Source of the DNA: an uncultured Chloroflexia bacterium
Lineage (GTDB): Bacteria > Chloroflexota > Anaerolineae > CG2-30-64-16
Assembly (NCBI GenBank): GCA_963774265.1
Contig: CAVZDU010000001.1
Span: 1,280,001 to 1,344,000 of the forward strand
Reading direction: 5' to 3'
DNA: 64,000 bases
Shown here: piece after piece, positions 1 through 64,000 of the stretch
Numbering within the stretch: position 1 is the stretch's first letter
Layout of the letters: every line of letters begins with the position of its first letter
Notes under the pieces: model-generated
The model's input: only the letters and a program-made list of their open reading frames with translations
What the model was told of the DNA's origin: nothing
Databases searched by the model: none
Translations under genes and position numbers: made by a program

Positions 1-27
1 GGGCACCTTAAAAATGAGGAGAATGCC

Positions 28-1293
28 ATGATTGATCTGACGGAACTGGGCCTGGCCGCCCGCGCGGCCAGCCGCCAACTCGCGGTCCTGCCGACGGCAC
101 GGAAAAACGCCGCGTTGCTCGCCATTGCCGATGCCCTTGAAGTACGAGCTGACGTGGTGCTGGCCGCGAATACACTCGACGTCGCGGCCGGCCAGGCCAA
201 AGGGCTGAGCGAGGCGATGCTCGATCGGCTGCTGCTGAACGAGAAGCGGATCGCCGTGCTCGCCGCGGACACCCGTCGCGTGGCAACGCTATCGGACCCG
301 GTTGGCGCCGAATTCGACGGACGCGTGCTGCCCAACGGGATGCGGCTGTGCAAGCGGCGCATCCCCATCGGCGTGATTGGCGTCATCTATGAGGCGCGGC
401 CCAATGTCACCATAGACATCGCCACGCTGTGCCTTAAGACCGGCAACGCGGCCATCCTGCGCGGGGGCAGCGAAACGCTGCACAGCAACCTGGCCCTGAC
501 CGCGGTCATCCAGGAAGCCCTGGCGAGAGCGGGCCTTCCTACGGCCGCGGTCCAGACCATCACCGACCCCGATCGCGCGCTGGTGACCGGGCTGCTGCGT
601 CTGGACAAGTACGTGGATATGATCATTCCACACGGTGGCGCGGCCCTGCACCGCCTGTGTCGTGAGCAGGCCACGATCCCCGTGATCACGGGCGGGATGG
701 GCATTTGTCACGTTTTCGTGGACGCAAGCGCGGACCTGGTGAGGGCAATCGACATCGTGGAGAACGCCAAGGTGCAGCGGCCCAGCGTTTGCAACGCACT
801 GGATACCGTGCTGGTGCACCGGGCGGTCGCGGCGATGTTTCTGCCCGCGATGGCCGAGCGGCTGGCAGCCTGCGATGTCGAGTTGCGCGTCACGCCCGAC
901 GCCCTGACCCTCCTGCAAGCCGCGGACACGACGGCCACACTCACGGCGGCTGGGCCAGACGATTTTGACACCGAGTGGCTGGCGCTGATCCTGGGGGTCA
1001 AGATTGTGGACTCGCTGGATGAGGCCATCAGCCACATCCAGGAGCACAGCACCGAGCACTCCGAGAGCATCCTGACCGATGATTGGCACAATGCGCAGCG
1101 ATTCGTGAACGAGATCAATTCCGCCGCAGTGTTCGTCAACGCCAGCACGCGGTTCAACGACGGCGGGCAGTTCGGCCTGGGCGCTGAGGTCGCAATCAGC
1201 ACACAGAAGCTTCACGCCCGCGGCCCGATGGGCCTGGAGGAGCTGACGACGTATAAGTGGATCGGGATTGGGGATGGTCACGTGCGGGAGTGA
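28..1293 (+). CDS. proA: gamma-glutamyl phosphate reductase
   Basis: Motifs [26 protein letters not shown] (catalytic Cys), [22 protein letters not shown]; GAGGAG RBS upstream. Confidence 0.97.
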
Positions 1294-1365
1294 ACTGCCG
1301 TCCGAACATCATGCATGTTAGGAATTGATTCGGGTAACCGGCAGGCATCGCGCTGGCGCATCATC

Positions 1366-1417
1366 GCCCGGACGTCAACGTCCGGGCTACCTGGCAGCGC
1401 CCGCTGAAGCGGGCTAC
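1366..1417 (-). repeat. REP doublet (GTAG + palindrome) downstream of tnpA
   Basis: Minus strand reads GTAGCCCGCTTCAGCGGGC-8 nt-GTAGCCCGGACGTTGACGTCCGGGC. Confidence 0.85.
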
Positions 1418-1899
1418 AATGAACTAAGTTCCTCCCACCAGGTTCGGATGTTGGCGTTGTAGGATGGTGCGGCTTCTCGGGTGATGGGTACGGTGCCATC
1501 TTTCGTGCGTTCGAGGGCCGGAATAACCTCATTTCGAGCGTGATGCTCTTTCTGTCGTTCGACATAAGCGACGAAATTCGGCAGGCGTTTGCCGTCGAAT
1601 GAGAATGCGCCGTATTCTTCCTGCCAGTACACAACCTTCGCGAACCCACCTTTGTTGTACCGCGCAGCACTGACACCTTTGACCTGGCCCACGAACCTGG
1701 CGACCGCGATCGCCGGTGGAATGGCAGCCACCATGTGTACATGGTCCGAGATACCATTCAGGGCAAAAAGTGCTGCCCCAAGTCCTATCGCCTTCGAGCG
1801 CAGATAGCCGTGTACAACCAACTCGACATCTGGCGTCAAGAGCGGTTCTCGGTCCTTAGTGGACCAGACAAGATGGTAGAAGAGCTGCCAATAAGGCAT
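1414..1899 (-). CDS. tnpA: IS200/IS605-superfamily Y1 (HuH) transposase, REP-associated (RAYT/TnpA-REP-like)
   Basis: YHLVWSTK, HuH motif DHVH, WQEEYGAFS, catalytic Tyr in AYVERQKEHH; ATG at 1899 preceded by GAGGAAAG; no tnpB. Confidence 0.9.
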   Translation of the reverse strand: MPYWQLFYHLVWSTKDREPLLTPDVELVVHGYLRSKAIGLGAALFALNGISDHVHMVAAIPPAIAVARFVGQVKGVSAARYNKGGFAKVVYWQEEYGAFSFDGKRLPNFVAYVERQKEHHARNEVIPALERTKDGTVPITREAAPSYNANIRTWWEELSSL

Positions 1900-1944
1900 A
1901 TGCTTTCCTCTTGGCTGATAAGTGTCCTGCATTATGCGCGTTCC

Positions 1945-2027
1945 GGCATGCCCAGCGTCGCTGGGCATGCCACATCAGCCCCATTTATGGGGCGTCGCTG
2001 TGTAGCCTGGCGGCTTTAGCGCCGGGC
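1945..2027 (+). repeat. palindrome cluster/REP doublet upstream of tnpA
   Basis: GGCATGCCCAGCGTCGCTGGGCATGCC, then CAGCCCCATTTATGGGGC-8 nt-GTAGCCTGGCGGCTTTAGCGCCGGGC, mirroring the downstream doublet. Confidence 0.8.
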
Positions 2028-2075
2028 GGCGATGCGGCCGCGAGATGGCCCCCAGGTGCCGGGCACCTATGTTAG

Positions 2076-3236
2076 CTACTTCAACTTCTCCATGCCCTTG
2101 AACTCGCGATAGGGCGAGAGGATGGCGAGCGTCTCTCGGTCATCCTCGGTGAGTTGGCGCTGGACCATGCGCGTGAGCAGTTCGCCCAAGCCCGGTCCCA
2201 GCATGAAGCCCTGGCCGCACATGCCGACGGCGTGCAGGAAGCCGGGCACCTCGCGCGACCAGCCCACGAGGGGCGAGCCGTCCGGGGTCATGGGGTAGAG
2301 CCCGCGCCAGGTCCGCCGCACACGGATGTTGGCCAGCCGCGGCATGAGGTCGATTATGCGCTGGCTGACCTGCGGCAGAAACTCGCTGGTCTCGCGCTTG
2401 TCCGTACCCCAGAGGCTCGGGCTGGGCGTGACGCAGAAGATGATCTGCCCGGTGTAGTGCTGGTAGAAGTAGTAGTTTGCCGAGCCGGGCACGGCGCGAA
2501 TATCCACGATCATGGGGTGTAGGAAGCGCGCGACCGGCTCGGTGATCGCGGCCTCGTGCGAGTCCGGCCGGACCGGGACGGTGAGCCCCACCAGCTGGGC
2601 CACGGCATCTGCTTCGGCGCCCGCGGCGTTGATCACTACGTCGGCGCCGTAGCGCGCGTGAGGCGTACGCACCCCGACGACTTTGCCGCCTTCGACGTCG
2701 ATGCCCGTGATGGGTTCGTTGAATCTGAACTCGGCGCCGAGCTGGCGGGCATGGTCGTAGAAGGCGTGCAGGGTCAGCAGGGTCGAGCAGTGCCCGTCAG
2801 CGGGAGAGAGGGTGCCTCCCAGAAGCCCGTCGCGATTCAGATCGGGCAGCAGGTCCAGCATTTCCCCACGCTCCAGCCAGTCGATGTTCAGCCCGTATTG
2901 TTTCTGGATGACCAGCAGGTCTTTGAGGATCTTCTCTTCGCGTTCGCGATAGGCGACGTAGACATAGCCGCCCGTGTTCCACTCGATATCATCCCCGTGC
3001 ATCTCCTTCCAGGATTTGAGGATTTCGAGGGAGCGCATGTTCAGCCGGATCTTGGCCGGGTCCGAGTGCGTGGCGCGCACGCCGCCGATGGCAGCCTTGT
3101 TCGAACCCTGACCGGGGCTCGCGCGGCCGTCGAGCACAAGGGTGCGGATGCCGGCCCCGGCGAGCGCGAAAGCGGCGGGCACGCCCACGCTCCCCGCGCC
3201 TGCGATGATCACGTCATAGTGGGGAACGGCGTTCAT
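2076..3236 (-). CDS. FAD-dependent oxidoreductase, sarcosine oxidase beta / dye-linked proline dehydrogenase beta-like (DAO family)
   Basis: N-terminal GAGSVG Rossmann motif, WRGLYPMTPDGSP, GMCGQGFMLGP. Confidence 0.85.
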   Translation of the reverse strand: MNAVPHYDVIIAGAGSVGVPAAFALAGAGIRTLVLDGRASPGQGSNKAAIGGVRATHSDPAKIRLNMRSLEILKSWKEMHGDDIEWNTGGYVYVAYREREEKILKDLLVIQKQYGLNIDWLERGEMLDLLPDLNRDGLLGGTLSPADGHCSTLLTLHAFYDHARQLGAEFRFNEPITGIDVEGGKVVGVRTPHARYGADVVINAAGAEADAVAQLVGLTVPVRPDSHEAAITEPVARFLHPMIVDIRAVPGSANYYFYQHYTGQIIFCVTPSPSLWGTDKRETSEFLPQVSQRIIDLMPRLANIRVRRTWRGLYPMTPDGSPLVGWSREVPGFLHAVGMCGQGFMLGPGLGELLTRMVQRQLTEDDRETLAILSPYREFKGMEKLK

Positions 3237-5401
3237 TGCTCACCTCCGACGCCCGCAAAGACCGCAAGGGGCACTTCCATGAAGAGCGGGCGCCTGGTGC
3301 CTTCGACGACTTCTGCGTCCGGGATGCCTTCCTCCCGGAACAGCCGGCGGATGAGCGCGGCGCAGGTCTTTGAGCCGCAGGAGCCCATGCCCGCACGCGT
3401 GACCGTCTTGATCTCGTTGACATCGCGGTAGCCGCGGCGGATCAGCTCGCGAATCTCGCCGGCGGTGACCCGCTCGCACCTGCAGACCACTACGTCGTCG
3501 GTCATGCGCTCGACATAATGGTCCATCGGCTCGGCGACCCACTGCTCTTGCACCTGGATGCCGGCGATGCGCTTGGCGATCTCCTTCGGCGCGGCCACCT
3601 GTACCAGGATGGTGCGATCATTGGCCTTGGCCGTCCTGACCCTTGTGACTTCGACGTTGCCCAGCGTTTGGCCCTCCACATCGAGCACCGTGACGTGATC
3701 GCCAACCTGGATGGTCTCGCGCAAGAACTCGTAGGGGATGGTGACGGTGGGCCGTTCGGTGTTCTTCTTGTAGTCTACGAGCGTGATGGCCAGGCCGGGG
3801 CAGATGGTGACGCACTTCTCGCAGCCGATGCAGCGATCCACGATCGCGCGATCCTGGATCGAGCGATCCTTTGGATTGCGATCCAAAGAATCGTTGCCCA
3901 ACTGCTCGGCGATGAACTGCGGCACAGCGCGGATGTCGTTCTCGTCGATGTGGATCATGCCCTGCGAGCACACCGACGTGCATGGGTTGCAGGGGATTTC
4001 CTGCCGGCAGTGGAACACCGGGAAGACGCCGCTTTCCTCGAGGGGGATGACCTCGGGCGTCGTCTGGCCGGGCTTGGAGCGGAGGATCTCAGCGGTGCGG
4101 TACCAATCGGGCGGGATTTCGCCGACGTCCTGGCCCATCTCACGCGCGATCTCGAGCCCCTTGATCTTGCCGGAGAACATGGCAGCCGACGCCTCAGCGA
4201 TTTCCTCCGCGTCGCCTGCGGCAAACGCGTTGAGGCCGAACTCCTGCGCCTTGGCATAGAACTCATCGACGGGGTCTAATCCGACCGCGATGAGCACCGT
4301 GTCGCATGCGAACGACTTCTCGGTGCCCGGGATGGGCCGGAATTTGTTGTCGACCTGCGCGATCGTGACGGATTCGACACTCTCCGTGCCGTTGGCACTG
4401 AGGATAGTGTGGGAGGTGTAGATGGGGACGCCCATGCGGTGGAGCTTGTCCTTGTGGACTTTGTAACCGCCGCACTCGGGCAGTGCCTCCACGAGGCCCA
4501 CCACCTGGATGCCGGCCTGCAGCGCGTGGTACCCGGCGATCAGGCCGACATTGCCGCCACCTACGATGAACAGACGCTCGGCTGCGGTCACCATGTCACG
4601 GTTGACCAGTGTCTGGAACGCGCCCGCGCCATAGACGCCCGGCAACGTGTTGCCCTTGAAAGCGAGCGACTTCTCTCTCGCACCGGCGGCAACGAGGAGC
4701 ACCTCCGGCTTGATCAGCACATAGCGGCCGCCCCCTTGCAGGACGCCGACCTTGTGATCGCTGAACACGGCCAGGGCTGTGCTGTTGAGCCAGACCTCGA
4801 CATAGGGGCGGCCGCCAGGGTCCGCCCCTACAGCTCGCACCTGCTGTTCGAGCTTGGTGGCGATATCGATGCCGCGCGTGCCCGCGTAGACAGCGTTGAT
4901 GGACCCAAAGAAGCGATGCGTTTGCAGGACGAGCTTGCCGCCGAGGCGGTCCTTGTCGTCAATCAGGAGACAGTGGATGCCGCGTTGGCCCAGTTGAATG
5001 GCCGCGGACATGCCCGCGGGCCCGCCGCCGATGATCAGCACAGGGACTTCGATGTCTTTGATCGCGGCCATCGGGGGCGGCGCTTCGACCTTCGGCAGTT
5101 CGGGCAGGGCATTGACCGGCTCGACCCGCATGCCGGCCCGGACCGGCTCCATGCAGGATTTCACGGGCATGCCATCGGCCAGGACGAGACACTGCGCGGA
5201 CTGGCCGTTGGCGCAGAAGATACCCTGCGGCGAGCCATCCTTGGGATGGTGCCCGAAAATGCGGATGCCGTTGGCGAAGAGGGCGGAGGCGATGGTCTCG
5301 CCTGCGAGCGCTGCAATCTCGTGCCCTTGCCAGTAGAAAGTCACTGAAGGGCGGGGTGCGGCGGCCAGGATGGGGTGTGATGAGATACGATACTCGACCA
5401 T
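3233..5401 (-). CDS. multidomain Fe-S/flavin oxidoreductase alpha subunit (2Fe-2S + FAD/NAD-binding + 2x4Fe-4S ferredoxin + BFD-like 2Fe-2S)
   Basis: GETIASAL..FCANGQSAQC, GGGPAG, GGGNVG, CNPCTSVC, CIGCEKCVTICP, CRCE..GMGSCGSKTC; ATG at 5401 with AAGGAG RBS; overlaps the beta subunit start. Confidence 0.85.
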   Translation of the reverse strand: MVEYRISSHPILAAAPRPSVTFYWQGHEIAALAGETIASALFANGIRIFGHHPKDGSPQGIFCANGQSAQCLVLADGMPVKSCMEPVRAGMRVEPVNALPELPKVEAPPPMAAIKDIEVPVLIIGGGPAGMSAAIQLGQRGIHCLLIDDKDRLGGKLVLQTHRFFGSINAVYAGTRGIDIATKLEQQVRAVGADPGGRPYVEVWLNSTALAVFSDHKVGVLQGGGRYVLIKPEVLLVAAGAREKSLAFKGNTLPGVYGAGAFQTLVNRDMVTAAERLFIVGGGNVGLIAGYHALQAGIQVVGLVEALPECGGYKVHKDKLHRMGVPIYTSHTILSANGTESVESVTIAQVDNKFRPIPGTEKSFACDTVLIAVGLDPVDEFYAKAQEFGLNAFAAGDAEEIAEASAAMFSGKIKGLEIAREMGQDVGEIPPDWYRTAEILRSKPGQTTPEVIPLEESGVFPVFHCRQEIPCNPCTSVCSQGMIHIDENDIRAVPQFIAEQLGNDSLDRNPKDRSIQDRAIVDRCIGCEKCVTICPGLAITLVDYKKNTERPTVTIPYEFLRETIQVGDHVTVLDVEGQTLGNVEVTRVRTAKANDRTILVQVAAPKEIAKRIAGIQVQEQWVAEPMDHYVERMTDDVVVCRCERVTAGEIRELIRRGYRDVNEIKTVTRAGMGSCGSKTCAALIRRLFREEGIPDAEVVEGTRRPLFMEVPLAVFAGVGGEQ
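3833..3895. repeat. family C hairpin array (GCGATCC-n-GGATCG), in frame in the ferredoxin domain
   Basis: gcgatccacgatcgc gcgatcctggatcga gcgatcctttggattgcgatccaaagaatcg; encodes DSLDRNPKDRSIQDRAIVDR. Confidence 0.75.
4802..4831 (-). repeat. family A REP (GTAGGGGCG..CGCCCCTA), in frame
   Basis: gtaggggcggaccctggcggccgccccta = VGADPGGRPY. Confidence 0.8.
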
Positions 5402-5497
5402 GAGTTCTCCTTTGAACCAAAAGGTACAAGAGTTGTATACCACTCCCGGCTGAGGTCGTCTATGAGATTGCGCAGATTCACACGGCGAACAACGTCG

Positions 5498-5506
5498 TGC
5501 TATACT
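5498..5506 (+). promoter_or_regulatory. extended -10 promoter, probably leaderless transcript
   Basis: TGcTATACT followed by 7 nt then ATG 5514; no SD. Confidence 0.55.
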
Positions 5507-5513
5507 CGGCCGC

Positions 5514-8500
5514 ATGAAAATCGTCGCGGACCTTCACATCCATTCTCATTTTTCCCGAGCGACCAGCAAGAGCCTGACCTTCGAGCACCTGACCCGTTGG
5601 GCGCAGCTCAAAGGTGTAACTGTGGTCGGGACGGGCGACATCGCACATCCCGGTTGGCTCGCGGAGATGCGCGATAAGCTTGTCCCCGCAGAAGACGGCC
5701 TGTATCGTCTGAAGGACGAACTCGTGCGGGACGTGCAACGCTCCGTGCCTCCCTCGTGTTATGCCCCGGTCCGTTTCATGCTCGGCGGCGAAATCAGCAA
5801 TATCTACAAGAAGGCCGATCGCACCCGCAAGGTGCACAACGTTGTCTTCGCGCCGAGACTTGACGCGGTGGCGCAACTCCAGGCGCGGTTGGAGAAGATC
5901 GGCAACATCCGCTCGGACGGGCGGCCGATCCTGGGCCTGGATTCGAGGGAATTGCTGGAAACGTTGTTGGATGTCGATTCGGCGTGCCAACTCATCCCTG
6001 CGCACATCTGGACGCCCTGGTTTTCGCTCCTTGGCTCCAAGTCGGGTTTCGACTCTGTTGACGAGTGCTACGGCGACTTGACATCTCATATCTTCGCGCT
6101 GGAAACCGGCCTGTCTTCTGACCCGCCGATGAACTGGCGGGTGTCACAACTGGACCGCTACACCCTGGTCTCGAATTCGGACGCGCATTCGCCCGAGAAG
6201 CTGGCGCGCGAGGCGACGCTGTTCGACACGGAGCTATCCTATGCGGCGTTGTTTGCCGCACTCAAAGTGGGCGATCCAGGGGACGGCGTCGCCGTCCCGT
6301 TGACGTTCCAGGGCACCGTCGAATTCTTCCCCGAAGAGGGCAAGTACCACCTGGACGGTCACCGCGCCTGTGGCGTTGTCTGGGAACCGCGGACCACAAT
6401 CGCACACGGCGGCGTATGCCCGGTCTGCGGGAAGGAAGTGACGATTGGGGTCATGCATCGCGTGGAGGAATTGGCGGACCGGCCCGTTGGCGGGCGGCCC
6501 CCTAGCACCCCTCCCTTCGTCAGCCTGATCCCACTGCCGGAGGTGATCGGCCAGGCGCTGGGCGTGGGCCCGGGTTCGGGCCGGGTGGAGCAGGAGTACA
6601 CGAAGTTGCTTGGTCGACTGGGCCCGGAGTTGTTCATCCTGCGAGATGCTGATCTGAAGGATATTGCCGCCACCGGTGGAGAGCGTTTAGCCCAGGGGCT
6701 CGACCGCATGCGCCGCGGAGAGGTGGATGCTCAAGGCGGTTATGATGGCGAGTATGGCGTGATCCACCTGTTCACCACACAGCGCGGCGGAGCTGTTGCA
6801 GCGAGCGGCCAGAGTGGGTTGTTTGCAGAGTCCGGGGCGGAGGATTCACTACAAGGACACAAAGAGCACAGGGAGCACAAAGAGCCACTTCAGACAGGTC
6901 CGTATGACGAGACCGGGGGGGAACCTGGGCGGGCGACGGACGGCGGGGGAGCGGAACAGTGGGGCGCGGCGAGTGAGCGATCCGAAGGATCGAGCGATCC
7001 AGAGGGATCGAGCGATCCCTTTGGATCGGGGCAGGCGTCTTTCTTTGATCTGGATGGGGCGTTAGAACCCGAAGCCCCGCAATCGCAGAGCGCGAGTTTC
7101 ACCATCCCGGCGGCCGCATTGCTCGGCGGGTTGAATGAAGCCCAACGCGAGGCGGTCCGCTGCGTCGACCGCTCGTTGATCATCTCGGCCGGTCCGGGGA
7201 CGGGCAAGACCCGGACCCTGACACATCGTATCGCTTACCTGGTTCTCAATCAGGGCGTGGCGCCCAGCTCCATCCTCGCGATCACATTCACGAACAAGGC
7301 TTGTGAGGAGATGGGCGAGCGGCTGAGCGCGCTGCTGGGCCCGCGGTCTGCAGAGATCACGGTGAAAACATTCCACGCGTTTGCGGCCGCGCTTTTGCGC
7401 GAGTATGGCGCGCAGATCGGGCTCGATCCTGCCTTCGCGATCTGCACCGAAGATGACCGCGGACTCCTCCTGCGCACCGCGTGCCCTGCGCTCTCTCAGG
7501 CCGAAGTGCAGGCCGCCCTGGGCGCCATCAGCGCGGCCAAGAACCGGCTGGAGGGCCCGCCGGGAGATGAGGCGGAAGACGGGCTCGGTAAGGTCTATGG
7601 GGCCTACCAGGCTGCGCTGGCCGGCAGCCACGCGCTGGACTTCGACGATCTCATCTTCCAGGCCGTCACGCTGCTGGAAACGCGCGAGGAGGTCCGGACT
7701 GCGCTGCATGACCGGTACCGCTGGATATCGGTCGACGAGTACCAGGATGTGAATGCAGCCCAGGTCCGCTTCCTGCGGTTGCTTTCGGACGGCGGTGCCA
7801 ACCTCTGTGTCATCGGCGACCCCGACCAGGCTATCTACGGCTTTCGCGGCGCGGATCGCAGCTACTTCTTGTCGTTTACGGCTGATTATCCCGGGTCAAC
7901 CCGTCTTTATCTCACCGAGAACTATCGCTCGACACAAGCGATCCTTGATGCGGCGCTGCAGGTGATCGGCGCGACCGGTGTAGGGGGCGACCTGCGTGTC
8001 GCCCCAGGGGGCATCGCCCGGTCGCCCCTACGCGCCGTTCAGACGCTCGCTGACTTTGCGGGGGAGGTGAAGCTTGACGTCTACCACGCGCCCACGGATC
8101 GTGCTGAGGCTGAGTACGTGGTGCACCAAATCGAGCAGATGATTGGCGGAACAAGCTACTTTTCGCTCGATTCAGGCCGGCTGGCCGGCGATGTCTCCTT
8201 CCAGGCGCACTCCTTCGCGGATTTCGCAGTGCTCTATCGATTGAGCGCCCAGAGCCGGCTCCTCATCGAGGCTCTCGAGCGCTCCGGCATGCCGTACCAG
8301 ACGATCGGGCAGACGCCGTTGGCGGGTTATGCGGATGTGCGGGAGGTCCTGGCGGCCTTGTGGTTTGCCTACCAGACGACGGTCCCAGATGCCGGTTTCC
8401 CAGGTGCTGGATTCCCAGGTGCCCGGCACTTCAGCGATCCAAGGATCGCAAGTGCCGGGCACCCACTCAAGGGGCGCCTACTCAAGGTGACCAGGCTGCT

Positions 8501-9035
8501 CGCGGAGATCGGCCCGAGGCCGCCTGTGGTCCGCCTCGTCGAGCGCCTGGCCCAGGTCCTGGGCGTCGGCCGCGATGGGGCGGCCAGCCGGATGGAGCAA
8601 CTGGCCCGGCTCGCGGGCCCGTTCGGAGATCGCCTGGGCGATTTTCTCGAGGCGATGGCGTTGCATCGGGAAACCGATGCCTACGACCCGCGCGCGGACC
8701 GGGTGACCTTGATGACGCTGCACGCCGCGAAGGGCCTGGAGTTCCCGGTGGTGTTTGTGGTGGGGTGCGAGGAGGGGCTGCTGCCCTATTCCCGCAGGGA
8801 TGAGGCGCCCGATGTGGATGAGGAGCGCCGGCTTTTCTACGTGGGCATGACCCGCGCCCAGCAGAAACTGGTGCTGTGCCATGCCCGGCGCCGGATGCTA
8901 TTCGGACAGACGACGGAGAACGCGCCGTCGCGTTTCGTGGGTGATATCGAGTCGGCGCTGAAGGCGGTGCAGGAGATTGGGGAACGGCGGCGCAGCGTGA
9001 GAGAGTCTGAGTCGCGTCAACTGGCTCTCTTCTAG
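5514..9035 (+). CDS. endonuclease Q (PHP-fold)-UvrD/PcrA-like helicase fusion
   Basis: ADLHIHSHFSRATS, PAHIWTPW, SNSDAHS, GKYH..C..CPVCGK; then AGPGTGKT, VDEYQD, IGDPDQAIYGFRGA, TLHAAKGLEF, EERRLFYVGMTRA. Confidence 0.9.
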   Translation: MKIVADLHIHSHFSRATSKSLTFEHLTRWAQLKGVTVVGTGDIAHPGWLAEMRDKLVPAEDGLYRLKDELVRDVQRSVPPSCYAPVRFMLGGEISNIYKKADRTRKVHNVVFAPRLDAVAQLQARLEKIGNIRSDGRPILGLDSRELLETLLDVDSACQLIPAHIWTPWFSLLGSKSGFDSVDECYGDLTSHIFALETGLSSDPPMNWRVSQLDRYTLVSNSDAHSPEKLAREATLFDTELSYAALFAALKVGDPGDGVAVPLTFQGTVEFFPEEGKYHLDGHRACGVVWEPRTTIAHGGVCPVCGKEVTIGVMHRVEELADRPVGGRPPSTPPFVSLIPLPEVIGQALGVGPGSGRVEQEYTKLLGRLGPELFILRDADLKDIAATGGERLAQGLDRMRRGEVDAQGGYDGEYGVIHLFTTQRGGAVAASGQSGLFAESGAEDSLQGHKEHREHKEPLQTGPYDETGGEPGRATDGGGAEQWGAASERSEGSSDPEGSSDPFGSGQASFFDLDGALEPEAPQSQSASFTIPAAALLGGLNEAQREAVRCVDRSLIISAGPGTGKTRTLTHRIAYLVLNQGVAPSSILAITFTNKACEEMGERLSALLGPRSAEITVKTFHAFAAALLREYGAQIGLDPAFAICTEDDRGLLLRTACPALSQAEVQAALGAISAAKNRLEGPPGDEAEDGLGKVYGAYQAALAGSHALDFDDLIFQAVTLLETREEVRTALHDRYRWISVDEYQDVNAAQVRFLRLLSDGGANLCVIGDPDQAIYGFRGADRSYFLSFTADYPGSTRLYLTENYRSTQAILDAALQVIGATGVGGDLRVAPGGIARSPLRAVQTLADFAGEVKLDVYHAPTDRAEAEYVVHQIEQMIGGTSYFSLDSGRLAGDVSFQAHSFADFAVLYRLSAQSRLLIEALERSGMPYQTIGQTPLAGYADVREVLAALWFAYQTTVPDAGFPGAGFPGARHFSDPRIASAGHPLKGRLLKVTRLLAEIGPRPPVVRLVERLAQVLGVGRDGAASRMEQLARLAGPFGDRLGDFLEAMALHRETDAYDPRADRVTLMTLHAAKGLEFPVVFVVGCEEGLLPYSRRDEAPDVDEERRLFYVGMTRAQQKLVLCHARRRMLFGQTTENAPSRFVGDIESALKAVQEIGERRRSVRESESRQLALF
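6847..6884 (+). repeat. 9-mer CACAAAGAG-type repeat (family E), in frame; related copy at 13561-13580
   Basis: acaaggacacaaagagcacagggagcacaaagag = QGHKEHREHKE; intergenic caccacaaaggacacaaaga. Confidence 0.55.
6975..7028. repeat. family C hairpin triplet, in frame in the EndoQ-UvrD linker
   Basis: gagcgatccgaaggatc gagcgatccagagggatc gagcgatccctttggatc. Confidence 0.8.
7968..8031 (+). repeat. family A REP, in frame in the helicase domain
   Basis: gtagggggcgacctgcgtgtcgcccc..ggtcgcccctac = GATGVGGDLRVAPGGIARSPL. Confidence 0.88.
8417..8463. repeat. family B palindrome with nested family C hairpin, in frame
   Basis: aggtgcccggcacttca-gcgatccaaggatcgc-aagtgccgggcacc = GARHFSDPRIASAGHP. Confidence 0.85.
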
Positions 9036-9039
9036 TAAG

Positions 9040-9088
9040 AGGTGCCCCGCACTGGCGATCCTGCGGATCGTTAAAGTGCCGGGCACTT
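9040..9088. repeat. family B+C composite palindrome, intergenic
   Basis: aggtgccccgcactg-gcgatcctgcggatcgt-taaagtgccgggcactt. Confidence 0.85.
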
Positions 9089-9164
9089 GGCGTGCCATGG
9101 CGCCATCTCACCAGGATTCAGCTACAATCTCTCTATGCCGAACCCACTCACCATGTACGGCAAA

Positions 9165-9237
9165 GTAAGGGCGACCGGTGTAGGGGCGACCGGGCGATGC
9201 TGCGATCCAGGGATCGCTGCATCGTTGTCGCCCCTAC
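9165..9237 (+). repeat. family A REP with nested family C hairpin, intergenic
   Basis: gtaagggcgaccggt gtaggggcgaccgggcgatgct-gcgatccagggatcgc-tgcatcgttgtcgcccctac. Confidence 0.85.
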
Positions 9238-9254
9238 ACGCTAAGGAGATCGAC

Positions 9255-9935
9255 ATGCTTTCGATTGCGGCAACCGATGAATGGCGCAACGCCCATCCCG
9301 GAGCAACCATAGGTTTGCTGGAGCTGGCGGGCGTGGAAAAGGCTCAGTCGCGATCCGGCTTGGAGGGGCGAAAACGAGAAACGGAAGCGAAGTTGAGAGA
9401 ACGCTATCGGGGCTTCACGCGGCAGGACTTTCTGGCGCTGCCCGTGATGGCAGCCTACGAACAATACTATAAACGCTTCAACAAGACGTATCATGTCCAG
9501 CTCCAGGTTGAGTCCATCGTGCTGAAAGGCAGGAACCTGCCTGACGTGTCTCCCCTGGTCGATGCCAACTTCACCGCTGAGGTGGAGACCCTGATCCTGA
9601 CGGCCGGACATGATGTCACAAAGTTGCGTGGGGCAGTCTCCATGGACGTGTCCTTCAAGGACGACACCATGACGCTCATGAACGGCGCCGCCAAAGTCAT
9701 CTATGCGGGCGATATGGTCATGAGGGATGCCGGCGGCATCTGTTGTTCGATCATCTACGGGCAGGACAATCGGTCTCCCATCTCTATGGAGACTTCTCAA
9801 GCCCTGTATGTGGCTTATGCCCCTGCTGGTGTTCCGGCGGAACTCGTGGATGCTCAATTGCGGAAAATCGAGGAAAACGTCCGGCTATTCTCACCTACTG
9901 TCGTCGTCGAGCAACTCCGTCTCCTAAAGGCGTAG
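9255..9935 (+). CDS. B3/B4 (PheT editing-like) domain protein
   Basis: LPDVSPLVDANF, TAGHD, GDMVMRD..GIC motifs; AAGGAG RBS before ATG 9255. Confidence 0.75.
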   Translation: MLSIAATDEWRNAHPGATIGLLELAGVEKAQSRSGLEGRKRETEAKLRERYRGFTRQDFLALPVMAAYEQYYKRFNKTYHVQLQVESIVLKGRNLPDVSPLVDANFTAEVETLILTAGHDVTKLRGAVSMDVSFKDDTMTLMNGAAKVIYAGDMVMRDAGGICCSIIYGQDNRSPISMETSQALYVAYAPAGVPAELVDAQLRKIEENVRLFSPTVVVEQLRLLKA

Positions 9936-10020
9936 GCGGCCTGACAACGAGGGCGTCGCGCCGGCGGTCTGCTCGCCGGCGACCTGCTCCTGCTCATCGG
10001 TGTTCTCATCATGGTCGCCT

Positions 10021-10254
10021 TCACGCGTGACTCTTCCAACTGTGCGCCACGAGCGGGAGAATCGGAACGATCGACTTCTTGCGCGAGAGCACGCCACCCA
10101 CGATACCCCGACGTGCGGCGACGACGTCTGTAGGGGGCGAACGACGATGCGCAGCATCGCCGTGTCGTCCCTACCCGGCATAGGCTACCGCCGAAACGAT
10201 CGGGTCGGTGTCCGGGTTCTTGTGGCCGACAACAAAGATCTTGCGTTCGCTCAT
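10021..10254 (-). pseudogene. ppaC: collapsed family II Mn-dependent inorganic pyrophosphatase remnant
   Basis: N-terminal MSERKIFVVGHKNPDTDPIVSAVAYA, then a REP, then C-terminal GGVLSRKKSIVP; whole catalytic middle missing. Confidence 0.8.
10130..10174. repeat. family A REP at the ppaC deletion junction
   Basis: gtagggggcgaacgacgatgcgcagcatcgccgtgtcgtccctac. Confidence 0.85.
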
Positions 10255-10358
10255 AGGTCCCAAGCATCTCCATTTCAGATTTGACAAGCGAATCGTGAAA
10301 ATGGCCCGAAGCTTGACCACAGGCGAATCGTAAGGCGTGGAGACTCTCTTTATCCCAG

Positions 10359-10407
10359 AGGTGCCCGGCACTTGCGATCCTTCGGATCGTTAAAGTGTCG
10401 GGCACCT
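10359..10407. repeat. family B+C composite palindrome just downstream of nuoN (possible terminator role)
   Basis: aggtgcccggcactt-gcgatccttcggatcgt-taaagtgtcgggcacct. Confidence 0.85.
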
Positions 10408-10421
10408 AGCGTGGAGGTGGG

Positions 10422-11978
10422 TTAGCGCAGGGCCAGCGTTCCCAGTGTGCTCACGGCCTGCTGGATGGCCTGCATCCAGGGGAACTGCCAGAGGCCCAGC
10501 ACCAGTGTGGCTGCAACGGCGATGATGACCGTGGCCCAGACAGGCCAGCCCGGCTGGGGCACCTCTCCCACAGGGATGGTTCCCAAGGCTTCGGCCGGCC
10601 GCGCGCCGGCCATGAACATGGTCACGGTGACCCGCAGGTAGTAGTACGCGGCGATCGCGCTGTTCAGCACGGCGATGATGGCCAGCCAGGCGAGGTTTGC
10701 CTGCACCGCCGCGCCGAAGACGTAGAGCTTGCCGAAGAAGCCTGCGAGCGGTGGGATGCCGGTCAGCGCGAACATGAGGATCGCCATGAGCACGGCCATC
10801 CCCGGCTGGCGGCTCGACAGCCCCGTGATCCGTTCGAGGGACACGTCATTCTCATCCCGGCGCTGCACCGCCAGCAGGACCGCGAACGCGCCCAGGTTCA
10901 TAAAGGTGTAGGCCAGCAGGTAGTAGAGCGCGGCCTGCGCAGCCTGGCTGGTGCCGGCAGCCAGGGCGACGAGGACGTAGCCGGCGTGTGCGATGCTGGA
11001 GTAGGCCAGCATGCGCTTGAGGCTGGTCTGGCGCAGCGCGGCCAAGTTGCCGAGGGTCATGGTGAGCACGGCCAGGGCGGCCAAGACGAGCAATAGGGGG
11101 CGACCCGGCGATGGGGCGACACGCAGGTCGCCCCCTACGCTGGCCAGGACCCGGATGAGGGAAGTGAAGGCGGCGGTCTTGGTAGCCACGGACATGAATG
11201 CGGTCACGGAGGTGGGCGCACCCTGGTACACGTCGGGCGTCCATTGGTGGAAGGGGACCAGCGCCACCTTGAAGCCGTAGCCCACCAGCAGCAGGCCCAC
11301 CCCGAGGGGCAGCAGCGGCGCGTAGGGGGCGACCTGTGTGTCGCCCCCTACCCCGGTCGCCCCTACCCCGGTCGCGAGCCCCTGGCTGATCTGCGCCAGG
11401 TTGGTCGAGCCCGTCGCACCGTAGATCAGCGCGATGCCGTACAGGAAGAAGCCGCTGGCAAACGCACCCAGCAGAAAGTACTTCAGCGATGCCTCAGCCG
11501 AACGCGCATCCCGCCGCGCAAACCCCGTCAGGATATACAGCGCCAGCGAGAAGATCTCCAGCCCCAGGAAGATCACCAGGAAGTCGTTGCCCTGCGCCAT
11601 CGCGATCATCCCCGCGCTCGCCAGCAGGATCAGTGCGTAATAGGGTCCGGGCCGCCGGGTGAAGTCCGCGGTGCGTTCCAGCGCGAGGAGGATGGCCAGG
11701 GCCGCGGCGATGAGGATCGCGGCCGCGGCGAAAATGCCGAGCCCATCCGCCAGTGCCATGCCGCCCACGATTGAAGATTGCAGATTGAAGATTTGGCCGG
11801 GCCACTGGGAGATCGTGGCCGCCAGGCTGCCCACCACGGCCAGGAGGCTCCCCCAGGCCAAGCCACGCTTGCCCGCAGGAGGCAGCACCAGGTCGGCCAG
11901 CAGCACCAGCAGGCTCGCCGCCACCAGGATGATCTGCGGTAGGATGGCCAGTAGATTGAATGTCGGTATCGTAATCAC
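10422..11978 (-). CDS. nuoN: NADH-quinone oxidoreductase subunit N (operon 1)
   Basis: EASLKYF, FKVALVPFHQWTPDVYQGAPT, KRMLAYSSIAHAGY, GIPPLAGFFGK; three in-frame repeat inserts. Confidence 0.95.
   Translation of the reverse strand: MITIPTFNLLAILPQIILVAASLLVLLADLVLPPAGKRGLAWGSLLAVVGSLAATISQWPGQIFNLQSSIVGGMALADGLGIFAAAAILIAAALAILLALERTADFTRRPGPYYALILLASAGMIAMAQGNDFLVIFLGLEIFSLALYILTGFARRDARSAEASLKYFLLGAFASGFFLYGIALIYGATGSTNLAQISQGLATGVGATGVGGDTQVAPYAPLLPLGVGLLLVGYGFKVALVPFHQWTPDVYQGAPTSVTAFMSVATKTAAFTSLIRVLASVGGDLRVAPSPGRPLLLVLAALAVLTMTLGNLAALRQTSLKRMLAYSSIAHAGYVLVALAAGTSQAAQAALYYLLAYTFMNLGAFAVLLAVQRRDENDVSLERITGLSSRQPGMAVLMAILMFALTGIPPLAGFFGKLYVFGAAVQANLAWLAIIAVLNSAIAAYYYLRVTVTMFMAGARPAEALGTIPVGEVPQPGWPVWATVIIAVAATLVLGLWQFPWMQAIQQAVSTLGTLALR
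11094..11138 (-). repeat. family A REP, in frame in NuoN
   Basis: Encodes VGGDLRVAPSPGRPL. Confidence 0.88.
11322..11375 (-). repeat. family A REP with duplicated arm, in frame in NuoN
   Basis: Encodes ATGVGATGVGGDTQVAPY. Confidence 0.88.
11769..11792. repeat. heptamer (GATTGAA/TTCAATC) array, in frame in NuoN
   Basis: gattgaagattgcagattgaagat = IFNLQSSI on the minus strand. Confidence 0.85.
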
Positions 11979-11997
11979 AGTTTGCCTCGTCTGGGTC

Positions 11998-12026
11998 GCA
12001 GGGGCGACACGGAGGTCGCCCCCTAC
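11998..12026 (-). repeat. family A REP whose GTAG provides the nuoM stop codon
   Basis: Minus strand aaG TAG ggggcgacctccgtgtcgcccctgc. Confidence 0.85.
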
Positions 12027-13555
12027 TTATCCACCATCAGACTCACCGCGGGCGGCCGCTGGTTCAGGGCCTCCGCCACCGCCTGCGCCGACGGATTAAT
12101 CTTGTCGAAGAACAGGTTCGGGAAAAGCCCGATGACAAAGAACAGCACGATCAGCGGTGCAAGCGTAATAACCTCGCGCGGCGTCAGGTCGCGGAGCTGC
12201 GCGTTCTCGGGCCTGGTGAGCGGGCCGTGCAGCATCAGCCGGATGGCCCACAGCAGGTACCAGGCGGCCAGGATGATCCCCAGCGTGCCGAAGACCGCGA
12301 AGACCGGGTTGGCCTGGTACGCGCCGAGCAGGATATTGAACTCACCCACGAAGCCGTTCAGCCCGGGCAGGCCCGCGGATGACAGGCTGACGATGATGAA
12401 GAGGAAGCCGTAGACGGGCATCTGCTTCCAGAGCCCGCCAAAATCCGCCAGCAGGCGGGTGTGCCGCCGGTTGTAGAGCATGCCGACCATGAGGAAGAGC
12501 GCGCCGGTGCTCAGGCCGTGGTTGACCATCTGCAAGGTGGCGCCGGCGATGCCCTGGGGGTTGAGGGCCAGGATGCCCAGCATAACGAAGCCGAGGTGCG
12601 CGACGGATGAATAGGCGACCAGGGCCTTGACGTCCTTCTGCACCAGCGCGACCAGGCCGCCGTAGAGGATGCCCACCAGGGCCAGCCCCGCGATCCACGG
12701 GACCGCGGCCCGGGTCGCGTCGGGGAAGAGCGGCAGGCAGAAGCGCACGAACCCGTAGGTCCCCATCTTGAGCAGCACCGCGGCCAGGATCACCGAGCCG
12801 CCAGTGGGCGCTGCGACGTGTGCGTCGGGCAGCCAGGTGTGGAACGGGAAGAGCGGCACCTTGATGGCGAAGGCCAGCGCAAAGGCCAGGAAGAGCCAGA
12901 GCTGCAGGTCCGGGCCGAGGCTGAGCCGCTGGAGCTCGAGCACGTCGAAGGTGCCGCCCTGCCCGTGGAGCACCAGGATGGCCACCAGCATCAGCGCGCT
13001 GCCGGCGAAGGTGTAGAGGAAGAATTTGAGGGCCGCGTAGATGCGCCAAGACATGACCCGGCCCAGGAAGGTGTATGTGCCGTGGGGATCGCCCCAGCCG
13101 CCGATGAGGAAATACATCGGGATGAGGGTCAGCTCCCAGAAGACGTAGAACAGCACCAGGTCCAGGGCGACAAAGACGCCGACCATGCCCGCCTCAAGGG
13201 CCAGCATCAGGAACAGGTAGCCCTTGAGGCCCTTCTCTACACCCTCCCACGAGAAGATCAACACCAGCATCGTAATCAGCGTGGTGAGCAGGACGAGGAA
13301 GAGGCTCAGCCCGTCAACGCCCAGGAAATACTGGATGTTGAACTGGGGCACCCAAGGCAGCCGCTCGACGAACTGCATCCCCGCCTCGCCCGCCTGCCAC
13401 CAGGCAAACAACAGGCAGGACACGGCAAACGTGGCCGCGCTGACCGCGAGCGCCCACCACTTCTGCAGCCGCGCTCCCGGCAGCAGCAGCAGCACCAGCG
13501 CCCCCGCCAGCGGCAGGAAGGTGATGATCGACAGTAACGGTAAATTTGAGATCAT
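12023..13555 (-). CDS. nuoM: NADH-quinone oxidoreductase subunit M (operon 1)
   Basis: FYVFWELTLIPMYFLIG, IKVPLFPFHTWLPDAH, LLKMGTYG, GLPGLNGFVGEF. Confidence 0.95.
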   Translation of the reverse strand: MISNLPLLSIITFLPLAGALVLLLLPGARLQKWWALAVSAATFAVSCLLFAWWQAGEAGMQFVERLPWVPQFNIQYFLGVDGLSLFLVLLTTLITMLVLIFSWEGVEKGLKGYLFLMLALEAGMVGVFVALDLVLFYVFWELTLIPMYFLIGGWGDPHGTYTFLGRVMSWRIYAALKFFLYTFAGSALMLVAILVLHGQGGTFDVLELQRLSLGPDLQLWLFLAFALAFAIKVPLFPFHTWLPDAHVAAPTGGSVILAAVLLKMGTYGFVRFCLPLFPDATRAAVPWIAGLALVGILYGGLVALVQKDVKALVAYSSVAHLGFVMLGILALNPQGIAGATLQMVNHGLSTGALFLMVGMLYNRRHTRLLADFGGLWKQMPVYGFLFIIVSLSSAGLPGLNGFVGEFNILLGAYQANPVFAVFGTLGIILAAWYLLWAIRLMLHGPLTRPENAQLRDLTPREVITLAPLIVLFFVIGLFPNLFFDKINPSAQAVAEALNQRPPAVSLMVDK

Positions 13556-13560
13556 ATTCT

Positions 13561-13700
13561 CACCACAAAGGACACAAAGACGGTTGCAAGTTACAGGTTG
13601 CAGGTTGCAGGTTGCAGGTTCCAACCTTCAACCGTACGGGTGGTCGCCGTTGCGGCGATGCTGCGCATCGCGCAACGCCGTCACCGCCCGATCTTCAATC
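13561..13700. repeat. nuoL-nuoM intergenic repeat stack: 9-mer, (GGTTGCA)n heptamers, REP-like hairpin, TTCAATC unit
   Basis: ggttgcaagttacaggttgcaggttgcaggttgcagg; gtacgggtggtcgccgttgcg-gcgatgctgcgcatcgc-gcaacgccgtcaccgcccg. Confidence 0.8.
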
Positions 13701-13701
13701 C

Positions 13702-15621
13702 TCACTTCGCCATCACCAGCCACGCGGCCACCGCGACCGCGCCAAACAACATCGCCAGCGCGTACAGGCCGACCATGCCGGTTTGCAGGCGGCGGACCTG
13801 GCTGCCGGCCCAGCCGGTGAGGCCGGCGAGGCCGTTCACCGCGCCGTCGATGCCGCCCTTGTCGAAGGTGGCCGCGAACCACTCGCCGAGGGCCCGCAGG
13901 GGCCCGACGACGATCATGTTGTAAGCCTCGTCGACGTAGTATTTGTTCTCGACCAGCCTGGTGAGCGGGCCAAAGGCCGCACGGGCGCGCTTGGGCAGGT
14001 CACGGTCCGCGACGTACGCCCGGTAAGCCAGGAACGCACCGGCCAGGGCAACGAGGGCCGAGACGGCCAGCAGGACGAGTTCGATGATTGAAGATTGAAG
14101 GTTGAAGATTGAAGATGGCGCGGTCCCTCCCGCATGCGCCCCTCCCTGAAACACCGGCTCCAGCCAGCCGTCGATGGCCGAGATGGACGGCAGGCCGACG
14201 TAGCCGGCGAGGATCGCGCCGATGGCCAGGATGATCAGGGGCACGGTCATGACGGCCGGCGATTCGTGCGCATGGCTGAAGAGCTTCTTGTCCCGCTCCT
14301 GGCCCCAGAAGGCCATGAAGACCATGCGGAAGGAGTAGCAGGCGGTGATGAAGGCGGTGATGATGCCGACGACCCAGAGCGGGACCGCGTGCTCGAAGGC
14401 GTAGAAGAGGATGGCGTCCTTGCTGAAGAAGCCCGACAGCAGGGGGATGCCGGCCAGCGCGGCCGCGCCAATGAGGAAGGTCCAGTAGGTCGTGGGAAGC
14501 ACGGCACGCAGGTTGCCCATTTTGCGGATGTCCAGCTCGCCGTGCAGGGCGTGCATGACGCTGCCCGCGGCCAGGAAGAGGAGCGCCTTGAAGAAGGCGT
14601 GGGTCATCAGGTGGAAGATTCCCGCGGCATAGGCGCCCACGCCGACCGCGACGAACATGAAGCCAAGCTGCGAGACGGTGGAGTAAGCCAGGATGCGCTT
14701 GAGATCGGTTTGGGTGAGGGCGATGGTGCCCGCGATGAATGCGGTGGCCATGCCGACCCAGGCGACCCAGTTGCCCGTGGCCGGCGCCAGGTCGAAGAGC
14801 GTGGCGGAGCGGGCGATCATGTAGACGCCGGCGGTGACCATGGTGGCGGCATGGATCAGCGCAGAGACCGGGGTGGGGCCCTCCATGGCGTCGGGCAGCC
14901 AGACGAACAGGGGGATCTGCGCGCTCTTACCGGTGGCGGCCAGGAGCATGAGCATGGTGGCGGTCATGACGGCGGCGTTGCCCGCGCCCCAGACCTCAGG
15001 CGCGGCCCGGAAGACCTCGGTGAACTGCAGCGAGCCGAGCCCCGTCCAGATGATCATGATGGCCAGCAGGAGGCCGAAGTCGCCGATGCGGTTGACGATA
15101 AAGGCCTTCTTGCCCGCGTCCGCGGCCGATGGTTTCTCGAACCAGAAGCCGATGAGCAGGTAGGAGGCCAGGCCCACGCCTTCCCAGCCCACGAACATGA
15201 GCAGGTAGTTGTTCGCCAGGATCAAGGTCGTCATCATGAGGATGAAAAGGTTGAGGTAGGCGAAGTAGCGCGGGTGGCGCGGGTCGTCGTGCATGTAGCC
15301 GGCAGAGTAGACGTGGATCAGGAAGCCGATGCCGGTGACGACCAGGGCCATGGTCACGGAGAGCTGGTCGACCAGCAGCGCGACGTCAACGCTGAAGTTG
15401 CCCACGACCATCCAGCGCCAGAGGGTGACCTCATGGCTGCGCTCCTCCGCGGGCAGGCCGAGCAGCTGGATAAAGAGGGTCACGGCAACGGCGAAGCTGA
15501 GGAAGACCATGGCGGGCGCGAGGAAGCCCACGGCGCGGCGGCCCAGCCGTGTGCCGAGAAAGGAGACGATGAGCGCACCCAGCGCTGGAAAGGCGAGTAT
15601 CAACCAGGCGTAGTCAAGCAT
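13702..15621 (-). CDS. nuoL: NADH-quinone oxidoreductase subunit L (operon 1)
   Basis: GWEGVGLASYLLIGFW, KSAQIPLFVWLPDAMEGPTPVSALIHAATMV, HAFFKALLF. Confidence 0.96.
   Translation of the reverse strand: MLDYAWLILAFPALGALIVSFLGTRLGRRAVGFLAPAMVFLSFAVAVTLFIQLLGLPAEERSHEVTLWRWMVVGNFSVDVALLVDQLSVTMALVVTGIGFLIHVYSAGYMHDDPRHPRYFAYLNLFILMMTTLILANNYLLMFVGWEGVGLASYLLIGFWFEKPSAADAGKKAFIVNRIGDFGLLLAIMIIWTGLGSLQFTEVFRAAPEVWGAGNAAVMTATMLMLLAATGKSAQIPLFVWLPDAMEGPTPVSALIHAATMVTAGVYMIARSATLFDLAPATGNWVAWVGMATAFIAGTIALTQTDLKRILAYSTVSQLGFMFVAVGVGAYAAGIFHLMTHAFFKALLFLAAGSVMHALHGELDIRKMGNLRAVLPTTYWTFLIGAAALAGIPLLSGFFSKDAILFYAFEHAVPLWVVGIITAFITACYSFRMVFMAFWGQERDKKLFSHAHESPAVMTVPLIILAIGAILAGYVGLPSISAIDGWLEPVFQGGAHAGGTAPSSIFNLQSSIIELVLLAVSALVALAGAFLAYRAYVADRDLPKRARAAFGPLTRLVENKYYVDEAYNMIVVGPLRALGEWFAATFDKGGIDGAVNGLAGLTGWAGSQVRRLQTGMVGLYALAMLFGAVAVAAWLVMAK
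14086..14116. repeat. heptamer array, in frame in NuoL
   Basis: gattgaagattgaaggttgaagattgaagat = SSIFNLQSSI. Confidence 0.85.
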
Positions 15622-15625
15622 GCTG

Positions 15626-15928
15626 TCAGCCCTTCAACAGGTTTATGTCTGCGATGTTGGTTGTATCTCTGTGCCGGATCGCAGCCATGACGATGGCCAG
15701 GCCGACCGCGACTTCGGCGGCCGCGACGACCACGGCCATCAGGACAAAGATCTGGCCGTGGAGTGACAGGAAGTGACGCGCGAGCGCGGCGAAGGTGAGG
15801 TTCACGGCGTTGAGCATCATCTCGACGGACATGAAGATAATGAGTACATTGCGCCGCAGCACGACACCCAGCGCGCCGATGGTGAACAGCACCGCGCTCA
15901 GGATCAGGAAGTAGGTGGTTGGGACCAT
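15626..15928 (-). CDS. nuoK: NADH-quinone oxidoreductase subunit K
   Basis: RRN..SVEMMLNAVN, AAAEVAVGLA. Confidence 0.95.
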   Translation of the reverse strand: MVPTTYFLILSAVLFTIGALGVVLRRNVLIIFMSVEMMLNAVNLTFAALARHFLSLHGQIFVLMAVVVAAAEVAVGLAIVMAAIRHRDTTNIADINLLKG

Positions 15929-15981
15929 AGGTCGATACTCTCTTTTGTTAGTGCTCTCAGGTGCCCGCTCTCAGGTACCTC

Positions 15982-16013
15982 AGGTGCCCGGCACTTGCCA
16001 AGTGCCGGGCACC
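15982..16013. repeat. family B palindrome between nuoJ and nuoK
   Basis: aggtgcccggcacttgccaagtgccgggcacct. Confidence 0.85.
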
Positions 16014-16027
16014 TCTTATTGCGCCTC

Positions 16028-16543
16028 TTATTCCGCCGGCCGCGCCAGCACCACCGCGCCAATCATGCCGACCAGCAACAGCACCGAAGCCAACTCAAAC
16101 GGCAGCAAATAATCGGTGTACAGCACCGCGCCGATAGCCTGCACGCTGCCCTGCCCAAACGCCGCGGCATCACCCTGGACGGGGTTGAGCTGGCCGGTCA
16201 GCAGGCCATACCCCACGGTGGCCAGGAGGAGCGCGCCCAGGACCAGCGCGGTGATCTGCGGCCAGCGGAACCGCTGGGCCAGCGGCTGGCTCCGGTCGCG
16301 GATGTCGGTGAGCTCGCCGCCACCCAGGAGCATCACAACGAACAGGAACAGCACAACGATCGCGCCGCCGTAGACAATGACCTGAACCACGGCGAGGAAT
16401 TGCGCCTGCAGCATGATGTAGAGCGCGGCCAGCGACGCGAAGTTCACCAGCAGGAAGAGCGCGCTGTAGATGGGCCGGCGGCTGATGATGACCCCGGCCG
16501 CGGCTACGATGGCGATGAGACTAAAGACGATAAACAGGAACAT
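16028..16543 (-). CDS. nuoJ: NADH-quinone oxidoreductase subunit J
   Basis: QVIVYGGAIVVLFLFVVMLL, YLLPFELASVLLL. Confidence 0.95.
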   Translation of the reverse strand: MFLFIVFSLIAIVAAAGVIISRRPIYSALFLLVNFASLAALYIMLQAQFLAVVQVIVYGGAIVVLFLFVVMLLGGGELTDIRDRSQPLAQRFRWPQITALVLGALLLATVGYGLLTGQLNPVQGDAAAFGQGSVQAIGAVLYTDYLLPFELASVLLLVGMIGAVVLARPAE

Positions 16544-16551
16544 GCCCACCT

Positions 16552-17022
16552 CTACTCGGCGCGAACGACCACGTTCGGGGTGGTCGGTTTGAGCAGCTCT
16601 TCTTTGGTCCACAGGAAGCCGTCGCGCGTGTAGACCGCGGTCTCGAATTCGTGGCCCAGAACGACAGCCTCCACGGGGCAGGCGGTCTCGCAGTCGCCGC
16701 AGTAGATGCAGCGCATCAGGTTGACTTCCCACACACTGGCGTAACGCTCGTCGGGGCTGACCGGGTGCGCCGGGTCATTTTCCGCGGCCTCGACGTGGAT
16801 GGCCCCGGTGGGGCACGCGGCCTCACACAGCATGCAGCCGATGCAGCGCTCCAGCCCGTTCTCGTAGCGGCGCAGCTCGTGCCGCGCGCGGAAGCGTGGG
16901 TAAACCGCGGCCGGCTCCTCGGGATATTGGGATGTGATCTGGCCCCGGAACAGGTTGGTCAGCGTCACGCGGAAACCCTTCAGGATCTCAACCGCGCCCT
17001 TGATGGAATCAGTTACGGTCAT
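16552..17022 (-). CDS. nuoI: NADH-quinone oxidoreductase subunit I
   Basis: [29 protein letters not shown]. Confidence 0.96.
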
Positions 17023-17032
17023 TCAGATACCT

Positions 17033-18056
17033 CTACACCAGCGTCACAATCACCGCCGTGATGGCCAGGTAGACCAGCGCGACCGGGAACAGGAACGTCC
17101 AGCAGAACCTGAGGAGCTGGTCGTAGCGCGGGCGGGGCACGCTGGCGCTCACCCAGATGAACAGGAACACCATGACCATGATCTTGGCCACGAAGTAGCC
17201 CAGGCCCAGGATCGGGAATTGCTCGACGAACGGGCCGCGCCAGCCACCGAAAAAGACGGACACGGCCACCGCGCTCGCGCCCAGGATGTGCAGGTATTCG
17301 GTCATGTAGAAGAGCGCGAACTTGATGCTGCCGTACTCGGTCGCGTAGCCCGAGACAAGCTCGTTCTCGGTCTCCGGGAAGTCGAACGGCTTGCGGGTGG
17401 TCTCGGCCAGCATGGTGATGAAGTAGAAGGGGAAGGCCAGCCATATCCATAGCCACAGCCACCAGGGCCGGTTCATCGCGACGATCCGGTTCAGGCTCAG
17501 CGTGCCGAAGCCGTCCGCGGTGCCCAGGGTCGTGGTCAGGATCAACGCGATGAGCAGGATGCCCATGGGCAGCTCGTATGAAAGCATCTGGGCGCTGGTG
17601 CGCAGCGCGCCGAGCAGGGAGTATTTGTTGTTGCTGGCGTAGCCGCCCAGGATGATGCCGTAGATGCCGATGGCGGCCGCGGCCAGGACCCACAGGAAGC
17701 CGATGTTGACGTCGGCCACCTGGAGGGGAATCTGCCGGCCGAACAGATTGAGCGTGGGGCCGACCGGAACCACCGCAAAAATGAGCAGCGCGGGCGCGAT
17801 GGCCAGCGCGGGCGCAACGACGTAGAGCAATTTGTCAGCGCGCGGGGATGATTTCCTCTTTGAAGATCATCTTGAGTGCGTCCGCGATCGGGTGGCCCAG
17901 GCCGAATTTCCACGCGCGGTTCGGGCCGATGCGCAGTTGGAAGCGCCCAATCATCTTGCGCTCGAACAGGGTGAGGTAGGCAAAGCCGGTCAGCAGCACT
18001 ACCACGAGCACGAGCGATGTGATTGCCGGGATGAGAATGAGGCCGATCCAGTCCAT
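17033..18056 (-). CDS. nuoH: NADH-quinone oxidoreductase subunit H (operon 1); frameshift near 17838-17844
   Basis: ERK..RIGPNR, ADALKMIFKE in one frame; SNNKYSLLGALR, AETTRKPFD in the next; restoring GC in the gcgcgc run gives PARADKLLY. Confidence 0.9.
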
Positions 18057-18060
18057 GCCG

Positions 18061-20792
18061 TTACTCCAGCGAAGCGTGATCGAGCGCGATGGTGACGGAG
18101 ACCGGTTCTCCGCGGCCGGCGCCGAGAGTCTCGGCCGGGAGGCCGGTCAGGCCGTAGGGCATCCAGGCAGCGCCGGCCGGCATTGCTGGATCCGCGCGCA
18201 GTTCGACGGTGACGCTGGCCAGCGCGGAGGTGACGGTGGCCAGGGTGACGATTGAAGATTGAAGATTGACGATTGAAGATAGGTCGGCCGGGTTGAGCGC
18301 GATGAATGGCGCCGGGATCTTCGCCCGGACCTGCTCGGCCGCGTGCTGCATCAGCACCCCGCCGTCCCACAGGATGGGGCCGGCGATGAGATTGAAGGAT
18401 GAAGGTTGAAGGTTTGAAGGTTGAAGGTCATTCTCACCAATCTTCAATCTGGAATCTTCAATCTTCAATCCGTACCCTTCCCCCGCCCACTGCCGCCCCT
18501 GGTCGGTGAGCGCGTCCCAGCGCAGAGCTGCGTAGACGGGGACGGCTTTGGTGATTTCTTCGAGCACGGACTGGGCGCTGGCGTAAGTCCAGGGTTTGGC
18601 CGCGAAACCGGTCTTGGCGGCCTGCGCGTGCTTCTTTCGCTTCCAGTCGGGGACCGCAGCGGCCCCCTGCGCTCCTGCGAGCGCGGGCGTTGGCGCCTCC
18701 ACGGCGTCGCGGCCCTGAGTCGCCATCCAACGCTCGGCCAATCGGGTCAGGATCGCCCAGCCGGGCAGCGCATCCCCCACCGGCTCAATGCCGGCCGGGC
18801 CGCGCTGGACGCGACGCTCGAGGTTGGTGTAGGTCCCATCGGACTCGGCCCAGGATGTCGCTGGCAGGACCACATGCGCGAGCCGGGCCGTCTTGGTCAG
18901 GAACAAGTCCTGAACCACCAGGAAGCCCAGCTTAGCCAGCGCCTCAGCCGCCCGCGCGGATGCGCCGGGGTCCGCCTCAATAACGTACAGCCCTTTCACG
19001 CCGCCTTCGAGCATCGCCGTGTAACTCAGTCCGGGCTCCGCGGGCGGCTGCACCCCCCACAGCTTGCCCAGCCGTTCGCGCACCGCGGCATCGCCCACCG
19101 GGAGCTGGCCGGGCAGGCTGTCGCTGACCACGCCCATGTCGCGCAGACCCTGGCCGTTGGGCTCATGGCCGATGTACGCGAGCTCACCGCGGCCGAGGAG
19201 CGCGGCGATGTTGTTCAGCGCGCTGACCGTCAGCCGCCCGCGCTCCCCGCGCGCCGCGTCAGGGCCGTAGATGAACAGCGGCGATTTGGCGGCGACGAGA
19301 AGATCGGCGGCGCGCCGAATGAAAGATTCAACGTAGGGGGCGACCTGCGTGTCGCCCCTGCGCCCCCCGGCGCCCGCCATCTGGCTGACCTGTTGCGGCC
19401 TGCCGCCCCGCGCATGTGGATCCGCTTTCGGCGGCGCGACTTTGGCCGCCTGCAGCAGCGACGCGATCTCGTTCAGCGCTGCCGCTTCACCCCCTGGCTG
19501 CACCGCGATGGTCGCGCCCTTGCCGTCATCGGTGTACCGCGCGAGCTCGATGCGCCGCGGATTGAGGATGATCAGCTTCGCGCTCTTGCGCCGGACCGCC
19601 CGCTTGATGTGCAGATCGAGCACCGGCGTCGCCTCGCTCGGATCAAACCCCACCAGCACTATCACATCGCTCTCGCCGATGTCGGCGATCGCCGAGAGCC
19701 CGGTCGGTGCTGCCCGCACACCCGCCCCTTCCGAGAAGTCGACGTTGTTCGTGCCGACCAGGCCGCGGAAGAACTTCTGGAACAGATATGCGGCCTCGTT
19801 CGAGATCCGGCCGCCCGCGATGCCCCCGATGGGAGCACCCCCGGTGGGGGCACCCCCATGGGGGCAATAGCCCTGAAGCCCTCCACCACAGCCGCCAGCG
19901 CCTCATCCCAACTGGCCGGCCGCAGTGCACCGTTCTCCCGGATCATCGGCGTCTTGAGCCGCTCCGGGTGGTCGACGTGCTGGTGCAGGAAGCGCCCCTT
20001 ATCGCAGATCCACTCGTCGTTGACCGCCATGTTCTCGCGGGCTACGATGCGGCGCAACGTATGCACCCGCTCGTCCAGGCGCAGGTTGCAGCCCACGGGG
20101 CAGTGGGTGCAGATGCTCGGTGTCTTGCGCAGCTCCCAGGGGCGGTACTTGAAGCGGGCGACCCGGTTGGTCAGCGCGCCGACCGGGCAGATGTCGATGA
20201 TGCTGCCCGAGGTCCTGGCGTCCACCGGCTTGCCGGGAAACACATCGATGAGCGTCTCGCCCCCGCGCTCGAATAGCCCGATCTGCGGCTTATCTTCCCA
20301 CTCTTCGAGGTAGCGGATGCAACGCCAGCACAAGATGCAGCGCTCCTGGTCCAGCATGATCAGATCGCTGATGGGGTAGTGCTTCTTCTTGCGCCGCTTG
20401 GCCTCGATGAACTTGCTCGCACCCGGCCCGTATTCCATCGTGTTGTCTTGCAGCGGGCACTCGCCGCCCTTATCACAGATCGGGCAGTCGAGCGGGTGGT
20501 TGATCAGGATGAAGCCGAGCACCGCCTCGCGCGCCTCCCGCACCGCCTCACTGTTCGTCACGACGACCATGCCCTCGCTCACGCGCACCGTGCAGGCTGT
20601 ATCCAGCCGGCTCCCGCGCGGCCCGGGGAACTCCACCAGGCACATCCGACACGCGCCCAGCGGGTCCAGCTTCGGGTGCGAGCAGAAAATCGGAATCTCA
20701 ACCCCCGCCGCCTTCGCCGCGTCGATCACCAGCGCCCCCGCAGGGACCTGGACCTTGATGTCGTCGATGGTCACATTGACCAGATCTGCCAT
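18061..20792 (-). CDS. nuoG: NADH-quinone oxidoreductase subunit G; frameshift near 19830-19866
   Basis: CRMCLVE, HPLDCPICDKGGECPLQD, CILCWRCIR, CTHCPVGC (N7); continues IGGIAGGRISNEAAY after a -1 shift; DGTYTNLERRVQ. Confidence 0.9.
18250..18280. repeat. heptamer array, in frame in NuoG
   Basis: gattgaagattgaagattgacgattgaagat = SSIVNLQSSI. Confidence 0.85.
18390..18470. repeat. inverted pair of heptamer arrays, in frame in NuoG
   Basis: Encodes GLKIEDSRLKIGENDLQPSNLQPSSFNL. Confidence 0.85.
19333..19361. repeat. family A REP, in frame in NuoG
   Basis: gtagggggcgacctgcgtgtcgcccctgc = RRGDTQVAPY on the minus strand. Confidence 0.88.
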
Positions 20793-20807
20793 ACGTTTCC
20801 CCTTGGC

Positions 20808-20886
20808 GATTACAGATTGAAAATTGAAAATTGAAGATTGAAGATGACGAGCCCGATCTTCAATCTGTAATCTTCAATCTTCCATC
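20808..20886. repeat. inverted heptamer arrays between nuoEF and nuoG
   Basis: (GATTGAA-like)x5, spacer, (TCTTCAA-like)x4. Confidence 0.88.
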
Positions 20887-20888
20887 CG

Positions 20889-22898
20889 CTACCGTTTCAT
20901 CGTCGGCGCGTTATACTGCTCCTCGAGCGGCAGCGCCGGCTCCGTCACCCCGGACGGCGCACCCGCGTCGGGCCGGTACGTGGGCCGGATCGGGATCACA
21001 AACTGCCTGGACGCCGCGGCGATCGCCGCCTCGAACTCGGGGCGGAACTTCGCCAGGTTGCTCTGCAGGCCCCAGACCGCCGCGTACGAGAACGGGCAGA
21101 AGCTCTTCCCCGCGATCATGTCCGCGATGTAGAGCATCAGAGCGATGTCGTCCGTGCGGCCCTCGCCCCGCTCCACGCGCTCCAGGATGTCCTCCAGCCA
21201 GCCCGTCCCCTCCCGGCACGGCGTGCACTTGCCGCAGCTTTCCTCGCGGTAGAACGCGATCGTCCGCCGCGCCACCTCGACCAGGCTCTGGTTCTGGCCG
21301 ATCACGATCACCGCGGCCGCGCCGAGGCTCGATCCGGCTTTCGTGATGCTGTCGAAGTCCATCGGCGTGTCCAGCTGGCTCTCGTCCAGCATCTGCATTG
21401 ACAGCCCGCCGGGGATGATCGCCTTCAGGCCCCCCGCATCCTCGGTCAGCCCGCCCGCCCAGTCATAAACCAGCTCGCGTAGCGTCACCCCGTGCGGCAG
21501 CTCGTACAGCCCGGGCTTCTGGACCTGGCCGCTGATGCCGTAAATGCGGAAACCGGTGCTGCTGGGCGGGCCCCACTGCCGGTACCAGTCCGCCCCGTTC
21601 CTCAGCACGTGCGGCACATTGGCGATCGTCTCCACGTTGTTCACGATCGTCGGCTTGCCGTACAGCCCCGAGACCGCCGGGAAGGGCGGCTTGAGCCGCG
21701 GATGGCCCCGGTAGCCTTCCAGCGAGGACAGTTGCGCCGTCTCCTCGCCGCACTCGTACACGCCCGCGCCGCGGTGGACCACCACCTGTAGGGGGCGACC
21801 ACGATGCGCCGCATCGCCGTGTCGCCCCAGGCGACCGGACGACGGGGCGACACGCAGGTCGCCCCCTACGTCCCGCCCTAGGTCGCCCCCTACGTCCCGC
21901 CCTAGGGCGCCCAGGATCCCCGCCGCCTCAGCCTCCGCGATCGCGCCCTCCAGCCGCTGCGCCGCAAAATAATACTCCCCGCGCACATAGATGAACGCCC
22001 GCTCGGCCTCGATCGCATAGCATGTCAGGATGATCCCCTCCAGCAGCTGGTGCGGGTCATACTCCATAATCATGCGGTCCTTGAACGTGCCCGGCTCCGA
22101 TTCATCCGCGTTGACCACCAGGTAGCGCGGAGTGACCCCCGCGGGAAGAAAGCCCCACTTGACCCCCGCCGAAAACCCCACGCCCCCGCGCCCCCGCACA
22201 TTCGCCGCCTTCATCTCCTCGATCACCTGGCCGGGCGTCTTACCGCCGAGAACCGCCTGCGCGGTCTCATACCCGCCCCCCGCGCGATACACGGCCAGCG
22301 TGTGCGAATCCGGTTTATCCACATTGGCGAGCAGGAAATTCGTGTCCGGCCGGCCGCCGTGGCGGAACGGACCGGTCGGCCAGCGCTCCGTCGTATCGAA
22401 GCCGTGGCCCGACACAATCAGCGCCAGCGCCTCGTCGACCTTCTCCGGCGTGTCCAGCTCCTCGAAATAGCGGATCCGGCCGGTCTGCCGCTCCGTGGCC
22501 ATGAACATCGGCGCGGTTGCACACGCCCCCAGGCACTCCACATGGCCCAGCGTGAACCGGCCATCCCGCGTTGTCTGGCCGAAGCGGACCCCCACCCGCT
22601 CCTCCAGCGCCCGGGTCAGCTGCCCCGCGCCCCGCAGCATGCACGGCACATTGTCGCACACCTCAATCGTGACTTCGCCCGGCTCGCGGTGCACGTGATA
22701 CATATGGTAGAAGCTGGCGAACTCGCCCACCTCCGCCGCGTCCAGCCCGAACAGCGCGCCCACCTCCGCGAGCACCTCCGCCGGCAGCCACCCGCGCTCC
22801 ACCTGCGCCACATACAGCGCCGGCCCCAGCGCGGACCGGGGGACGGGATAACGGGCCTGCAGGGCCCGAATTTCAGCAATAGCTCTATCGGAAAGCAC
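20889..22898 (-). CDS. nuoEF: fused NADH-quinone oxidoreductase subunits E and F
   Basis: NuoE: SFYHMY, CDNVPC, ECLGAC; NuoF: GRGGVGF, NADESEPGTFKDR, YECGEETA, ESCGKCTPCREG, SFCP; single ORF. Confidence 0.92.
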   Translation of the reverse strand: MLSDRAIAEIRALQARYPVPRSALGPALYVAQVERGWLPAEVLAEVGALFGLDAAEVGEFASFYHMYHVHREPGEVTIEVCDNVPCMLRGAGQLTRALEERVGVRFGQTTRDGRFTLGHVECLGACATAPMFMATERQTGRIRYFEELDTPEKVDEALALIVSGHGFDTTERWPTGPFRHGGRPDTNFLLANVDKPDSHTLAVYRAGGGYETAQAVLGGKTPGQVIEEMKAANVRGRGGVGFSAGVKWGFLPAGVTPRYLVVNADESEPGTFKDRMIMEYDPHQLLEGIILTCYAIEAERAFIYVRGEYYFAAQRLEGAIAEAEAAGILGALGRDVGGDLGRDVGGDLRVAPSSGRLGRHGDAAHRGRPLQVVVHRGAGVYECGEETAQLSSLEGYRGHPRLKPPFPAVSGLYGKPTIVNNVETIANVPHVLRNGADWYRQWGPPSSTGFRIYGISGQVQKPGLYELPHGVTLRELVYDWAGGLTEDAGGLKAIIPGGLSMQMLDESQLDTPMDFDSITKAGSSLGAAAVIVIGQNQSLVEVARRTIAFYREESCGKCTPCREGTGWLEDILERVERGEGRTDDIALMLYIADMIAGKSFCPFSYAAVWGLQSNLAKFRPEFEAAIAAASRQFVIPIRPTYRPDAGAPSGVTEPALPLEEQYNAPTMKR
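21788..21905 (-). repeat. long composite family A REP with 24-bp duplication, in frame in the NuoF part
   Basis: Encodes LGRDVGGDLGRDVGGDLRVAPSSGRLGRHGDAAHRGRPLQ. Confidence 0.9.
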
Positions 22899-22912
22899 TC
22901 AGACCTCCACCT

Positions 22913-22976
22913 ATTACAGATTGAAGATTACAGATTGAAGATCGGGTTCGTAATCTTCAATCTTCAATCTTCAATC
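22913..22976. repeat. inverted heptamer arrays between nuoCD and nuoEF
   Basis: attacagattgaagattacagattgaagat-cgggttcg-taatcttcaatcttcaatcttcaatc. Confidence 0.88.
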
Positions 22977-22977
22977 G

Positions 22978-24837
22978 TTAACGGTCAACATCCCCCAACA
23001 CAATATCGATCGTCCCGATATTAATAATCAGGTCCGCAATCAGCCGCCCCTGCGACATCACATTCAGCGCCTGCAGATTATGGAACGAAGGCGTCCGGTA
23101 GCGCAGGCGGTATGGCATCCCCGAGCCATCGCTGACCAGGTAGAACCCCACCTCCCCGCGCGGGCTCTCCACGCACTCGTAGATCTCCCCCTTGGGCGGC
23201 GTCATCCCCTCCGTGTTCAGCTTGAAGTGGTGAATCACCGCCTCCATGCTCGTATCCAGCTCCTGGCGCGGCGGCAGCGCCATCTTGCGGTCCGCCGTCC
23301 ACACCGGGCCCTCAGGCATGTCGGCGAGCCGCGCCAGCCCTTGCTCCACGATCCGCAGGCTCTGGCGCATCTCCTCGATCCGCACCAGGTAGCGCGCATA
23401 CGCATCCCCGTCCGTCGCCGTCGCCATTTTGAAATCAAAATCCTCGTAACCGCTGTACGGCCGCAGCTTCCGGTAATCCAGCGGCACGCCCGACGCGCGC
23501 GCCAGCGGCCCGGATAGCCCCAGCGCCAGGCACTGGTCCGCGCTCAGCTTGCCCACGCCGACCGTGCGCGCCTTCCAGACCGGGTTCTCCGTCATAAAGC
23601 GTTCGTACTCATCGAAATGGCTGGGGAAAGTGCGCAGGATATCGCCCACACGCTCGCTGAACGCGGGCGGGACATCGCGCCAGACGCCCCCGGGCCGGAT
23701 GTAGGACGTCGTCAGCCGTGCGCCGCTGACCAGCTCGAAGATATCCAGCAGCTGCTCGCGCTCGCGGAACGCGTACATCAGCATCGCGTGGCTCATCCCG
23801 GACGCGTCCATCACACTCGTCCCCAGCCACAGCAAATGCGACGCGACGCGCTGCAGCTCGGCCATCACCACCCGCAGCACCTGGCCGCGCGGGGGAATCT
23901 CCACCCCCATCAGCTTCTCCACGGCCAGCGCATACCCCAGGTTATTGCACATCGACGCGACATAGTCCGACCGGTCCGTGTAGGGCAGGAAATCCTTATA
24001 CCGGATCGTCTCCCCCTGCTTCTCGAAGCCCGAGTGCAGGTAGCCCAGGTCCGGGTACGCCGCCACCACCGTCTCCCCGTCCAGCTCCACCACCACCCGC
24101 AGCACCCCGTGCGTCGCTGGGTGGTGCGGCCCCAAGTTCAGGATCATGTGCTTGTTCCCGTCCGCCTGCTTCGGCGGGACCTGCGGCGCCGCCCGCGCCT
24201 CGATGATCTGCTGCCCGAAGCTCTCGAACTCCTCGTCCTCCCACGTCATCGAAAAAGGCACCGTTTCCCCCCCGCGCGGCACGTCCTTGCGCAGCGGATG
24301 ATTGGGCCAGTCGTGCGGCATCATAATGCGGCGCAGATCGGGATGGCCCTCGAAGCGGATGCCCATCAGGTCGTAGACCTCGCGCTCCGGCCAATCCGCA
24401 CCGGGCCACAATGACGTCAGGCTGGGGACGGAGACAGCGGATTGCAGATTGGAGATTGAAGATTGGGTGGCGGCCGTGACCTTCTCCCTCGCCAGCGCGG
24501 GGACCTTGAGGCTGATGCGCTGCGCGGTCGTGGGGGAAAAGAGCTGGTAGACCGTCGTGAAGCGGGCTGGGCCCGCGTGGCCGGGATACTCGCTCCAATC
24601 CACCGAAGTCACGTTGGACAGGTGGCGGTAAGCCAGCTGGGCATCATCCCGCAGCAGGCGCGCGACGCCGACCAGGTCCTCCGGCCGGATGGTCAGGGTC
24701 GTTTCACCTCGATGCGTGGCGGCGCCCAGGATAGCGGCGGGGAAGCGGCCGCGGATCTTATCGACGGCCGCCAGCGCCGCGGCTCCATCCGGGATTGCGC
24801 CATCCGGGATGGCAGCGACATCGGGGGTGGGAGTCAT
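22978..24837 (-). CDS. nuoCD: fused NADH-quinone oxidoreductase subunits C and D
   Basis: [24 protein letters not shown]; [38 protein letters not shown]. Confidence 0.95.
24440..24465. repeat. heptamer array, in frame in the NuoC part
   Basis: gattgcagattggagattgaagattg = QSSISNLQS. Confidence 0.8.
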
Positions 24838-25361
24838 GCGGAACCTCCGGCCTTGTTGACCGAATCTTCAATCTCGTCGTACCGTCGATCCCGGAACTTC
24901 TCCGTCGCGATCTTCTGCTGCAGCAGCGTGAGCGCGTAGAAAAGCGCCTCGGGCCGCGGCGGGCAGCCCGGCACATATACGTCTACCGGCAGGATCTTAT
25001 CGACGCCCTGGATAATCGCGTAATTGTTGAAGGGCCCGCCCGCGCTCGCGCAGATCCCCATCGCGATCACCCACTTCGGCTCGAGCATCTGGTCGTAGAT
25101 GCGCTTGATCACCGGCGCCATCTTCTGGCTGACCCGGCCGGACACGATCAGCAGGTCCGCCTGGCGCGGCGACGCGCGGAAGACCTCCGAGCCGAAGCGC
25201 GCGATATCGAAGCGGCTGCCGCCCGCCGCAATCTGCTCGATCGCGCAGCAGGCCAGGCCGAACGTGAGCGGGTAGATCGAGTATTTGCGCCCCCAGTTGA
25301 CCGCTTTCTCCAGCGTCGTCGTGACCAAGCCCTCAGCGGGCAGTTTTTCTTCGAGACCCAT
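24834..25361 (-). CDS. nuoB: NADH-quinone oxidoreductase subunit B
   Basis: [35 protein letters not shown]. Confidence 0.96.
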
Positions 25362-25377
25362 GCGTATCTCCATTACC

Positions 25378-25448
25378 GATTGAAAACTACAGATTGAAGA
25401 TTGCAGATTGCGGCGGAATCTTCAATCCTTATTCTTCAATCTTCAATC
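25378..25448. repeat. inverted heptamer arrays between nuoA and nuoB
   Basis: gattgaaaactacagattgaagattgcagattg..aatcttcaatccttattcttcaatcttcaatc. Confidence 0.85.
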
Positions 25449-25451
25449 GCC

Positions 25452-25808
25452 TCATTGCCATTTGAAGGCGTCGTTTTTCCATGCGTAGATGAAGCCGACG
25501 AGCAGGATGACGACGAAGATGGCTATTTCGATGAGGCCGAAGAGGCCCAGTTTGCGTGCGGCGACGGCCCAGGGATACATCAGGATGACCTCGACATCGA
25601 AGAGGATGAAGAGGACTGCGATGACGTAGAACTGGACAGGGAAGCGGCGCCTGGCGTCACCGAAGGGAAGGATGCCGGACTCGTAGGGTTCGCGCTTGGC
25701 GGGGTTGTGGCGTTTGGGGCCGAGGAGGGCGGATACGCCCAGCGCGAACGCCGCGAACCCGAAAGCCACGACGACCATCACAAGAATAGGAAGATAGCCT
25801 TCTGGCAT
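25452..25808 (-). CDS. nuoA: NADH-quinone oxidoreductase subunit A (operon 1)
   Basis: KREPYESG, FILFDVEVILMYPWA; GGAG RBS. Confidence 0.95.
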   Translation of the reverse strand: MPEGYLPILVMVVVAFGFAAFALGVSALLGPKRHNPAKREPYESGILPFGDARRRFPVQFYVIAVLFILFDVEVILMYPWAVAARKLGLFGLIEIAIFVVILLVGFIYAWKNDAFKWQ

Positions 25809-25897
25809 GTCTTGCTCCGAAAAAGCCTCATGAATGTGAGGTGGATGAAGATCCAGGCTGGCAGCGCATGGCGTAGCCCACCCTCGCGCGCTGGCGA

Positions 25898-25927
25898 AGT
25901 CTATCACGAATGATTTGGGCTTGTCAA
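25898..25927 (-). promoter_or_regulatory. candidate sigma70 promoter for nuo operon 1
   Basis: TTGACA-18 nt-TAGACT on the minus strand; spacer contains the inverted repeat ATCA-cgaa-TGAT. Confidence 0.5.
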
Positions 25928-25991
25928 AACATAATCTTTCTGGCCGATCCTTTCTGTAACGATAGTCACAAATATTTTCACGCTGCACGCT

Positions 25992-26020
25992 TTGCGTTCT
26001 AATTACGATCATGCTACAAT
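25992..26020 (+). promoter_or_regulatory. candidate sigma70 promoter for nuo operon 2
   Basis: TTGCGT-17 nt-TACAAT with extended TG. Confidence 0.6.
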
Positions 26021-26133
26021 GCGCACGTTCTGTGCCGGGTGTCTCAGTTCCTCTCTCCGGCGTAGCCACATAGGAACGGCCTTCACCGCAAGCGCTCGGC
26101 TTTTGGCGCGCGCTGCCCAAAGGAGGGTTGACC

Positions 26134-26490
26134 GTGCTCTCGCAGTACGCATTTATCGGTGTCTTTGCCATTATCACTTTCGGGCTGCCTGTCATTGGCT
26201 TGGTCATGGCGTGGCTGCTCCGTCCCAAGAAACCCAACCCAGCCAAGAACGCTACCTATGAATGCGGCATGGAGACCATCGGTGACACCTGGGTTCAGTT
26301 CAAGGCACAGTACTACTTGTATGCCCTGGTGTTCGTGGTTTTCGATGTTGAAGCCATCTTCGTTTTTCCCTGGGCTGTGGCTTACGACAAGCTGGGTCTC
26401 TATGCCCTGGTCGAGATGGTGCTCTTCGTGCTAATCTTGCTGGGCGGCCTGCTTTACGCCTGGCAGAAGAAAGCGTTGGAGTGGCATTGA
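26134..26490 (+). CDS. nuoA: NADH-quinone oxidoreductase subunit A (operon 2)
   Basis: KNATYECG, VVFDVEAIFVFPWA; AGGAGG RBS before GTG. Confidence 0.95.
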   Translation: MLSQYAFIGVFAIITFGLPVIGLVMAWLLRPKKPNPAKNATYECGMETIGDTWVQFKAQYYLYALVFVVFDVEAIFVFPWAVAYDKLGLYALVEMVLFVLILLGGLLYAWQKKALEWH

Positions 26491-26491
26491 T

Positions 26492-27670
26492 ATGGACTAC
26501 GTGCTTGATTTCTTCGTCAACCTGGGCCGCTCCTGGACAAATTGGCTGAGTGGTTTCCTGCCTGAGTGGGGCGTCACCACAATCAATTACATTGTGATCG
26601 GCATCATTCTCGTTTTGATGCCGGTGATCGCCACCCTAACGCTGACCTGGATGGAGCGTAAAGTCATCGGCCGCATTCAAAATCGCCTTGGGCCGAACCG
26701 GGTGGGCCCCTGGGGTCTCTTCCAAGCCATCGCGGACGCGGTGAAGATGCTGATTAAGGAAGATATTATTCCCGATGGCGCGGACCGGCCGGTGTTCAAC
26801 CTCGCTCCGATCCTGATCGCCGGCGCGGCGGGCCTGGTGTGGGCGGTCGTACCTTTCGGTAGGGGGATGATCGGCACCGACCTCAACGTAGGTGTTCTGT
26901 ACCTGGTTGCGGTCGGCTCGATCACCACCGTCTCGGTCATCATGGCCGGGTGGGGTTCGAACAATAAGTTCGCGCTGATCGGTGCATTTCGCGGCATGGC
27001 ACAGCTCCTCAGCTACGAAGTCCCGATGATCCTGTCCATCGCCACGGTCGTGCTACTCGCCGGTTCAATGAGCACGATGCGCATCGTTGAGGCGCAACAG
27101 ATCCCCTTCATTCTCGTTCTGCCGGTGGCTTTCATTGGTTACTTCCTGGCCGCGGCCGCTGAAGTGGGCCGGGCGCCGTTCGACCTGCTCGAAGCCGACT
27201 CCGAGATCGTCGCCGGTTATTTTATTGAGTACAGTGGTTTGAAGTTCGGTTGGTTCTATATTGCCGAGTATGGCAACCTGTTTGCAGTTTCGGCGATCAC
27301 AGCCACGTTGTTCCTCGGCGGCTGGCGCGGGCCGTTCTCCCATGAGGCGCCGGTGCTGGGGCCGCTCTATTTCATCATCAAGACGCTGCTCGTGGTGTTT
27401 CTCATGATGTGGATCCGAGGCACGTGGCCTCGTTTTCGCATCGATCAGATGCTGGGCTTTGCCTGGAAGGTGCTGGTTCCTGCGTCGTTGGCGAACCTTT
27501 TGTGGGTGGCTATCGTGCTCAAAATCGCTGTTCCGACGATCGTGCAGTGGGCGCTGATGCTTGGCGGCAATCTGCTGATATTGGTGGTCGCCGCAACCAT
27601 GCTCGGGCGTGCAGCAAAGCGCTATGCCGAGCGACGTAATCATGCACCGCTTTCGTCGGGAGTCGTTTGA
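26492..27670 (+). CDS. nuoH: NADH-quinone oxidoreductase subunit H (operon 2)
   Basis: ERKVIGRIQNRLGPNRVG, SNNKF, RAPFDLLEADSEIVAGY, PRFRIDQ. Confidence 0.95.
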   Translation: MDYVLDFFVNLGRSWTNWLSGFLPEWGVTTINYIVIGIILVLMPVIATLTLTWMERKVIGRIQNRLGPNRVGPWGLFQAIADAVKMLIKEDIIPDGADRPVFNLAPILIAGAAGLVWAVVPFGRGMIGTDLNVGVLYLVAVGSITTVSVIMAGWGSNNKFALIGAFRGMAQLLSYEVPMILSIATVVLLAGSMSTMRIVEAQQIPFILVLPVAFIGYFLAAAAEVGRAPFDLLEADSEIVAGYFIEYSGLKFGWFYIAEYGNLFAVSAITATLFLGGWRGPFSHEAPVLGPLYFIIKTLLVVFLMMWIRGTWPRFRIDQMLGFAWKVLVPASLANLLWVAIVLKIAVPTIVQWALMLGGNLLILVVAATMLGRAAKRYAERRNHAPLSSGVV

Positions 27671-27703
27671 TCCGCCATTGCTTTGTTTGATGGGGATGCA
27701 ATC

Positions 27704-28196
27704 ATGCAACAAGTGATGTTCATCGTTCTCAGCGCGGTCACCTTGATCTCTGGGGCGCTGGTCGTGACCACGCGGAGCCTGTTCAGGTCGGCGCTGTGGT
27801 TAGTGCTGAGCTTTTTTGGCATCGCAGGGTTGTTTGTCCTGCTAAATGCTGAGTTCCTCGCCGTTGCCCAGATCCCTCATCTATGTCGGCGCCATCTCAA
27901 CCCTGATCATTTTTGCGATCATGCTGAGCCGCGGGGTCATGGATCCTGAGACTCGGCGTTTCAACGATCAGTGGGGTTTGGTGGCGGGCTTCGGCGCGGT
28001 CCTTTTCGTGTTGCTGGCGGCCATTCTGACCCGAGTGCAATGGCCCATCGCCGCCGGTGAGGTTCCCGCTGATGCAATACAGCGTCTAGGCGCCGACTTT
28101 GTCGGCCCGTACGTTATTCCCTTCGAAGTTGCCTCTGTTTTGCTGGTCGTCGCCATGATCGGCGCCATCATTATCGCACGTGAGCGGGAGAACTAG
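27704..28196 (+). CDS. nuoJ: NADH-quinone oxidoreductase subunit J (operon 2); +1 frameshift near 27874-27876
   Basis: AEFLAVAQI/LIYVGAI split by an extra C in atccctc; PFEVASVLL. Confidence 0.9.
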
Positions 28197-28197
28197 C

Positions 28198-28506
28198 ATG
28201 GTTCCTCTCACCTGGTATTTGATCGTTTCGGCTGCGCTGTTTTGCATCGGCGCATTCGGTGCGCTGGCCAGGCGCAATGCGGTCGGCGTCCTCATGGGCG
28301 TCGAGCTGATGCTTAACGCAGTCAACATCAATCTCATTGCTTTCTGGCGTTACATCAGCGTGGGGCAGATGACCGGGCAGTTGTTCGCCATCTTCGTCAT
28401 CACCGTGGCTGCTGCTGAAGCAGCAGTGGGCCTGGCATTGATCATCGCGATCTACCGTCAGCGCAGTACGGTGAATGTCGAAGAAATCGACACGATGAAG
28501 GGATAG
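28198..28506 (+). CDS. nuoK: NADH-quinone oxidoreductase subunit K (operon 2)
   Basis: RRN..GVELMLNAVN, AAAEAAVGLA. Confidence 0.95.
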   Translation: MVPLTWYLIVSAALFCIGAFGALARRNAVGVLMGVELMLNAVNINLIAFWRYISVGQMTGQLFAIFVITVAAAEAAVGLALIIAIYRQRSTVNVEEIDTMKG

Positions 28507-28510
28507 CGCG

Positions 28511-30749
28511 ATGAGCGAACCTGCTGTCACACTGCCGGCTGTCTTCAACCTGACGCTGATCATCCCGTTCCTGCCGTTCGCTGCGTTTGTGCTCATCGTC
28601 TTGTGGGCTAACCGCAGCAAGAAGTTGAGCGCGGGATTGGCCATTGGCGGTATCGCGCTTGCCTGGATCGTCAGTTGGGCCATTACCTTTACAACATTCG
28701 GTATCGAGCACTTCGGCGAGAACCCCTTCCGCGTGTTCCGCGACTGGCTGCCCACCGGCCGCACCTGGCAGGCGTTCGGCTTCGCCGTCGATCCGCTTGC
28801 AGGCGCCATGCTCTTCATGGTGCCGTTTGTGTGTTTTCTGATTTTTGTCTACGCGGTTGGCTACATGGGTGTTGGCAAACCGGAGAGCGAGCACGATGAG
28901 CGCGGCAAGCCTGCTGAGCCGGGTCATGTCGATCGCCTCGCTAGCCGCTTCTTCGCATATATCGCCCTATTCGCCACGGGCATGCTGGGCTTCGTGCTGG
29001 CAGACAACCTGATCCTGGCCCTGATCTTTTGGGAGGTCATGGGCCTCTGCTCCTACCTGCTCATCGGCTTTTGGTCTGCACGGAAGTATCCGAATCCCAA
29101 GCAAATCACACCCAAGGAGGCCGGCCTCAAGGCATTCCTGACTACTCGCATCGGCGACACGGTGATGTTGGCGGGTATGTGGTTGCTTTATGCACGCACC
29201 GGCTCGCTCAGCTTTGCGGATATCTTCAAACCTGAGGTGCTGGAGAGCCTGGCCACCTCCACAGTCAACCTCCCCATTGCCGGCGCCACGCCATGGGCTA
29301 CCTTGATTGCGATCCTGATTTTCTTCGGCGCCATTGGCAAGAGCGCACAGTTCCCCTTGCACGTCTGGTTGCCCGACGCTATGGAAGGCCCCACGCCCGT
29401 CTCAGCGTTGATCCACGCGGCGACGATGGTTTCTGCAGGCGTCTACCTGGTCATCCGCACCTTCCCGTTGATGCAGGCGGTCGACCACGGCGCGGCCTTG
29501 CGCTTCATTTCGTTCATTGGCGCGTTCACTGCCTTGTTTGCGGCGACGATCGCCCTGTCCCAGAACGATATCAAGAAGGTGCTGGCATATTCGACCATTT
29601 CCCAACTCGGCTACATGTTTGCTGCGCTGGGCATGGGCGCGTACGTCGCGGCAACCTTCCATCTGATGACTCACGCCTTCTTTAAGGCGCTTCTGTTCCT
29701 CGGCTCGGGCAGCGTGATCCACGGCATGGAGCACGGCCACCACGAGGCTGAACACGCAAGTGCCGGGCACCAAGAAGCCCACGCGGGTGCGGAGCACAAC
29801 TTCGACCCTCAGGATATGCGCAACATGGGCGGTCTCTTCCGCCGTATGCCGCGCACTGCGTGGACTTTCATTATTGGCGGACTGGCGCTGAGCGGTTTCC
29901 CCCTGGTCACAGCCGGATTTTGGAGCAAGGATGAGATCCTGGCCGACGCCTGGGCGCATGACCACACCATCATCTTCTTCGTGCTTGCCCTGGCCGCGCT
30001 CTTGACCGCCTTTTACACCGCACGGCAGATCATGATGACTTTCTTCGGCAAGCCGCGCACCGCAGGCAGCCGATCACGCTTCGGAGCACGACAGCATCTT
30101 CGCCTGGATGACAATCCCGTTGATGGTGCTGGCGGTCTTCGCGGTGGCCGGCGGCTGGATCGGCATTCCCACTTCCTTCCCGGGATTGGGCGCACTCTCC
30201 ACGAACCCGTTCCATCACTACATCGGTGGATTGGCTGAGGCGCTACACATCGAGGCGGGAGAGATCGCCTTCAATCCTGTGCCGCTGCTGACTTCGTTGG
30301 TGGTGGCATTGGGCGGTCTGTTCTTGGGCTGGGCGGTCTACCGGGGCTACGCGGCACGGGGCCAGAGCGAGGCGCTCGATCCGTTGGCGCGGCCGTTGGG
30401 AGGACTGTACAGGGTGCTTCAGAATAAGTACTACTTTGACGAGTTGTACTACAAGGTCTTCGTCAAGGGCAGCCAGCGGCTGGCCAACTGGCTCTTCAAG
30501 TTCGATGATTTGTGGGTTATCGATCCGATCGTCGATGGTGTGGGCAGGCTCGGCCGGGGACTGTCCGAAATCGGCCACTGGGCCGATGTCAACATTGTTG
30601 ATCGCATCGTGAATGGCGCCGGTGAAGTTGCCGACGCGCTGGGGACGGCGCTCCGCAGCCTGCAGACCGGCAAAGCCCAGAATTATCTGTTTACAGTTCT
30701 GTTTATGTTGTCTGTTGCGTTGGGCGTGTTCTTGTTGCTGCCCAAGTAA
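28511..30749 (+). CDS. nuoL: NADH-quinone oxidoreductase subunit L (operon 2), extended lateral helix; +1 frameshift near 30062-30066
   Basis: KSAQFPLHVWLPDAMEGPTPVSALIHAATMV, GFWSKD; C-terminal part MTIPL..NKYYFDE..LQTG in the second frame. Confidence 0.92.
29756..29771 (+). repeat. half family B element in a NuoL2 loop
   Basis: gcaagtgccgggcacc, identical to 8448-8463; encodes ASAGH in both places. Confidence 0.55.
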
Positions 30750-30796
30750 TCTATAGGCATTTGTCCTGTGCAACCGGTCCATCGGAGGGGTCTTTG

Positions 30797-32377
30797 ATGA
30801 ATAACCTGCTGCTGACTCTTATCACCTTCATACCACTTGTCGGCGCGATCCTGACACTGATGCCCTGGGGCGAGTGGCTGCGTCTCGACAAGGCGCGTGA
30901 GGAAGGACTCATCAAGCAGGGCGCGATCGCGATCAGCACGCTCCCGCTTGGCCTCTCGATCCTGCTCTGGTTCGCCTACAACAGTGCTGTCGGGAGCATG
31001 CAGTTCGAGGTCAAGGTCCCCTGGATAACGGCGGTGAACGTCAGCTACCACGTCGGCGTGGATGGCTTGAGCGTGCCGTTTGTCTTCCTGACCACGTTCC
31101 TGACGACCTTGGGGCTGTGGTATTCGGCGCGGACGATCAGGACTCGCGTGCGTGAGTTTTTCTTCCTGTTCATGCTGCTCGAGATGGGCATGCTAGGGGT
31201 CTTCGTCTCTCTGGACCTGGTGCTGTTCTATGTCTTCTGGGAGATCGGTCTGGTGCCGATGTACTTCCTGATCGGCATCTGGGGCCAACCAAAAGATCGA
31301 CCCCAGTACTCAGCCATCAAGTTCTTCCTCTATACGATGGCCGGATCTGTCTTCATGCTGCTAGCCATCCTCGCCATTTATTTCACCACCGGCAGCTTTG
31401 ACATCCTCGAGGCTCAAGCCGCCCGCCCCTTCGCGGGCAACGTGTTGTTGTCCAGCCTGGCCTTCTTCGCCTTCTTCATCGCCTTTGCAATCAAGGTGCC
31501 AAGCTGGCCCTTCCACACCTGGCTGCCCGACGCCCACACGGCTGCGCCGACGGCCGGATCAGTGATCCTGGCAGGCGTTCTGCTGAAGCTCGGCGCCTAT
31601 GGCATTCTGCGCATTGCGCTGCCGATCTTCCCGGAGGCTGCCCATCGTTACGCCCTTTTGATCGTCGCGCTGGGGGTCATCTCGATCATCTACGGCGCAC
31701 TTGTCTCCATGGCTCAATGGGATCTTAAGCGCCTGATCGCCTACTCTTCAGTGAGTCACATGGGCTACATCATGCTGGGTGTCGGTGCCGCAGCGTATGC
31801 CGTTGGCAATCCGGATTTGATTGATGCGGCCGCCATGGCGCTGAACGGCGCGGCACTGCAGATGTTCACCCACGGACTAAGCACCGGCGCCTTGTTCTTT
31901 CTCGTTGGCGTGATCTACGAGCGAGCCCACGTGCGCGACCTGAAGATGTTCGGCGGGCTGAGCGGCAAGTTGCCTTATTACTACGGCCTCTTTGCAGTAG
32001 CTGCGTTCACTTCCTTGGGCTTGCCGGGCCTGGCAGGCTTCTGGAGCGAGTTCTTCGTCTTTCGCGGCGCTTTCGCTATCGTGAGCGTCTGGGCGGCCGT
32101 TGGTGTGATCGGCATCGTCCTGACCGCAGCCTACATCCTCTGGAAGATCGTGCAATATACCTTCCTGGGTGAGTATGACCCGCATAAGATTGCTCACTGG
32201 ACCGATGTGGAGACGCGTGCGGAGCTGCACGAGCCCAAGGATCTCGCCATGTTTGAGAAGGTGACGTTGTGGCCGCTGACGATCTTCATGGTCCTGTTTG
32301 GCCTGTTCCCGGCGCTGATCCTGGTGTTCTTCAATACGACCTTTGTCAATCTGATGACCGGGTTGGCCGGCAAGTGA
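30797..32377 (+). CDS. nuoM: NADH-quinone oxidoreductase subunit M (operon 2)
   Basis: FYVFWEIGLVPMYFLIGIWG, HTWLPDAH, LLKLGAYG, GLPGLAGFWSEF. Confidence 0.95.
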   Translation: MNNLLLTLITFIPLVGAILTLMPWGEWLRLDKAREEGLIKQGAIAISTLPLGLSILLWFAYNSAVGSMQFEVKVPWITAVNVSYHVGVDGLSVPFVFLTTFLTTLGLWYSARTIRTRVREFFFLFMLLEMGMLGVFVSLDLVLFYVFWEIGLVPMYFLIGIWGQPKDRPQYSAIKFFLYTMAGSVFMLLAILAIYFTTGSFDILEAQAARPFAGNVLLSSLAFFAFFIAFAIKVPSWPFHTWLPDAHTAAPTAGSVILAGVLLKLGAYGILRIALPIFPEAAHRYALLIVALGVISIIYGALVSMAQWDLKRLIAYSSVSHMGYIMLGVGAAAYAVGNPDLIDAAAMALNGAALQMFTHGLSTGALFFLVGVIYERAHVRDLKMFGGLSGKLPYYYGLFAVAAFTSLGLPGLAGFWSEFFVFRGAFAIVSVWAAVGVIGIVLTAAYILWKIVQYTFLGEYDPHKIAHWTDVETRAELHEPKDLAMFEKVTLWPLTIFMVLFGLFPALILVFFNTTFVNLMTGLAGK

Positions 32378-32402
32378 TGATCCAGGGACGGGAGGCGGTC
32401 CT

Positions 32403-33896
32403 TTGAAACTGACTGATCTTGTTTATCTTTTGCCCGAGGTGATTCTCCTGCTCGGCGCGGCGCTGGTGTTTTTGCTCGACATCCTGTGGTTGCGGCGAGC
32501 CATGTCAGCGGACCGGCGTTTTTCGTGGTTGGCCGGTGTCGCGCTGATCGTCTTGCTCGTTGCTGCGCTCGGCCTGATCCCCTCCCAGGGCCAGACAGTC
32601 ACGATCGCGACGATGCTGTCGGTAGACCCGTTTGCAGTCTTCTTCAAGGCGCTAGCCCTGATGGGCGTGGCTCTGGTGATCCTCATCGCCATGCCCTACC
32701 TGAAGGGACGTACGGCGTTTGGCGGTGAGTTTTATGCGCTGCTGCTGATTGTCGCGCTGGCAATCTGCTTCGCGGTGTCTGCGAACAATCTGATCATGAT
32801 CTACCTCAGCATGGAGTTTCTGAGTATCACCAGCTACGTGTTGGCCGGTTATTTAAGGCAGGACCGGAAATCGGGTGAGGCTGCCCTGAAGTACTTCCTG
32901 TATGGCGCAACCGCGTCGGCGGTAATGCTCTACGGCATGTCCCTACTCTATGGGGCCACCGGCACGACGGATCTTGCACAACTCTCGACAGCGCTCGCCG
33001 CCCGCGGTCAGGGTGAACTGGTCTGGCTGGTGACCCCTGCCGTCCTGATGCTGATGGTCGGCTTCGGCTTTAAGGCCAGTCTCGTGCCATTCCACCAATG
33101 GGTGCCCGACACGTATGAGGGTGCGCCCACCCCGGTCACGGCGTTTTTGTCCACCGCGTCCAAGGCCACCGGTTTCGCGATTTTGATGCGGGTTTTGCTG
33201 ACCGCCCTGGGCAGCCGGCCCATCGCTGGGACCTGGATCACCCTGCTGGTTGCCCTCTCCGTCCTGACCATGACGCTGGGCAACCTGACGGCCCTGCGCC
33301 AAACGAACATCAAGCGCTTGTTGGCCTACTCCTCAATCGCGCAGGCGGGCTACATCCTGATCGGCGTCGCGGCCGTGTCGGCAGACCCCAGACTAACATT
33401 CAATGGCATCAACGGTGTACTGATCTATCTGCTCGCCTACCTGTTCACCAATGTGGGTGCGTTCGCAGTGGTGACTGCAATTGAGACGGCCACAGGTAAG
33501 GTGGAGTTGAAGGATTACACCGGGTTGATCCGACGCTCACCCTGGTTGGCCGCACTGCTGTTGATCTTCCTGTTGTCGCTGGCCGGCATTCCCCCCACAG
33601 GCGGATTCCTGGCGAAGTTCTTTGTCTTTGGCGCAGCCGTGTATCGGCAAATGTGGGTGTTGCTGGCTATCGCGGCGATCAATACGGTGGTGGCCGCGTT
33701 TTACTACTTGAATATCGTCCGGTACATGTTCCTGACCCCGCCTGAAGCGCAGGAAGAGCGTGTGTCTGTGTCGCCCGCGTTCGGCGCGGTGCTGGGCATC
33801 ACCGCATTGGTGACGTTACTGCTCGGCATCATCCCGGGTCCACTCATCGCATGGGCTTCTGATTCGGCGCGTATCCTGCTGGCGGCCTTGCGCTAG
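32403..33896 (+). CDS. nuoN: NADH-quinone oxidoreductase subunit N (operon 2)
   Basis: EAALKYF, FKASLVPFHQWVPDTYEGAPTP, KRLLAYSSIAQAGY. Confidence 0.95.
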   Translation: MKLTDLVYLLPEVILLLGAALVFLLDILWLRRAMSADRRFSWLAGVALIVLLVAALGLIPSQGQTVTIATMLSVDPFAVFFKALALMGVALVILIAMPYLKGRTAFGGEFYALLLIVALAICFAVSANNLIMIYLSMEFLSITSYVLAGYLRQDRKSGEAALKYFLYGATASAVMLYGMSLLYGATGTTDLAQLSTALAARGQGELVWLVTPAVLMLMVGFGFKASLVPFHQWVPDTYEGAPTPVTAFLSTASKATGFAILMRVLLTALGSRPIAGTWITLLVALSVLTMTLGNLTALRQTNIKRLLAYSSIAQAGYILIGVAAVSADPRLTFNGINGVLIYLLAYLFTNVGAFAVVTAIETATGKVELKDYTGLIRRSPWLAALLLIFLLSLAGIPPTGGFLAKFFVFGAAVYRQMWVLLAIAAINTVVAAFYYLNIVRYMFLTPPEAQEERVSVSPAFGAVLGITALVTLLLGIIPGPLIAWASDSARILLAALR

Positions 33897-33913
33897 GGGG
33901 CGCAGCACGCGTA

Positions 33914-34444
33914 GTGAGTGAAGAGAAGCCACTCCGGCGCCGGCGAGTCCATCGAGAGAGTCGCGGTCGTCAGTTCCTGCGCAACTATCGATTCGATCTG
34001 CTCTGGCTGCTGCTTGTTGCGATTGGACTGTTCCTGCTCCTGGAGCGGAGCAATCTACGTGAATCCTTGACCACGTGGGCCAGGGAGGCGGCGCACAAGC
34101 TGCTCCAACGTGCGACGGCGCTCGACGAACAGATCAGTGCGTTCCTCGCCCAGGTGTCCATCTCCCACCTGGTCGGTCTTGTGCTCGTCGTGATCGCTGT
34201 GGTCGCGTTTCTCTTGCGAGTTCGATGGCGGCTTTTGAACGCGCCCGAACTGACGCAGCTTCGGTGTCCACATTGCGGCGGAGGCCTTCACCGCGTCCAT
34301 CGCACCGCGACCGACCGGCTCATCGGGTTGTTTGTGCCGGTTCGTCGATATTGCTGCCGGGCCGACGCATGTGGTTGGAAGGGACTGCGCGTCGGTCGCG
34401 GCCACGTCATTTCCGAGAGTAAGGGTCTTCGTTCTGCGGTGTAA
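33914..34444 (+). CDS. hypothetical two-TM membrane protein with C-terminal Zn-ribbon
   Basis: Two hydrophobic segments; CPHCGG..RRYCC..CGW. Confidence 0.65.
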   Translation: MSEEKPLRRRRVHRESRGRQFLRNYRFDLLWLLLVAIGLFLLLERSNLRESLTTWAREAAHKLLQRATALDEQISAFLAQVSISHLVGLVLVVIAVVAFLLRVRWRLLNAPELTQLRCPHCGGGLHRVHRTATDRLIGLFVPVRRYCCRADACGWKGLRVGRGHVISESKGLRSAV

Positions 34445-34458
34445 GGTCCGATGTATCT

Positions 34459-36093
34459 ATGCGTCTGGTTCAACTGATTGAGGCTCTGCCAGGGATCATC
34501 TCCCTGACCGGCGATCCCGACACCGACATCTCACACATCAGCTCCGACTCGCGCCAGGTCACGCCTGGCGCTCTTTTTGTTGCGTACCGCGGTGTAGGTG
34601 TTGATGGTCATCGCTATATTGCTGATGCGGTTCGCCGAGGCGCGGCTGCCGTGGTTTGCGAGAAACCGACCGCGAATCCAGGAGTGCCGACTGTGCGGGT
34701 CACCGACGGCCGCAGCGCCCTAGCGTGGCTGCATGCAGCCTGGTATGGTCACCCAAGCCGGAGTATGACCGTTATCGGCGTTACTGGCACAGACGGGAAG
34801 ACGACCACGTGCAACCTGATTTACAGTATCCTCAAAGCTGCCGGAATTCGTGCAGGCATGATCAGCACGGTGAACGCGGTCATTGGCGATGAGATCTATG
34901 AGACTGGCCTTCACACCACGACCCCGGATTCAGCCGACGTCCAGCGGTTGCTGGCTCAGATGCGGGACGCAGGGACGGAGATCGCAGTCCTTGAGACGAC
35001 ATCGCATGGCCTTGCTCAGCACCGCGTCACCGGCACCGCCTTTGACGTGGCCGTGGTCACCAATATCACACACGAACACCTGGATTTTCACGGCAGCTAT
35101 GAAGCCTATCGTGATGCGAAGGCAATGCTTTTTCGTTCGCTTGTGGAGATTCAGAACGTAGGGGTGAAGTCGCCTCGCCCCTATGAGGCGCCTAAGACCT
35201 CTGTCTTGAACTACGATGATAGCTCGTTTGCGTTCCTGGCCGCGATTCCTGCAGACCGATGCATCGTCTACAGTGAAGAGCAACAGCAGCTGAGGCCGGC
35301 TGACCTGGAGTGCCTTGTCGCAACCGGCCCGAAAGTGCTGTTGCGGGCTGCGCACGTTGAGCAGGCCCCTTCGGGTATGTCATTCGAGGTGCAGATGCTC
35401 GAGAACGATGCCCTGCTTGAGTCGCTGCACGTCACAACGCGCCTTGTGGGTCGTTTCAATGTGTCGAACGTCCTGGCAGCCGCTGGCGCAGCGCTGGCGC
35501 TCAAGATCACTCCATCCCTTATCGCGGAGGGTATAGCCGCGCTTGACGGCGTGGTCGGCCGTATGGAACGTATCGATCGTGGGCAACCTTTCACTGCGAT
35601 TGTGGATTTCGCTCATACACCTAACGCGCTCGCATCGGCGCTCACCACTGCTCGTGACCTCGTGGAAGAGGGACGGCGGGTCATTGTCGTTTTCGGCAGC
35701 GCCGGTTTGCGTGATCGCGAGAAGCGCAGATTGATGGGCCATGTCTCCGCTCAGCTCGCTGACACCGTGGTGATCACCGCCGAAGACCCACGCTCGGAGG
35801 ACCTTGCAGCGATCATGGCCGAGACCGCCGAGGCAATGGTTGCCCGCGGCCGCATTGAAGGCCGCGATTTTGTCCGGATCGCAGATCGGCAACGTGCGAT
35901 CCTCCACGCGGTCTGCAACGCAACGCCTGGGGACATCGTATTGGTGTGTGGCAAGGGCCATGAGCAGTCGATGTGTTTTGGTGCAGTTGAGCACCCCTGG
36001 CGCGACCAGGACGCGTTGGCCTGGGCGCTAGATCGGTGCATACGGCGGGCGAACGTTCCACCTCCCTTTCAACTACCGACTTGGGAGGAGTGA
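34459..36093 (+). CDS. murE: UDP-N-acetylmuramoyl-dipeptide:diamino acid ligase
   Basis: SDSRQV, GVTGTDGKTTT, HTTTP, ETTSHG, EHLDFHG, DFAHTP, EDPR, GKGHE. Confidence 0.95.
   Translation: MRLVQLIEALPGIISLTGDPDTDISHISSDSRQVTPGALFVAYRGVGVDGHRYIADAVRRGAAAVVCEKPTANPGVPTVRVTDGRSALAWLHAAWYGHPSRSMTVIGVTGTDGKTTTCNLIYSILKAAGIRAGMISTVNAVIGDEIYETGLHTTTPDSADVQRLLAQMRDAGTEIAVLETTSHGLAQHRVTGTAFDVAVVTNITHEHLDFHGSYEAYRDAKAMLFRSLVEIQNVGVKSPRPYEAPKTSVLNYDDSSFAFLAAIPADRCIVYSEEQQQLRPADLECLVATGPKVLLRAAHVEQAPSGMSFEVQMLENDALLESLHVTTRLVGRFNVSNVLAAAGAALALKITPSLIAEGIAALDGVVGRMERIDRGQPFTAIVDFAHTPNALASALTTARDLVEEGRRVIVVFGSAGLRDREKRRLMGHVSAQLADTVVITAEDPRSEDLAAIMAETAEAMVARGRIEGRDFVRIADRQRAILHAVCNATPGDIVLVCGKGHEQSMCFGAVEHPWRDQDALAWALDRCIRRANVPPPFQLPTWEE
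35158..35184 (+). repeat. degenerate family A REP, in frame in MurE
   Basis: gtaggggtgaagtcgcctcgcccctat = VGVKSPRPY. Confidence 0.6.
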
Positions 36094-36120
36094 CGGTGCC
36101 GCCAGTGACGGCCTGTAATT

Positions 36121-37422
36121 CAGGGTGATTTCATAGTGCGGGTGCGCCGAATAAATGCAGGGCGCGTTGCGGATGGGCTGCGTAGCAACGGGTGGCGGCG
36201 GCGAGATTGCTCCAACCGTGGAAGCGCAGGGTGGAGATGACGGCATTGCGAATGGCCGCCAGGGCTTGGGCTGCGGCGCCGGTATGCACTTGACAGCGAT
36301 CTTCACCGAAGGTCCCGTCCCGCACGTAGTGCAGGCGATTCTCGATGGTCCAGTGGCCGCGCCAGACCTGCTCCAACTGGTCCGGACCCGCCCAGGCGGC
36401 CGGCAAACTGGTCAACCCATAAGTGACCTCGGTTTCGTATTTGCCGGTGCGCTCGTGAATGCGGCGGCAAGTGCGCCGCAGCACTTGGGCTACGCCTGGC
36501 CAAGTCAGATATGCATTCAGGGCCGTGGTCGTGACCAGTGTCCGCCGCTCCCAGCGCCCATGCGCCTTGTCGGTCGTACGGTGGGACGCGCACTCGCCCG
36601 ATTGGCGCGGCAGCGGTGGTTCGTCAAAGACCAACTGGGCGGCCCAGTAGAGCGTCGGCTGATTCTTCTTGAGGATCATCAGGTAGTGGCCCCCCTGATC
36701 CAGGATTTGTTGGGCGAGGTGGCGCTGCGTCAGCAGGGCATCCATCGTGGTGATGGTGCCGGTCAGATCGCGACCGGCCAACAAGATCGGAACGGCCGTG
36801 ATCTCATTGGTTTTGACATCCACGGCCGCTTGGCCCAGGACATAGGCGCTCTCATGGCGCACGAGACTGACCAGAAAGGTATGCTGCCCGTGGGCGCTGG
36901 CCCCGCGCACATCCTTGCCGTCGACCGCCTGGGCGCGCAGCACCTGACCCTGGCGGAGCCGAATGGCGCCGCAGGTGACATCCGCCTGATCGAGCGCCTG
37001 ATGGTACGCCGCCACTTGCTGCTCCAGGCTGTACATGTCGATGTGGGCCACCAACCGCCGCCAGGTCGCCGCACTGGGCAGGCGGGGACAGGCCGGCTGC
37101 AGGGTGGTCAACAGCTCGCTGCGCTGGTCACGCGCCCAACCGACCATCGCCAGCACGCTCGTTTGGCCGGCTGCCATTGCCGCCGCCAGCAACGCCAACA
37201 GATACGTCCAGGCAAAGCGGCGGCCGCGGGTACAGCGAAAGTCAGGAACTTGGCTCAGGTAGGCCAGCAAGGTAGACTGCAGTGGATCCATCGGGACGAA
37301 CCTCCTTGTGATTGCTGTCACTGAGATTCTAACCGATGGATCCTTGCCTGGCCCACGTGTGGATGCCGAATTGCCACAAGCGCTGCTACCTGCCGCCTCG
37401 GCCGCAACATGACTTCGCCCTG
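36121..37422 (-). mobile_element. ISAs1-family insertion sequence (1302 bp)
   Basis: Imperfect TIRs CAGGGTGATTTCATAGTGCGG / CAGGGCGAAGTCATGTTGCGG; 9-bp TSD CCTGTAATT at 36112-36120 and 37423-37431. Confidence 0.92.
36131..37291 (-). CDS. ISAs1-family DDE transposase
   Basis: AVDGK, KTNEI, TMDALLTQ, KKNQP, HGRWERR, RGHWTIENRLHYVRD..FGED; AAGGAGG RBS. Confidence 0.95.
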   Translation of the reverse strand: MDPLQSTLLAYLSQVPDFRCTRGRRFAWTYLLALLAAAMAAGQTSVLAMVGWARDQRSELLTTLQPACPRLPSAATWRRLVAHIDMYSLEQQVAAYHQALDQADVTCGAIRLRQGQVLRAQAVDGKDVRGASAHGQHTFLVSLVRHESAYVLGQAAVDVKTNEITAVPILLAGRDLTGTITTMDALLTQRHLAQQILDQGGHYLMILKKNQPTLYWAAQLVFDEPPLPRQSGECASHRTTDKAHGRWERRTLVTTTALNAYLTWPGVAQVLRRTCRRIHERTGKYETEVTYGLTSLPAAWAGPDQLEQVWRGHWTIENRLHYVRDGTFGEDRCQVHTGAAAQALAAIRNAVISTLRFHGWSNLAAATRCYAAHPQRALHLFGAPAL

Positions 37423-37430
37423 CCTGTAAT

Positions 37431-37458
37431 TTGACACACCTTCTGCAAAGAGTAGAAT
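37431..37458 (+). promoter_or_regulatory. candidate corA promoter
   Basis: TTGACA-16 nt-TAGAAT abutting the IS target duplication. Confidence 0.6.
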
Positions 37459-37843
37459 ATTCTAACATCGTGTGACTGCCAACCAATGAAGCGGTGTAAC
37501 GAGTGAACTGGGAGATTTCGCTCCCAAGGATGCATCAAACAAGGTCATGGATAACGATACAACACCTGGTAGTAGTACCAACAGCGCTGACGGCGATAGT
37601 TCGACCGGCAGCAAACCTGAACATAGGGACCGGCCTGTTCCCGGCCACCTCGCAGTGACCCCACACCGGGCGTAATCGCCTCCGTTGGGCCTCCGCTGTG
37701 CGGTGGCCGACGAGTTTCAGGCTCTCCCTGCTAATCGACTAAAACCAAACAAATCCGGTCGCCGTGCCCTTGCATGACACCGGCTAACGCGCGTGTCTTG
37801 ATCGCGCCTTAGCCGTTCGCGGCAGGGACCGACAGGAGGAACC

Positions 37844-38773
37844 ATGATCACGATCTACAAGACCGGGGAACAGGGCCTGGAGGTCCTCGAAGAAATCACC
37901 AAGGGCTGCTGGATTAGTGTTATTGATCCGACGCCTGAGGAGCTGGCTCGGTTGCGCGAATTAAGCGTGCCCTCCGAATTCATCACCTACCCGCTGGACC
38001 TGGATGAGCGGCCCCGCGTCGAACGCGAGGATGGTGAGACCATGATCCTGCTGCGTGCACCCTTCTATTCAGGCCCGAATACAGATGTGCCATTCACGAC
38101 CATCCCGATGGGGATTGTGATGGATGGACAATGGATCATGACCGTTTGCCGGCACGATAACGACTTGCTGCGCGAGTTGGCTGCGGGGAAGATCCGGGGG
38201 TTATCCACCGCCAAACGCAATCGGTTTATCCTTCAGGTGCTCCTTGCGGCGGCAAGCAAGTACTTGCTTTATCTTCGTGAGATCAATCGCACTGTCGATA
38301 ACCTGGAGGATCAACTCCAGATGTCGATGCAAAACCGCGAGTTATTGGGGTTGCTGAAATATCAGAAGAGCCTGGTGTATTTTACTACGGCGCTGAAGGC
38401 CAACGAGCTCATGATGGAGCGCCTGCATCGGTCGGGCTTCTTTCGCACCTACCCGGATGACGAAGACTTGCTCGAGGACGTTCTGACGGAAAACCAGCAG
38501 GCCATCGAAATGACGAACATCGCCAGCAACATTCTCAGTTCGATGATGGATGCCTTCGCTTCGATTATTTCGAACAACGTGAATGCGGTCATGAAGTTCC
38601 TGGCTGCCGCAACCATCGTGGTTGCCCTGCCGACGCTCATCGCGAGCCTTTTCGGCATGAACGTACCGCTGCCGTTTCAGGACCACCCGTTAGGATTTGT
38701 GTTTGTGCTCGTTGCGGCAGTGGGGGTGTCCGCGATCGTAACCCGGCTGTTCGTGAAGCGAGGCTGGTTCTGA
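37844..38773 (+). CDS. corA: CorA-family Mg2+/Co2+ transporter
   Basis: GMN signature (LFGMNV), ASIISNNVNAVMK, two C-terminal TM helices; AGGAGG RBS. Confidence 0.93.
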   Translation: MITIYKTGEQGLEVLEEITKGCWISVIDPTPEELARLRELSVPSEFITYPLDLDERPRVEREDGETMILLRAPFYSGPNTDVPFTTIPMGIVMDGQWIMTVCRHDNDLLRELAAGKIRGLSTAKRNRFILQVLLAAASKYLLYLREINRTVDNLEDQLQMSMQNRELLGLLKYQKSLVYFTTALKANELMMERLHRSGFFRTYPDDEDLLEDVLTENQQAIEMTNIASNILSSMMDAFASIISNNVNAVMKFLAAATIVVALPTLIASLFGMNVPLPFQDHPLGFVFVLVAAVGVSAIVTRLFVKRGWF

Positions 38774-38792
38774 TAAGAGTGTGGCGCTGAGA

Positions 38793-40147
38793 TCAGTCGT
38801 TTAGCGCATCGAGCGCCTTGTCGAGTGCTGCCAACCGTTGGCTGACCAATTCCAGGCCCAGTTGCGCTGCTTGCCGCACTTCCTGTCGAGGATGGCCCAG
38901 ATGGGTGCGGTAAGCCTCTTCGGCTCGTTCGGTGAGGCGCCGCCACGTCTTCAGTGTTGCCAAATCTGCTGACGTCCAGTCATCCTCGGTCTGGAGGCTG
39001 GCCTGTAAAGAGGCCGTCAGTGCGGCAAGCCTTTCGCGTTGCACGAGCGGATCGAGCGCGCCACCGGCGCGCACTCGTGGCGGCACTACGAAAATGATCC
39101 CGTCGGCTGCATGGGTGTATAACACCGGCGCGGCCCAACTGCGGTCGCCCGGGTGCAGGACTGATAGCATGCTTCGTGCGTAAGCTACCGCCACGTCTAC
39201 TTGTCCCGCGCCATCGCCAACGCACAGCCGTTTGTAGAACTCCCGCGCGAAGATCGCTGCAGCTTTGTCGGCTATCACAAACTGCATTGCGACCACGGCC
39301 GGTACGCCGTAACGCACCAACTGCGGTGCAAGGCCGGTGAACGCCCGGCCGTCATCCGTCTGCCCGCTCTCGCACACGTTGAGCAGCGCAAGCTTGATTG
39401 AACGGTAGTTGACCGCCAAACGCGCCAATGCGTCGCCATCAATCCAGTCGGGCGCGCCGCCCGGCTCGTTCAGCCCCAGGTAGCCTCGGCCATCGATAAA
39501 GCCGCCATGGCCTCCAAAATGGACGATGTGGTAGTTGCCCACGAGGAGGGCGTCGGCCAGGTCGGCTCGCGTCACGGCGCCGTCAAGCGTGCGCACCCGG
39601 AGTGCGCCGTCGGTCGCCCCAGCCACCTGCTCCACGTTGCGTCTTTCCTGCGCCAGATCCAAATCAGGCGTTGCAGGGAGCACTAGCAGCAGTTCGATGG
39701 GGAGCTCAGCGCCCTGTTCGGCAAGGCTGCCAAAGCGATCAGCCTGGTCGAAGTAGCGCACCAACGGAGTGGACGGGGAGGTGGCGAAGGTGTAGTTCCG
39801 CTCTGGGTCGTGAAGCAGTTCCCACGGCCAGGCGGCGATTTCTGGTGCGTCGATGGTCAGCCGGATGCGCAGCCCCATGGCTGCGCGCTCCGCGCGATCC
39901 CACGCCACACGCAGATGGGCGCGTATTGGGGCAGGAAAGACCCAGTCAAACAGGAGGGTGCCCGCCTTGGTGAGAATCTCCGGCGGCGCAGGTGTGGGCG
40001 CCACGGTCGCGCACGAGCGGCTGTGAGAGCCACAGGCGGTGGGGGCAGGACAGCCGAGGTGCGGCCAATGCCTGCTGCCAACGCTGTCAGCGCATATCCG
40101 CCCGGCTGCCGCTCTCCGATGTTGAGGGTGAAGTCCTCGTAGCGCAC
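38793..40147 (-). CDS. CHAT-domain (caspase-like) protein; frameshift near 40005-40012
   Basis: PWELL, HFGGHG, LNVCESG, AVVAMQF, WAAPVLY; N-terminal MRYEDFTL in the adjacent frame. Confidence 0.85.
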
Positions 40148-40168
40148 CGCCCTATTCCTCTCCTCGCA

Positions 40169-40939
40169 TCAGGCGAGTAGTTCGTAGCCGCCGTCCATAA
40201 TGATCGTCTGGCCTACGATCATCTTTGCATCGTCAGTACACAGCCAAGCGACGAGCTTCGCCACCTCTTCCGGCGTCACGAGCCGGCCCGCGGGCGTGCG
40301 CCGCAATCCTTCCGACACGATTGCATCCTTGCTCGGGAAGAAGTTGAGCGCCTCAGTTTCGACCACGCCAGGACTGACCGCGTTGCATACGATCCCGTGC
40401 GGTGCGAGTTCAACGGCGAGATAACGGATCAGCGCTTCGATGGCGGCCTTGCTTACACCCACCACGCTGTACTCGGGAAGCACGCGGCGCGAGCCGAAGC
40501 TGCTGATGCCGATGACTCGTCCCCAGCCACGCTGTTTCATGTAGGGCGCGGCGGCCTGCACGCCGAACAGTATTGAGCGGGCGTTGATATTGACGGTCCA
40601 CTCCCAGCCTTTGAGTTGTTGGTCGACCGCGGGTTTCAGCACGCCCGACGCTGCGTTTCCGACGAAAATATCGACTCCGCCGAACGCCTCGGCGGCTGTT
40701 TCAACCAACCGCTTCACGCCCTCGACCTCGCCGACGTGCGCCTTCACCACAATGGCCCGTGCGCCGGCTCGTTCGATTTCTGCCGCGGTGCGATCGGCCT
40801 GCTCTTTGTGGCGGAAGTAGTTTACCGCCACATTGATGCCATGCTCAGCCAGCTGCAGCGCGATGGCCCGGCCGATCCCTCGACCACTGCCGGTGATAAC
40901 TGCCGTCTTTCCTCGCAGGAAGTCGTAGGGCGTCATCAA
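40169..40939 (-). CDS. fabL: enoyl-ACP reductase FabL-like SDR
   Basis: [15 protein letters not shown]-x6-K (YSVVGVSK), RYLAVEL. Confidence 0.8.
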
Positions 40940-41760
40940 CCGACGACGTCCTCTCCGCCGTCCACGAAGATCACCGAACCGCTGACGAACTTCACTTCGG
41001 GATGGCTGAGCGCAACGATTGTCGCAGCCACATCTTGTGGCGTGGTCATTCGGCCGCTGGGGTTGCGACGCAGCGTGGTCTCGATCATCTTGTCGTTGCC
41101 GGGGATCTTGCGCAGCGCAGGTGTATCGGTCACGCCGGCCTGGATGCAGTTGACCAGGATGCCGCGTGGGCCCAACTCCATGGCCAGCTGTCGGGTGTGC
41201 GATTCGAGTGAGGCCTTGGCCGCGGACACAGCGCCATAATTAGGTACGACGCGGTGGCTGCCTTCACTGGTCATGCCGAAAATGCGACTGCCGCGTCCGA
41301 GCAACCCGCGTGCCACCATGTCTTGGGTCCAATAGACCAGGCTGTGCGCCATTACGTTGAGGGTCATGTCCATCTGTGCCGGCTCAATCGCGTCTCCTGC
41401 TGCTCCGGGCGAACCGTCCGCGGCCAGCGGCGGGATGAGCGGCTTGAGCGTCCCGAAGGCTAGCGAGTGCATGAGAACGTGTACTGTTTCGCCTGGCCCG
41501 AGCGCCTGCGCCAGCCCATCAAGCACCTTGCCGCGTCGATCCGGGTCGGCCGCGTTGGTGTTGAAGAAGAGGGCCTTGACGCCCTGCGCTTCGATGTCGG
41601 CGATCACCTCCTTGGCGTGGGGAAGGGTTGTGCGCAGGTCCAGATGCACGCCGGCGATGTTCATGCCTGCGGCCGCAAGCGCCTTGCCCGCCGCTGCGCC
41701 GAACCCGCTGGATGCGCCCAAGATCAGGGCCCACCGGCCCAGTAGAGGTCGTTCGGTCAT
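40936..41760 (-). CDS. FabI/FabL-like SDR oxidoreductase
   Basis: [30 protein letters not shown]. Confidence 0.8.
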
Positions 41761-41857
41761 GATGGCTCCTTAGGTGGGAGATAGTGTATGTGCTTCGCTC
41801 TGGCTTCGGGATTAACCCGTCGCGCTCGGCAAGGTCGCGTCCGTTGCTCTCAGAAGA

Positions 41858-42793
41858 TCAGTCTCCCACTAACGCTCGGAGGAAGAACAGCAGATTCGAC
41901 GGCCGTTCGGCCATCCGCCGCATGTAGTAAGGATACCAGTGAGTCCCATATGGCACGTAGACCCGCACCCGGTGACCTTTCCGCACCAGGCTTGTCTGCA
42001 GTTCCCGGCGGATGCCGTATAGCATCTGGAATTCCACCTCGCCTGCTGCCAATCCATGTTGATGTGCATACGCGCGTGCGAAGTTGACCACATCCTCGTC
42101 ATGCGAAGCCACAGCCGCGAACGCACCCTTCGCACGTGACTCAGGCGCGAAGCAAGTACGGATCAGAGCCTGCATGGCTTGTGTCACTCGCGGTCGATCT
42201 CGATACGCGATCGTCGCGGGCTCGTCGTATGCTCCTTTGCAAAGGCGAAAATGCCCCATGCCATCCGCAATCAGCGCCTCCACATCGGCTTGCGTCCGAT
42301 GCAGGTACGCCTGCACTACGAGCCCTGTGTTGTCGAACTGCCCGCGCAGCCGCCGGTAGATGGAGATGGTGCGGTCCGTGTACCCAGATCCTTCCATGTC
42401 GACCCGTACGAAGTTGTTCAGCTCCTTTGCCCGAGCCACGATGCGGGAGACGTTATTGAAGCAGAAATCATCGCCCAGGTCCATCCCCATTTGCGTCAGC
42501 TTGATCGAGACATTGGACTTCACCCCTGCCGCATTGAGGGCATTCAGGGCGAACAAGTATTCATCCGCCGCAGCCACTGCCTCGGCCACTGTGTCAACGT
42601 TTTCGCCCAGGTGGTCCAGCGTCGCGAGCATCCCTTGTTCATTGAGGTGACGCACTGCACTAATCGCGTCCTCCAACGTCTCGCCGGGCACAAAGCGCCG
42701 CGCCATCTTGCGCGCCACAGGCACGCGCACGATCAGGTCCTGGAGGGTTTTGTTGCGGGAGAGTGCAATCAGGGTGGTTCGCATCAGGGGCAT
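41858..42793 (-). CDS. monofunctional proline dehydrogenase
   Basis: RFVPGE, SIKLTQMG, RVDME, QAYL, RLCKGAY, FQMLYG, YVPYG..YYMRRMAERP. Confidence 0.93.
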   Translation of the reverse strand: MPLMRTTLIALSRNKTLQDLIVRVPVARKMARRFVPGETLEDAISAVRHLNEQGMLATLDHLGENVDTVAEAVAAADEYLFALNALNAAGVKSNVSIKLTQMGMDLGDDFCFNNVSRIVARAKELNNFVRVDMEGSGYTDRTISIYRRLRGQFDNTGLVVQAYLHRTQADVEALIADGMGHFRLCKGAYDEPATIAYRDRPRVTQAMQALIRTCFAPESRAKGAFAAVASHDEDVVNFARAYAHQHGLAAGEVEFQMLYGIRRELQTSLVRKGHRVRVYVPYGTHWYPYYMRRMAERPSNLLFFLRALVGD

Positions 42794-42891
42794 AAAAGTC
42801 TCCTCCGGTCATCGTTGCATCAGATCGAAGTCTATTGTGCCGTGCGGTACAGCACTTGTCAAGGGGTGCAGGCCCAGCAACCGTTGGCGCC

Positions 42892-44541
42892 CTATACCTC
42901 GAGCACCAGTGGGAAGATCAGGGGCCTCCTGCCCGTTCGGTTGTAGCAATACTGGCTCAGCACATCTTTTATCTTGTTGCGCGTGGAAGACGCGGCGCCA
43001 CCCGGGCCACGCAGTACTTGCCACATCCGGTCTTTTGCCCCCTCGATGAGTTCATCCGATTCGGCAACGTAGATGAAGCCGCGCGTTAAGATCTCGGGGT
43101 CGGCTACAACTTCGCCCGTCGCCCGATCTATGGCCACCATTGCCACCAGGAAGCCATCGCGCGCCAGGTGTTTGCGGTCTCGCAACACGGCCGCACCGAT
43201 GTCGCCCACGCTTAAGCCATCCACCAACACGTTACCAGCGCCGACCTCCTCACCCAGCCGGAGTGCGTCGCGATGCACCTCGATCACCTGCCCGCTCTCC
43301 ACCACCTGGATGTTCTCTGGCGGGACGCCCGTTTCTCGCGCCAGGCGGGAGTGCAAGACCAAGTGCCGGTATTCCCCGTGCATGGGGATGAAAAATCTCG
43401 GCCGCGTGAGAGACAGCATCAATTTCAGGTCTTCCTGGCTGCCGTGGCCCGACACGTGGACGCCGCACAAATCCGAATAGATGACATCTGCCCCAAGCCG
43501 GAAGAGGTCGTCGATGATATGGTTGACCAGTTCCTCATTACCGGGAATCGGCGTGGCGGACAGCACAACTGTGTCGGTGGGAAGAATCTGCAACTGCTGG
43601 TGTTCATTAGCGGCCAATCGCGCCAAGACGGCGCTCGGTTCGCCCTGGCTGCCCGTACACACGATCACCACCTTCTCAGGCGGCAGGTTGTTCATCTCAT
43701 GCAGGCTGAGCAATTCGTCAAGCGTGACGTTTAGGTAGCCGAGATTGATCGACATACGCACGTTGTTGACCATGCTCCGACCGATCACCCCGACGCGGCG
43801 ACCAAAAAGCCGTGCCGTTTCGATCACCTGTTGGATGCGCGAGATGTTTGAGGCGAATGTGGCGATAATGATGCGCCCTGAAGCAGTGGACATCACCTGT
43901 TCCAGCGTCTCGTTGACGCTCTGCTCAGACGGGGTGAAGCCCGATGAGTCTGCGTTGGTCGAATCCGATAGGAGGACGAGCACCCCGGCGTCGCCAATCC
44001 GCCGCAGCTTCTCAACGTCCGTGAGCTTGCCGTCGACCGGGTGTTGGTCGAACTTGTAATCGGTGGCATGGACCACTGAGCCGACTGGCGTATGGATCAC
44101 GATGCCGACCGCATCGGGGATGCTGTGGCACACGTGAAAGAATTCCACCTTGAAGCAGCCAAGTTCGATTTGGCTGTCAGCGGTCACTGTATGCAGCTCG
44201 CTATCGGCCAGCAGCCCCGCTTCCTTCAGCTTGATCTCTGCCAGTCCGCGCGTCAGGGCGGTGGCGTACACGGGGACATCGAGATACTTGAGCAAATACG
44301 GCAGCGCCCCAATGTGGTCCTCGTGGCCGTGTGTCAGCAGGATTGCCTGCACGCGATCTGCGCGCTCCGTGAGGTAGGTGATCTCGGGATACACCAGGTC
44401 GATGCCGGGCATATCGCTCTCAGGAAACATCAAGCCCGCATCGATCACCAATATGTCGCGGTCGTATTCAAGCGCCAGCAAGTTCTTGCCGATCTCGCCA
44501 AAGCCGCCCAGCGGGATCACCCGCAAAGGAATGTCACTCAC
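42892..44541 (-). CDS. rnj: ribonuclease J
   Basis: PLGGFGEIGKN, THGHEDHIG, HSIPD, CTGSQGEP, HVSGHG, PMHGEYRH. Confidence 0.96.
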   Translation of the reverse strand: MSDIPLRVIPLGGFGEIGKNLLALEYDRDILVIDAGLMFPESDMPGIDLVYPEITYLTERADRVQAILLTHGHEDHIGALPYLLKYLDVPVYATALTRGLAEIKLKEAGLLADSELHTVTADSQIELGCFKVEFFHVCHSIPDAVGIVIHTPVGSVVHATDYKFDQHPVDGKLTDVEKLRRIGDAGVLVLLSDSTNADSSGFTPSEQSVNETLEQVMSTASGRIIIATFASNISRIQQVIETARLFGRRVGVIGRSMVNNVRMSINLGYLNVTLDELLSLHEMNNLPPEKVVIVCTGSQGEPSAVLARLAANEHQQLQILPTDTVVLSATPIPGNEELVNHIIDDLFRLGADVIYSDLCGVHVSGHGSQEDLKLMLSLTRPRFFIPMHGEYRHLVLHSRLARETGVPPENIQVVESGQVIEVHRDALRLGEEVGAGNVLVDGLSVGDIGAAVLRDRKHLARDGFLVAMVAIDRATGEVVADPEILTRGFIYVAESDELIEGAKDRMWQVLRGPGGAASSTRNKIKDVLSQYCYNRTGRRPLIFPLVLEV

Positions 44542-45085
44542 GACCCAGTCCTCCAAAACACCTTGTCATGCGTTTAGCTGCATCCTGGCGTGCGGCACGG
44601 AGCCGGGCTGTGATTTCCGAATCCTCAAGGTCGGGTGTCGTCATGATCAACCCGTCTTCGCCGTCCCGATAGTACTTACGCCGCGTGCCTACCACGTTAA
44701 AACCGAGCTTTGCGTACAGTTTCTGTGCGACCAGGTTGCTGGCGCGCACTTCGAGGGTGGCAACCCTCGCACCGCGTTCCAGCGCTTCATCCATCAGCGC
44801 CACCATCAGCCATTGTCCCAGACCGCAACCCCGGTAATCGGGGTGTGCTGCTACGGTGGCAATATGGGCTTCGTCGACCAGCAGCCAGAAGCCACCCCAG
44901 GCAAGGATCGGCGGTAGCTCGTTGCCATCAGCAGGCCGAATTACCTGATACGTCGCTAATGAATTGTCGGTCAGGTCGCTTGCGTACATGCGCCGTGTCC
45001 ACGGGTCGGCAAATGCCTGCCGTTCCAGGGGCATGATGACATCCAGGTCGGTCAGCTCCATAGGAGAAATAATGGGTAGCATCAT
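44534..45085 (-). CDS. rimI: ribosomal protein S18 alanine N-acetyltransferase
   Basis: DEAHIATVA, RGCGLG, TLEVRASN, RRKYY; next to tsaB. Confidence 0.92.
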   Translation of the reverse strand: MMLPIISPMELTDLDVIMPLERQAFADPWTRRMYASDLTDNSLATYQVIRPADGNELPPILAWGGFWLLVDEAHIATVAAHPDYRGCGLGQWLMVALMDEALERGARVATLEVRASNLVAQKLYAKLGFNVVGTRRKYYRDGEDGLIMTTPDLEDSEITARLRAARQDAAKRMTRCFGGLGRE

Positions 45086-45783
45086 CAGGCTGTCTTCGAC
45101 CCATCCGGGTGCTGCAAATAGATGGGGCTGAGCGTCGCGGCATCATCCGCTTGCCCCAGCTCCAGACGCTTGGCGGCCAATTCTGCGAGACAACCCGCCC
45201 GACGCAGACCTAGTCCGGGAGGGAGAAGAATGACCCGCTGCTTTCCCGCCAAGCGTGTCAACGTTTCCTGGTCGGTCTCGCTCAATTCGCCGGCAAAGGC
45301 CATCGTGCGGACCACGGTGTTCGCCATTTCAATGACGGTCGACAGAGCGTATGGCTCTTGTGGTCCCCAGCCTCCGGGTCCGTGAGCGAAGGGCGCCCAA
45401 TATATGCGGCCCCGGCCCGCCTGCGCGACCGCCACCACTGGAATGGGTTGTGACTGGTGTGGGTAGGCGGTCACATCCAGAGTGGGCACGCCGACCAGCT
45501 TGAGGTCCTGTGCCAGCGCCAGCCCTTTGGCTGCAGCCAAACCGACGCGCAGACCGGTGAAGGAGCCCGGCCCGATGGCCACGGCCACGGTCGTCAGGTC
45601 GCGGGCCGCAACTCCGGACAATGTAAGCAGCGCAGAAATTGCGGGCATCAGCTCTTCAGTGTGACGGTTGGCCGAAAACCAGCTTTGCTCCGCGAGCAGC
45701 TGTCGTCCGCGGCCCGTATGAACCTGGTCGTCGTACAAGGCGATGCTCGCCTGACGGGTGGAGGTGTCGATGGCTAATAGCAT
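45085..45783 (-). CDS. tsaB: t6A biosynthesis protein TsaB
   Basis: LAIDTS, GPGSFTGLRVG, PIYL. Confidence 0.95.
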   Translation of the reverse strand: MLLAIDTSTRQASIALYDDQVHTGRGRQLLAEQSWFSANRHTEELMPAISALLTLSGVAARDLTTVAVAIGPGSFTGLRVGLAAAKGLALAQDLKLVGVPTLDVTAYPHQSQPIPVVAVAQAGRGRIYWAPFAHGPGGWGPQEPYALSTVIEMANTVVRTMAFAGELSETDQETLTRLAGKQRVILLPPGLGLRRAGCLAELAAKRLELGQADDAATLSPIYLQHPDGSKTA

Positions 45784-45786
45784 GTT

Positions 45787-46281
45787 TCAGGCCTGTTCCA
45801 GCACCAGGCGGCGTAATTCGTGCAGCAAGTTGGCGTAGCATACGCCGCGAGCCGTCAGCGTGAACTGCCGGTCGTCGCCGTCGCCATGGTCAATGGCAAT
45901 GTCGAGATATTCAGGCGGCAATAAGCCCGGGATGCGGTCCGCCCACTCGACGACCACCACATCATCGCTCCAGAACAGATCGCCAAGGCCAACATCCCAC
46001 ATCTCGAGCGGCGCATTTGTCAATCGGTAGCAATCCGCATGTTGTAGCTGTCGGCCGTCTGCACAACGATAGCGGTTGATAAGGATAAAGGTGGGACTGG
46101 TGATGGCTCCCTTCACGCCCAAACCAGCACCGAGACCCTGCACGAAGGTTGTTTTGCCCGCGCCCAAGTCGCCTGTCAAGGTAATAATCGCGCCCTCACC
46201 CAGCAGCCGTCCGATGATTTCGCCCAGGCCGCGCGTCTGCTCGGCCGACCGTGTTTTAATCAGGAGTTGTGTTTCGCTCAT
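45787..46281 (-). CDS. tsaE: t6A biosynthesis ATPase TsaE
   Basis: GDLGAGKTTF, SPTF, HADCYRL, VEWA. Confidence 0.95.
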   Translation of the reverse strand: MSETQLLIKTRSAEQTRGLGEIIGRLLGEGAIITLTGDLGAGKTTFVQGLGAGLGVKGAITSPTFILINRYRCADGRQLQHADCYRLTNAPLEMWDVGLGDLFWSDDVVVVEWADRIPGLLPPEYLDIAIDHGDGDDRQFTLTARGVCYANLLHELRRLVLEQA

Positions 46282-46396
46282 AGTCGCCTGCCATTATACC
46301 AAGGTACCGGGGCGCGACAAAACACTTTGAGGCTTTTGATTCAAAACGCCTCACCGTGGTATCATGCGCCACATCTTTGGCAGGAGTCGACCTGGT

Positions 46397-47135
46397 ATGC
46401 GCGTCCTGGTTCTGTCTGATATTCATGCAAATCTGACCGCCCTCGAAGCAGTGCTCGACGACGCGCATGGTGCATACGATGCGGTCTGGTGCCTGGGGGA
46501 TACGGTTGGCTACGGACCCGAGCCGGACGAATGCGTCAAGCGCGTTCGCGGCCTGGGCGCCACAACCGTCATAGGCAATCATGACTGGGCTGCCCTGGGC
46601 CGCATGGACGTGGAGGACTTTTAATCCTGAAGCTCGCCGCGCCGTCATCTGGACGCGGGATCATCTGAGCGAGGATAGCGTGGCGTGGCTGGCGGCGTTG
46701 CCCAGTCGACCGATTGAGATCGACGATTTCACGCTGACCCATGCCAGCCCTCGCGATCCGATCTGGGAGTACGTCCTCTACCCCTCAATCGCTTCCGCTA
46801 ACTTCGAGTACTTCAGCACGCCCTTCTGTCTGGTGGGCCACACCCATGTGCCAGTGTTGCACGTCATGGCGCAGGGAGAGAACAAACTACGCCTCATGGC
46901 GCCCACCTTTGGAACAGGTATGCCCCTCAAGGAAAACTGGCGCGTCATTCTGAACCCGGGCAGTGTTGGCCAGCCGCGCGATAACGACCGGCGCGCGGCC
47001 TATGCTCTGCTTGACACGGAGTCGGCCGTGTGGGAGCCCCACCGCGTGGACTACATGATTGAGGTGACGCAGAATCGGATGCGCCAGGCGGGCCTGCCTG
47101 AGCGGTTAATCAATCGATTGGCGTTCGGCTGGTGA
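46397..47135 (+). CDS. metallophosphoesterase; +1 frameshift in TTTT at 46619-46622
   Basis: SDIHAN, LGDTVGYGP, GNHD, HASP, GHTH, NPGSVGQPRD. Confidence 0.9.
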
Positions 47136-47147
47136 GCACCCGATGGT

Positions 47148-49790
47148 CTACCGCTGCTCCGTGAACCCGTCTGCCTGAGTGCCGCCCCCGCGCAATTGAT
47201 GATATACTGATAACGCTTCGATCAGTTCTTGCTGTCTGCTGCTCGCGCGACGCTGCTCATCTCGCAAGCGGAATCGATTGAGCTTCTGGAATACCGTAGC
47301 TTGCACATATTTCGGGTTTGGCACCATGTTGAAAGTAAACCCTTCGTCAGACGCCGCGGTGCTTATTACCACGTCACCGTAGTCGAAGATCGTCGCCCAG
47401 ATCCCATTTTGCTGGAACACTACGTTCTGAACCTTCTCCAGTCCGCCCTCACGGCGTTTCGCATTGAGTCCCAAAGGCTTCATCTCGATGTCAATAACGC
47501 GATCATCGGTGGCGATGTAGACATCGTTCCGGTAGTCGGTGAACTCCCACCAAAACCAGAACGCTGCAAACGCCATCAACACCGACCACCCGGCCAACAG
47601 GGGTATCGCGTCGAGCCAAGCAAAGTCGATTAATCCTGCGAGAAGCAGCACAGCGATCACCAACAGCGCAAAGGTCATGAGGAATGGGGCGCCGATCCGG
47701 CCCAGCGCGTTTAGCCAATGCTTGCGCCAGATCACCATGCCGGGCAACTCTTTGGCTGGGGTGACCGGAGGCGTGATGCCAAAAAGAACCCTACGCCAAC
47801 CTTCCGGCAGACTCGATGAATGTTGTGCTAACCAGGCTTTGGTGTTCGGCGGGGTCGGCAGGCGTTCCTGCCTGGGCGGCCGCGTGAAGAGCCTTTTGAA
47901 CCAAGGTGGCACGATCGACACCGTGGGAGGCTGCACGTCGCCAAGCGCCCGCTGGCGTTGCGGGATGGGCAACGCCAGTCGCAAGTCTTTAATCAGGCCT
48001 CGCCGCAATTCCTCCTTTTGCCGCCCGCGTTCTTGAGCCTGGGCTTCGGTTTTAGCGACTTCGAGCTCTTTTTGGACTCGATATGGATCGGGTGTGTTGT
48101 TCAACTTGATTGGCTCGGCCTTTGAAGCGGTGCGAACGGAGACATCCCCATAGTCGAAGATCCGCCCCCAGAAGTTAGTGTCGATCGTCACGTCCTGGAT
48201 CATTTCTACCGGGGCCTCTGCACGCGACTCAAACAACAGGAGCTGCCGGTCACGACGCGTTACACGGCGGTTGGTGACGACATAGTAGTCATCGTAGTAG
48301 TTGATCACCAACCCGATGGCCAGTGGAAGCAGGACGAAGGCGGCGATCAGCAGTAGGGCGATGCCCCCGGCCCCGTTCAGCCCGCCAGGCAGCACGGAGG
48401 CAAGGCCGGTCAATGCGAACAAAAGGAGCACCACAATGGACAGCGGCAAGATGAGCCAGAAGAGATGCGGACGGTCCTTCCATTTCACAACCTCACCCTC
48501 TTGCATCCACCCAAAAGCGGGCTTGAGTTCTTTGATTTGCTCGAGTTTCTGCGCCAGCTTGGCGTCTGACCAGATATCAGGCTTGTCTGCCAGGGCATAG
48601 CCAAAGTCGCGGCGATCCAGGGTCAGGATGTCTGCCCCCGCCAGGCCCGGTTGTCCGCGAACGCTTTCGCCGCGCACTGCGCGCACCGTCACATCGCGCG
48701 TCTTGCCCTGCAACAGCGAGGTTTTCCCAAAGGCCGTCTTGGGTTGGACGCGGCTGCGGGGCCGCTCCCGGCCGAAGTTGTCGAATGCCGTAATCAGTGC
48801 GCCGCCCTCCCGCACCATGACATAGGAGTGCCCGGCACTTCCCTGCGTCGTGATGTTCTGACTCTCGGGCACGAACTCCCATGCGGTGAACTGCGCCAGG
48901 TGATGTTTCTGCCGGGGGGACAGGTCTTTAAACAGCTCCGCCTCGTTGAGAGTCGCTACTATGTTCACCGGCTGCTGGACCAGGCTGCCAACATCCGGGA
49001 ACATCGTGATCAGGCGGTCTGCATGCTCAGCGGGAAGGTAGAACAAGTGCGTGGGCACGTGGGCCACGGCGGAATCGGCAGCGCAGTTCAGCCCAAAGCG
49101 CATCATCTTGCCCGGCTGGGACGCCAGCCCCGGATCGCCCTGGGACACGAAAAAGTTGCCCACGGTGATGCGCCACGCCTCCCATTCGACCGGGTAGGGA
49201 TTGATGGGGCCCTTGAGCGCTATCTGACCCTGGTCGACGATCCAGATGCCTGGCCGCTCGGGCAGTGCGAGCGCTTCGCCGCGGGCCAGATTAACCTCGT
49301 CCACCAGGTGCGCCAACCAACGCACCTGGTCGTCGGTGAGATCGCGGAACAGGGGGATGCGCCGCAGCCGTCCCGCGCGCGCCTCATGCAGCAAATCCTC
49401 GCGCAAAGTGGGCGCACGTTCCATCGCCTCGCGCAAGTCGGCTGCCCTCATCAGAAGCAATGTGGTCTGCTCGCCTCGCAGAGAGGCGCGCGCAGCGGCG
49501 CGATACATCTCGTCGAAGAGCGCCTGTTGTCCAAAAAACTGACCCGGTAGAAATTCTTGCTCGAACCATGTATCGCCACCCTCCGCCAGGCGCATCACCA
49601 CCCGGCCGGTGGCAACAATGAACAGATAGGTGGGGGGATCTCCTCGGTGAAAGACAAAGTCGCCGGGCGCATAGGTCTTCAATTCCAGGCGCGGCAGCAG
49701 GAACGTCCGGAAATCGGGCCATTTTTGCACCAGAGGCGAGTCTTTAAGAACTTGCCAGAACTGGGCGTCTTCTGCCTGCGTCAGAGTCAT
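47148..49790 (-). CDS. membrane protein with tandem cNMP-binding domains and two bacterial PH-like domains
   Basis: VFHRGD..GQFFGQQAL, IPLFRDL, ITTQG..AFGKTSLL; two repeats of a TM hairpin followed by D-x-Y-x-x-T-x-x-R..IFDYGDV. Confidence 0.75.
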   Translation of the reverse strand: MTLTQAEDAQFWQVLKDSPLVQKWPDFRTFLLPRLELKTYAPGDFVFHRGDPPTYLFIVATGRVVMRLAEGGDTWFEQEFLPGQFFGQQALFDEMYRAAARASLRGEQTTLLLMRAADLREAMERAPTLREDLLHEARAGRLRRIPLFRDLTDDQVRWLAHLVDEVNLARGEALALPERPGIWIVDQGQIALKGPINPYPVEWEAWRITVGNFFVSQGDPGLASQPGKMMRFGLNCAADSAVAHVPTHLFYLPAEHADRLITMFPDVGSLVQQPVNIVATLNEAELFKDLSPRQKHHLAQFTAWEFVPESQNITTQGSAGHSYVMVREGGALITAFDNFGRERPRSRVQPKTAFGKTSLLQGKTRDVTVRAVRGESVRGQPGLAGADILTLDRRDFGYALADKPDIWSDAKLAQKLEQIKELKPAFGWMQEGEVVKWKDRPHLFWLILPLSIVVLLLFALTGLASVLPGGLNGAGGIALLLIAAFVLLPLAIGLVINYYDDYYVVTNRRVTRRDRQLLLFESRAEAPVEMIQDVTIDTNFWGRIFDYGDVSVRTASKAEPIKLNNTPDPYRVQKELEVAKTEAQAQERGRQKEELRRGLIKDLRLALPIPQRQRALGDVQPPTVSIVPPWFKRLFTRPPRQERLPTPPNTKAWLAQHSSSLPEGWRRVLFGITPPVTPAKELPGMVIWRKHWLNALGRIGAPFLMTFALLVIAVLLLAGLIDFAWLDAIPLLAGWSVLMAFAAFWFWWEFTDYRNDVYIATDDRVIDIEMKPLGLNAKRREGGLEKVQNVVFQQNGIWATIFDYGDVVISTAASDEGFTFNMVPNPKYVQATVFQKLNRFRLRDEQRRASSRQQELIEALSVYHQLRGGGTQADGFTEQR

Positions 49791-49808
49791 GTCACAACCC
49801 TTCGCGGA

Positions 49809-51695
49809 CTAGAGTCCCTCACGGATCGCCTGTGCGGCTGCCAGGTTCATACCGGGCGCGGCTGCCAACTGTTCGAGCGATGCTTCGCGGATCGCCTCAA
49901 GAGAGCCGAAATGCTTGAGCAACGAGCGACGACGCGCCGGCCCAATGCCTGGGATGGCGTCCAACTCCGATGTAACCGATGCCTTGCTGCGCTGTTCACG
50001 ATGGGCGGTGATGGCGAACCGATGTGCCTCGTCGCGGATGCGCTGGATCAGGAACAGGCCCTGGGTCGCAGGCGGCAGCAGGATCGGATCCGACCGACCC
50101 GGGAGAAACAACTCCTCGCGCTGCTTGGCCAGACCTGCCACGGGCACGACTTCGGTCAGCCCGAACTCAGCCAAAACCTCGATAGCAACACCCAGTTGTC
50201 CCTTACCGCCGTCGACGATGAGCAGGTCGGGCAATAACCTCCACGCTGCATCCCACGGCCGTGCCTTGCCGCCAGGATCCTTGACAGCGTCTTCGACCGC
50301 CCGGCGAAAGCGACGGTGAAGCACCTCACGCATCGATGCGTAATCGTCCGGCTCGCCCTGGTTGCCACGACCCTTGACGTTGAACCGGCGGTAATTGCTT
50401 TTGAGCGGAGCTCCCTTTGCAAAGACCACCATGCTGCCTACGGTGTATGTGCCCTGCAGGGTGGAGATGTCGAAGCACTCGATCCGGCTCGGCGGTTCCT
50501 CCAACCCCAGCGCCTCCTGGACCTGGCTGAGGGCTTCCGTCTGCCGGTTCGTGTCGGCTTGCCATTGGGCCTGCAGCGATGCGAGCGTCGCGGCCGCGTT
50601 TTCACCGGCCATGTGCAGCAGTTCCTGCTTGGCTCCGCGCTTCGGCACGGTCAGCATCACCTTCTGCCCTCCCCGGCGGCTGCGCAGCCACTGTTCGATG
50701 ATCGTGCGCTCATCGAGATCCTTGGGCAAGAGGATGCTGGGTGGGACAAAGGCGGCTTCATCGTAGAACTGCTTGACGAAGGCCGAGATCAACTCGCCGT
50801 TTGCCTCTGGAGGCACGCCCTCAAGCACGAAGCTCTCGCGACCGATCAGCTTGCCGCGGCGGATAAAGAATACCTGGACGCATGCCTCGCCGGTGCGCTC
50901 ATCCTGGGCGAAGGCGATCACGTCTTCATCTTCTTGTTTACCGCTCACGACCTTCTGGCGCTCGACAATCTGGCGGGCGGCCCGGATCTGATCGCGCAAC
51001 TGTGCCGCTCGCTCAAACTGGAGGTTTTCAGCGGCCCTTTCCATCTGACCAGTCAACTGATCGAGCACGCGCTCACTGTCGCCCTCCAGGAACGCGCTCA
51101 GCCCGCCAACCATCTGGCGGTACCCATCCCGATCAACGGCGCCGATACACGGCCCCGCGCAGCGCTTTATATGGAAGTACAAACAGGGTTTTGGGTCTCT
51201 CCCCGTGATCTCGCGATTGCAGTCCAGGTACGGAAACACTCGGCGCAGCACGTCGAGCGTTTGGCGCACGGCATAGGCTGACGCAAACGGCCCGTAGTAA
51301 CGACCACCGTCGCGCTCCATGCGCCGCACGATGCTGACCTTCGGGAAATCCTCTTGCCAGTGAATTTTGATGTAGGGGTAGGTCTTGTCGTCGCGCAGCC
51401 GTACATTGAACCGGGGCCGGTAGCGCTTGATCAACTCGTTTTCAAGGATCAGCGCCTCGAGCTCAGTGTCTGTGACGATCCATTCGAGGTCGGTTATCTC
51501 AGTTACCAGCCGCCGTGTGCGCGGCTCATGGCGGGCTGCTTCGTGGAAATAGGAGCGAACCCGGTTGCGTAAGACCACCGCTTTGCCGACATAGATAACC
51601 TTGCCATCGGACGAACGGTAAATGTAGACGCCTGACCGTTCGGGCAGGGTGTCCAACTTTTGCGCGAGATCGGGGGCAAGGTGATGATTGTTCAC
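49809..51695 (-). CDS. uvrC: excinuclease ABC subunit C
   Basis: GVY..IYVGKA..RVRSYF, RIECFDIS, DDYASM, VDGGKGQL, RDEAHRFAI, HhH GIGP. Confidence 0.97.
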   Translation of the reverse strand: MNNHHLAPDLAQKLDTLPERSGVYIYRSSDGKVIYVGKAVVLRNRVRSYFHEAARHEPRTRRLVTEITDLEWIVTDTELEALILENELIKRYRPRFNVRLRDDKTYPYIKIHWQEDFPKVSIVRRMERDGGRYYGPFASAYAVRQTLDVLRRVFPYLDCNREITGRDPKPCLYFHIKRCAGPCIGAVDRDGYRQMVGGLSAFLEGDSERVLDQLTGQMERAAENLQFERAAQLRDQIRAARQIVERQKVVSGKQEDEDVIAFAQDERTGEACVQVFFIRRGKLIGRESFVLEGVPPEANGELISAFVKQFYDEAAFVPPSILLPKDLDERTIIEQWLRSRRGGQKVMLTVPKRGAKQELLHMAGENAAATLASLQAQWQADTNRQTEALSQVQEALGLEEPPSRIECFDISTLQGTYTVGSMVVFAKGAPLKSNYRRFNVKGRGNQGEPDDYASMREVLHRRFRRAVEDAVKDPGGKARPWDAAWRLLPDLLIVDGGKGQLGVAIEVLAEFGLTEVVPVAGLAKQREELFLPGRSDPILLPPATQGLFLIQRIRDEAHRFAITAHREQRSKASVTSELDAIPGIGPARRRSLLKHFGSLEAIREASLEQLAAAPGMNLAAAQAIREGL

Positions 51696-51702
51696 AACCG
51701 AT

Positions 51703-51710
51703 ATTATACA
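51703..51710 (-). promoter_or_regulatory. -10 box of a probably leaderless uvrC transcript
   Basis: TATAAT 7 nt before the GTG start; no SD. Confidence 0.55.
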
Positions 51711-51737
51711 CTAAAGGGGAAGAGAAACAAGCGTCTA

Positions 51738-53366
51738 TTAATAGGCGCCTTTGCCGCTGAAGACCGCCGGAAGGGTGCGCAAGATAATCTCCACATCACG
51801 TCCGACTGAATAGCGGTCGATGTACTGCAGCTCCAGCCGCAGCCGCTCATCGAACGGCAAATCACCCCGGCCGCTCACCTGCATTGGGCCCGTCATCCCC
51901 GGCTTCACTGCCAGCCGGCGGCGCTGGTCATCTGTGTACCGGGCCACGACTGCAGCCTCCTCGGGCCGCGGCCCTACCAGGCTCATCTCTCCAGCGAGCA
52001 CATTGAATAACTGGGGTAACTCGTCCAGGCTCCACCGCCGCAGGAACCTGCCGGCGCGGGTCACGCGCGGATCGTTGGGGATTTTGAAGGCGGGCGTGGT
52101 CAGCGCGTCCAGGTCGACTAATTCTGGCAGCACTGCTTCCGCATTACTCACCATCGTGCGAAATTTTAGGATGCGGAAGGGCGCCCCCTTCTGACCGATG
52201 CGAATCTGTCGAAAGAGCGCCGGGCCTGGAGAATCGATCCTGATGACCACGGCTATGATGGCCATGGGCAGTGCAAATAGTGCCAGGGTCGCCAGGGCGC
52301 CGACGAGATCGAGCATCCGTTTTGCCACGCGTTGCATGACGGAGAGAGCGGGCCGGGGCTCGGCAGCCCGGCGGCGGAAACGCACCAATCCGACAGCAAA
52401 GCCGACGCCGAGCGCCAAGGCGCGCACCCAAACCAGACCGATCGCTGCAGGCAGCGCAGAGAGATCACGGCGAGCAATTTTTGAAAGGAGGGGCAGGGCG
52501 GTAAGCTCGAAGGTGACGAACGACAGCAGTGCCGTCATTAGCCCAGGCCACCAGGCGCGGCGGATGACTGAACTTGCCACCGCAGTCACTATCAGAGCAG
52601 TGAGGCCAACGGCGGCCAGGAGCAATTGCGCCTTAAGCGACTCGGGTGTGTGTGAGTCATTGGCCACCTGGGTCGGGTGCTGCCGCGTCACCCGCACCTT
52701 CCACATGCCGATCCTGAACTTGCGCCGGATGTACTGGGCCAGCGTTTGGTTATGCTGATGGTAAACATGGGCTGCTGGCACAAAGACCAGCTTGTACCCT
52801 TTTTCCGCCAGGCGGAAGGAGAACTCCTGGTCTTCGTCGATGAGGAAACTGCTGTCAAAGCCACCATTGAGCAGGAAAATGTCGCGACGGTAAGCCGCGC
52901 TGTAAGTGTCGATGAAATCGATGCGCTCTGAACCCGCCATCCGGTCGTAACGGTCTTCGTACTCAAGTTGCGTAAAGCGGGCGACAAGATCGCGCTGCCT
53001 GGTGAGGTAGGCGCCCTTTGCGCCGGCAACTTCGCTATCCGTAAAGGGGGTGCTGAGCGCCTCGATCCAGCCGGGGATCGGCGCGCAATCGGCATCGGTG
53101 AAGAGCAGGAGCTCGCCGCGGCCGGCAGCTGCGCCGCGATTGCGCGCGGTCGCCGCGCCGGCATGAGGTTGGACGATGGTTGTGACGCCTGCTGCACGCG
53201 CTACGCCCGCCGTCTCGTCGGTCGAGCCATCATCGATGACGATGACTTCGTAGTCTTCGTGACGGATGGTTTGTTCGGAGAGGGCGGCCAGGCACGCAGG
53301 CAAAGTGTCAGCGGCCTGATATGCCGGCACGATCACCGAGAAGCGTGGCGTCTCAGGGTCGCTCAT
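51738..53366 (-). CDS. GT2 glycosyltransferase fused to a bacterial sugar transferase (phosphoglycosyl transferase) domain
   Basis: SVIVPAY, DDGSTD, FTDADC; KRMLD, KFRTM, DPRVT, SLDELPQL, MSLVGPRP, KPGMTG. Confidence 0.9.
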   Translation of the reverse strand: MSDPETPRFSVIVPAYQAADTLPACLAALSEQTIRHEDYEVIVIDDGSTDETAGVARAAGVTTIVQPHAGAATARNRGAAAGRGELLLFTDADCAPIPGWIEALSTPFTDSEVAGAKGAYLTRQRDLVARFTQLEYEDRYDRMAGSERIDFIDTYSAAYRRDIFLLNGGFDSSFLIDEDQEFSFRLAEKGYKLVFVPAAHVYHQHNQTLAQYIRRKFRIGMWKVRVTRQHPTQVANDSHTPESLKAQLLLAAVGLTALIVTAVASSVIRRAWWPGLMTALLSFVTFELTALPLLSKIARRDLSALPAAIGLVWVRALALGVGFAVGLVRFRRRAAEPRPALSVMQRVAKRMLDLVGALATLALFALPMAIIAVVIRIDSPGPALFRQIRIGQKGAPFRILKFRTMVSNAEAVLPELVDLDALTTPAFKIPNDPRVTRAGRFLRRWSLDELPQLFNVLAGEMSLVGPRPEEAAVVARYTDDQRRRLAVKPGMTGPMQVSGRGDLPFDERLRLELQYIDRYSVGRDVEIILRTLPAVFSGKGAY

Positions 53367-54435
53367 GGCCGGTATCCTGCGCCTGGGCATTCAGAGCCCG
53401 GTCATCGTCGCTGAGACCGGCTGCACGTCGTAGTGAGTGCAAGGTGATAGCCTCACCGAGCCGCCAGAGTCGATTCCACAACGCCACACTGCCCATAAGC
53501 ACCGGGGGTCCGACAAGGACGACGTTTAGCACCGTGCCAAGCGCAAGGCCGAGCGTCTGATTCACCCCAAACGCCGATAAGACAGCCACCGCCACGGCGC
53601 CCACCACGCCGATCATAGCCGGCGGAGTCGGCATCCAATTGCTGGTGGTGAGGGCAAGCATGAGCGCCAATCCAGCGCCCCATCCGAGTCGGAGGTCGAA
53701 CGCCAAGAGCATGATCTGGACTGTGAGCAGCGATAGCAACCATATGCCGGCAGTAAGCGCTGCCACGCGTCCGAGTTGTTTGCCTCGTAAAGACCCCATG
53801 CTCGTCAAGACTGCAATAATCCCGCGCCGGACCTTTCCCAGCCAGAGCGCCCATCGCTTGTTTGCTGGCTCGGGGATGCGAGCAAGCAGGTCCATTAAGA
53901 AACCCTGGAATCGCCCCACAGCAACCAGCATGAGGAAGACCGCACCGCCCAAGAGCAGCCCTCCAGTGCCAACGTGTGTCTGGAATGATGCGGGGGCGAG
54001 AACCAACGGCACGCCCAACAGGACAATCAGTCCCACGGCCAGGAGGTCAAGGGCTTTTTCAACCACGATCGTGCCAAAGGTGACGGCAACCTGTCGCCCT
54101 TCCTGGCGCATCAGTCCGAGGCGGGCCAGTTCACCCAGACGAACCGGCACCACCAGGTTGAGCATTTGGCTGATCATCAGGATGGCGAAGTGCGTTGACC
54201 AGGGGCGGGATGGGATAGCGCTTCCGTAAAGCCACTGCCAGCGCAGCGCTTTACTGACAGCAACTAGGAAGACGCAGGCCGTCGCAAGGAACACCAGGGG
54301 AAGTGAAAGAGTCGTGATCTCAGCGCCAAGCGCGGTCAGATTGGCGCCGCGCAACGACAACCACAGGCAGACCACGCCGACGAGCAGCGCTCCCGCCACT
54401 TGAAGGGAGGTGGTGCGCGTCCTTCCTTTGGTCAT
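53353..54435 (-). CDS. lysylphosphatidylglycerol synthase TM-domain / flippase-like membrane protein
   Basis: RWQWL, N-x-x-x-P-x-RLGELAR, VEKALD, PTPP-x-x-IG. Confidence 0.8.
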   Translation of the reverse strand: MTKGRTRTTSLQVAGALLVGVVCLWLSLRGANLTALGAEITTLSLPLVFLATACVFLVAVSKALRWQWLYGSAIPSRPWSTHFAILMISQMLNLVVPVRLGELARLGLMRQEGRQVAVTFGTIVVEKALDLLAVGLIVLLGVPLVLAPASFQTHVGTGGLLLGGAVFLMLVAVGRFQGFLMDLLARIPEPANKRWALWLGKVRRGIIAVLTSMGSLRGKQLGRVAALTAGIWLLSLLTVQIMLLAFDLRLGWGAGLALMLALTTSNWMPTPPAMIGVVGAVAVAVLSAFGVNQTLGLALGTVLNVVLVGPPVLMGSVALWNRLWRLGEAITLHSLRRAAGLSDDDRALNAQAQDTGHERP

Positions 54436-54437
54436 CG

Positions 54438-55004
54438 CTAAAGCAAGGTCTCCTCCCGCCCTCGTTGGCGACGGCGCACGAGGAACCAGGTGATCAGGAC
54501 AATCATCAGCAGCACCAACACCGCCGTGAGGGAGGGCAGCAGTACAGCGGTGAGTGCGGTCACACCAGACACAACATCTTCGGCAACACTGACCACGGGA
54601 TTACCGATTCCGGCAGTGGTCGCCGTGATCACCGGCCGCACACTCGCCTTCACTGCATGCACCCCGCCGGCGACCAGCAGCCCCAGGATCATTGCGAGGA
54701 CCGGGCTCATTTCGCTGATCACGTTTCCGCTGGCCGCGAAGAAGATCGCGCCGGCGGTGGGCCGGACAACCGTCTGGATCACGTCGTTGACCGAATCCAC
54801 AGCTGGGATCTTATCAGCCGCCATCTCGATGACGAGCAACACGCCCAGAACGCCGAGCACCCAGGGGTTCTCCAGGGTGTTCCACGGGGTGCTGAGCGTG
54901 ATAAGGTCCGTGAAGCGCGCCAACAGGCCGACGATCAACAGCGGCAGGTAGGCATTGAGACCTGTCGCGGCTGATAAGCCGAAGGCTGCAAGGACTTCGA
55001 TCAT
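54438..55004 (-). CDS. DUF4126-like membrane protein
   Basis: GLNAYLPLL, ADKIPAVDS, NPVVSVAED. Confidence 0.8.
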   Translation of the reverse strand: MIEVLAAFGLSAATGLNAYLPLLIVGLLARFTDLITLSTPWNTLENPWVLGVLGVLLVIEMAADKIPAVDSVNDVIQTVVRPTAGAIFFAASGNVISEMSPVLAMILGLLVAGGVHAVKASVRPVITATTAGIGNPVVSVAEDVVSGVTALTAVLLPSLTAVLVLLMIVLITWFLVRRRQRGREETLL

Positions 55005-55031
55005 CGTCGTACTCCCGACCCCTGATTGGCA

Positions 55032-55727
55032 TTATTCTACAGGCGTAACACTGTACTTTCCGATCTGGCCAAACAGGTGCGCCTGGACCAGGTATTGCCA
55101 GAGCATGGCGAACGGAACCGTGATCAAGACGCCGCATACGAGCGCCACGAGACCCAGGAGGGCCAGCACCGAGGCGACCGCACCGACGACGAGGAGCAGC
55201 AGGAGCGCGATGATCACGTTGCCGATATTGTCACGCGTGAACGCCCACATGCGGCCGAACTCAAACGCGGACGAGAAGCGGTCCGTTGCAGCGATACGCA
55301 CGTAGATCGCCGGCGTGAGCAGCGTGACGAACAGGGCCCACAGGAACAGCAGACACCCGCCGCACACCATGATCGTGATGCCGATTGCTTCGCTGCCAGT
55401 GCCCTGGTCGGTCATTGCGCCGCCGATGGCCAGTGGAATCGAAAGCAGAATCGCGGGCAGGGACCATACAAAGATCGCTGCACACAGCTTGAACCCACGG
55501 CTGAGGAAGCCTCCCCAGTCTTCCCACTCGGGGAGCGGGTGTTCGCGGCCAGCCATCACATTGCGAATGACATCCACAGTGTAGCCTAGCAACATGATGA
55601 GCGGGACGATCCCAATCAAAACCGGGCTTAGCAGAATGCCCACGAAGCCGACCATCGTCCCGATGCCCAACTTCTTGAGCCAGTCGGGATCCTCGAACAT
55701 GAACGTGAAGGCCTTGCCGAAATCCAT
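55032..55727 (-). CDS. DUF4013-like membrane protein
   Basis: AFTFMFEDPDW, LGY..LPEWEDWG; AAGGAGG RBS. Confidence 0.8.
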   Translation of the reverse strand: MDFGKAFTFMFEDPDWLKKLGIGTMVGFVGILLSPVLIGIVPLIMLLGYTVDVIRNVMAGREHPLPEWEDWGGFLSRGFKLCAAIFVWSLPAILLSIPLAIGGAMTDQGTGSEAIGITIMVCGGCLLFLWALFVTLLTPAIYVRIAATDRFSSAFEFGRMWAFTRDNIGNVIIALLLLLVVGAVASVLALLGLVALVCGVLITVPFAMLWQYLVQAHLFGQIGKYSVTPVE

Positions 55728-55874
55728 GATGTCCTCCTTGAAGAATGCATGGCCGTAGCTGACGGTCAATACCCATCAAAACGATAGCACTAAAACGTTC
55801 CTGTCGCGTGGCATGTGGCGGACGTCTGCCTGACCGTTGCGCGACAGCCGTATCATACCATAGCCCCGCCGATC

Positions 55875-56678
55875 CTAGAACGGCAGGCCGAAGCGCGCGG
55901 TTAACGCGTCGCGTCCAATTCCGATCAGGGTAATTTCGCCCAGTGCGAGGGCAAGCCCGATCAGAAGTGGGATGATGATCTCTCGCCCGTGTTCGGCGCG
56001 GCCTTCGCGGTGTATGCTGGCCAGATAGAACATGGCGTTCAGCAAACCCAACAAGGCCGGGATCATCACGCCGCTGAGCAACGCGAGGGGATATAGCAGC
56101 GCGTCCAGATCACTGCCGACCGTCGCGACGACCAGTCCGCCGCCTGCGAGCAGCCAGGCCAGGTCTCGCCAGTTCCCGATGCTGCGTTGAGGGTCGGGCC
56201 GGCGCCACAGCGTCATGTTCCATGCCGGCAGGAGCACCGCGGCAACTGCAATGCCTTCCAGCGTGCCGGTCAGAAGGCGCAGCCGGTTGCTCGGCTCGTA
56301 CAGGTGAGGCAAATCCATCAAGTTCAGGAAGGAGTTGATCCCATCGGCGGACCAGGCCAGCATGAAGACGGAGAGCATCAGGAGTTGTGGGCGCGCAGGG
56401 AACCGACCGGTCTTGGCGCGGCCACGAAGGGCAAGCACGGCCAATCCTGCGAACGCACCCAGGTACGTCCCACTACACCGCGCGCATAACGGAAGCTGCC
56501 TGCCGCCGATCACGAAGCTGTGGTCGGTGATGCGGTGACAGACCGCATAGGCCGCGCGATCTGCTTTATCCAGCAGGCCGTGTGGCCCGAACGACATGAG
56601 CAGGACAATTGCCACCAGGGCCAGACCGGCCAAGGCGGCGTCTATTCGCGGCGTGGAGCGTAAAGAGGGCGCGGTCAT
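55875..56678 (-). CDS. DUF2085-like membrane protein
   Basis: VCHR..HSF..QLPLCARCSGTY, DG..SN-x-LRLLTG. Confidence 0.8.
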   Translation of the reverse strand: MTAPSLRSTPRIDAALAGLALVAIVLLMSFGPHGLLDKADRAAYAVCHRITDHSFVIGGRQLPLCARCSGTYLGAFAGLAVLALRGRAKTGRFPARPQLLMLSVFMLAWSADGINSFLNLMDLPHLYEPSNRLRLLTGTLEGIAVAAVLLPAWNMTLWRRPDPQRSIGNWRDLAWLLAGGGLVVATVGSDLDALLYPLALLSGVMIPALLGLLNAMFYLASIHREGRAEHGREIIIPLLIGLALALGEITLIGIGRDALTARFGLPF

Positions 56679-56740
56679 ATGCAGGTATTATACCGCGTTA
56701 TTGTTTCACCTTTATTGCGCCGTTCGGAGCAAATTAAGAT

Positions 56741-56769
56741 TTGCGTTACGCCAGGAGACATGCTAGAAT
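56741..56769 (+). promoter_or_regulatory. candidate promoter for the sugar ABC ATPase
   Basis: TTGCGT-17 nt-TAGAAT with extended TG; same layout as 25992-26020. Confidence 0.55.
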
Positions 56770-57115
56770 CGATGCACCTGCCGTCCCGGTGAAACGCGGT
56801 CAGGCGTTTGTCTGGGCCGGAATTGTCTCCTGTCAGGAGCCTTGATTTTTCTTCTCATAGTGGAGGTGTATCAAGGAAACCGAACCCAATCCTCTCATTC
56901 ACCTATTGATCTGTCATGTAGCCACGGCAGAGCGGTCACGGCGTTAGCGCCCGAGATGCTCGCAACGACCCGGTCTTGGCCATTGGATGTGTGGAGGCTC
57001 GGCCTAGCCTTCCAATCGGGGACGACGATCACTCGACCGAACAGTTCTGTTTGCCCTGGCTGAGTCTGATATCGCTCAATCAATCTGTCACAAAGCACAA
57101 GGAGTAAACACACCC

Positions 57116-58225
57116 ATGGCCAGTGTAACCTTTGACCACATCTACAAGCGCTACGGCGATGTGATCGCCGTGAATGACCTCGATCTTTCTATCGCGGATA
57201 AGGAATTCCTGGTGTTCGTCGGCCCTTCGGGCTGCGGCAAAACCACCAGCCTTCGTCTTCTCGCGGGCCTCGAAGAGATCTCCGATGGCCGCATCCTGAT
57301 CGGCGACCGCGTTGTGAATGACGTGCCGCCCAAAGACCGCGATATCGCCATGGTGTTCCAGAGCTATGCGCTCTACCCACACATGAGCGTGTACGACAAC
57401 ATGGCGTTCGGCCTGAAGCTGCGCAAGACCCCGAAGGCCGAAATCGACAAGAAAGTCAAGGAAGCCGCTGAAGTTCTGGGCATCGGGCAGTACCTCGATC
57501 GCAAGCCGAAGCAGCTTTCCGGTGGTCAGCGCCAACGCGTTGCGGTGGGCCGCGCCATCGTCCGCAACCCGAAGGTCTTCCTGTTCGATGAGCCATTGTC
57601 CAACCTGGACGCCAAGCTGCGCGTCGAGACGCGTGCCGACATCAGCAAACTGCATATGAGCCTGGGCACCACCTTCATCTACGTGACCCATGACCAGGTT
57701 GAGGCCATGACCATGGCCTCTCGTATCGCGGTCATGAAGGATGGCCTACTCCAGCAGATCGATACGCCACAGCATCTCTACGATCATCCCACGAACATCT
57801 TCGTCGCCGGCTTCATCGGCAGCCCGTCGATGAACTTCTTCGAGGTGACCCTGGTCGAGCAAGATGGCAAGCTGTTCGTCGACGGTGGCACGTTCAAACT
57901 GGCGGTGCCGGAAACGAAGAAGGCCGACTACCTGCCGCACAAGGGCAAGAAGGTCATCTTCGGCGTCCGCCCCGAGGACATCCATACCAAGGGCTTCGAG
58001 GCGCCAGGCATCACCCCCGCGCCCATGACGGCGCAAGTCGATGTTTCCGAGTTGATGGGCAACGAAATCTTTCTTTACCTGGTTACCGGGAAGAAGCAGT
58101 TTGTTGCCCGTGTTGATCCGCGCACCCATGCCCGCGTCGGCGAGACGATCGAAATGAACATCAATATGGACAACATGCACCTGTTCGATCCGCAGACCGA
58201 GAAAACGCTGGATGTGGAACACTAA
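57116..58225 (+). CDS. MalK/UgpC/MsmX-type sugar ABC transporter ATPase (stand-alone)
   Basis: GPSGCGKT, VFQSYALYPH, LSGGQRQR, DEPLSNLD, THDQVEAM, C-terminal TOBE. Confidence 0.95.
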   Translation: MASVTFDHIYKRYGDVIAVNDLDLSIADKEFLVFVGPSGCGKTTSLRLLAGLEEISDGRILIGDRVVNDVPPKDRDIAMVFQSYALYPHMSVYDNMAFGLKLRKTPKAEIDKKVKEAAEVLGIGQYLDRKPKQLSGGQRQRVAVGRAIVRNPKVFLFDEPLSNLDAKLRVETRADISKLHMSLGTTFIYVTHDQVEAMTMASRIAVMKDGLLQQIDTPQHLYDHPTNIFVAGFIGSPSMNFFEVTLVEQDGKLFVDGGTFKLAVPETKKADYLPHKGKKVIFGVRPEDIHTKGFEAPGITPAPMTAQVDVSELMGNEIFLYLVTGKKQFVARVDPRTHARVGETIEMNINMDNMHLFDPQTEKTLDVEH

Positions 58226-58237
58226 GAGGACATGAAG

Positions 58238-58311
58238 CAGGCGCGCTCCTGTGTGAGCGCCTGAATCGGAACGGCCGCAGGGGCGCCCACATTGGGGGCG
58301 CCCCTGCCTTT
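58238..58311. terminator. two hairpins between convergent genes
   Basis: caggcgc..gcgcctg and gcaggggcgccc-acattgg-gggcgcccctgc followed by cttt. Confidence 0.6.
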
Positions 58312-58322
58312 GTGGGGGAAGG

Positions 58323-58889
58323 CTAGAGGGCCAGCTCTTCGGCGCGGTCCATCAATACGGTCGCTTCTGCAGCTTCGCCAGTAGCCGCGGCAGCTTCTTC
58401 GGCGCTCATCTTGTGGATGGTGGCCGGATCGGCTTTGTCGATGAACAGCACACCGTCCAGATGGTCGATCTCGTGCTGGAAGATGCGCGCCAGGTAGTCA
58501 TATGCTTTGATTCGCTGAGGCCGACCAAATGCGTCCTGCCCGCGCACCAGGATCTCAACGTGCCGATCCACTTCGCCGAGGTAGCCGGGGATCGAAAGGC
58601 AACCTTCTTCGCCCGCTTCGGTTTCGCGCGAGACCTTGACGATCTCTGGATTCACATAGGCGTACAATTCGGCCGGCAGTCCTTCTTCCTCATCCGCAGG
58701 CAGTTCCAGCACGATGATCCGCTCTCCGATATTCACCTGGGGCGCAGCGAGCCCGACGCCGGGCGCCGCGCGCATTGTTTCAACCATGTCATCGATCAAC
58801 TGCTTGAGCTCGGGACCGAATCTGGTCACTTTGCGTGCTTTTTGCCGTAACGTAGGATGCCCAAGCGTTATGATTTCTCGAATCGCCAT
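58323..58889 (-). CDS. def: peptide deformylase
   Basis: GVGLAAPQ, EGCLS, QHEIDH. Confidence 0.97.
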   Translation of the reverse strand: MAIREIITLGHPTLRQKARKVTRFGPELKQLIDDMVETMRAAPGVGLAAPQVNIGERIIVLELPADEEEGLPAELYAYVNPEIVKVSRETEAGEEGCLSIPGYLGEVDRHVEILVRGQDAFGRPQRIKAYDYLARIFQHEIDHLDGVLFIDKADPATIHKMSAEEAAAATGEAAEATVLMDRAEELAL

Positions 58890-58925
58890 GCGTATCGCCC
58901 CCTGATTTCTCAACAAATCAGTATA

Positions 58926-58954
58926 ATTATATCGCTGAGAGTAGGATGTGTCAA
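58926..58954 (-). promoter_or_regulatory. consensus sigma70 promoter of def
   Basis: Exact TTGACA-17 nt-TATAAT on the minus strand. Confidence 0.8.
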
Positions 58955-58975
58955 CGTCTCTACCCAAGATGTAAT

Positions 58976-59004
58976 TTGCGGCGCAATAGTAACCTGCGTA
59001 TAAT
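58976..59004 (+). promoter_or_regulatory. candidate promoter of the BMP/ABC operon
   Basis: TTGCGG-17 nt-TATAAT. Confidence 0.6.
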
Positions 59005-59297
59005 ATAGGTGGCTATGGCGGGCGCGTCAGGATGAGCTGGCGTTGCCAAACTACAGGCCGCAACCTGCCGTGCCACGGTGGTTTTTTCCCGTAGCACAAG
59101 GACTGACGCACGTTCCTCATTGTATCCCAGTAAGCAGTATGGCGCTGGTGAGCTCTCACCGAAAGGAGGTGTTTGTCCACTCGGATGGCAGGGCGTCCGT
59201 GGTTTAGCCTATCAGCGCTGCGTTCCTCTGCCAAGTTTTGTCCTCTGCCCGAATTTCGGTTTTCCACATAAGTTTCAGTTAGGAGGAGATTAAAGTC

Positions 59298-61529
59298 ATG
59301 CGCAACAAGCTGTTCAGCATCGTGAGTGTGCTCGTTCTACTGAGCATGATCCTGAGCGCGTGCGGTGGAGCCAAGGCTACCCCGACAACCGCACCGGCGG
59401 CCGCGCCCGCCCCAACGACGGCTCCTGAGCCAACCAAGGCTCCTGAACCAACCAAGGCTCCTGAGCCAACCAAGGCCCCGGAACCTGCGGCCGCGACAAA
59501 GCCTGCCGGCATCACGGTTGGCCAGGTGACGGACATGGGCGGCATCGACGACAAGAGTTTCAACCAGACTTCCTGGAAGGGCGTTCAGGATGCCGAGAAG
59601 GCGTTGGGCATCACCGGCAAGTATCTGGAGTCTCAGCAGCAGGCGGACTACGCCAAGAATGTGCAGCAATTCGTGAGCGAGAAGCTGGACCTGATCATCA
59701 CGGTCGGGTTCCTGCTGGGCGTGGACACGGCGACGGCGGCGAAGGCGAACCCGGGTCTGAAGTTTGCCATCGTGGACTACGGGTATCCTGACTGCTGGCC
59801 GGGAGCGGTGGTTGGCAAGGACTGCGGGTCGGACGTGGCGCTCGACAACGTCTTGGGCCTGAACTTTGCGACGGACGAGGCGGCCTTCCTGGCGGGTTAT
59901 GCAGCGGCTGCAGCGACGAAGACCGGGGTGGTCGGCACGTTCGGTGGGATCAAGCTGCCGACGGTGACGATCTTCATGAAGGGCTTCGAGGCCGGCGTGA
60001 AGTATCACAACCAGGTGAAGGGCACCAAGGTTGAGGTGTTGGGCTGGGAGACGGCGAAGGACGAGGGTGTGTTTGCCGGCAACTTCGAGTCGCTGGACGA
60101 CGGGCGGAAGATCGCCGAGTCGATGATGGACGAAGGTGCGGACATTATCATGCCGGTGGCGGGTCCGGTGGGTCAGGGTTCGGCGGCGGCCTGCAAAGAG
60201 AAGGGCTGCATGATCGTCGGCGTGGACTCCGACTGGTACGTGTCGATCCCTGAGTACAAGGAAGTGTACCTGACCAGCGTCATGAAGAACATGGACGTGG
60301 CCGTCTTCAATGCCGTCAAGGCGGTGCAGGATGGCACGTTCAAGGGCGGCTCCTACGTGGGCACCCTGAAGGATGCCGGCGTGGGCATTGCGCCGTTCCA
60401 TGATTTCGCCAGCAAGGTCCCGGCCACGCTGCAGGCCGAGCTGGATCAATTGAAGCAGGATGTTATCGGCGGTAAGATCAAGGTCGATGACGTCCTGGCT
60501 GGCGCTGCTGCTGCCCCGGCCACCGAATTGAAGAAGATCACGGTTGGCCAGGTGACGGACATGGGCGGCATCGACGACAAGAGTTTCAACCAGACTTCCT
60601 GGAAGGGCGTTCAGGATGCCGAGAAGGCGTTGGGCATCACCGGCAAGTATCTGGAGTCTCAGCAGCAGGCGGACTACGCCAAGAATGTGCAGCAATTCGT
60701 GAGCGAGAAGCTGGACCTGATCATCACGGTCGGGTTCCTGCTGGGCGTGGACACGGCGACGGCGGCGAAGGCGAACCCGGGTCTGAAGTTTGCCATCGTG
60801 GACTACGGGTATCCTGACTGCTGGCCGGGAGCGGTGGTTGGCAAGGACTGCGGGTCGGACGTGGCGCTCGACAACGTCTTGGGCCTGAACTTTGCGACGG
60901 ACGAGGCGGCCTTCCTGGCGGGTTATGCAGCGGCTGCAGCGACGAAGACCGGGGTGGTCGGCACGTTCGGTGGGATCAAGCTGCCGACGGTGACGATCTT
61001 CATGAAGGGCTTCGAGGCCGGCGTGAAGTATCACAACCAGGTGAAGGGCACCAAGGTTGAGGTGTTGGGCTGGGAGACGGCGAAGGACGAGGGTGTGTTT
61101 GCCGGCAACTTCGAGTCGCTGGACGACGGGCGGAAGATCGCCGAGTCGATGATGGACGAAGGTGCGGACATTATCATGCCGGTGGCGGGTCCGGTGGGTC
61201 AGGGTTCGGCGGCGGCCTGCAAAGAGAAGGGCTGCATGATCGTCGGCGTGGACTCCGACTGGTACGTGTCGATCCCTGAGTACAAGGAAGTGTACCTGAC
61301 CAGCGTCATGAAGAACATGGACGTGGCCGTCTTCAATGCCGTCAAGGCGGTGCAGGATGGCACGTTCAAGGGCGGCTCCTACGTGGGCACCCTGAAGGAT
61401 GCCGGCGTGGGCATTGCGCCGTTCCATGATTTCGCCAGCAAGGTCCCGGCCACGCTGCAGGCCGAGCTGGATCAATTGAAGCAGGATGTTATCGGCGGTA
61501 AAATCAAGGTCGATGACGTCCTGAAGTAA
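59298..61529 (+). CDS. BMP-family (nucleoside) ABC substrate-binding lipoprotein with two identical domains
   Basis: Lipobox LSAC, (PTKAPE)n linker, GGIDDKSFNQ, GVDSD, TSVMK each present twice. Confidence 0.93.
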   Translation: MRNKLFSIVSVLVLLSMILSACGGAKATPTTAPAAAPAPTTAPEPTKAPEPTKAPEPTKAPEPAAATKPAGITVGQVTDMGGIDDKSFNQTSWKGVQDAEKALGITGKYLESQQQADYAKNVQQFVSEKLDLIITVGFLLGVDTATAAKANPGLKFAIVDYGYPDCWPGAVVGKDCGSDVALDNVLGLNFATDEAAFLAGYAAAAATKTGVVGTFGGIKLPTVTIFMKGFEAGVKYHNQVKGTKVEVLGWETAKDEGVFAGNFESLDDGRKIAESMMDEGADIIMPVAGPVGQGSAAACKEKGCMIVGVDSDWYVSIPEYKEVYLTSVMKNMDVAVFNAVKAVQDGTFKGGSYVGTLKDAGVGIAPFHDFASKVPATLQAELDQLKQDVIGGKIKVDDVLAGAAAAPATELKKITVGQVTDMGGIDDKSFNQTSWKGVQDAEKALGITGKYLESQQQADYAKNVQQFVSEKLDLIITVGFLLGVDTATAAKANPGLKFAIVDYGYPDCWPGAVVGKDCGSDVALDNVLGLNFATDEAAFLAGYAAAAATKTGVVGTFGGIKLPTVTIFMKGFEAGVKYHNQVKGTKVEVLGWETAKDEGVFAGNFESLDDGRKIAESMMDEGADIIMPVAGPVGQGSAAACKEKGCMIVGVDSDWYVSIPEYKEVYLTSVMKNMDVAVFNAVKAVQDGTFKGGSYVGTLKDAGVGIAPFHDFASKVPATLQAELDQLKQDVIGGKIKVDDVLK
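59511..61523 (+). repeat. 987-bp direct repeat (59511-60497 / 60537-61523)
   Basis: Identical by eye except synonymous AAG/AAA near the 3' end; 39-nt unique linker. Confidence 0.92.
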
Positions 61530-61546
61530 CCGAGGTAAGGACGGGG

Positions 61547-61576
61547 GGGGGCCAGGGGAGCGATCCTTTGGCCCCC
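61547..61576 (+). terminator. hairpin after the binding-protein gene (terminator or mRNA stabiliser)
   Basis: gggggccagggga-gcga-tcctttggccccc followed by tgtt. Confidence 0.55.
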
Positions 61577-61603
61577 TGTTACTATCCAGAGCAGGAGAAT
61601 GGC

Positions 61604-63172
61604 ATGCCACCCGTACTGGAACTGCGCGGAATAACCAAGGCCTTCCCTGGCGTGCTTGCCAACGATCATATCGACCTAACGTTGGAGCAAGGCGAAATCC
61701 TGGCTTTGCTCGGCGAGAACGGCGCGGGCAAAACCACCTTGATGAACATCCTCTACGGCCTATATCGGCCAGACGAGGGTGATATCCTGGTCCGCGGCGA
61801 AAAAGTGGATATTCACGGGCCAAACGATGCCATCGCCCGCGGCATCGGCATGGTGCATCAGCATTTTATGCTGGTGCCCGTGATGACGGTCACGGAGAAC
61901 GTCATGCTCGGAGTTGAGACGACGCGCGGGATGTTTCTGGACCGGGAAGAGGTGGCGCACCGCATCGATCAAATCGGCAAGGAACACGGCCTGGAGGTCG
62001 ACCCACACGCCTATGTCAAGGATCTGCCGGTGGGTCTGCAACAACGCGTCGAGATCATTAAGGTGCTCTATCGGCACGCGGATATCCTGATCCTGGACGA
62101 GCCCACCGCAGTGTTGACGCCACAGGAAGCTGAGGATCTTTTCAAAATCCTCCGGTCGCTCATCGCACAGGGCAAATCCATCATTTTCATCACGCACAAG
62201 CTCAAGGAAGTGATGGCCGCAGCCGATCGGATCACTGTGCTGCGCCTGGGGCGCAGTGTTGGCACCGTGGAACCGTCCAAGACCGACCCACAGCACCTGG
62301 CCTCCCTCATGGTGGGCCGTGACGTCAACCTGGTCGTCGCCAAGAAACCCGCCGTCCCCGGCGATCCGGTCCTCGAAGTGAAGGACATGGTGGCGCTGGA
62401 CGACCGGGGTCATATTGCAGTGAACGGCGTGTCGTTCGAGGTGCGGGCCGGCGAGGTGCTGGGCGTTGCGGGCGTCCAGGGCAACGGGCAGACGGAGTTA
62501 GTCTATGCGCTGACCGGATTGCGCCCACCTGCGATGGGTGAGGTGCGCATCCTGGGTCAGGACGTCAGCAAGGCAAATCCGCGCCAGATCACCGAAAAGG
62601 GTGTCGCGCACGTGCCGGAGGATCGGCAGAAACACGGCCTGGTGCTCAGCTTCCCGGTCTCCGACAATATGGTGTTGAACACCTACTACTTACTGCCGTT
62701 TGCGAAGGGCGTCAACATGCAGCAAGCCGCGATTTTGGCGGCTTCCAGGGACCTGGTGGATCAGTTCGATGTCCGCACGCCGAACGTCCACGTGAACGTC
62801 TCTACCCTTTCCGGCGGCAACCAGCAGAAGGTGATCATTGCGCGCGAGTTCTCGCGGCCGATCAAGCTGCTGATCGCTTCTCAGCCGACGCGTGGCCTGG
62901 ACGTGGGATCGATCGAGTACATCCACTCGCGCATCATCGAGAAACGCGATGAAGGCACGGCCGTGCTCGTCGTTTCCTCCGAGTTGGACGAGATTATGGC
63001 GTTGTCCGACCGCATCGCCGTCATGTACAAGGGCAAGATCCTGGACATCGTGCCCGCCAAGGGCATCACCAAGGAGCATCTCGGTCTTCTCATGGCCGGG
63101 ATCAAGCCTGCCGAGGGCGTCAGCGCTGCGGAACCGGCCGGCACCGAGGTCGCGATCGAGCGCGTGTTTTAG
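61604..63172 (+). CDS. nucleoside/simple-sugar ABC transporter ATPase (two ABC domains)
   Basis: GENGAGKT, VHQHFML, DEPTAVLTP, LSGGNQQK, QPTRGLDVG. Confidence 0.95.
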   Translation: MPPVLELRGITKAFPGVLANDHIDLTLEQGEILALLGENGAGKTTLMNILYGLYRPDEGDILVRGEKVDIHGPNDAIARGIGMVHQHFMLVPVMTVTENVMLGVETTRGMFLDREEVAHRIDQIGKEHGLEVDPHAYVKDLPVGLQQRVEIIKVLYRHADILILDEPTAVLTPQEAEDLFKILRSLIAQGKSIIFITHKLKEVMAAADRITVLRLGRSVGTVEPSKTDPQHLASLMVGRDVNLVVAKKPAVPGDPVLEVKDMVALDDRGHIAVNGVSFEVRAGEVLGVAGVQGNGQTELVYALTGLRPPAMGEVRILGQDVSKANPRQITEKGVAHVPEDRQKHGLVLSFPVSDNMVLNTYYLLPFAKGVNMQQAAILAASRDLVDQFDVRTPNVHVNVSTLSGGNQQKVIIAREFSRPIKLLIASQPTRGLDVGSIEYIHSRIIEKRDEGTAVLVVSSELDEIMALSDRIAVMYKGKILDIVPAKGITKEHLGLLMAGIKPAEGVSAAEPAGTEVAIERVF

Positions 63173-63196
63173 GGGCCACCAGCCCAGGAGGCACCG

Positions 63197-64000
63197 TTGG
63201 AAAAGATTCAACCCACAGTCGCACCAACGCCGAAGCCGGAAGCCGGGGCTGGCAAGGCTGGCGGTGGAAAACAGCAGACTGCCGGGCGCCGAGCGCTCCT
63301 GCAGGCCATCCTCATCCCGCTCCTGGCCGTGCTGACCGGCCTGATCATCGGCGCGATCGTCATTATCATCACCGATCCTGCGGTGGTGGCTGCCTTTGGG
63401 GCGTTCTTCCAGGCGCCGGGCGCTGCGTTTGCCGCGGCCTGGAAGTCCATCTCGACGGCATACGGCGCGCTCTTCCACGGCTCGTTTGGCAGCCTGAGCG
63501 AGATCACCAGCGCGCTGAAGAGCGGTGACCCGGCAGCCATTCGGCAGGCTTTTTGGCCCATTACCGAAAGCCTGGCTGCATCAACCCCATACATTTTTGC
63601 GGGTCTCGCGGTAGGCCTGGGCTTCAAAGCGGGCCTGTTCAACATCGGCGCCGAAGGTCAGTTCTTCATCGGATCGTTGGGCGCGGCTTTTGTCGGTTAT
63701 AGCCTGGTCGGCTGGCCATGGTACCTGCACCTGCCGCTGGCGCTCCTGGGCGGGTTTGTCGCTGGCGCAATCTGGGGCGCGATTCCCGGCTGGCTCAAGG
63801 CGAAGACCGGCGGCCACGAGGTAGTCAACACCATCATGATGAACTACATCGCGTTCCGCCTGAGTGACTGGCTGATCAACGGCCCCATGAAGGCCCCCGG
63901 TTTCCGGCCGGTGACCCCCCATATTCAGATGTCCGCGGCGCTGCCGCGGCTGTTTGCCGACCCGCTGCGCTTCAACGTCGGGTTCTTCCTGGCGCTGATC
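63197..64000 (+). CDS. nucleoside ABC transporter permease (truncated by window end)
   Basis: TTG start after AGGAGG; GLFNIGAEGQ, GGHEVVNTIMMNY. Confidence 0.9.
   Translation, partial: MEKIQPTVAPTPKPEAGAGKAGGGKQQTAGRRALLQAILIPLLAVLTGLIIGAIVIIITDPAVVAAFGAFFQAPGAAFAAAWKSISTAYGALFHGSFGSLSEITSALKSGDPAAIRQAFWPITESLAASTPYIFAGLAVGLGFKAGLFNIGAEGQFFIGSLGAAFVGYSLVGWPWYLHLPLALLGGFVAGAIWGAIPGWLKAKTGGHEVVNTIMMNYIAFRLSDWLINGPMKAPGFRPVTPHIQMSAALPRLFADPLRFNVGFFLALI

What the first reader, a model, noticed from the sequence alone, without database searches (positions are those of the whole stretch)
4802..21905. GTAGGGGCG-type REP palindromes inserted in frame into housekeeping and respiratory proteins
Seen: the element GTAGGGG(G)CGAC..GTCGCCCC(C)TAC occurs at 4802, 7980, 9180, 10130, 11094, 11322, 11998, 19333 and 21788, with a degenerate copy at 35158. 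Seven copies lie inside ORFs without breaking frame. Unrelated proteins (UvrD, NuoN twice, NuoG, NuoF) therefore share the peptides VGGDLRVAP / GDTQVAPY. The NuoF insert is about 39 aa, just before the HRGAGVYECGEE FMN/NADH motif. Established: REPs are normally extragenic; coding palindromes are known mainly as Rickettsia RPEs. Inference: an active REP system is writing new peptide loops into essential proteins of this lineage.
Basis: partly seen in the sequence, partly recalled or inferred. Interest (0 to 1): 0.85.

Follow-up and report, generated by a model that had tools for sequence, protein, structure and literature searches.

The report
REP hairpins translated inside respiratory genes
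Small mobile DNA hairpins (REP elements) of an uncultured Chloroflexota bacterium sit in frame inside six sites of five genes, adding floppy loops to complex I and a repair helicase; this is real but is a kind of insertion already described in other bacteria.

Summary
All nine hairpins GTAGGGG(G)CGAC..GTCGCCCC(C)TAC are at the stated places. Six lie in frame in real genes: a SoxA-like flavoprotein, PHP-UvrD, NuoN twice, NuoG and a NuoE-NuoF fusion. Three are intergenic, not in ORFs; one of them supplies the nuoM stop codon. Orthologues in the same genus and family lack the NuoF, NuoN, NuoG and flavoprotein inserts, so these are recent.

The elements are 'double-foot' GTAG REPs. Elsewhere in the genome an intact REP-associated tyrosine transposase (RAYT/TnpA_REP, with the motifs of subclass 2.4) is flanked by the same family. 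Beside it lies the only copy of the exact window subfamily found outside the window.

Intragenic GTAG REPs, including in UvrD-type helicases and NADH dehydrogenase subunits, were published in 2013, and REPs inside RAYT genes in 2018. This scan has already reported the same kind on at least 13 other genomes.

Less ordinary details:
- each subfamily clusters locally (6 of 7 copies within 13.9 kb);
- native loop codons are replaced rather than simply added to;
- one reading frame is strongly preferred;
- an in-frame GATTGAA heptamer family co-occurs.

Verdict: real, a new member of a known kind.

The parts
4802..4831 (-). 30-nt REP variant (GTAGGGGCGGACC..GGCCGCCCCTAT on the coding strand) in frame in a SoxA-like Fe-S flavoprotein gene (3233-5515, -). 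It reads VGADPGGRPY.
   Evidence: The G007 orthologue is 7 aa shorter at this point. RNA fold -22.4 kcal/mol.
7980..8031 (+). 52-nt composite REP in frame in PHP-UvrD (5514-9035, +). It reads VGGDLRVAPGGIARSPL.
   Evidence: The loop is hypervariable in the genus: G005 carries a different REP here, G004 a decayed one, and G001, G006 and G010 none.
9180..9237 (.). 58-nt long-form REP with an inner stem. It is probably intergenic or in the 5' UTR, 14 nt upstream of ATG 9252 of a B3_4-domain gene.
   Evidence: Fold -49.6 kcal/mol, z -7.3. The start site is inferred from AAGGAG + ATG. No orthologue was found in the syntenic loci.
10130..10174 (.). 45-nt long-form REP, intergenic between the B3_4 gene and the end of nuoN.
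   Evidence: The overlapping ORF 9854-10405 has a codon score of -0.2 and no Pfam hit.
11094..11139 (-). 46-nt composite REP in frame in nuoN (10422-11978, -). It reads VGGDLRVAPSPGRPL, a net gain of 7 aa.
   Evidence: Absent in 4 of 4 aligned orthologues. Lies in the predicted inter-helix coil 282-292 (low-confidence model).
11322..11378 (-). 57-nt REP plus partial tandem copies, in frame in nuoN. It reads LATGVGATGVGGDTQVAPY, a net gain of 9 aa, and replaces 30 native nt.
   Evidence: One soil-run contig shows a form 21 nt shorter. Lies in the predicted coil 203-219.
11998..12026 (-). 29-nt REP between nuoM and nuoN. Its GTAG foot supplies the nuoM stop codon TAG (12023-12025).
   Evidence: read directly from the sequence. 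Fold -18.9 kcal/mol.
19333..19361 (-). 29-nt REP in frame in the C-terminal part of nuoG. It reads RRGDTQVAPY and lies in a variable linker about 13 aa longer than in 3 orthologues.
21786..21908 (-). 123-nt cluster of 2-3 REP units plus a tandem partial copy, in frame in the nuoE-nuoF fusion (20889-22898, -). It replaces 33 native nt (NNIFGTGKKLK), a net gain of 30 aa.
   Evidence: Absent from 10 of 10 and 27 of 27 aligned orthologues. AF2 predicts coil for 331-367 with pLDDT below 50. Fold -91.3 kcal/mol.
35158..35184 (.). Degenerate REP-like palindrome, GTAGGGGTGA..TCGCCCCTAT.
   Evidence: No ORF of 100 aa or more with coding-like codon usage spans it. Not studied further.

Best explanation
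These are 'double-foot' GTAG-type REP elements: short GC-rich hairpins with GTAG at one end and CTAC at the other. They belong to a REP-RAYT system of TnpA_REP subclass 2.4 (RAYT group 4).

The cognate single-copy HUH/Y1 transposase gene lies elsewhere in the genome, at G000:C3:418686-419312. It is flanked by arrays of the same hairpin family and carries two copies in frame in its own linker.

Copies have entered the uvrD-nuo region as DNA, presumably as single-stranded hairpins handled by the RAYT. That step is inferred, not shown. Only copies that kept the reading frame, avoided the TAG-containing frame and landed in tolerant surface or inter-helix loops have survived. They are therefore translated as Gly/Pro/Asp-rich loops (VGGDLRVAP, GDTQVAPY).

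Shown here:
- the anatomy of the elements;
- the link to a RAYT;
- absence from orthologues;
- the in-frame state;
- location in predicted loops.

Inferred:
- mobilisation by the RAYT;
- translation of the inserts;
- that the inserts are neutral for the host proteins.
For: Element anatomy:
- GTAG foot, stem and loop, with the CTAC complement at the other end, at all nine sites.
- Stable folds of -19 to -91 kcal/mol.
- Subfamilies GGGGCGAC, GGGCGGAC and GGGCCGAC differ by compensatory changes on both arms.

Link to a RAYT:
- The RAYT ORF is 208 aa with MPNHFHG, WQRNYY and YIDENP. Its best NCBIfam hit is NF047646, REP-associated tyrosine transposase.
- Its flanks hold GTAGGGGGCGACCTGCGTGTCGCCCC at C3:419436, the only copy outside the window.
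- More than 7,800 homologues were found, many named RayT by their source.

Absence from orthologues:
- NuoF: 0 of 10 and 0 of 27 carry the insert.
- NuoN: 0 of 4.
- NuoG: 0 of 3.
- Flavoprotein: G007 lacks it.
- The REP family was found in only 4 of 21 related genomes, all of one genus.

Host genes are otherwise intact, with full Pfam architecture.

Published precedent:
- Intragenic GTAG REPs (PMC3733652).
- REPs within subclass 2.4 tnpA_REP genes (PMC6006769).
Against: - No transposition was observed.
- The family is low-copy: 31 hairpins genome-wide.
- Native codons are replaced rather than cleanly interrupted, for example 33 nt in NuoF and 30 nt in NuoN. The peel-and-paste model for IS200/IS605-type enzymes does not predict this.
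- Each subfamily clusters within 14-26 kb. That fits local copying or gene conversion at least as well as transposition from a distant RAYT locus.
- The NCBIfam score for the RAYT is below the curated cut-off, 57.9 against 80 bits.
- nuoG carries an apparent frameshift, and there is no evidence of expression.
Confidence: 0.8

Rival explanations
1. The copies spread mainly by short-range homology-driven copying, not by RAYT transposition. The route would be gene conversion or template switching between nearby hairpins at stalled forks or breaks. Each event overwrites a patch of native loop with a neighbouring REP.
For: - 6 of 7 copies of the exact subfamily lie within 13.9 kb, and 6 of 12 GGGCGGAC copies within 25.6 kb at C1:411-437 kb.
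- Native codons are replaced.
- In UvrD, G000 has a pristine REP where G004 has a decayed REP-like stretch of almost equal length, differing by 1 aa. That fits a 'refresh' by conversion.
- REP arm ends partly resemble the native flanks, e.g. CGGCCCTGG against CGCCCCCTA in NuoN.
Against: - The NuoF, NuoN and NuoG orthologues show no REP remnant that could seed conversion.
- The microhomologies are short and in GC-rich DNA, so they may be chance. No control was run.
- The one distant copy sits exactly beside the RAYT gene, which points to the transposase.
Confidence: 0.25
2. The inserts are artefacts of a long-read metagenome assembly, such as chimeric or mis-polished sequence, and do not exist in the cells.
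For: - The genome has 10 contigs but only 84% marker completeness.
- nuoG has a frameshift in a run of C5/G5 homopolymers.
Against: - All six inserts are multiples of 3 and keep long ORFs open.
- They form a coherent family with compensatory stems and a cognate RAYT.
- Short-read contigs of a soil run cover the NuoN site with the REP left arm present. This is one contig at depth 3.6, and the run may not be independent of the source sample.
- Relatives assembled by others carry related REPs in frame in UvrD and in RAYT genes.
Confidence: 0.02
3. The hairpins are kept inside these genes because they do something useful. As mRNA structures they could tune translation or operon stoichiometry, or as peptide loops they could be selected in complex I. 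On this reading they are not tolerated junk.
For: - Very stable mRNA hairpins lie inside and between nuo genes.
- Each nuo intergenic gap also holds a heptamer palindrome, which G004 shares at the nuoF-nuoG gap.
- There is a strong preference for one reading frame.
Against: - The inserts are absent from all close orthologues, which have the same operon.
- The sites are loops of variable length.
- The same peptides occur in unrelated proteins.
- The frame bias can be explained by purifying selection alone.
Confidence: 0.05

Closest known systems
GTAG-tagged REPs with intragenic copies (Di Nocera, De Gregorio & Rocco 2013, BMC Genomics 14:522, PMC3733652; passages and one supplement search read)
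   Same: - GTAG foot, GC-rich stem-loop, dimers and clusters.
- RAYT ('REPtron') association.
- Several families in one genome.
- The TAG of the foot used as a stop codon.
- In-frame copies in known proteins, including UvrD/REP helicase and NADH dehydrogenase subunits.
- Presence in Chloroflexi.
   Different: - This is a different lineage (an uncultured Anaerolineae genus) with different stem sequences.
- Copy number is low, but six in-frame sites fall within 17 kb.
- Native loop codons are replaced.
- I did not see a frame preference or per-subfamily local clustering discussed in the passages I read.
TnpA_REP subclass 2.4 / RAYT group 4 with 'double-foot' REPs inserted in the transposase gene itself (Quentin, Siguier, Chandler & Fichant 2018, BMC Genomics 19:475, PMC6006769; passages read)
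   Same: - NH[IFV]H, WQ and YIxNNP-type motifs.
- REPs with 5' GTAG and 3' CTAC.
[quoted passage not shown]
   Different: Membership was judged from motifs and architecture only; I built no phylogeny. The NCBIfam RAYT model scores below its cut-off.
Rickettsia palindromic elements (RPE; cited in PMC3733652 as in-frame insertions in R. conorii)
   Same: Small palindromic repeats tolerated in frame in functional proteins.
   Different: Per PMC3733652, RPE-4 and RPE-6 are CGTC-tagged, and the paper found no dedicated transposase for CGTC repeats. RPE-1 is longer. The elements here are GTAG-tagged and linked to a RAYT. They work alike but are not members of that family.
REPINs (Bertels & Rainey 2011, PMC3116915; search listing and abstract only)
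   Same: REP doublets in inverted orientation thought to be the mobile unit for RAYTs. The NuoF and UvrD inserts contain two or more units.
   Different: Most copies here are single double-foot hairpins or irregular composites, not regular doublets. They are intragenic and low-copy.

Membership tests
GTAG-type ('double-foot') REP | 5' GT[AG]G at the foot of a GC-rich stem-loop, with C[TC]AC at the 3' end | tested here: met
   Of the 9 copies, 7 have GTAG or CTAC on at least one side. Some feet are mutated (ATAG at 4802 and 11094; GCAG at 11998 and 19361).
GTAG-type ('double-foot') REP | Repeated family in the genome, with stem variants that keep pairing | tested here: met
   31 hairpins match GGG[GC][CG]GAC-N4-8-GTC[CG][GC]CCC. 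Three stem variants differ on both arms. Copy number is low compared with classical REPs.
GTAG-type ('double-foot') REP | A RAYT gene flanked by the same REP family (a REPtron) | tested here: met
   The C3:418686-419312 RAYT has REP arrays on both sides, including an exact copy of the window subfamily at C3:419436.
GTAG-type ('double-foot') REP | Binding, cleavage or mobilisation by the RAYT | not testable with these tools
   Needs biochemistry or population sequencing.
TnpA_REP subclass 2.4 / RAYT group 4 | HuH motif NH[IFV]H, WQ..Y motif and YIxNNP-like C-terminal motif | tested here: met
   MPNHFHG, WQRNYYDH and YIDENP in the 208-aa ORF. Motif table from PMC6006769.
TnpA_REP subclass 2.4 / RAYT group 4 | [quoted passage not shown] | tested here: met
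   - C3 RAYT: two hairpins, VGADLRVGPP and VRADLRVGPP.
- C1:1019459 RAYT: VETLHATSL.
- C10 RAYT: VGATLAVAP and others.
- All 5 relatives' RAYT loci that I could parse, out of 9 examined, have hairpins with stems of 8 or more in the linker.
TnpA_REP subclass 2.4 / RAYT group 4 | Curated family model score (NCBIfam NF047646, Pfam PF01797) | tested here: inconclusive
   NF047646 scores 57.9 bits against a cut-off of 80, in two stretches split by the insert. PF01797 scores 20.7 against 23.
Rickettsia RPE | CGTC-tagged or longer RPE-1 type palindromes of Rickettsia | tested here: not met
   The elements here carry GTAG/CTAC feet. The RPE description is taken from PMC3733652. No sequence comparison with RPEs was run.

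The most novel reading that the evidence does not exclude
In this lineage REP subfamilies do not scatter. Each spreads over only a few tens of kilobases, and it does so by overwriting patches of native loop sequence rather than by clean insertion.

The copies that survive use almost only the frame GTA|GGG. That is the same frame in which the hairpin is translated inside the RAYT gene's own linker. On this reading the REP has been shaped by long residence inside its transposase ORF to encode a harmless flexible linker, and is therefore pre-adapted to be written into other proteins. Local copying by conversion or template switching would be the main route.

I did not find the local-overwrite mode or the frame pre-adaptation stated in the passages I read of the 2013 and 2018 papers, nor with two peptide and term searches.
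Probability: 0.3. Interest if true: 0.55.

Novelty: new member of a known kind. Interest (0 to 1): 0.3.

Why it matters
The case shows in an uncultured soil Anaerolineae lineage how selfish hairpin DNA lengthens loops of conserved enzymes without killing them. Here the enzymes are complex I subunits, a repair helicase and a flavoprotein.

Practical value:
- Such inserts inflate protein lengths, split domain-model hits and can look like novel motifs. NuoF, NuoN and the RAYT itself are all split in HMM matches.
- Annotators and structure predictors should recognise the VGxDLRVxP, GDTQVxPY, VETLHATSL and IFNLQSSI peptides as translated repeats.

The local clustering, the codon replacement and the frame bias could inform how REPs actually move, which is still unsettled.

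Tried and rejected
- **RNA evidence.** The look-up of sequencing runs listed no RNA holder, so expression and RNA-level removal are untested.
- **Read laying.** Four soil runs, held as contigs only, gave sparse and mostly distant cover. Only one contig bridges a REP site, the NuoN site. No listed contig spans the NuoF, NuoG or UvrD sites, so nothing follows for those.
- **Rfam.** No family reaches its gathering score in the window.
- **Bare 9-mer.** GTAGGGGCG is not enriched over shuffles. Genome-wide GTAGGGG is no commoner than my hand estimate from base composition (counts), so I dropped k-mer counts as a measure.
- **Codon-score gene caller.** My crude caller covers only 59% of the genome at the threshold used. 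The count 'in ORF' (17 of 31) includes copies near the N-termini of stop-to-stop ORFs that may be upstream of the true start. I therefore also give a Pfam-checked subset.
- **B3_4 gene start.** I looked for an orthologue to fix its start and found none in the syntenic loci.
- **RAYT-internal REPs.** I first thought these might be new. Earlier scan notes pointed to Quentin et al. 2018, and the passages I read confirm it is published.
- **NuoN model.** The AlphaFold model is poor (mean pLDDT 48.9), so it gives only weak support for loop placement.
- **Window Y1 transposase.** The gene at 1414-1968 is IS200-type and is flanked by different GTAG hairpins. I rejected it as the cognate enzyme.
- **Horizontal import.** I rejected import of the whole operon from a REP-rich donor, because synteny and 70-90% identity to same-genus orthologues hold throughout.

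Full report
**What the window is.** The window is G000:C1:1280001-1344000 of a 5.51 Mb, 10-contig genome. Public records of its closest NuoF relatives are titled as uncultured Anaerolineae/Chloroflexota MAGs. Genes in positions 1-26 kb, by Pfam:
- a SoxB/ThiO-like oxidase;
- a SoxA-like Fe-S flavoprotein (3233-5515, -);
- a PHP-UvrD fusion (5514-9035, +);
- a small B3_4-domain gene;
- a nuo operon on the minus strand: nuoN 10422-11978, nuoM, nuoL, K, J, I, H, nuoG in two overlapping frames (18061-19719 and 19662-20792), a nuoE-nuoF fusion (20889-22898), a nuoC-nuoD fusion, nuoB and nuoA.

**Checking the observation.**
- The basic unit is GTAGGGGGCGAC / 6-nt loop (CTGCGT or its complement) / GTCGCCCCCTAC.
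- Longer forms carry an inner stem (CGATGC..GCATCG) or extra partial arms.
- As RNA they fold at -19 to -91 kcal/mol.
- The bare 9-mer is not enriched: 23 matches against 17.7 expected.
- The hairpin is enriched. The 22-nt core at up to 1 mismatch occurs 7 times in the genome, 6 of them between 7984 and 21865.
- GTAGGGGGCGAC occurs 10 times on both strands, 9 of them in the window.

**Which copies are coding.** Six copies lie in frame in real genes:

| Site | Host | Peptide |
|---|---|---|
| 4802 | flavoprotein | VGADPGGRPY |
| 7980 | UvrD | VGGDLRVAPGGIARSPL |
| 11094 | NuoN | VGGDLRVAPSPGRPL |
| 11322 | NuoN | VGATGVGGDTQVAPY |
| 19333 | NuoG | RRGDTQVAPY |
| 21788 | NuoE-F | about 41 REP-derived residues |

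Three copies are not coding:
- Copy 9180 lies upstream of an AAGGAG-ATG start. This is inferred; I found no orthologue to confirm it.
- Copy 10130 lies in an ORF with non-coding codon usage.
- Copy 11998 lies between nuoM and nuoN, where its GTAG foot provides the nuoM stop codon.

**Orthologue test.**
- NuoE-F: 10 of 10 orthologues from the same genus and family and 27 of 27 aligned Anaerolineae orthologues (29 loci fetched, 2 with ORFs under 550 aa dropped) have NNIFGTGKKLK where G000 has the insert.
- At the DNA level, 33 native nt are replaced by 123 nt.
- NuoN lacks both inserts in 4 of 4 orthologues.
- NuoG lacks its insert in 3 of 3.
- The flavoprotein lacks its insert in G007.
- The peptides therefore come with the palindrome, and the insertions are young.

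UvrD is different. The loop is hypervariable. G005 carries another REP there (GTAGGGGCGACCGGCCGGTCGCCCC, read as VGATGRSPL). G004 has a decayed REP-like stretch of nearly the same length. G001, G006 and G010 have short loops without a REP. This loop is either a recurrent or an old REP site.

**Placement in the proteins.**
- Against solved structures, the NuoF insert falls between Thermus Nqo1 residues 167 and 171.
- The NuoN inserts fall in alignment gaps against NdhB and NuoN chains.
- An AlphaFold model of NuoE-F (mean pLDDT 62.7) gives coil with pLDDT below 50 for residues 331-367, between a helix and the strand leading to GAGVYECGEE.
- The NuoN model is poor (48.9) but puts all inserts in inter-helix coils.

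**What the elements are.** Genome-wide there are 31 hairpins of the form GGG[GC][CG]GAC-loop-GTC[CG][GC]CCC, with three stem variants that differ on both arms.

At C3:418686-419312 lies a 208-aa ORF with MPNHFHG, WQRNYY and YIDENP.
- Its best NCBIfam hit is 'REP-associated tyrosine transposase', below the cut-off because the match is split.
- It has more than 7,800 homologues, many called RayT by their source.
- It is flanked on both sides by REP arrays, including the only non-window copy of the exact window subfamily.
- It contains two hairpins in frame in its own linker.

Three more RAYTs of this type have their own REP families:
- C5:45826, with GTAGGGGCGAGTGTGGCGCC;
- C1:1019459, with GTAGAGACGTTGCATGCAACGTCTCTAC;
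- C10:187910.

Of the 120 best homologues, 107 carry a VGADLRV-like motif in the linker. All 5 RAYT loci of relatives that my parser could read, out of 9 examined, have perfect hairpins there.

**Comparison with what is known.**
- Di Nocera et al. 2013 (PMC3733652; passages and one supplement search) describe GTAG REPs in Chloroflexi among other phyla. They report REPtrons, TAG stop codons donated by the foot, and intragenic copies in UvrD/REP helicase, uvrA/B, recB, dnaE and NADH dehydrogenase subunits. [quoted passage not shown]
- Quentin et al. 2018 (PMC6006769; passages) define 'double-foot' REPs. [quoted passage not shown]
- This scan has reported the same kind on at least 13 other genomes. 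Its notes led me to the 2018 paper.

The finding is a new member of a known kind.

**Details that are less ordinary.**
1. *Local clustering by subfamily.* 6 of 7 GGGGCGAC/CTGCGT copies lie within 13.9 kb, and 6 of 12 GGGCGGAC copies within 25.6 kb at C1:411-437 kb. My rough bounds are 4e-12 and 1e-8. The 50-kb bin holding the start of the window has the most repeat hits of four families combined, 23, among 116 bins.
2. *Replacement of native codons* at the NuoF and NuoN sites.
3. *Frame bias.*
   - Of the 24 GGGG-type and GTAGAGACGT-type copies lying in spanning ORFs with coding-like codon usage, 20 are read in the frame GTA|GGG or GTA|GAG.
   - In a stricter subset, 11 of 13 use that frame. 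The subset is the six window sites plus seven sites that Pfam domains place well inside genes (16 of 20 host ORFs have domains; N-terminal and no-domain cases were dropped).
   - With two stop-free frames, 11 of 12 gives p about 0.003. Copies are not independent, so this is rough.
   - It is the frame in which the hairpin is read inside the RAYT linker.
4. *The family is genus-restricted.* The pattern was found in 4 of 21 related genomes.

**Caveats.**
- nuoG is split by a frameshift near 19.86-19.90 kb. The site is 11 nt longer than in orthologues and lies in a run of C5/G5 mini-palindromes. A homopolymer error in a long-read assembly is likely but unproven.
- No RNA data exist.
- One soil contig carries the NuoN site with a form 21 nt shorter. 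It is weak evidence and possibly not independent.

**Second family.** (GATTGAA)n heptamer palindromes fill the nuoA-B, nuoCD-F and nuoF-G gaps.
- They are read in frame as IFNLQSSI-type or LKIEDxRLKI-type peptides in NuoN, NuoL and NuoG (twice), and apparently in NuoCD.
- Orthologues lack the in-frame copies in NuoN, NuoL and NuoG.
- The family is abundant in 6 of 7 species of the genus.
- An earlier scan note, e1-726709, saw it in frame in another Chloroflexi gene.

Noticed in passing
window 18390-18470, 20803-20886, 22902-22988, 25377-25449; in frame at about 11769, 14079, 18243, 18390-18463, 24440: AT-rich heptamer (GATTGAA)n palindromes fill three nuo intergenic gaps. They are also translated in frame as IFNLQSSI or LKIEDSRLKI in NuoN, NuoL and NuoG (twice), and apparently in NuoCD. 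Same-genus orthologues lack the in-frame copies in NuoN, NuoL and NuoG, but G004 shares the nuoF-nuoG gap palindrome. There are 86 hits in G000 and about 190-200 each in G003, G004 and G005.
   Followed up: partly
window 19850-19905 (nuoG): nuoG is split into two overlapping frames. The break lies in an extra 11-nt stretch of C5/G5 mini-palindromes (GCCCCCATGGGGGTGCCCCCACCGGGGGTG..) that is absent from 3 orthologues. It looks like a 12-nt in-frame insertion plus a 1-nt homopolymer error of the assembly, but a real frameshift is not excluded.
   Followed up: partly
window 1414-1968 (-): An IS200-type Y1 transposase (Pfam Y1_Tnp; NCBIfam IS200/IS605 above the cut-off) is flanked by a different kind of GTAG hairpin (GTAGCCCGGACGT.., GTAGCCTGGCGGC..). 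It is probably a separate element and not the enzyme for the REPs studied here.
   Followed up: partly
window 8417-8464, 9074, 10359-10407, 15982-16014, 29758, 48826: A third palindrome family, A[AG]GTGCC[CG]GGCAC[CT]T, has 85 hits in the genome, 9 of them in the window. It lies between nuoK and nuoJ and in frame in UvrD (GARHFSDPRIASAGHP) and other genes.
   Followed up: no
G000:C1:411855-437494 (outside the window): A second local cluster holds six GGGCGGAC-type REPs within 25.6 kb. Some lie inside a xanthine-dehydrogenase-type gene and upstream of or inside a glutamate-synthase-like gene.
   Followed up: partly
window 9252-9935: The B3_4-domain gene between uvrD and nuoN has no counterpart in the syntenic loci of the relatives examined. 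It may be a recent arrival in a REP-rich gap.
   Followed up: no
window 26074-33893 (+): A second, lower-GC set of nuo-like genes (a NuoH paralogue at 26492-27670 and following ORFs) lies head to head with the REP-rich operon. The genome has further NuoF paralogues. Redundancy might relax selection on the operon that carries the inserts.
   Followed up: no

Follow-up and report, generated by a model that had tools for sequence, protein, structure and literature searches.

Gene organisation at the locus

The window, a stretch of 64,000 nucleotides from the genome of an uncultured Chloroflexia bacterium, carries two complex I operons arranged head-to-head. Operon 1 (10422..25809, minus strand) was pieced together from Pfam and tblastn matches and has the order nuoA-B-CD-EF-G-H-I-J-K-L-M-N, so that 14 functions are encoded in 12 genes, with a CD fusion of 619 aa and an EF fusion of 669 aa. 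Operon 2 (26134-33896, plus strand) consists of nuoA, H, J, K, L, M and N. Pfam searches of the plus-strand ORFs revealed no homologues of B, C, D or I on the strand of operon 2, in agreement with a preliminary description of this DNA in which the operon was held to encode exactly the seven membrane subunits. A, H, K, L, M, N and both pieces of J score above cut-off in Pfam and NCBIfam, the C-terminal piece of NuoL2 giving a weak match only.

The first gene, nuoA2 (26134..26490; Oxidored_q4, 131.7 bits, 1.2e-38), is assigned a GTG start at 26134, 7 nt past a GGAGG motif read as its ribosome-binding site; its frame is open from a TTG at 26128, and the alignment of the orthologue from the relative G005 begins at 26134. 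Its stop at 26490 is separated by 1 nt from the ATG of nuoH2 at 26492, and 33 nt separate the nuoH2 stop at 27670 from the nuoJ2 ATG at 27704, the same spacings as were originally given. The nuoH2 gene (26492..27670) is intact and encodes 392 aa (NADHdh, 388 bits). NuoH2 aligns over its full length to solved ND1/NuoH chains and retains the motifs of the TM1-2 and TM5-6 loops, which bears out the earlier statement that the loops docking the quinone module are intact. Downstream lie nuoJ2 (27704..28196), spread over two frames with Oxidored_q3 positions 2-42 and 43-146 on two ORFs; nuoK2 (28198..28506; Oxidored_q2, 101 bits), the start of which was taken from orthologue alignment; and nuoL2 (28511..30749), also in two frames and encoding approximately 745 aa (Proton_antipo_M/N; on the second ORF Proton_antipo_C matches weakly). 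The sole nuoM of the operon, nuoM2 (30797..32377; Proton_antipo_M; NCBIfam NDH_I_M, 533 bits), has a frame open from a TTG at 30761. The last gene, nuoN2 (32403..33896), is assigned from Proton_antipo_M (263.5 bits) and orthologue alignment. In comparisons with two relatives, dN/dS lies between 0.05 and 0.12 for A, H, K, M and N of operon 2, the values for nuoH2 being 0.08-0.12.

Directly 3' of nuoN2 is an ORF of 176 aa (33914..34444, plus strand) that contains two hydrophobic segments, is rich in Cys at its C-terminus and matches no family in Pfam or NCBIfam. tblastn detected counterparts with 39-58% identity at the same position in the relatives' loci L011, L014, L016, L017 and L019; L018 is without one. 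Between nuoA1 and nuoA2 lies a divergent intergenic region of 324 bp (25810..26133), in which one sigma-70-like site was found on the minus strand (25927-25898) and, by the rule used, none on the plus strand.

A remote nuoB-nuoCD-nuoI cluster

Searching the genome for further nuoB, nuoC, nuoD and nuoI genes revealed a separate nuoB-nuoCD-nuoI cluster on the same contig (G000:C1:675848-679394), 630 kb upstream of operon 2 and of the matching clade. The family PF00346 is matched only in operon 1 and at C1:677514-678264. PF01058 has four matches in the genome, two of which are NuoB (one in operon 1, one at C1:675998-676327); the other two were rejected as NuoB, being small subunits of [NiFe]-hydrogenases. 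At locus L008, nuoB (221 aa) is followed by nuoC and nuoD in one frame across their junction and then by nuoI, and the ORF L008:8870-10117 holds C and D domains in a single frame. Since nuoC and nuoD share one frame across the junction, they represent a fused nuoCD; intact fused CD proteins in relatives are 574 and 592 aa long. The nuoI2 gene encodes a long C-terminal tail. A small Cys protein of 118-125 aa adjoins the cluster and resembles only unnamed proteins of Chloroflexota.

Alignment to solved chains showed that NuoB2 retains the four Cys that bind cluster N2 (CC...C...C) and that NuoD2 retains two quinone-site residues, the His of HPxxHG and the Tyr of DRLDY. NuoI2 has two 4Fe-4S motifs, matched by Pfam Fer4 in two stretches.

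By tblastn the 5.5-Mb assembly contains exactly two copies each of A, B, C/D, H, I, J, K, L, M and N, a count that is provisional in a genome rated 84% complete, and no third M-, N- or L-like gene was found in it beyond the two operons. Only one nuoEF-nuoG set occurs in a nuo context. A candidate second N-module at G000:C1:1120-1125 kb was rejected because its NuoEF/G-like genes are accompanied by a molybdopterin-binding catalytic subunit, so that the cluster resembles an NAD-dependent formate dehydrogenase. Inspection of the neighbourhoods of operon 2 and the remote cluster revealed no genes of the NdhS/V/O or FpoF type.

Distribution and phylogeny of the split arrangement

Eighty loci encoding relatives of NuoH2 were compared. 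In 56 of these nuoA adjoins nuoH and the strand lacks B, C, D and I, 22 are contiguous clusters with the order A-B-C-D-H-I-J-K-L-M-N, and two are cut by the edge of the locus. All 15 of the examined genomes with a split locus carry elsewhere a nuoB of the B2 type followed by a nuoCD of the CD2 type, with no nuoA upstream, and each of the five relatives compared over a longer stretch preserves the order B-CD-I-...-small Cys protein-flavoprotein-Mrp/NUBPL. In four of the 15 (G006, G012, G014 and G015) an operon-1-type nuoB was not found; these genomes therefore probably lack operon 1, a provisional call for metagenome-assembled genomes, and the split enzyme could stand alone.

The head-to-head layout recurs in 22 of the 56 split loci, in both Anaerolineales and Caldilineaceae, and all 22 have a single nuoM (1M) like the window. 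It occurs in none of the 19 true 2M loci, a set that excludes L017, where the apparent second M is a frameshift artefact. In 27 of the 56, operon 1 is absent from an upstream stretch of 3 kb or more. The extra antiporter-like genes of relatives were rejected as stray nuoM genes, being paired, one long (an open frame of 795-994 aa) and one shorter, in the manner of Mrp operons.

Trees of NuoB, NuoD, NuoH and NuoI were quick reconstructions with SH-aLRT support only and several long-branch warnings, those of H, D and I being computed without a mixture model. In all four the operon 1 proteins form a separate clade (support of 94 for B, 100 for H, 100 for D and 99 for I). The split NuoB clade (99) is sister to the contiguous-type NuoB of Dehalococcoidia with a support of only 84; split NuoD and NuoI are nested within the contiguous type; and 56 of 58 split NuoH rows fall in one clade (96) adjoining the contiguous type. 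In a concatenated tree the window's clade is sister to the 2M clade. The nuoM2 gene is the orthologue of the M lying nearer to nuoL in 2M clusters, whose N-proximal M forms a separate clade. On these sequence comparisons both operon 2 and the remote B-CD-I cluster appear to lie next to the contiguous 11-gene type and separately from operon 1.

Relationship to known enzymes

Cyanobacterial and plastid NDH-1 and archaeal Fpo have 11 core subunits and take their input from ferredoxin or F420. The window enzyme resembles them in having an 11-subunit core without an NADH module, and its significant matches to solved structures include NdhK, NdhH, NdhA and NdhF chains; it differs in scoring higher with the Nuo models of NCBIfam than with those for Ndh and Fpo. 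In the trees of B, D, H and I, both halves find their nearest relatives in the contiguous nuoABCDHIJKLMN clusters of Dehalococcoidia, Syntrophomonas and Clostridium, which have the same 11 core subunits and no E, F or G. These occupy one operon and keep C and D separate, whereas the window enzyme is split with CD fused.

A counterpart in layout is the Chloroflexi '2M' complex I of Chadwick, Hemp, Fischer and Orphan 2018 (ISME J), known here through passages of PMC7117926 and PMC6606698. According to such a passage in PMC7117926, citing Chadwick 2018, nuoBCDI are separated from these operons and nuoCD is fused. The window enzyme shares with this partial published account a nuoBCDI set lying apart from the membrane operon, the CD fusion, a lengthened NuoL and the lack of nuoEFG in the cluster. 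It differs in having one nuoM, with no N-proximal M, and in lying head-to-head with a 14-function operon. Thus the split layout itself is already in print for Chloroflexi, as far as these passages describe it, and the window enzyme is an ordinary example of it. What is extended here is its range, which takes in a large one-nuoM clade, often head-to-head with a canonical operon. No published one-nuoM split operon with a long NuoL was found for Chloroflexi, although Chadwick et al. 2018 itself may describe 1M relatives or the head-to-head layout. The split layout is not mentioned in the accessible portion of Spero et al. 2015 (PMC4453560) or in the Anaerolineae genome papers PMC4653793 and PMC5826079.

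A probable second, split complex I

Operon 2 and the remote nuoB-nuoCD-nuoI cluster very probably encode the two parts of one second complex I-type enzyme of 11 subunits, devoid of NuoEFG. The basis for this is the gene content, the parity of copies, the co-occurrence of the two loci, their matching phylogeny, the intact cofactor and quinone-site motifs and the signature of purifying selection. Operon 2 would supply the membrane arm and C1:675848-679394 the quinone/Fe-S module. Judged from the sequences, the products of the two loci would assemble into one active enzyme, with NuoB2, NuoCD2 and NuoI2 docking on NuoH2 and NuoA2, and electrons passing to quinone would drive pumping by L, M and N, or the enzyme could run in the opposite direction. 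As proposed in the literature for 2M complexes and further 11-subunit enzymes, electron input is most likely of the ferredoxin type. The practical consequence is one of annotation: where a nuoAHJKLMN operon occurs in Anaerolineae or Caldilineae, the remote nuoB-CD-I cluster should be assigned to it and the operon not labelled 'partial'.

Of the other readings, the one that survives best would give the second complex its own Q-module and an N-module (NuoEF and NuoG) borrowed from operon 1, making it a further NADH:quinone oxidoreductase that differs in its membrane arm. The single nuoEF-nuoG set in a nuo context, the formate dehydrogenase-like character of the other NuoEF/G-like cluster examined and the 1M type of all 22 head-to-head loci are consistent with such borrowing. 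Against it, an operon-1-type nuoB is missing from four of the 15 split-enzyme genomes, the 1M genome G012 among them; the related contiguous clusters of Dehalococcoidia, Syntrophomonas and Clostridium contain no E, F or G; and the available passages of PMC6606698 and PMC9040806 propose ferredoxin for 2M complexes. We regard N-module borrowing as rather unlikely.

If the frameshifts in this assembly were real, the enzyme would be inactive in this strain. In nuoJ2 a one-base shift at approximately 27872-27874 reflects an extra C within a C run, and nuoL2 is broken by one base at approximately 30063-30073; neither shift was recorded in the preliminary description. The remote genes nuoCD2 (twice) and nuoI2 are also frameshifted. 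These breaks could be taken to mark a decaying pseudogene cluster, which is very unlikely since operon 1 is frameshifted too (in nuoG1 and nuoH1), as are an amine-oxidase gene and others in the assembly, and the same fragmentation is seen in L014, L017 and L018, relatives assembled in the same style. At each break both flanking parts remain highly similar to their orthologues, those of G005 being intact (a NuoJ of 162 aa and a NuoL of 763 aa that aligns to nuoL2 in two pieces), and the low dN/dS also speaks against decay. Four soil DNA read runs gave mostly short, low-depth contigs of relatives, the usable case being a contig approximately 92% identical (depth 2.57) that is one base shorter at 27874, the nuoJ2 site. 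The shifts in nuoJ2, nuoL2, nuoCD2 and nuoI2 most likely arose as indel errors during assembly.

The preliminary description offered two versions of how operon 2 might work: as a pumping arm that docks a module encoded elsewhere, or as an exchangeable membrane arm on the peripheral arm of operon 1 (B, CD, I and EFG), controlled from back-to-back promoters. The first has stood, though in an ordinary form, the dedicated B-CD-I cluster lying 630 kb away. It had also been anticipated that a nuoBCD(I) cluster located apart and belonging to the same clade would make operon 2 part of a simple split operon, and this is what the NuoB, NuoD, NuoI and NuoH trees indicate. The exchangeable arm can draw on the shared 324-bp intergenic region between the head-to-head operons and on the recurrence of this layout in Anaerolineales and Caldilineaceae, but is highly improbable given the 2:2 parity of the core subunits, the presence of B-CD-I in all 15 relatives, the 27 split loci with upstream sequence free of operon 1 and the four genomes without an operon-1-type nuoB. 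Furthermore, NuoH2 is only 39% identical to NuoH1 and belongs to a different clade. Arm swapping on a shared peripheral arm would have been a new principle for respiratory complexes; it falls away on the present evidence: the enzyme has a Q-module to itself, and a split layout is already published for Chloroflexi.

Extra partial operons with the order A-H-J-K-L-M-N have been described in Salinispora, Streptomyces and Kocuria (PMC6676996), and for such operons of marine actinomycetes an Mrp-like ion-translocating unit has been suggested. Like operon 2, they hold these seven genes in this order and accompany a complete operon as an additional copy; the window's lineage has a separate B-CD-I set, the actinomycetes being compared here by their published operon description only. 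That operon 2 should itself be such a unit without a redox module is scarcely credible, in spite of the shared gene order, since the matching B-CD-I cluster co-occurs in all 15 genomes, the NuoH2 loops lining the quinone cavity are retained, and the N2 and quinone-site residues kept by NuoB2 and NuoD2 would be pointless without a membrane partner.

The NuoL2 lateral helix and the number of pumps

NuoL2 carries a 25-residue insert in its lateral helix, a feature linked to four-pump complexes, yet operon 2 has one nuoM only, with no second nuoM between nuoL2 and nuoN2. The anchor-to-anchor distance is 71 aa in NuoL2 compared with 45-46 in canonical NuoL, and 25 aa are unmatched in chain 6hum_F; a model of an orthologue predicts a single helix across residues 657-735. 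In the contiguous type NuoL is approximately 625 aa, with a distance of 46 aa in nine of ten measured loci. The extension runs throughout the split clade, a basal 1M member included, and is the same in 1M and 2M NuoL, where it would span approximately 38 Å if helical.

A comparable case is provided by Complex_I_1 and Complex_I_2 of 'Ca. Manganitrophaceae', in which, according to the part of PMC9040806 concerned with them, NuoL has an insert of approximately 26 residues with no extra pump subunit in the operon. The authors leave open there whether it marks a transition towards or away from an extra pump. The insert without an extra pump gene is thus shared with the window enzyme, which belongs to another phylum and has another operon layout.

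The structural question raised is what the extended lateral helix spans when there are only three pump genes. A speculative and on balance improbable answer is that the 1M split complexes of Anaerolineales and Caldilineaceae have four pump positions, the fourth being taken by one of the operon's own subunits present in a second copy; in the simplest case this would be NuoM2. The 1M complexes would then represent a stage in which one gene serves two positions, either preceding or following the 2M state with its two genes. It is less likely that NuoM1 from operon 1 fills the fourth position, since the 1M genome G012 shows three antiporter-like genes only and no operon 1.

A probable second complex I

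Operon 2 (26134-33896, + strand) contains, by Pfam, nuoA, nuoH, nuoJ, nuoK, nuoL, nuoM and nuoN and nothing else, which bears out the preliminary description of exactly seven membrane subunits without B, C, D or I; the spacings given there, 1 nt between nuoA and nuoH and 33 nt between nuoH and nuoJ, are also right. Operon 1 (10422-25809, - strand) encodes A, B, a CD fusion (619 aa), an EF fusion (669 aa), G, H, I, J, K, L, M and N. The divergent nuoA1 and nuoA2 are separated by a 324-bp spacer, in which a rule-based search found one sigma-70-like site on the - strand and none on the + strand. Directly 3' of nuoN2 lies a 176-aa ORF (33914-34444, +) whose product has two hydrophobic stretches and is rich in Cys at its end; it matched no family and occupies the same position in five of the six close relatives extending that far (39-58% identity). 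An IS4-type DDE transposase gene (36131-37486, -) is found 2.2 kb downstream of operon 2, beyond a Mur-ligase-family gene.

Operon 2 had been proposed to supply an exchangeable second membrane arm using the peripheral arm of operon 1 or, failing that, to be docked by a module encoded elsewhere. The first proposal is refuted by a dedicated B-CD-I set and two copies of each core subunit, and the second is correct: nuoB-CD-I lies at ~676 kb on the same contig (C1), of which the window takes up positions 1280001-1344000. The genome search suggested at that stage for extra nuoB/C/D/I or hydrogenase-type subunits recovered this cluster and two [NiFe]-hydrogenase small subunits. The NuoB family has four matches in the whole assembly, one in operon 1, one at C1:675998-676327 and two which are the hydrogenase small subunits, adjoined by large subunits and maturation genes; the NuoD family matches only in operon 1 and at C1:677514-678264. 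The order at the remote locus (L008) is nuoB (221 aa), nuoC and nuoD, then nuoI, with C and D fused, since a single ORF runs out of the C domain into the D domain. With each subunit as a tblastn query, the assembly shows two and only two copies of A, B, C/D, H, I, J, K, L, M and N. Thus the only membrane arm for the second B-CD-I set is operon 2, and the only unshared Q-module for operon 2 is that set.

On sequence grounds, operon 2 and the remote cluster are a split, NuoEFG-less complex I of the kind reported for Chloroflexi, in a one-nuoM version. A passage of PMC7117926, citing Chadwick et al., describes a Chloroflexi complex I with two nuoM genes (2M), with nuoBCDI apart from the membrane operon and nuoCD fused; the split layout is therefore not new, and the window enzyme is a one-nuoM relative of the kind described there. 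Extra nuoAHJKLMN operons are mentioned for marine actinomycetes in a passage of PMC6676996. In contiguous operons B-C-D lies between A and H, and I between H and J; in the split form B, C, D and I keep their order and share a single distant locus. Whole-operon duplication followed by complementary loss may have produced the split form; it would yield just this arrangement, as two independent excisions would not.

Distribution and phylogeny

Synteny in relatives, a check also suggested earlier, agrees with a split enzyme. A search for NuoH2 relatives confirmed 583 of 598 candidate stretches, and among the best 80, kept as loci, 56 have A adjoining H and no B/C/D/I on that strand (Anaerolineales, Caldilineaceae, Thermoflexales, Roseilinea and others), 22 are contiguous A-B-C-D-H-I-J-K-L-M-N (Dehalococcoidia, Syntrophomonas, Clostridium, Zixibacteria and one 'Deltaproteobacteria' MAG) and two are cut at the locus edge. 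Of the genomes holding a split locus, 15 were searched, and all 15 carry nuoB of the remote type (B2-type) at a separate place, with the corresponding nuoCD next and nuoA absent upstream. All five clusters fetched at length keep the order nuoB, nuoCD (574-592 aa), nuoI (301-366 aa), an MBL-fold gene, a 118-125-aa Cys protein, an amine-oxidase-family flavoprotein and Mrp/NUBPL. Operon-1-type nuoB was not found in four of the 15 genomes (G006, G012, G014, G015), so that, subject to MAG incompleteness, the split enzyme occurs alone.

Trees of NuoB, NuoD, NuoH and NuoI give the same answer, namely that the remote cluster belongs by sequence to operon 2; they are quick trees with several long-branch warnings, those of H, D and I having no mixture model. 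Operon-1 proteins form a separate clade (SH-aLRT: NuoB 94, NuoH 100, NuoD 100, NuoI 99). All split-type NuoB group together (99), with the contiguous-type NuoB of Dehalococcoidia as sister group (84), in a tree with identical sequences merged and a 633-aa read-through ORF of L063 left out. Split NuoD (100) and split NuoI (99) each fall within the contiguous type, and 56 of the 58 split NuoH rows group as a clade (96) adjacent to it.

Several features of the relatives' loci may be recorded here. The MBL-fold hydrolase gene sits between nuoI and a DUF1858 gene in relatives (L102 9766-10449, L105 9444-10142); the corresponding site in the window's genome (L008 10853-11436) has no room for it. The 118-125-aa protein (C1:679909-680277, L008 11910-12281; L102 10923-11279; L105 10310-10687) has a CxxC...CxxC pattern, adjoins nuoB-CD-I in Anaerolineales and Caldilineaceae (48-86% identity) and matches no Pfam or NCBIfam family; its look-alikes in the Atlas are unnamed Chloroflexota clusters. 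At G011:C65:51356-51940 (L121), a B2-type nuoB lies inside a 765-aa open frame continuing into nuoCD, which may be a B-C-D triple fusion. In three genomes (G006, G007, G009; L118-L120) an antiporter-like gene lies beside a third pair of NuoB/NuoD-like genes (41-45% identity), probably a complex I-like module of the group-4 hydrogenase type or some other; the window's genome yielded no such pair.

The NuoL insert and the number of nuoM genes

NuoL is ~740 aa long in split clusters (medians 743 with one nuoM, 737 with two) and ~625 aa in contiguous ones. The distance between two conserved anchors flanking the lateral helix is 71 aa in NuoL2, 71-72 aa in 22 of 23 one-M split loci (93 in the other) and 71-73 aa in the six two-M loci with matching anchors; it is 46 aa in nine of ten contiguous loci (71 in one Zixibacteria locus) and 45 aa in NuoL1. 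The 25 extra residues of NuoL2 are unmatched in the solved cyanobacterial NdhF chain and look like a duplicated helix repeat. In the AlphaFold model of an intact NuoL2 orthologue (763 aa, mean pLDDT 85.5), residues 657-735 form a single helix, at a pLDDT of only ~60-78, followed by the last transmembrane helix.

According to a passage of PMC9040806, 2M NuoL has a 26-residue insert at the corresponding position, interpreted as allowing the helix to reach across four pumps, and Manganitrophaceae complexes have the same insert with no extra pump gene, which its authors leave unexplained. In this respect the window's complex resembles the latter. In a tree of concatenated A, H, K, L and N (56 loci, 1658 columns), the split clade (100) begins with a one-M locus at its base and then divides into a two-M clade (98) and a one-M clade (96); the NuoL insert therefore predates the one-M/two-M divergence, and a single gain of the second M would be most parsimonious. 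Of the two M proteins of 2M clusters (loci L023-L073), the L-proximal one is the orthologue of NuoM2. The other, N-proximal one forms its own clade (99) beside Syntrophomonas/Clostridium-type (Firmicutes-type) NuoM, and its gene is not a recent tandem duplicate of the L-proximal gene. No third M-like gene was found by tblastn in the window's assembly, and the antiporter-like genes of G012, a one-M genome, number just three; where four relatives have extra ones, these are paired as in Mrp operons and are not stray nuoM.

Signs of function and electron donor

NuoB2 keeps the tandem Cys and the third and fourth Cys, aligning with the N2 ligands of solved chains, and NuoH2 aligns at full length with solved ND1 chains. 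NuoD2 retains the HPxxHG histidine and the DRLDY tyrosine of the quinone site. Against two relatives, dN/dS is 0.05-0.12 for A, H, K, M and N, with dS near saturation. Two genes of operon 2 are read in two frames, nuoJ2 (an extra C at ~27872-27874) and nuoL2 (junction ~30063-30073), which the preliminary description had not mentioned. Such frameshifts also occur in nuoH1 and nuoG1 (window ~17830-17975 and ~19662-19719), and in nuoCD2 (twice), nuoI2 and the amine-oxidase gene (L008 ~8870-8934, ~10064-10117, ~10717-10853 and 12576-12631). They are probably assembly errors, since all three nuo loci and neighbouring genes are affected, L014, L017 and L018 of similar assemblies are broken up alike, and orthologues in other assemblies are intact; a relative's contig (~92% identical) is also one base shorter at 27874, a weak indication at a depth of 2.57. 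One-base frameshifts are common in the assembly (~1 per 3-4 kb of regions read), which fits its 84% completeness rating.

Ferredoxin-type input to the second complex appears more likely, and a shared NuoEFG possible. Split-cluster NuoI (C1:678277-679394, L008 10278-11394; L102 8633-9733; L105 8222-9127) has a long Ala/Pro-rich C-terminal tail in which a charged helix motif, roughly P-E-E-I-E-R-L-K-A-E-A-A-A-R-R-A-A-K, occurs two or three times. The window's genome has this tail in a second frame, as an overlapping 225-aa ORF after nuoI, identified as the frameshifted tail by the repeat motif it has in common with a relative's 366-aa NuoI. The tail matched no family; it might serve to dock the electron donor. 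Elsewhere on the contig, C1:1120686-1125321 (L107 4686-9321, -) groups a NuoEF-like fusion (582 aa), a 2Fe-2S/4Fe-4S protein and a molybdopterin subunit carrying a dinucleotide-binding domain. This cluster looks like an NAD-dependent formate dehydrogenase rather than a second N-module of complex I.
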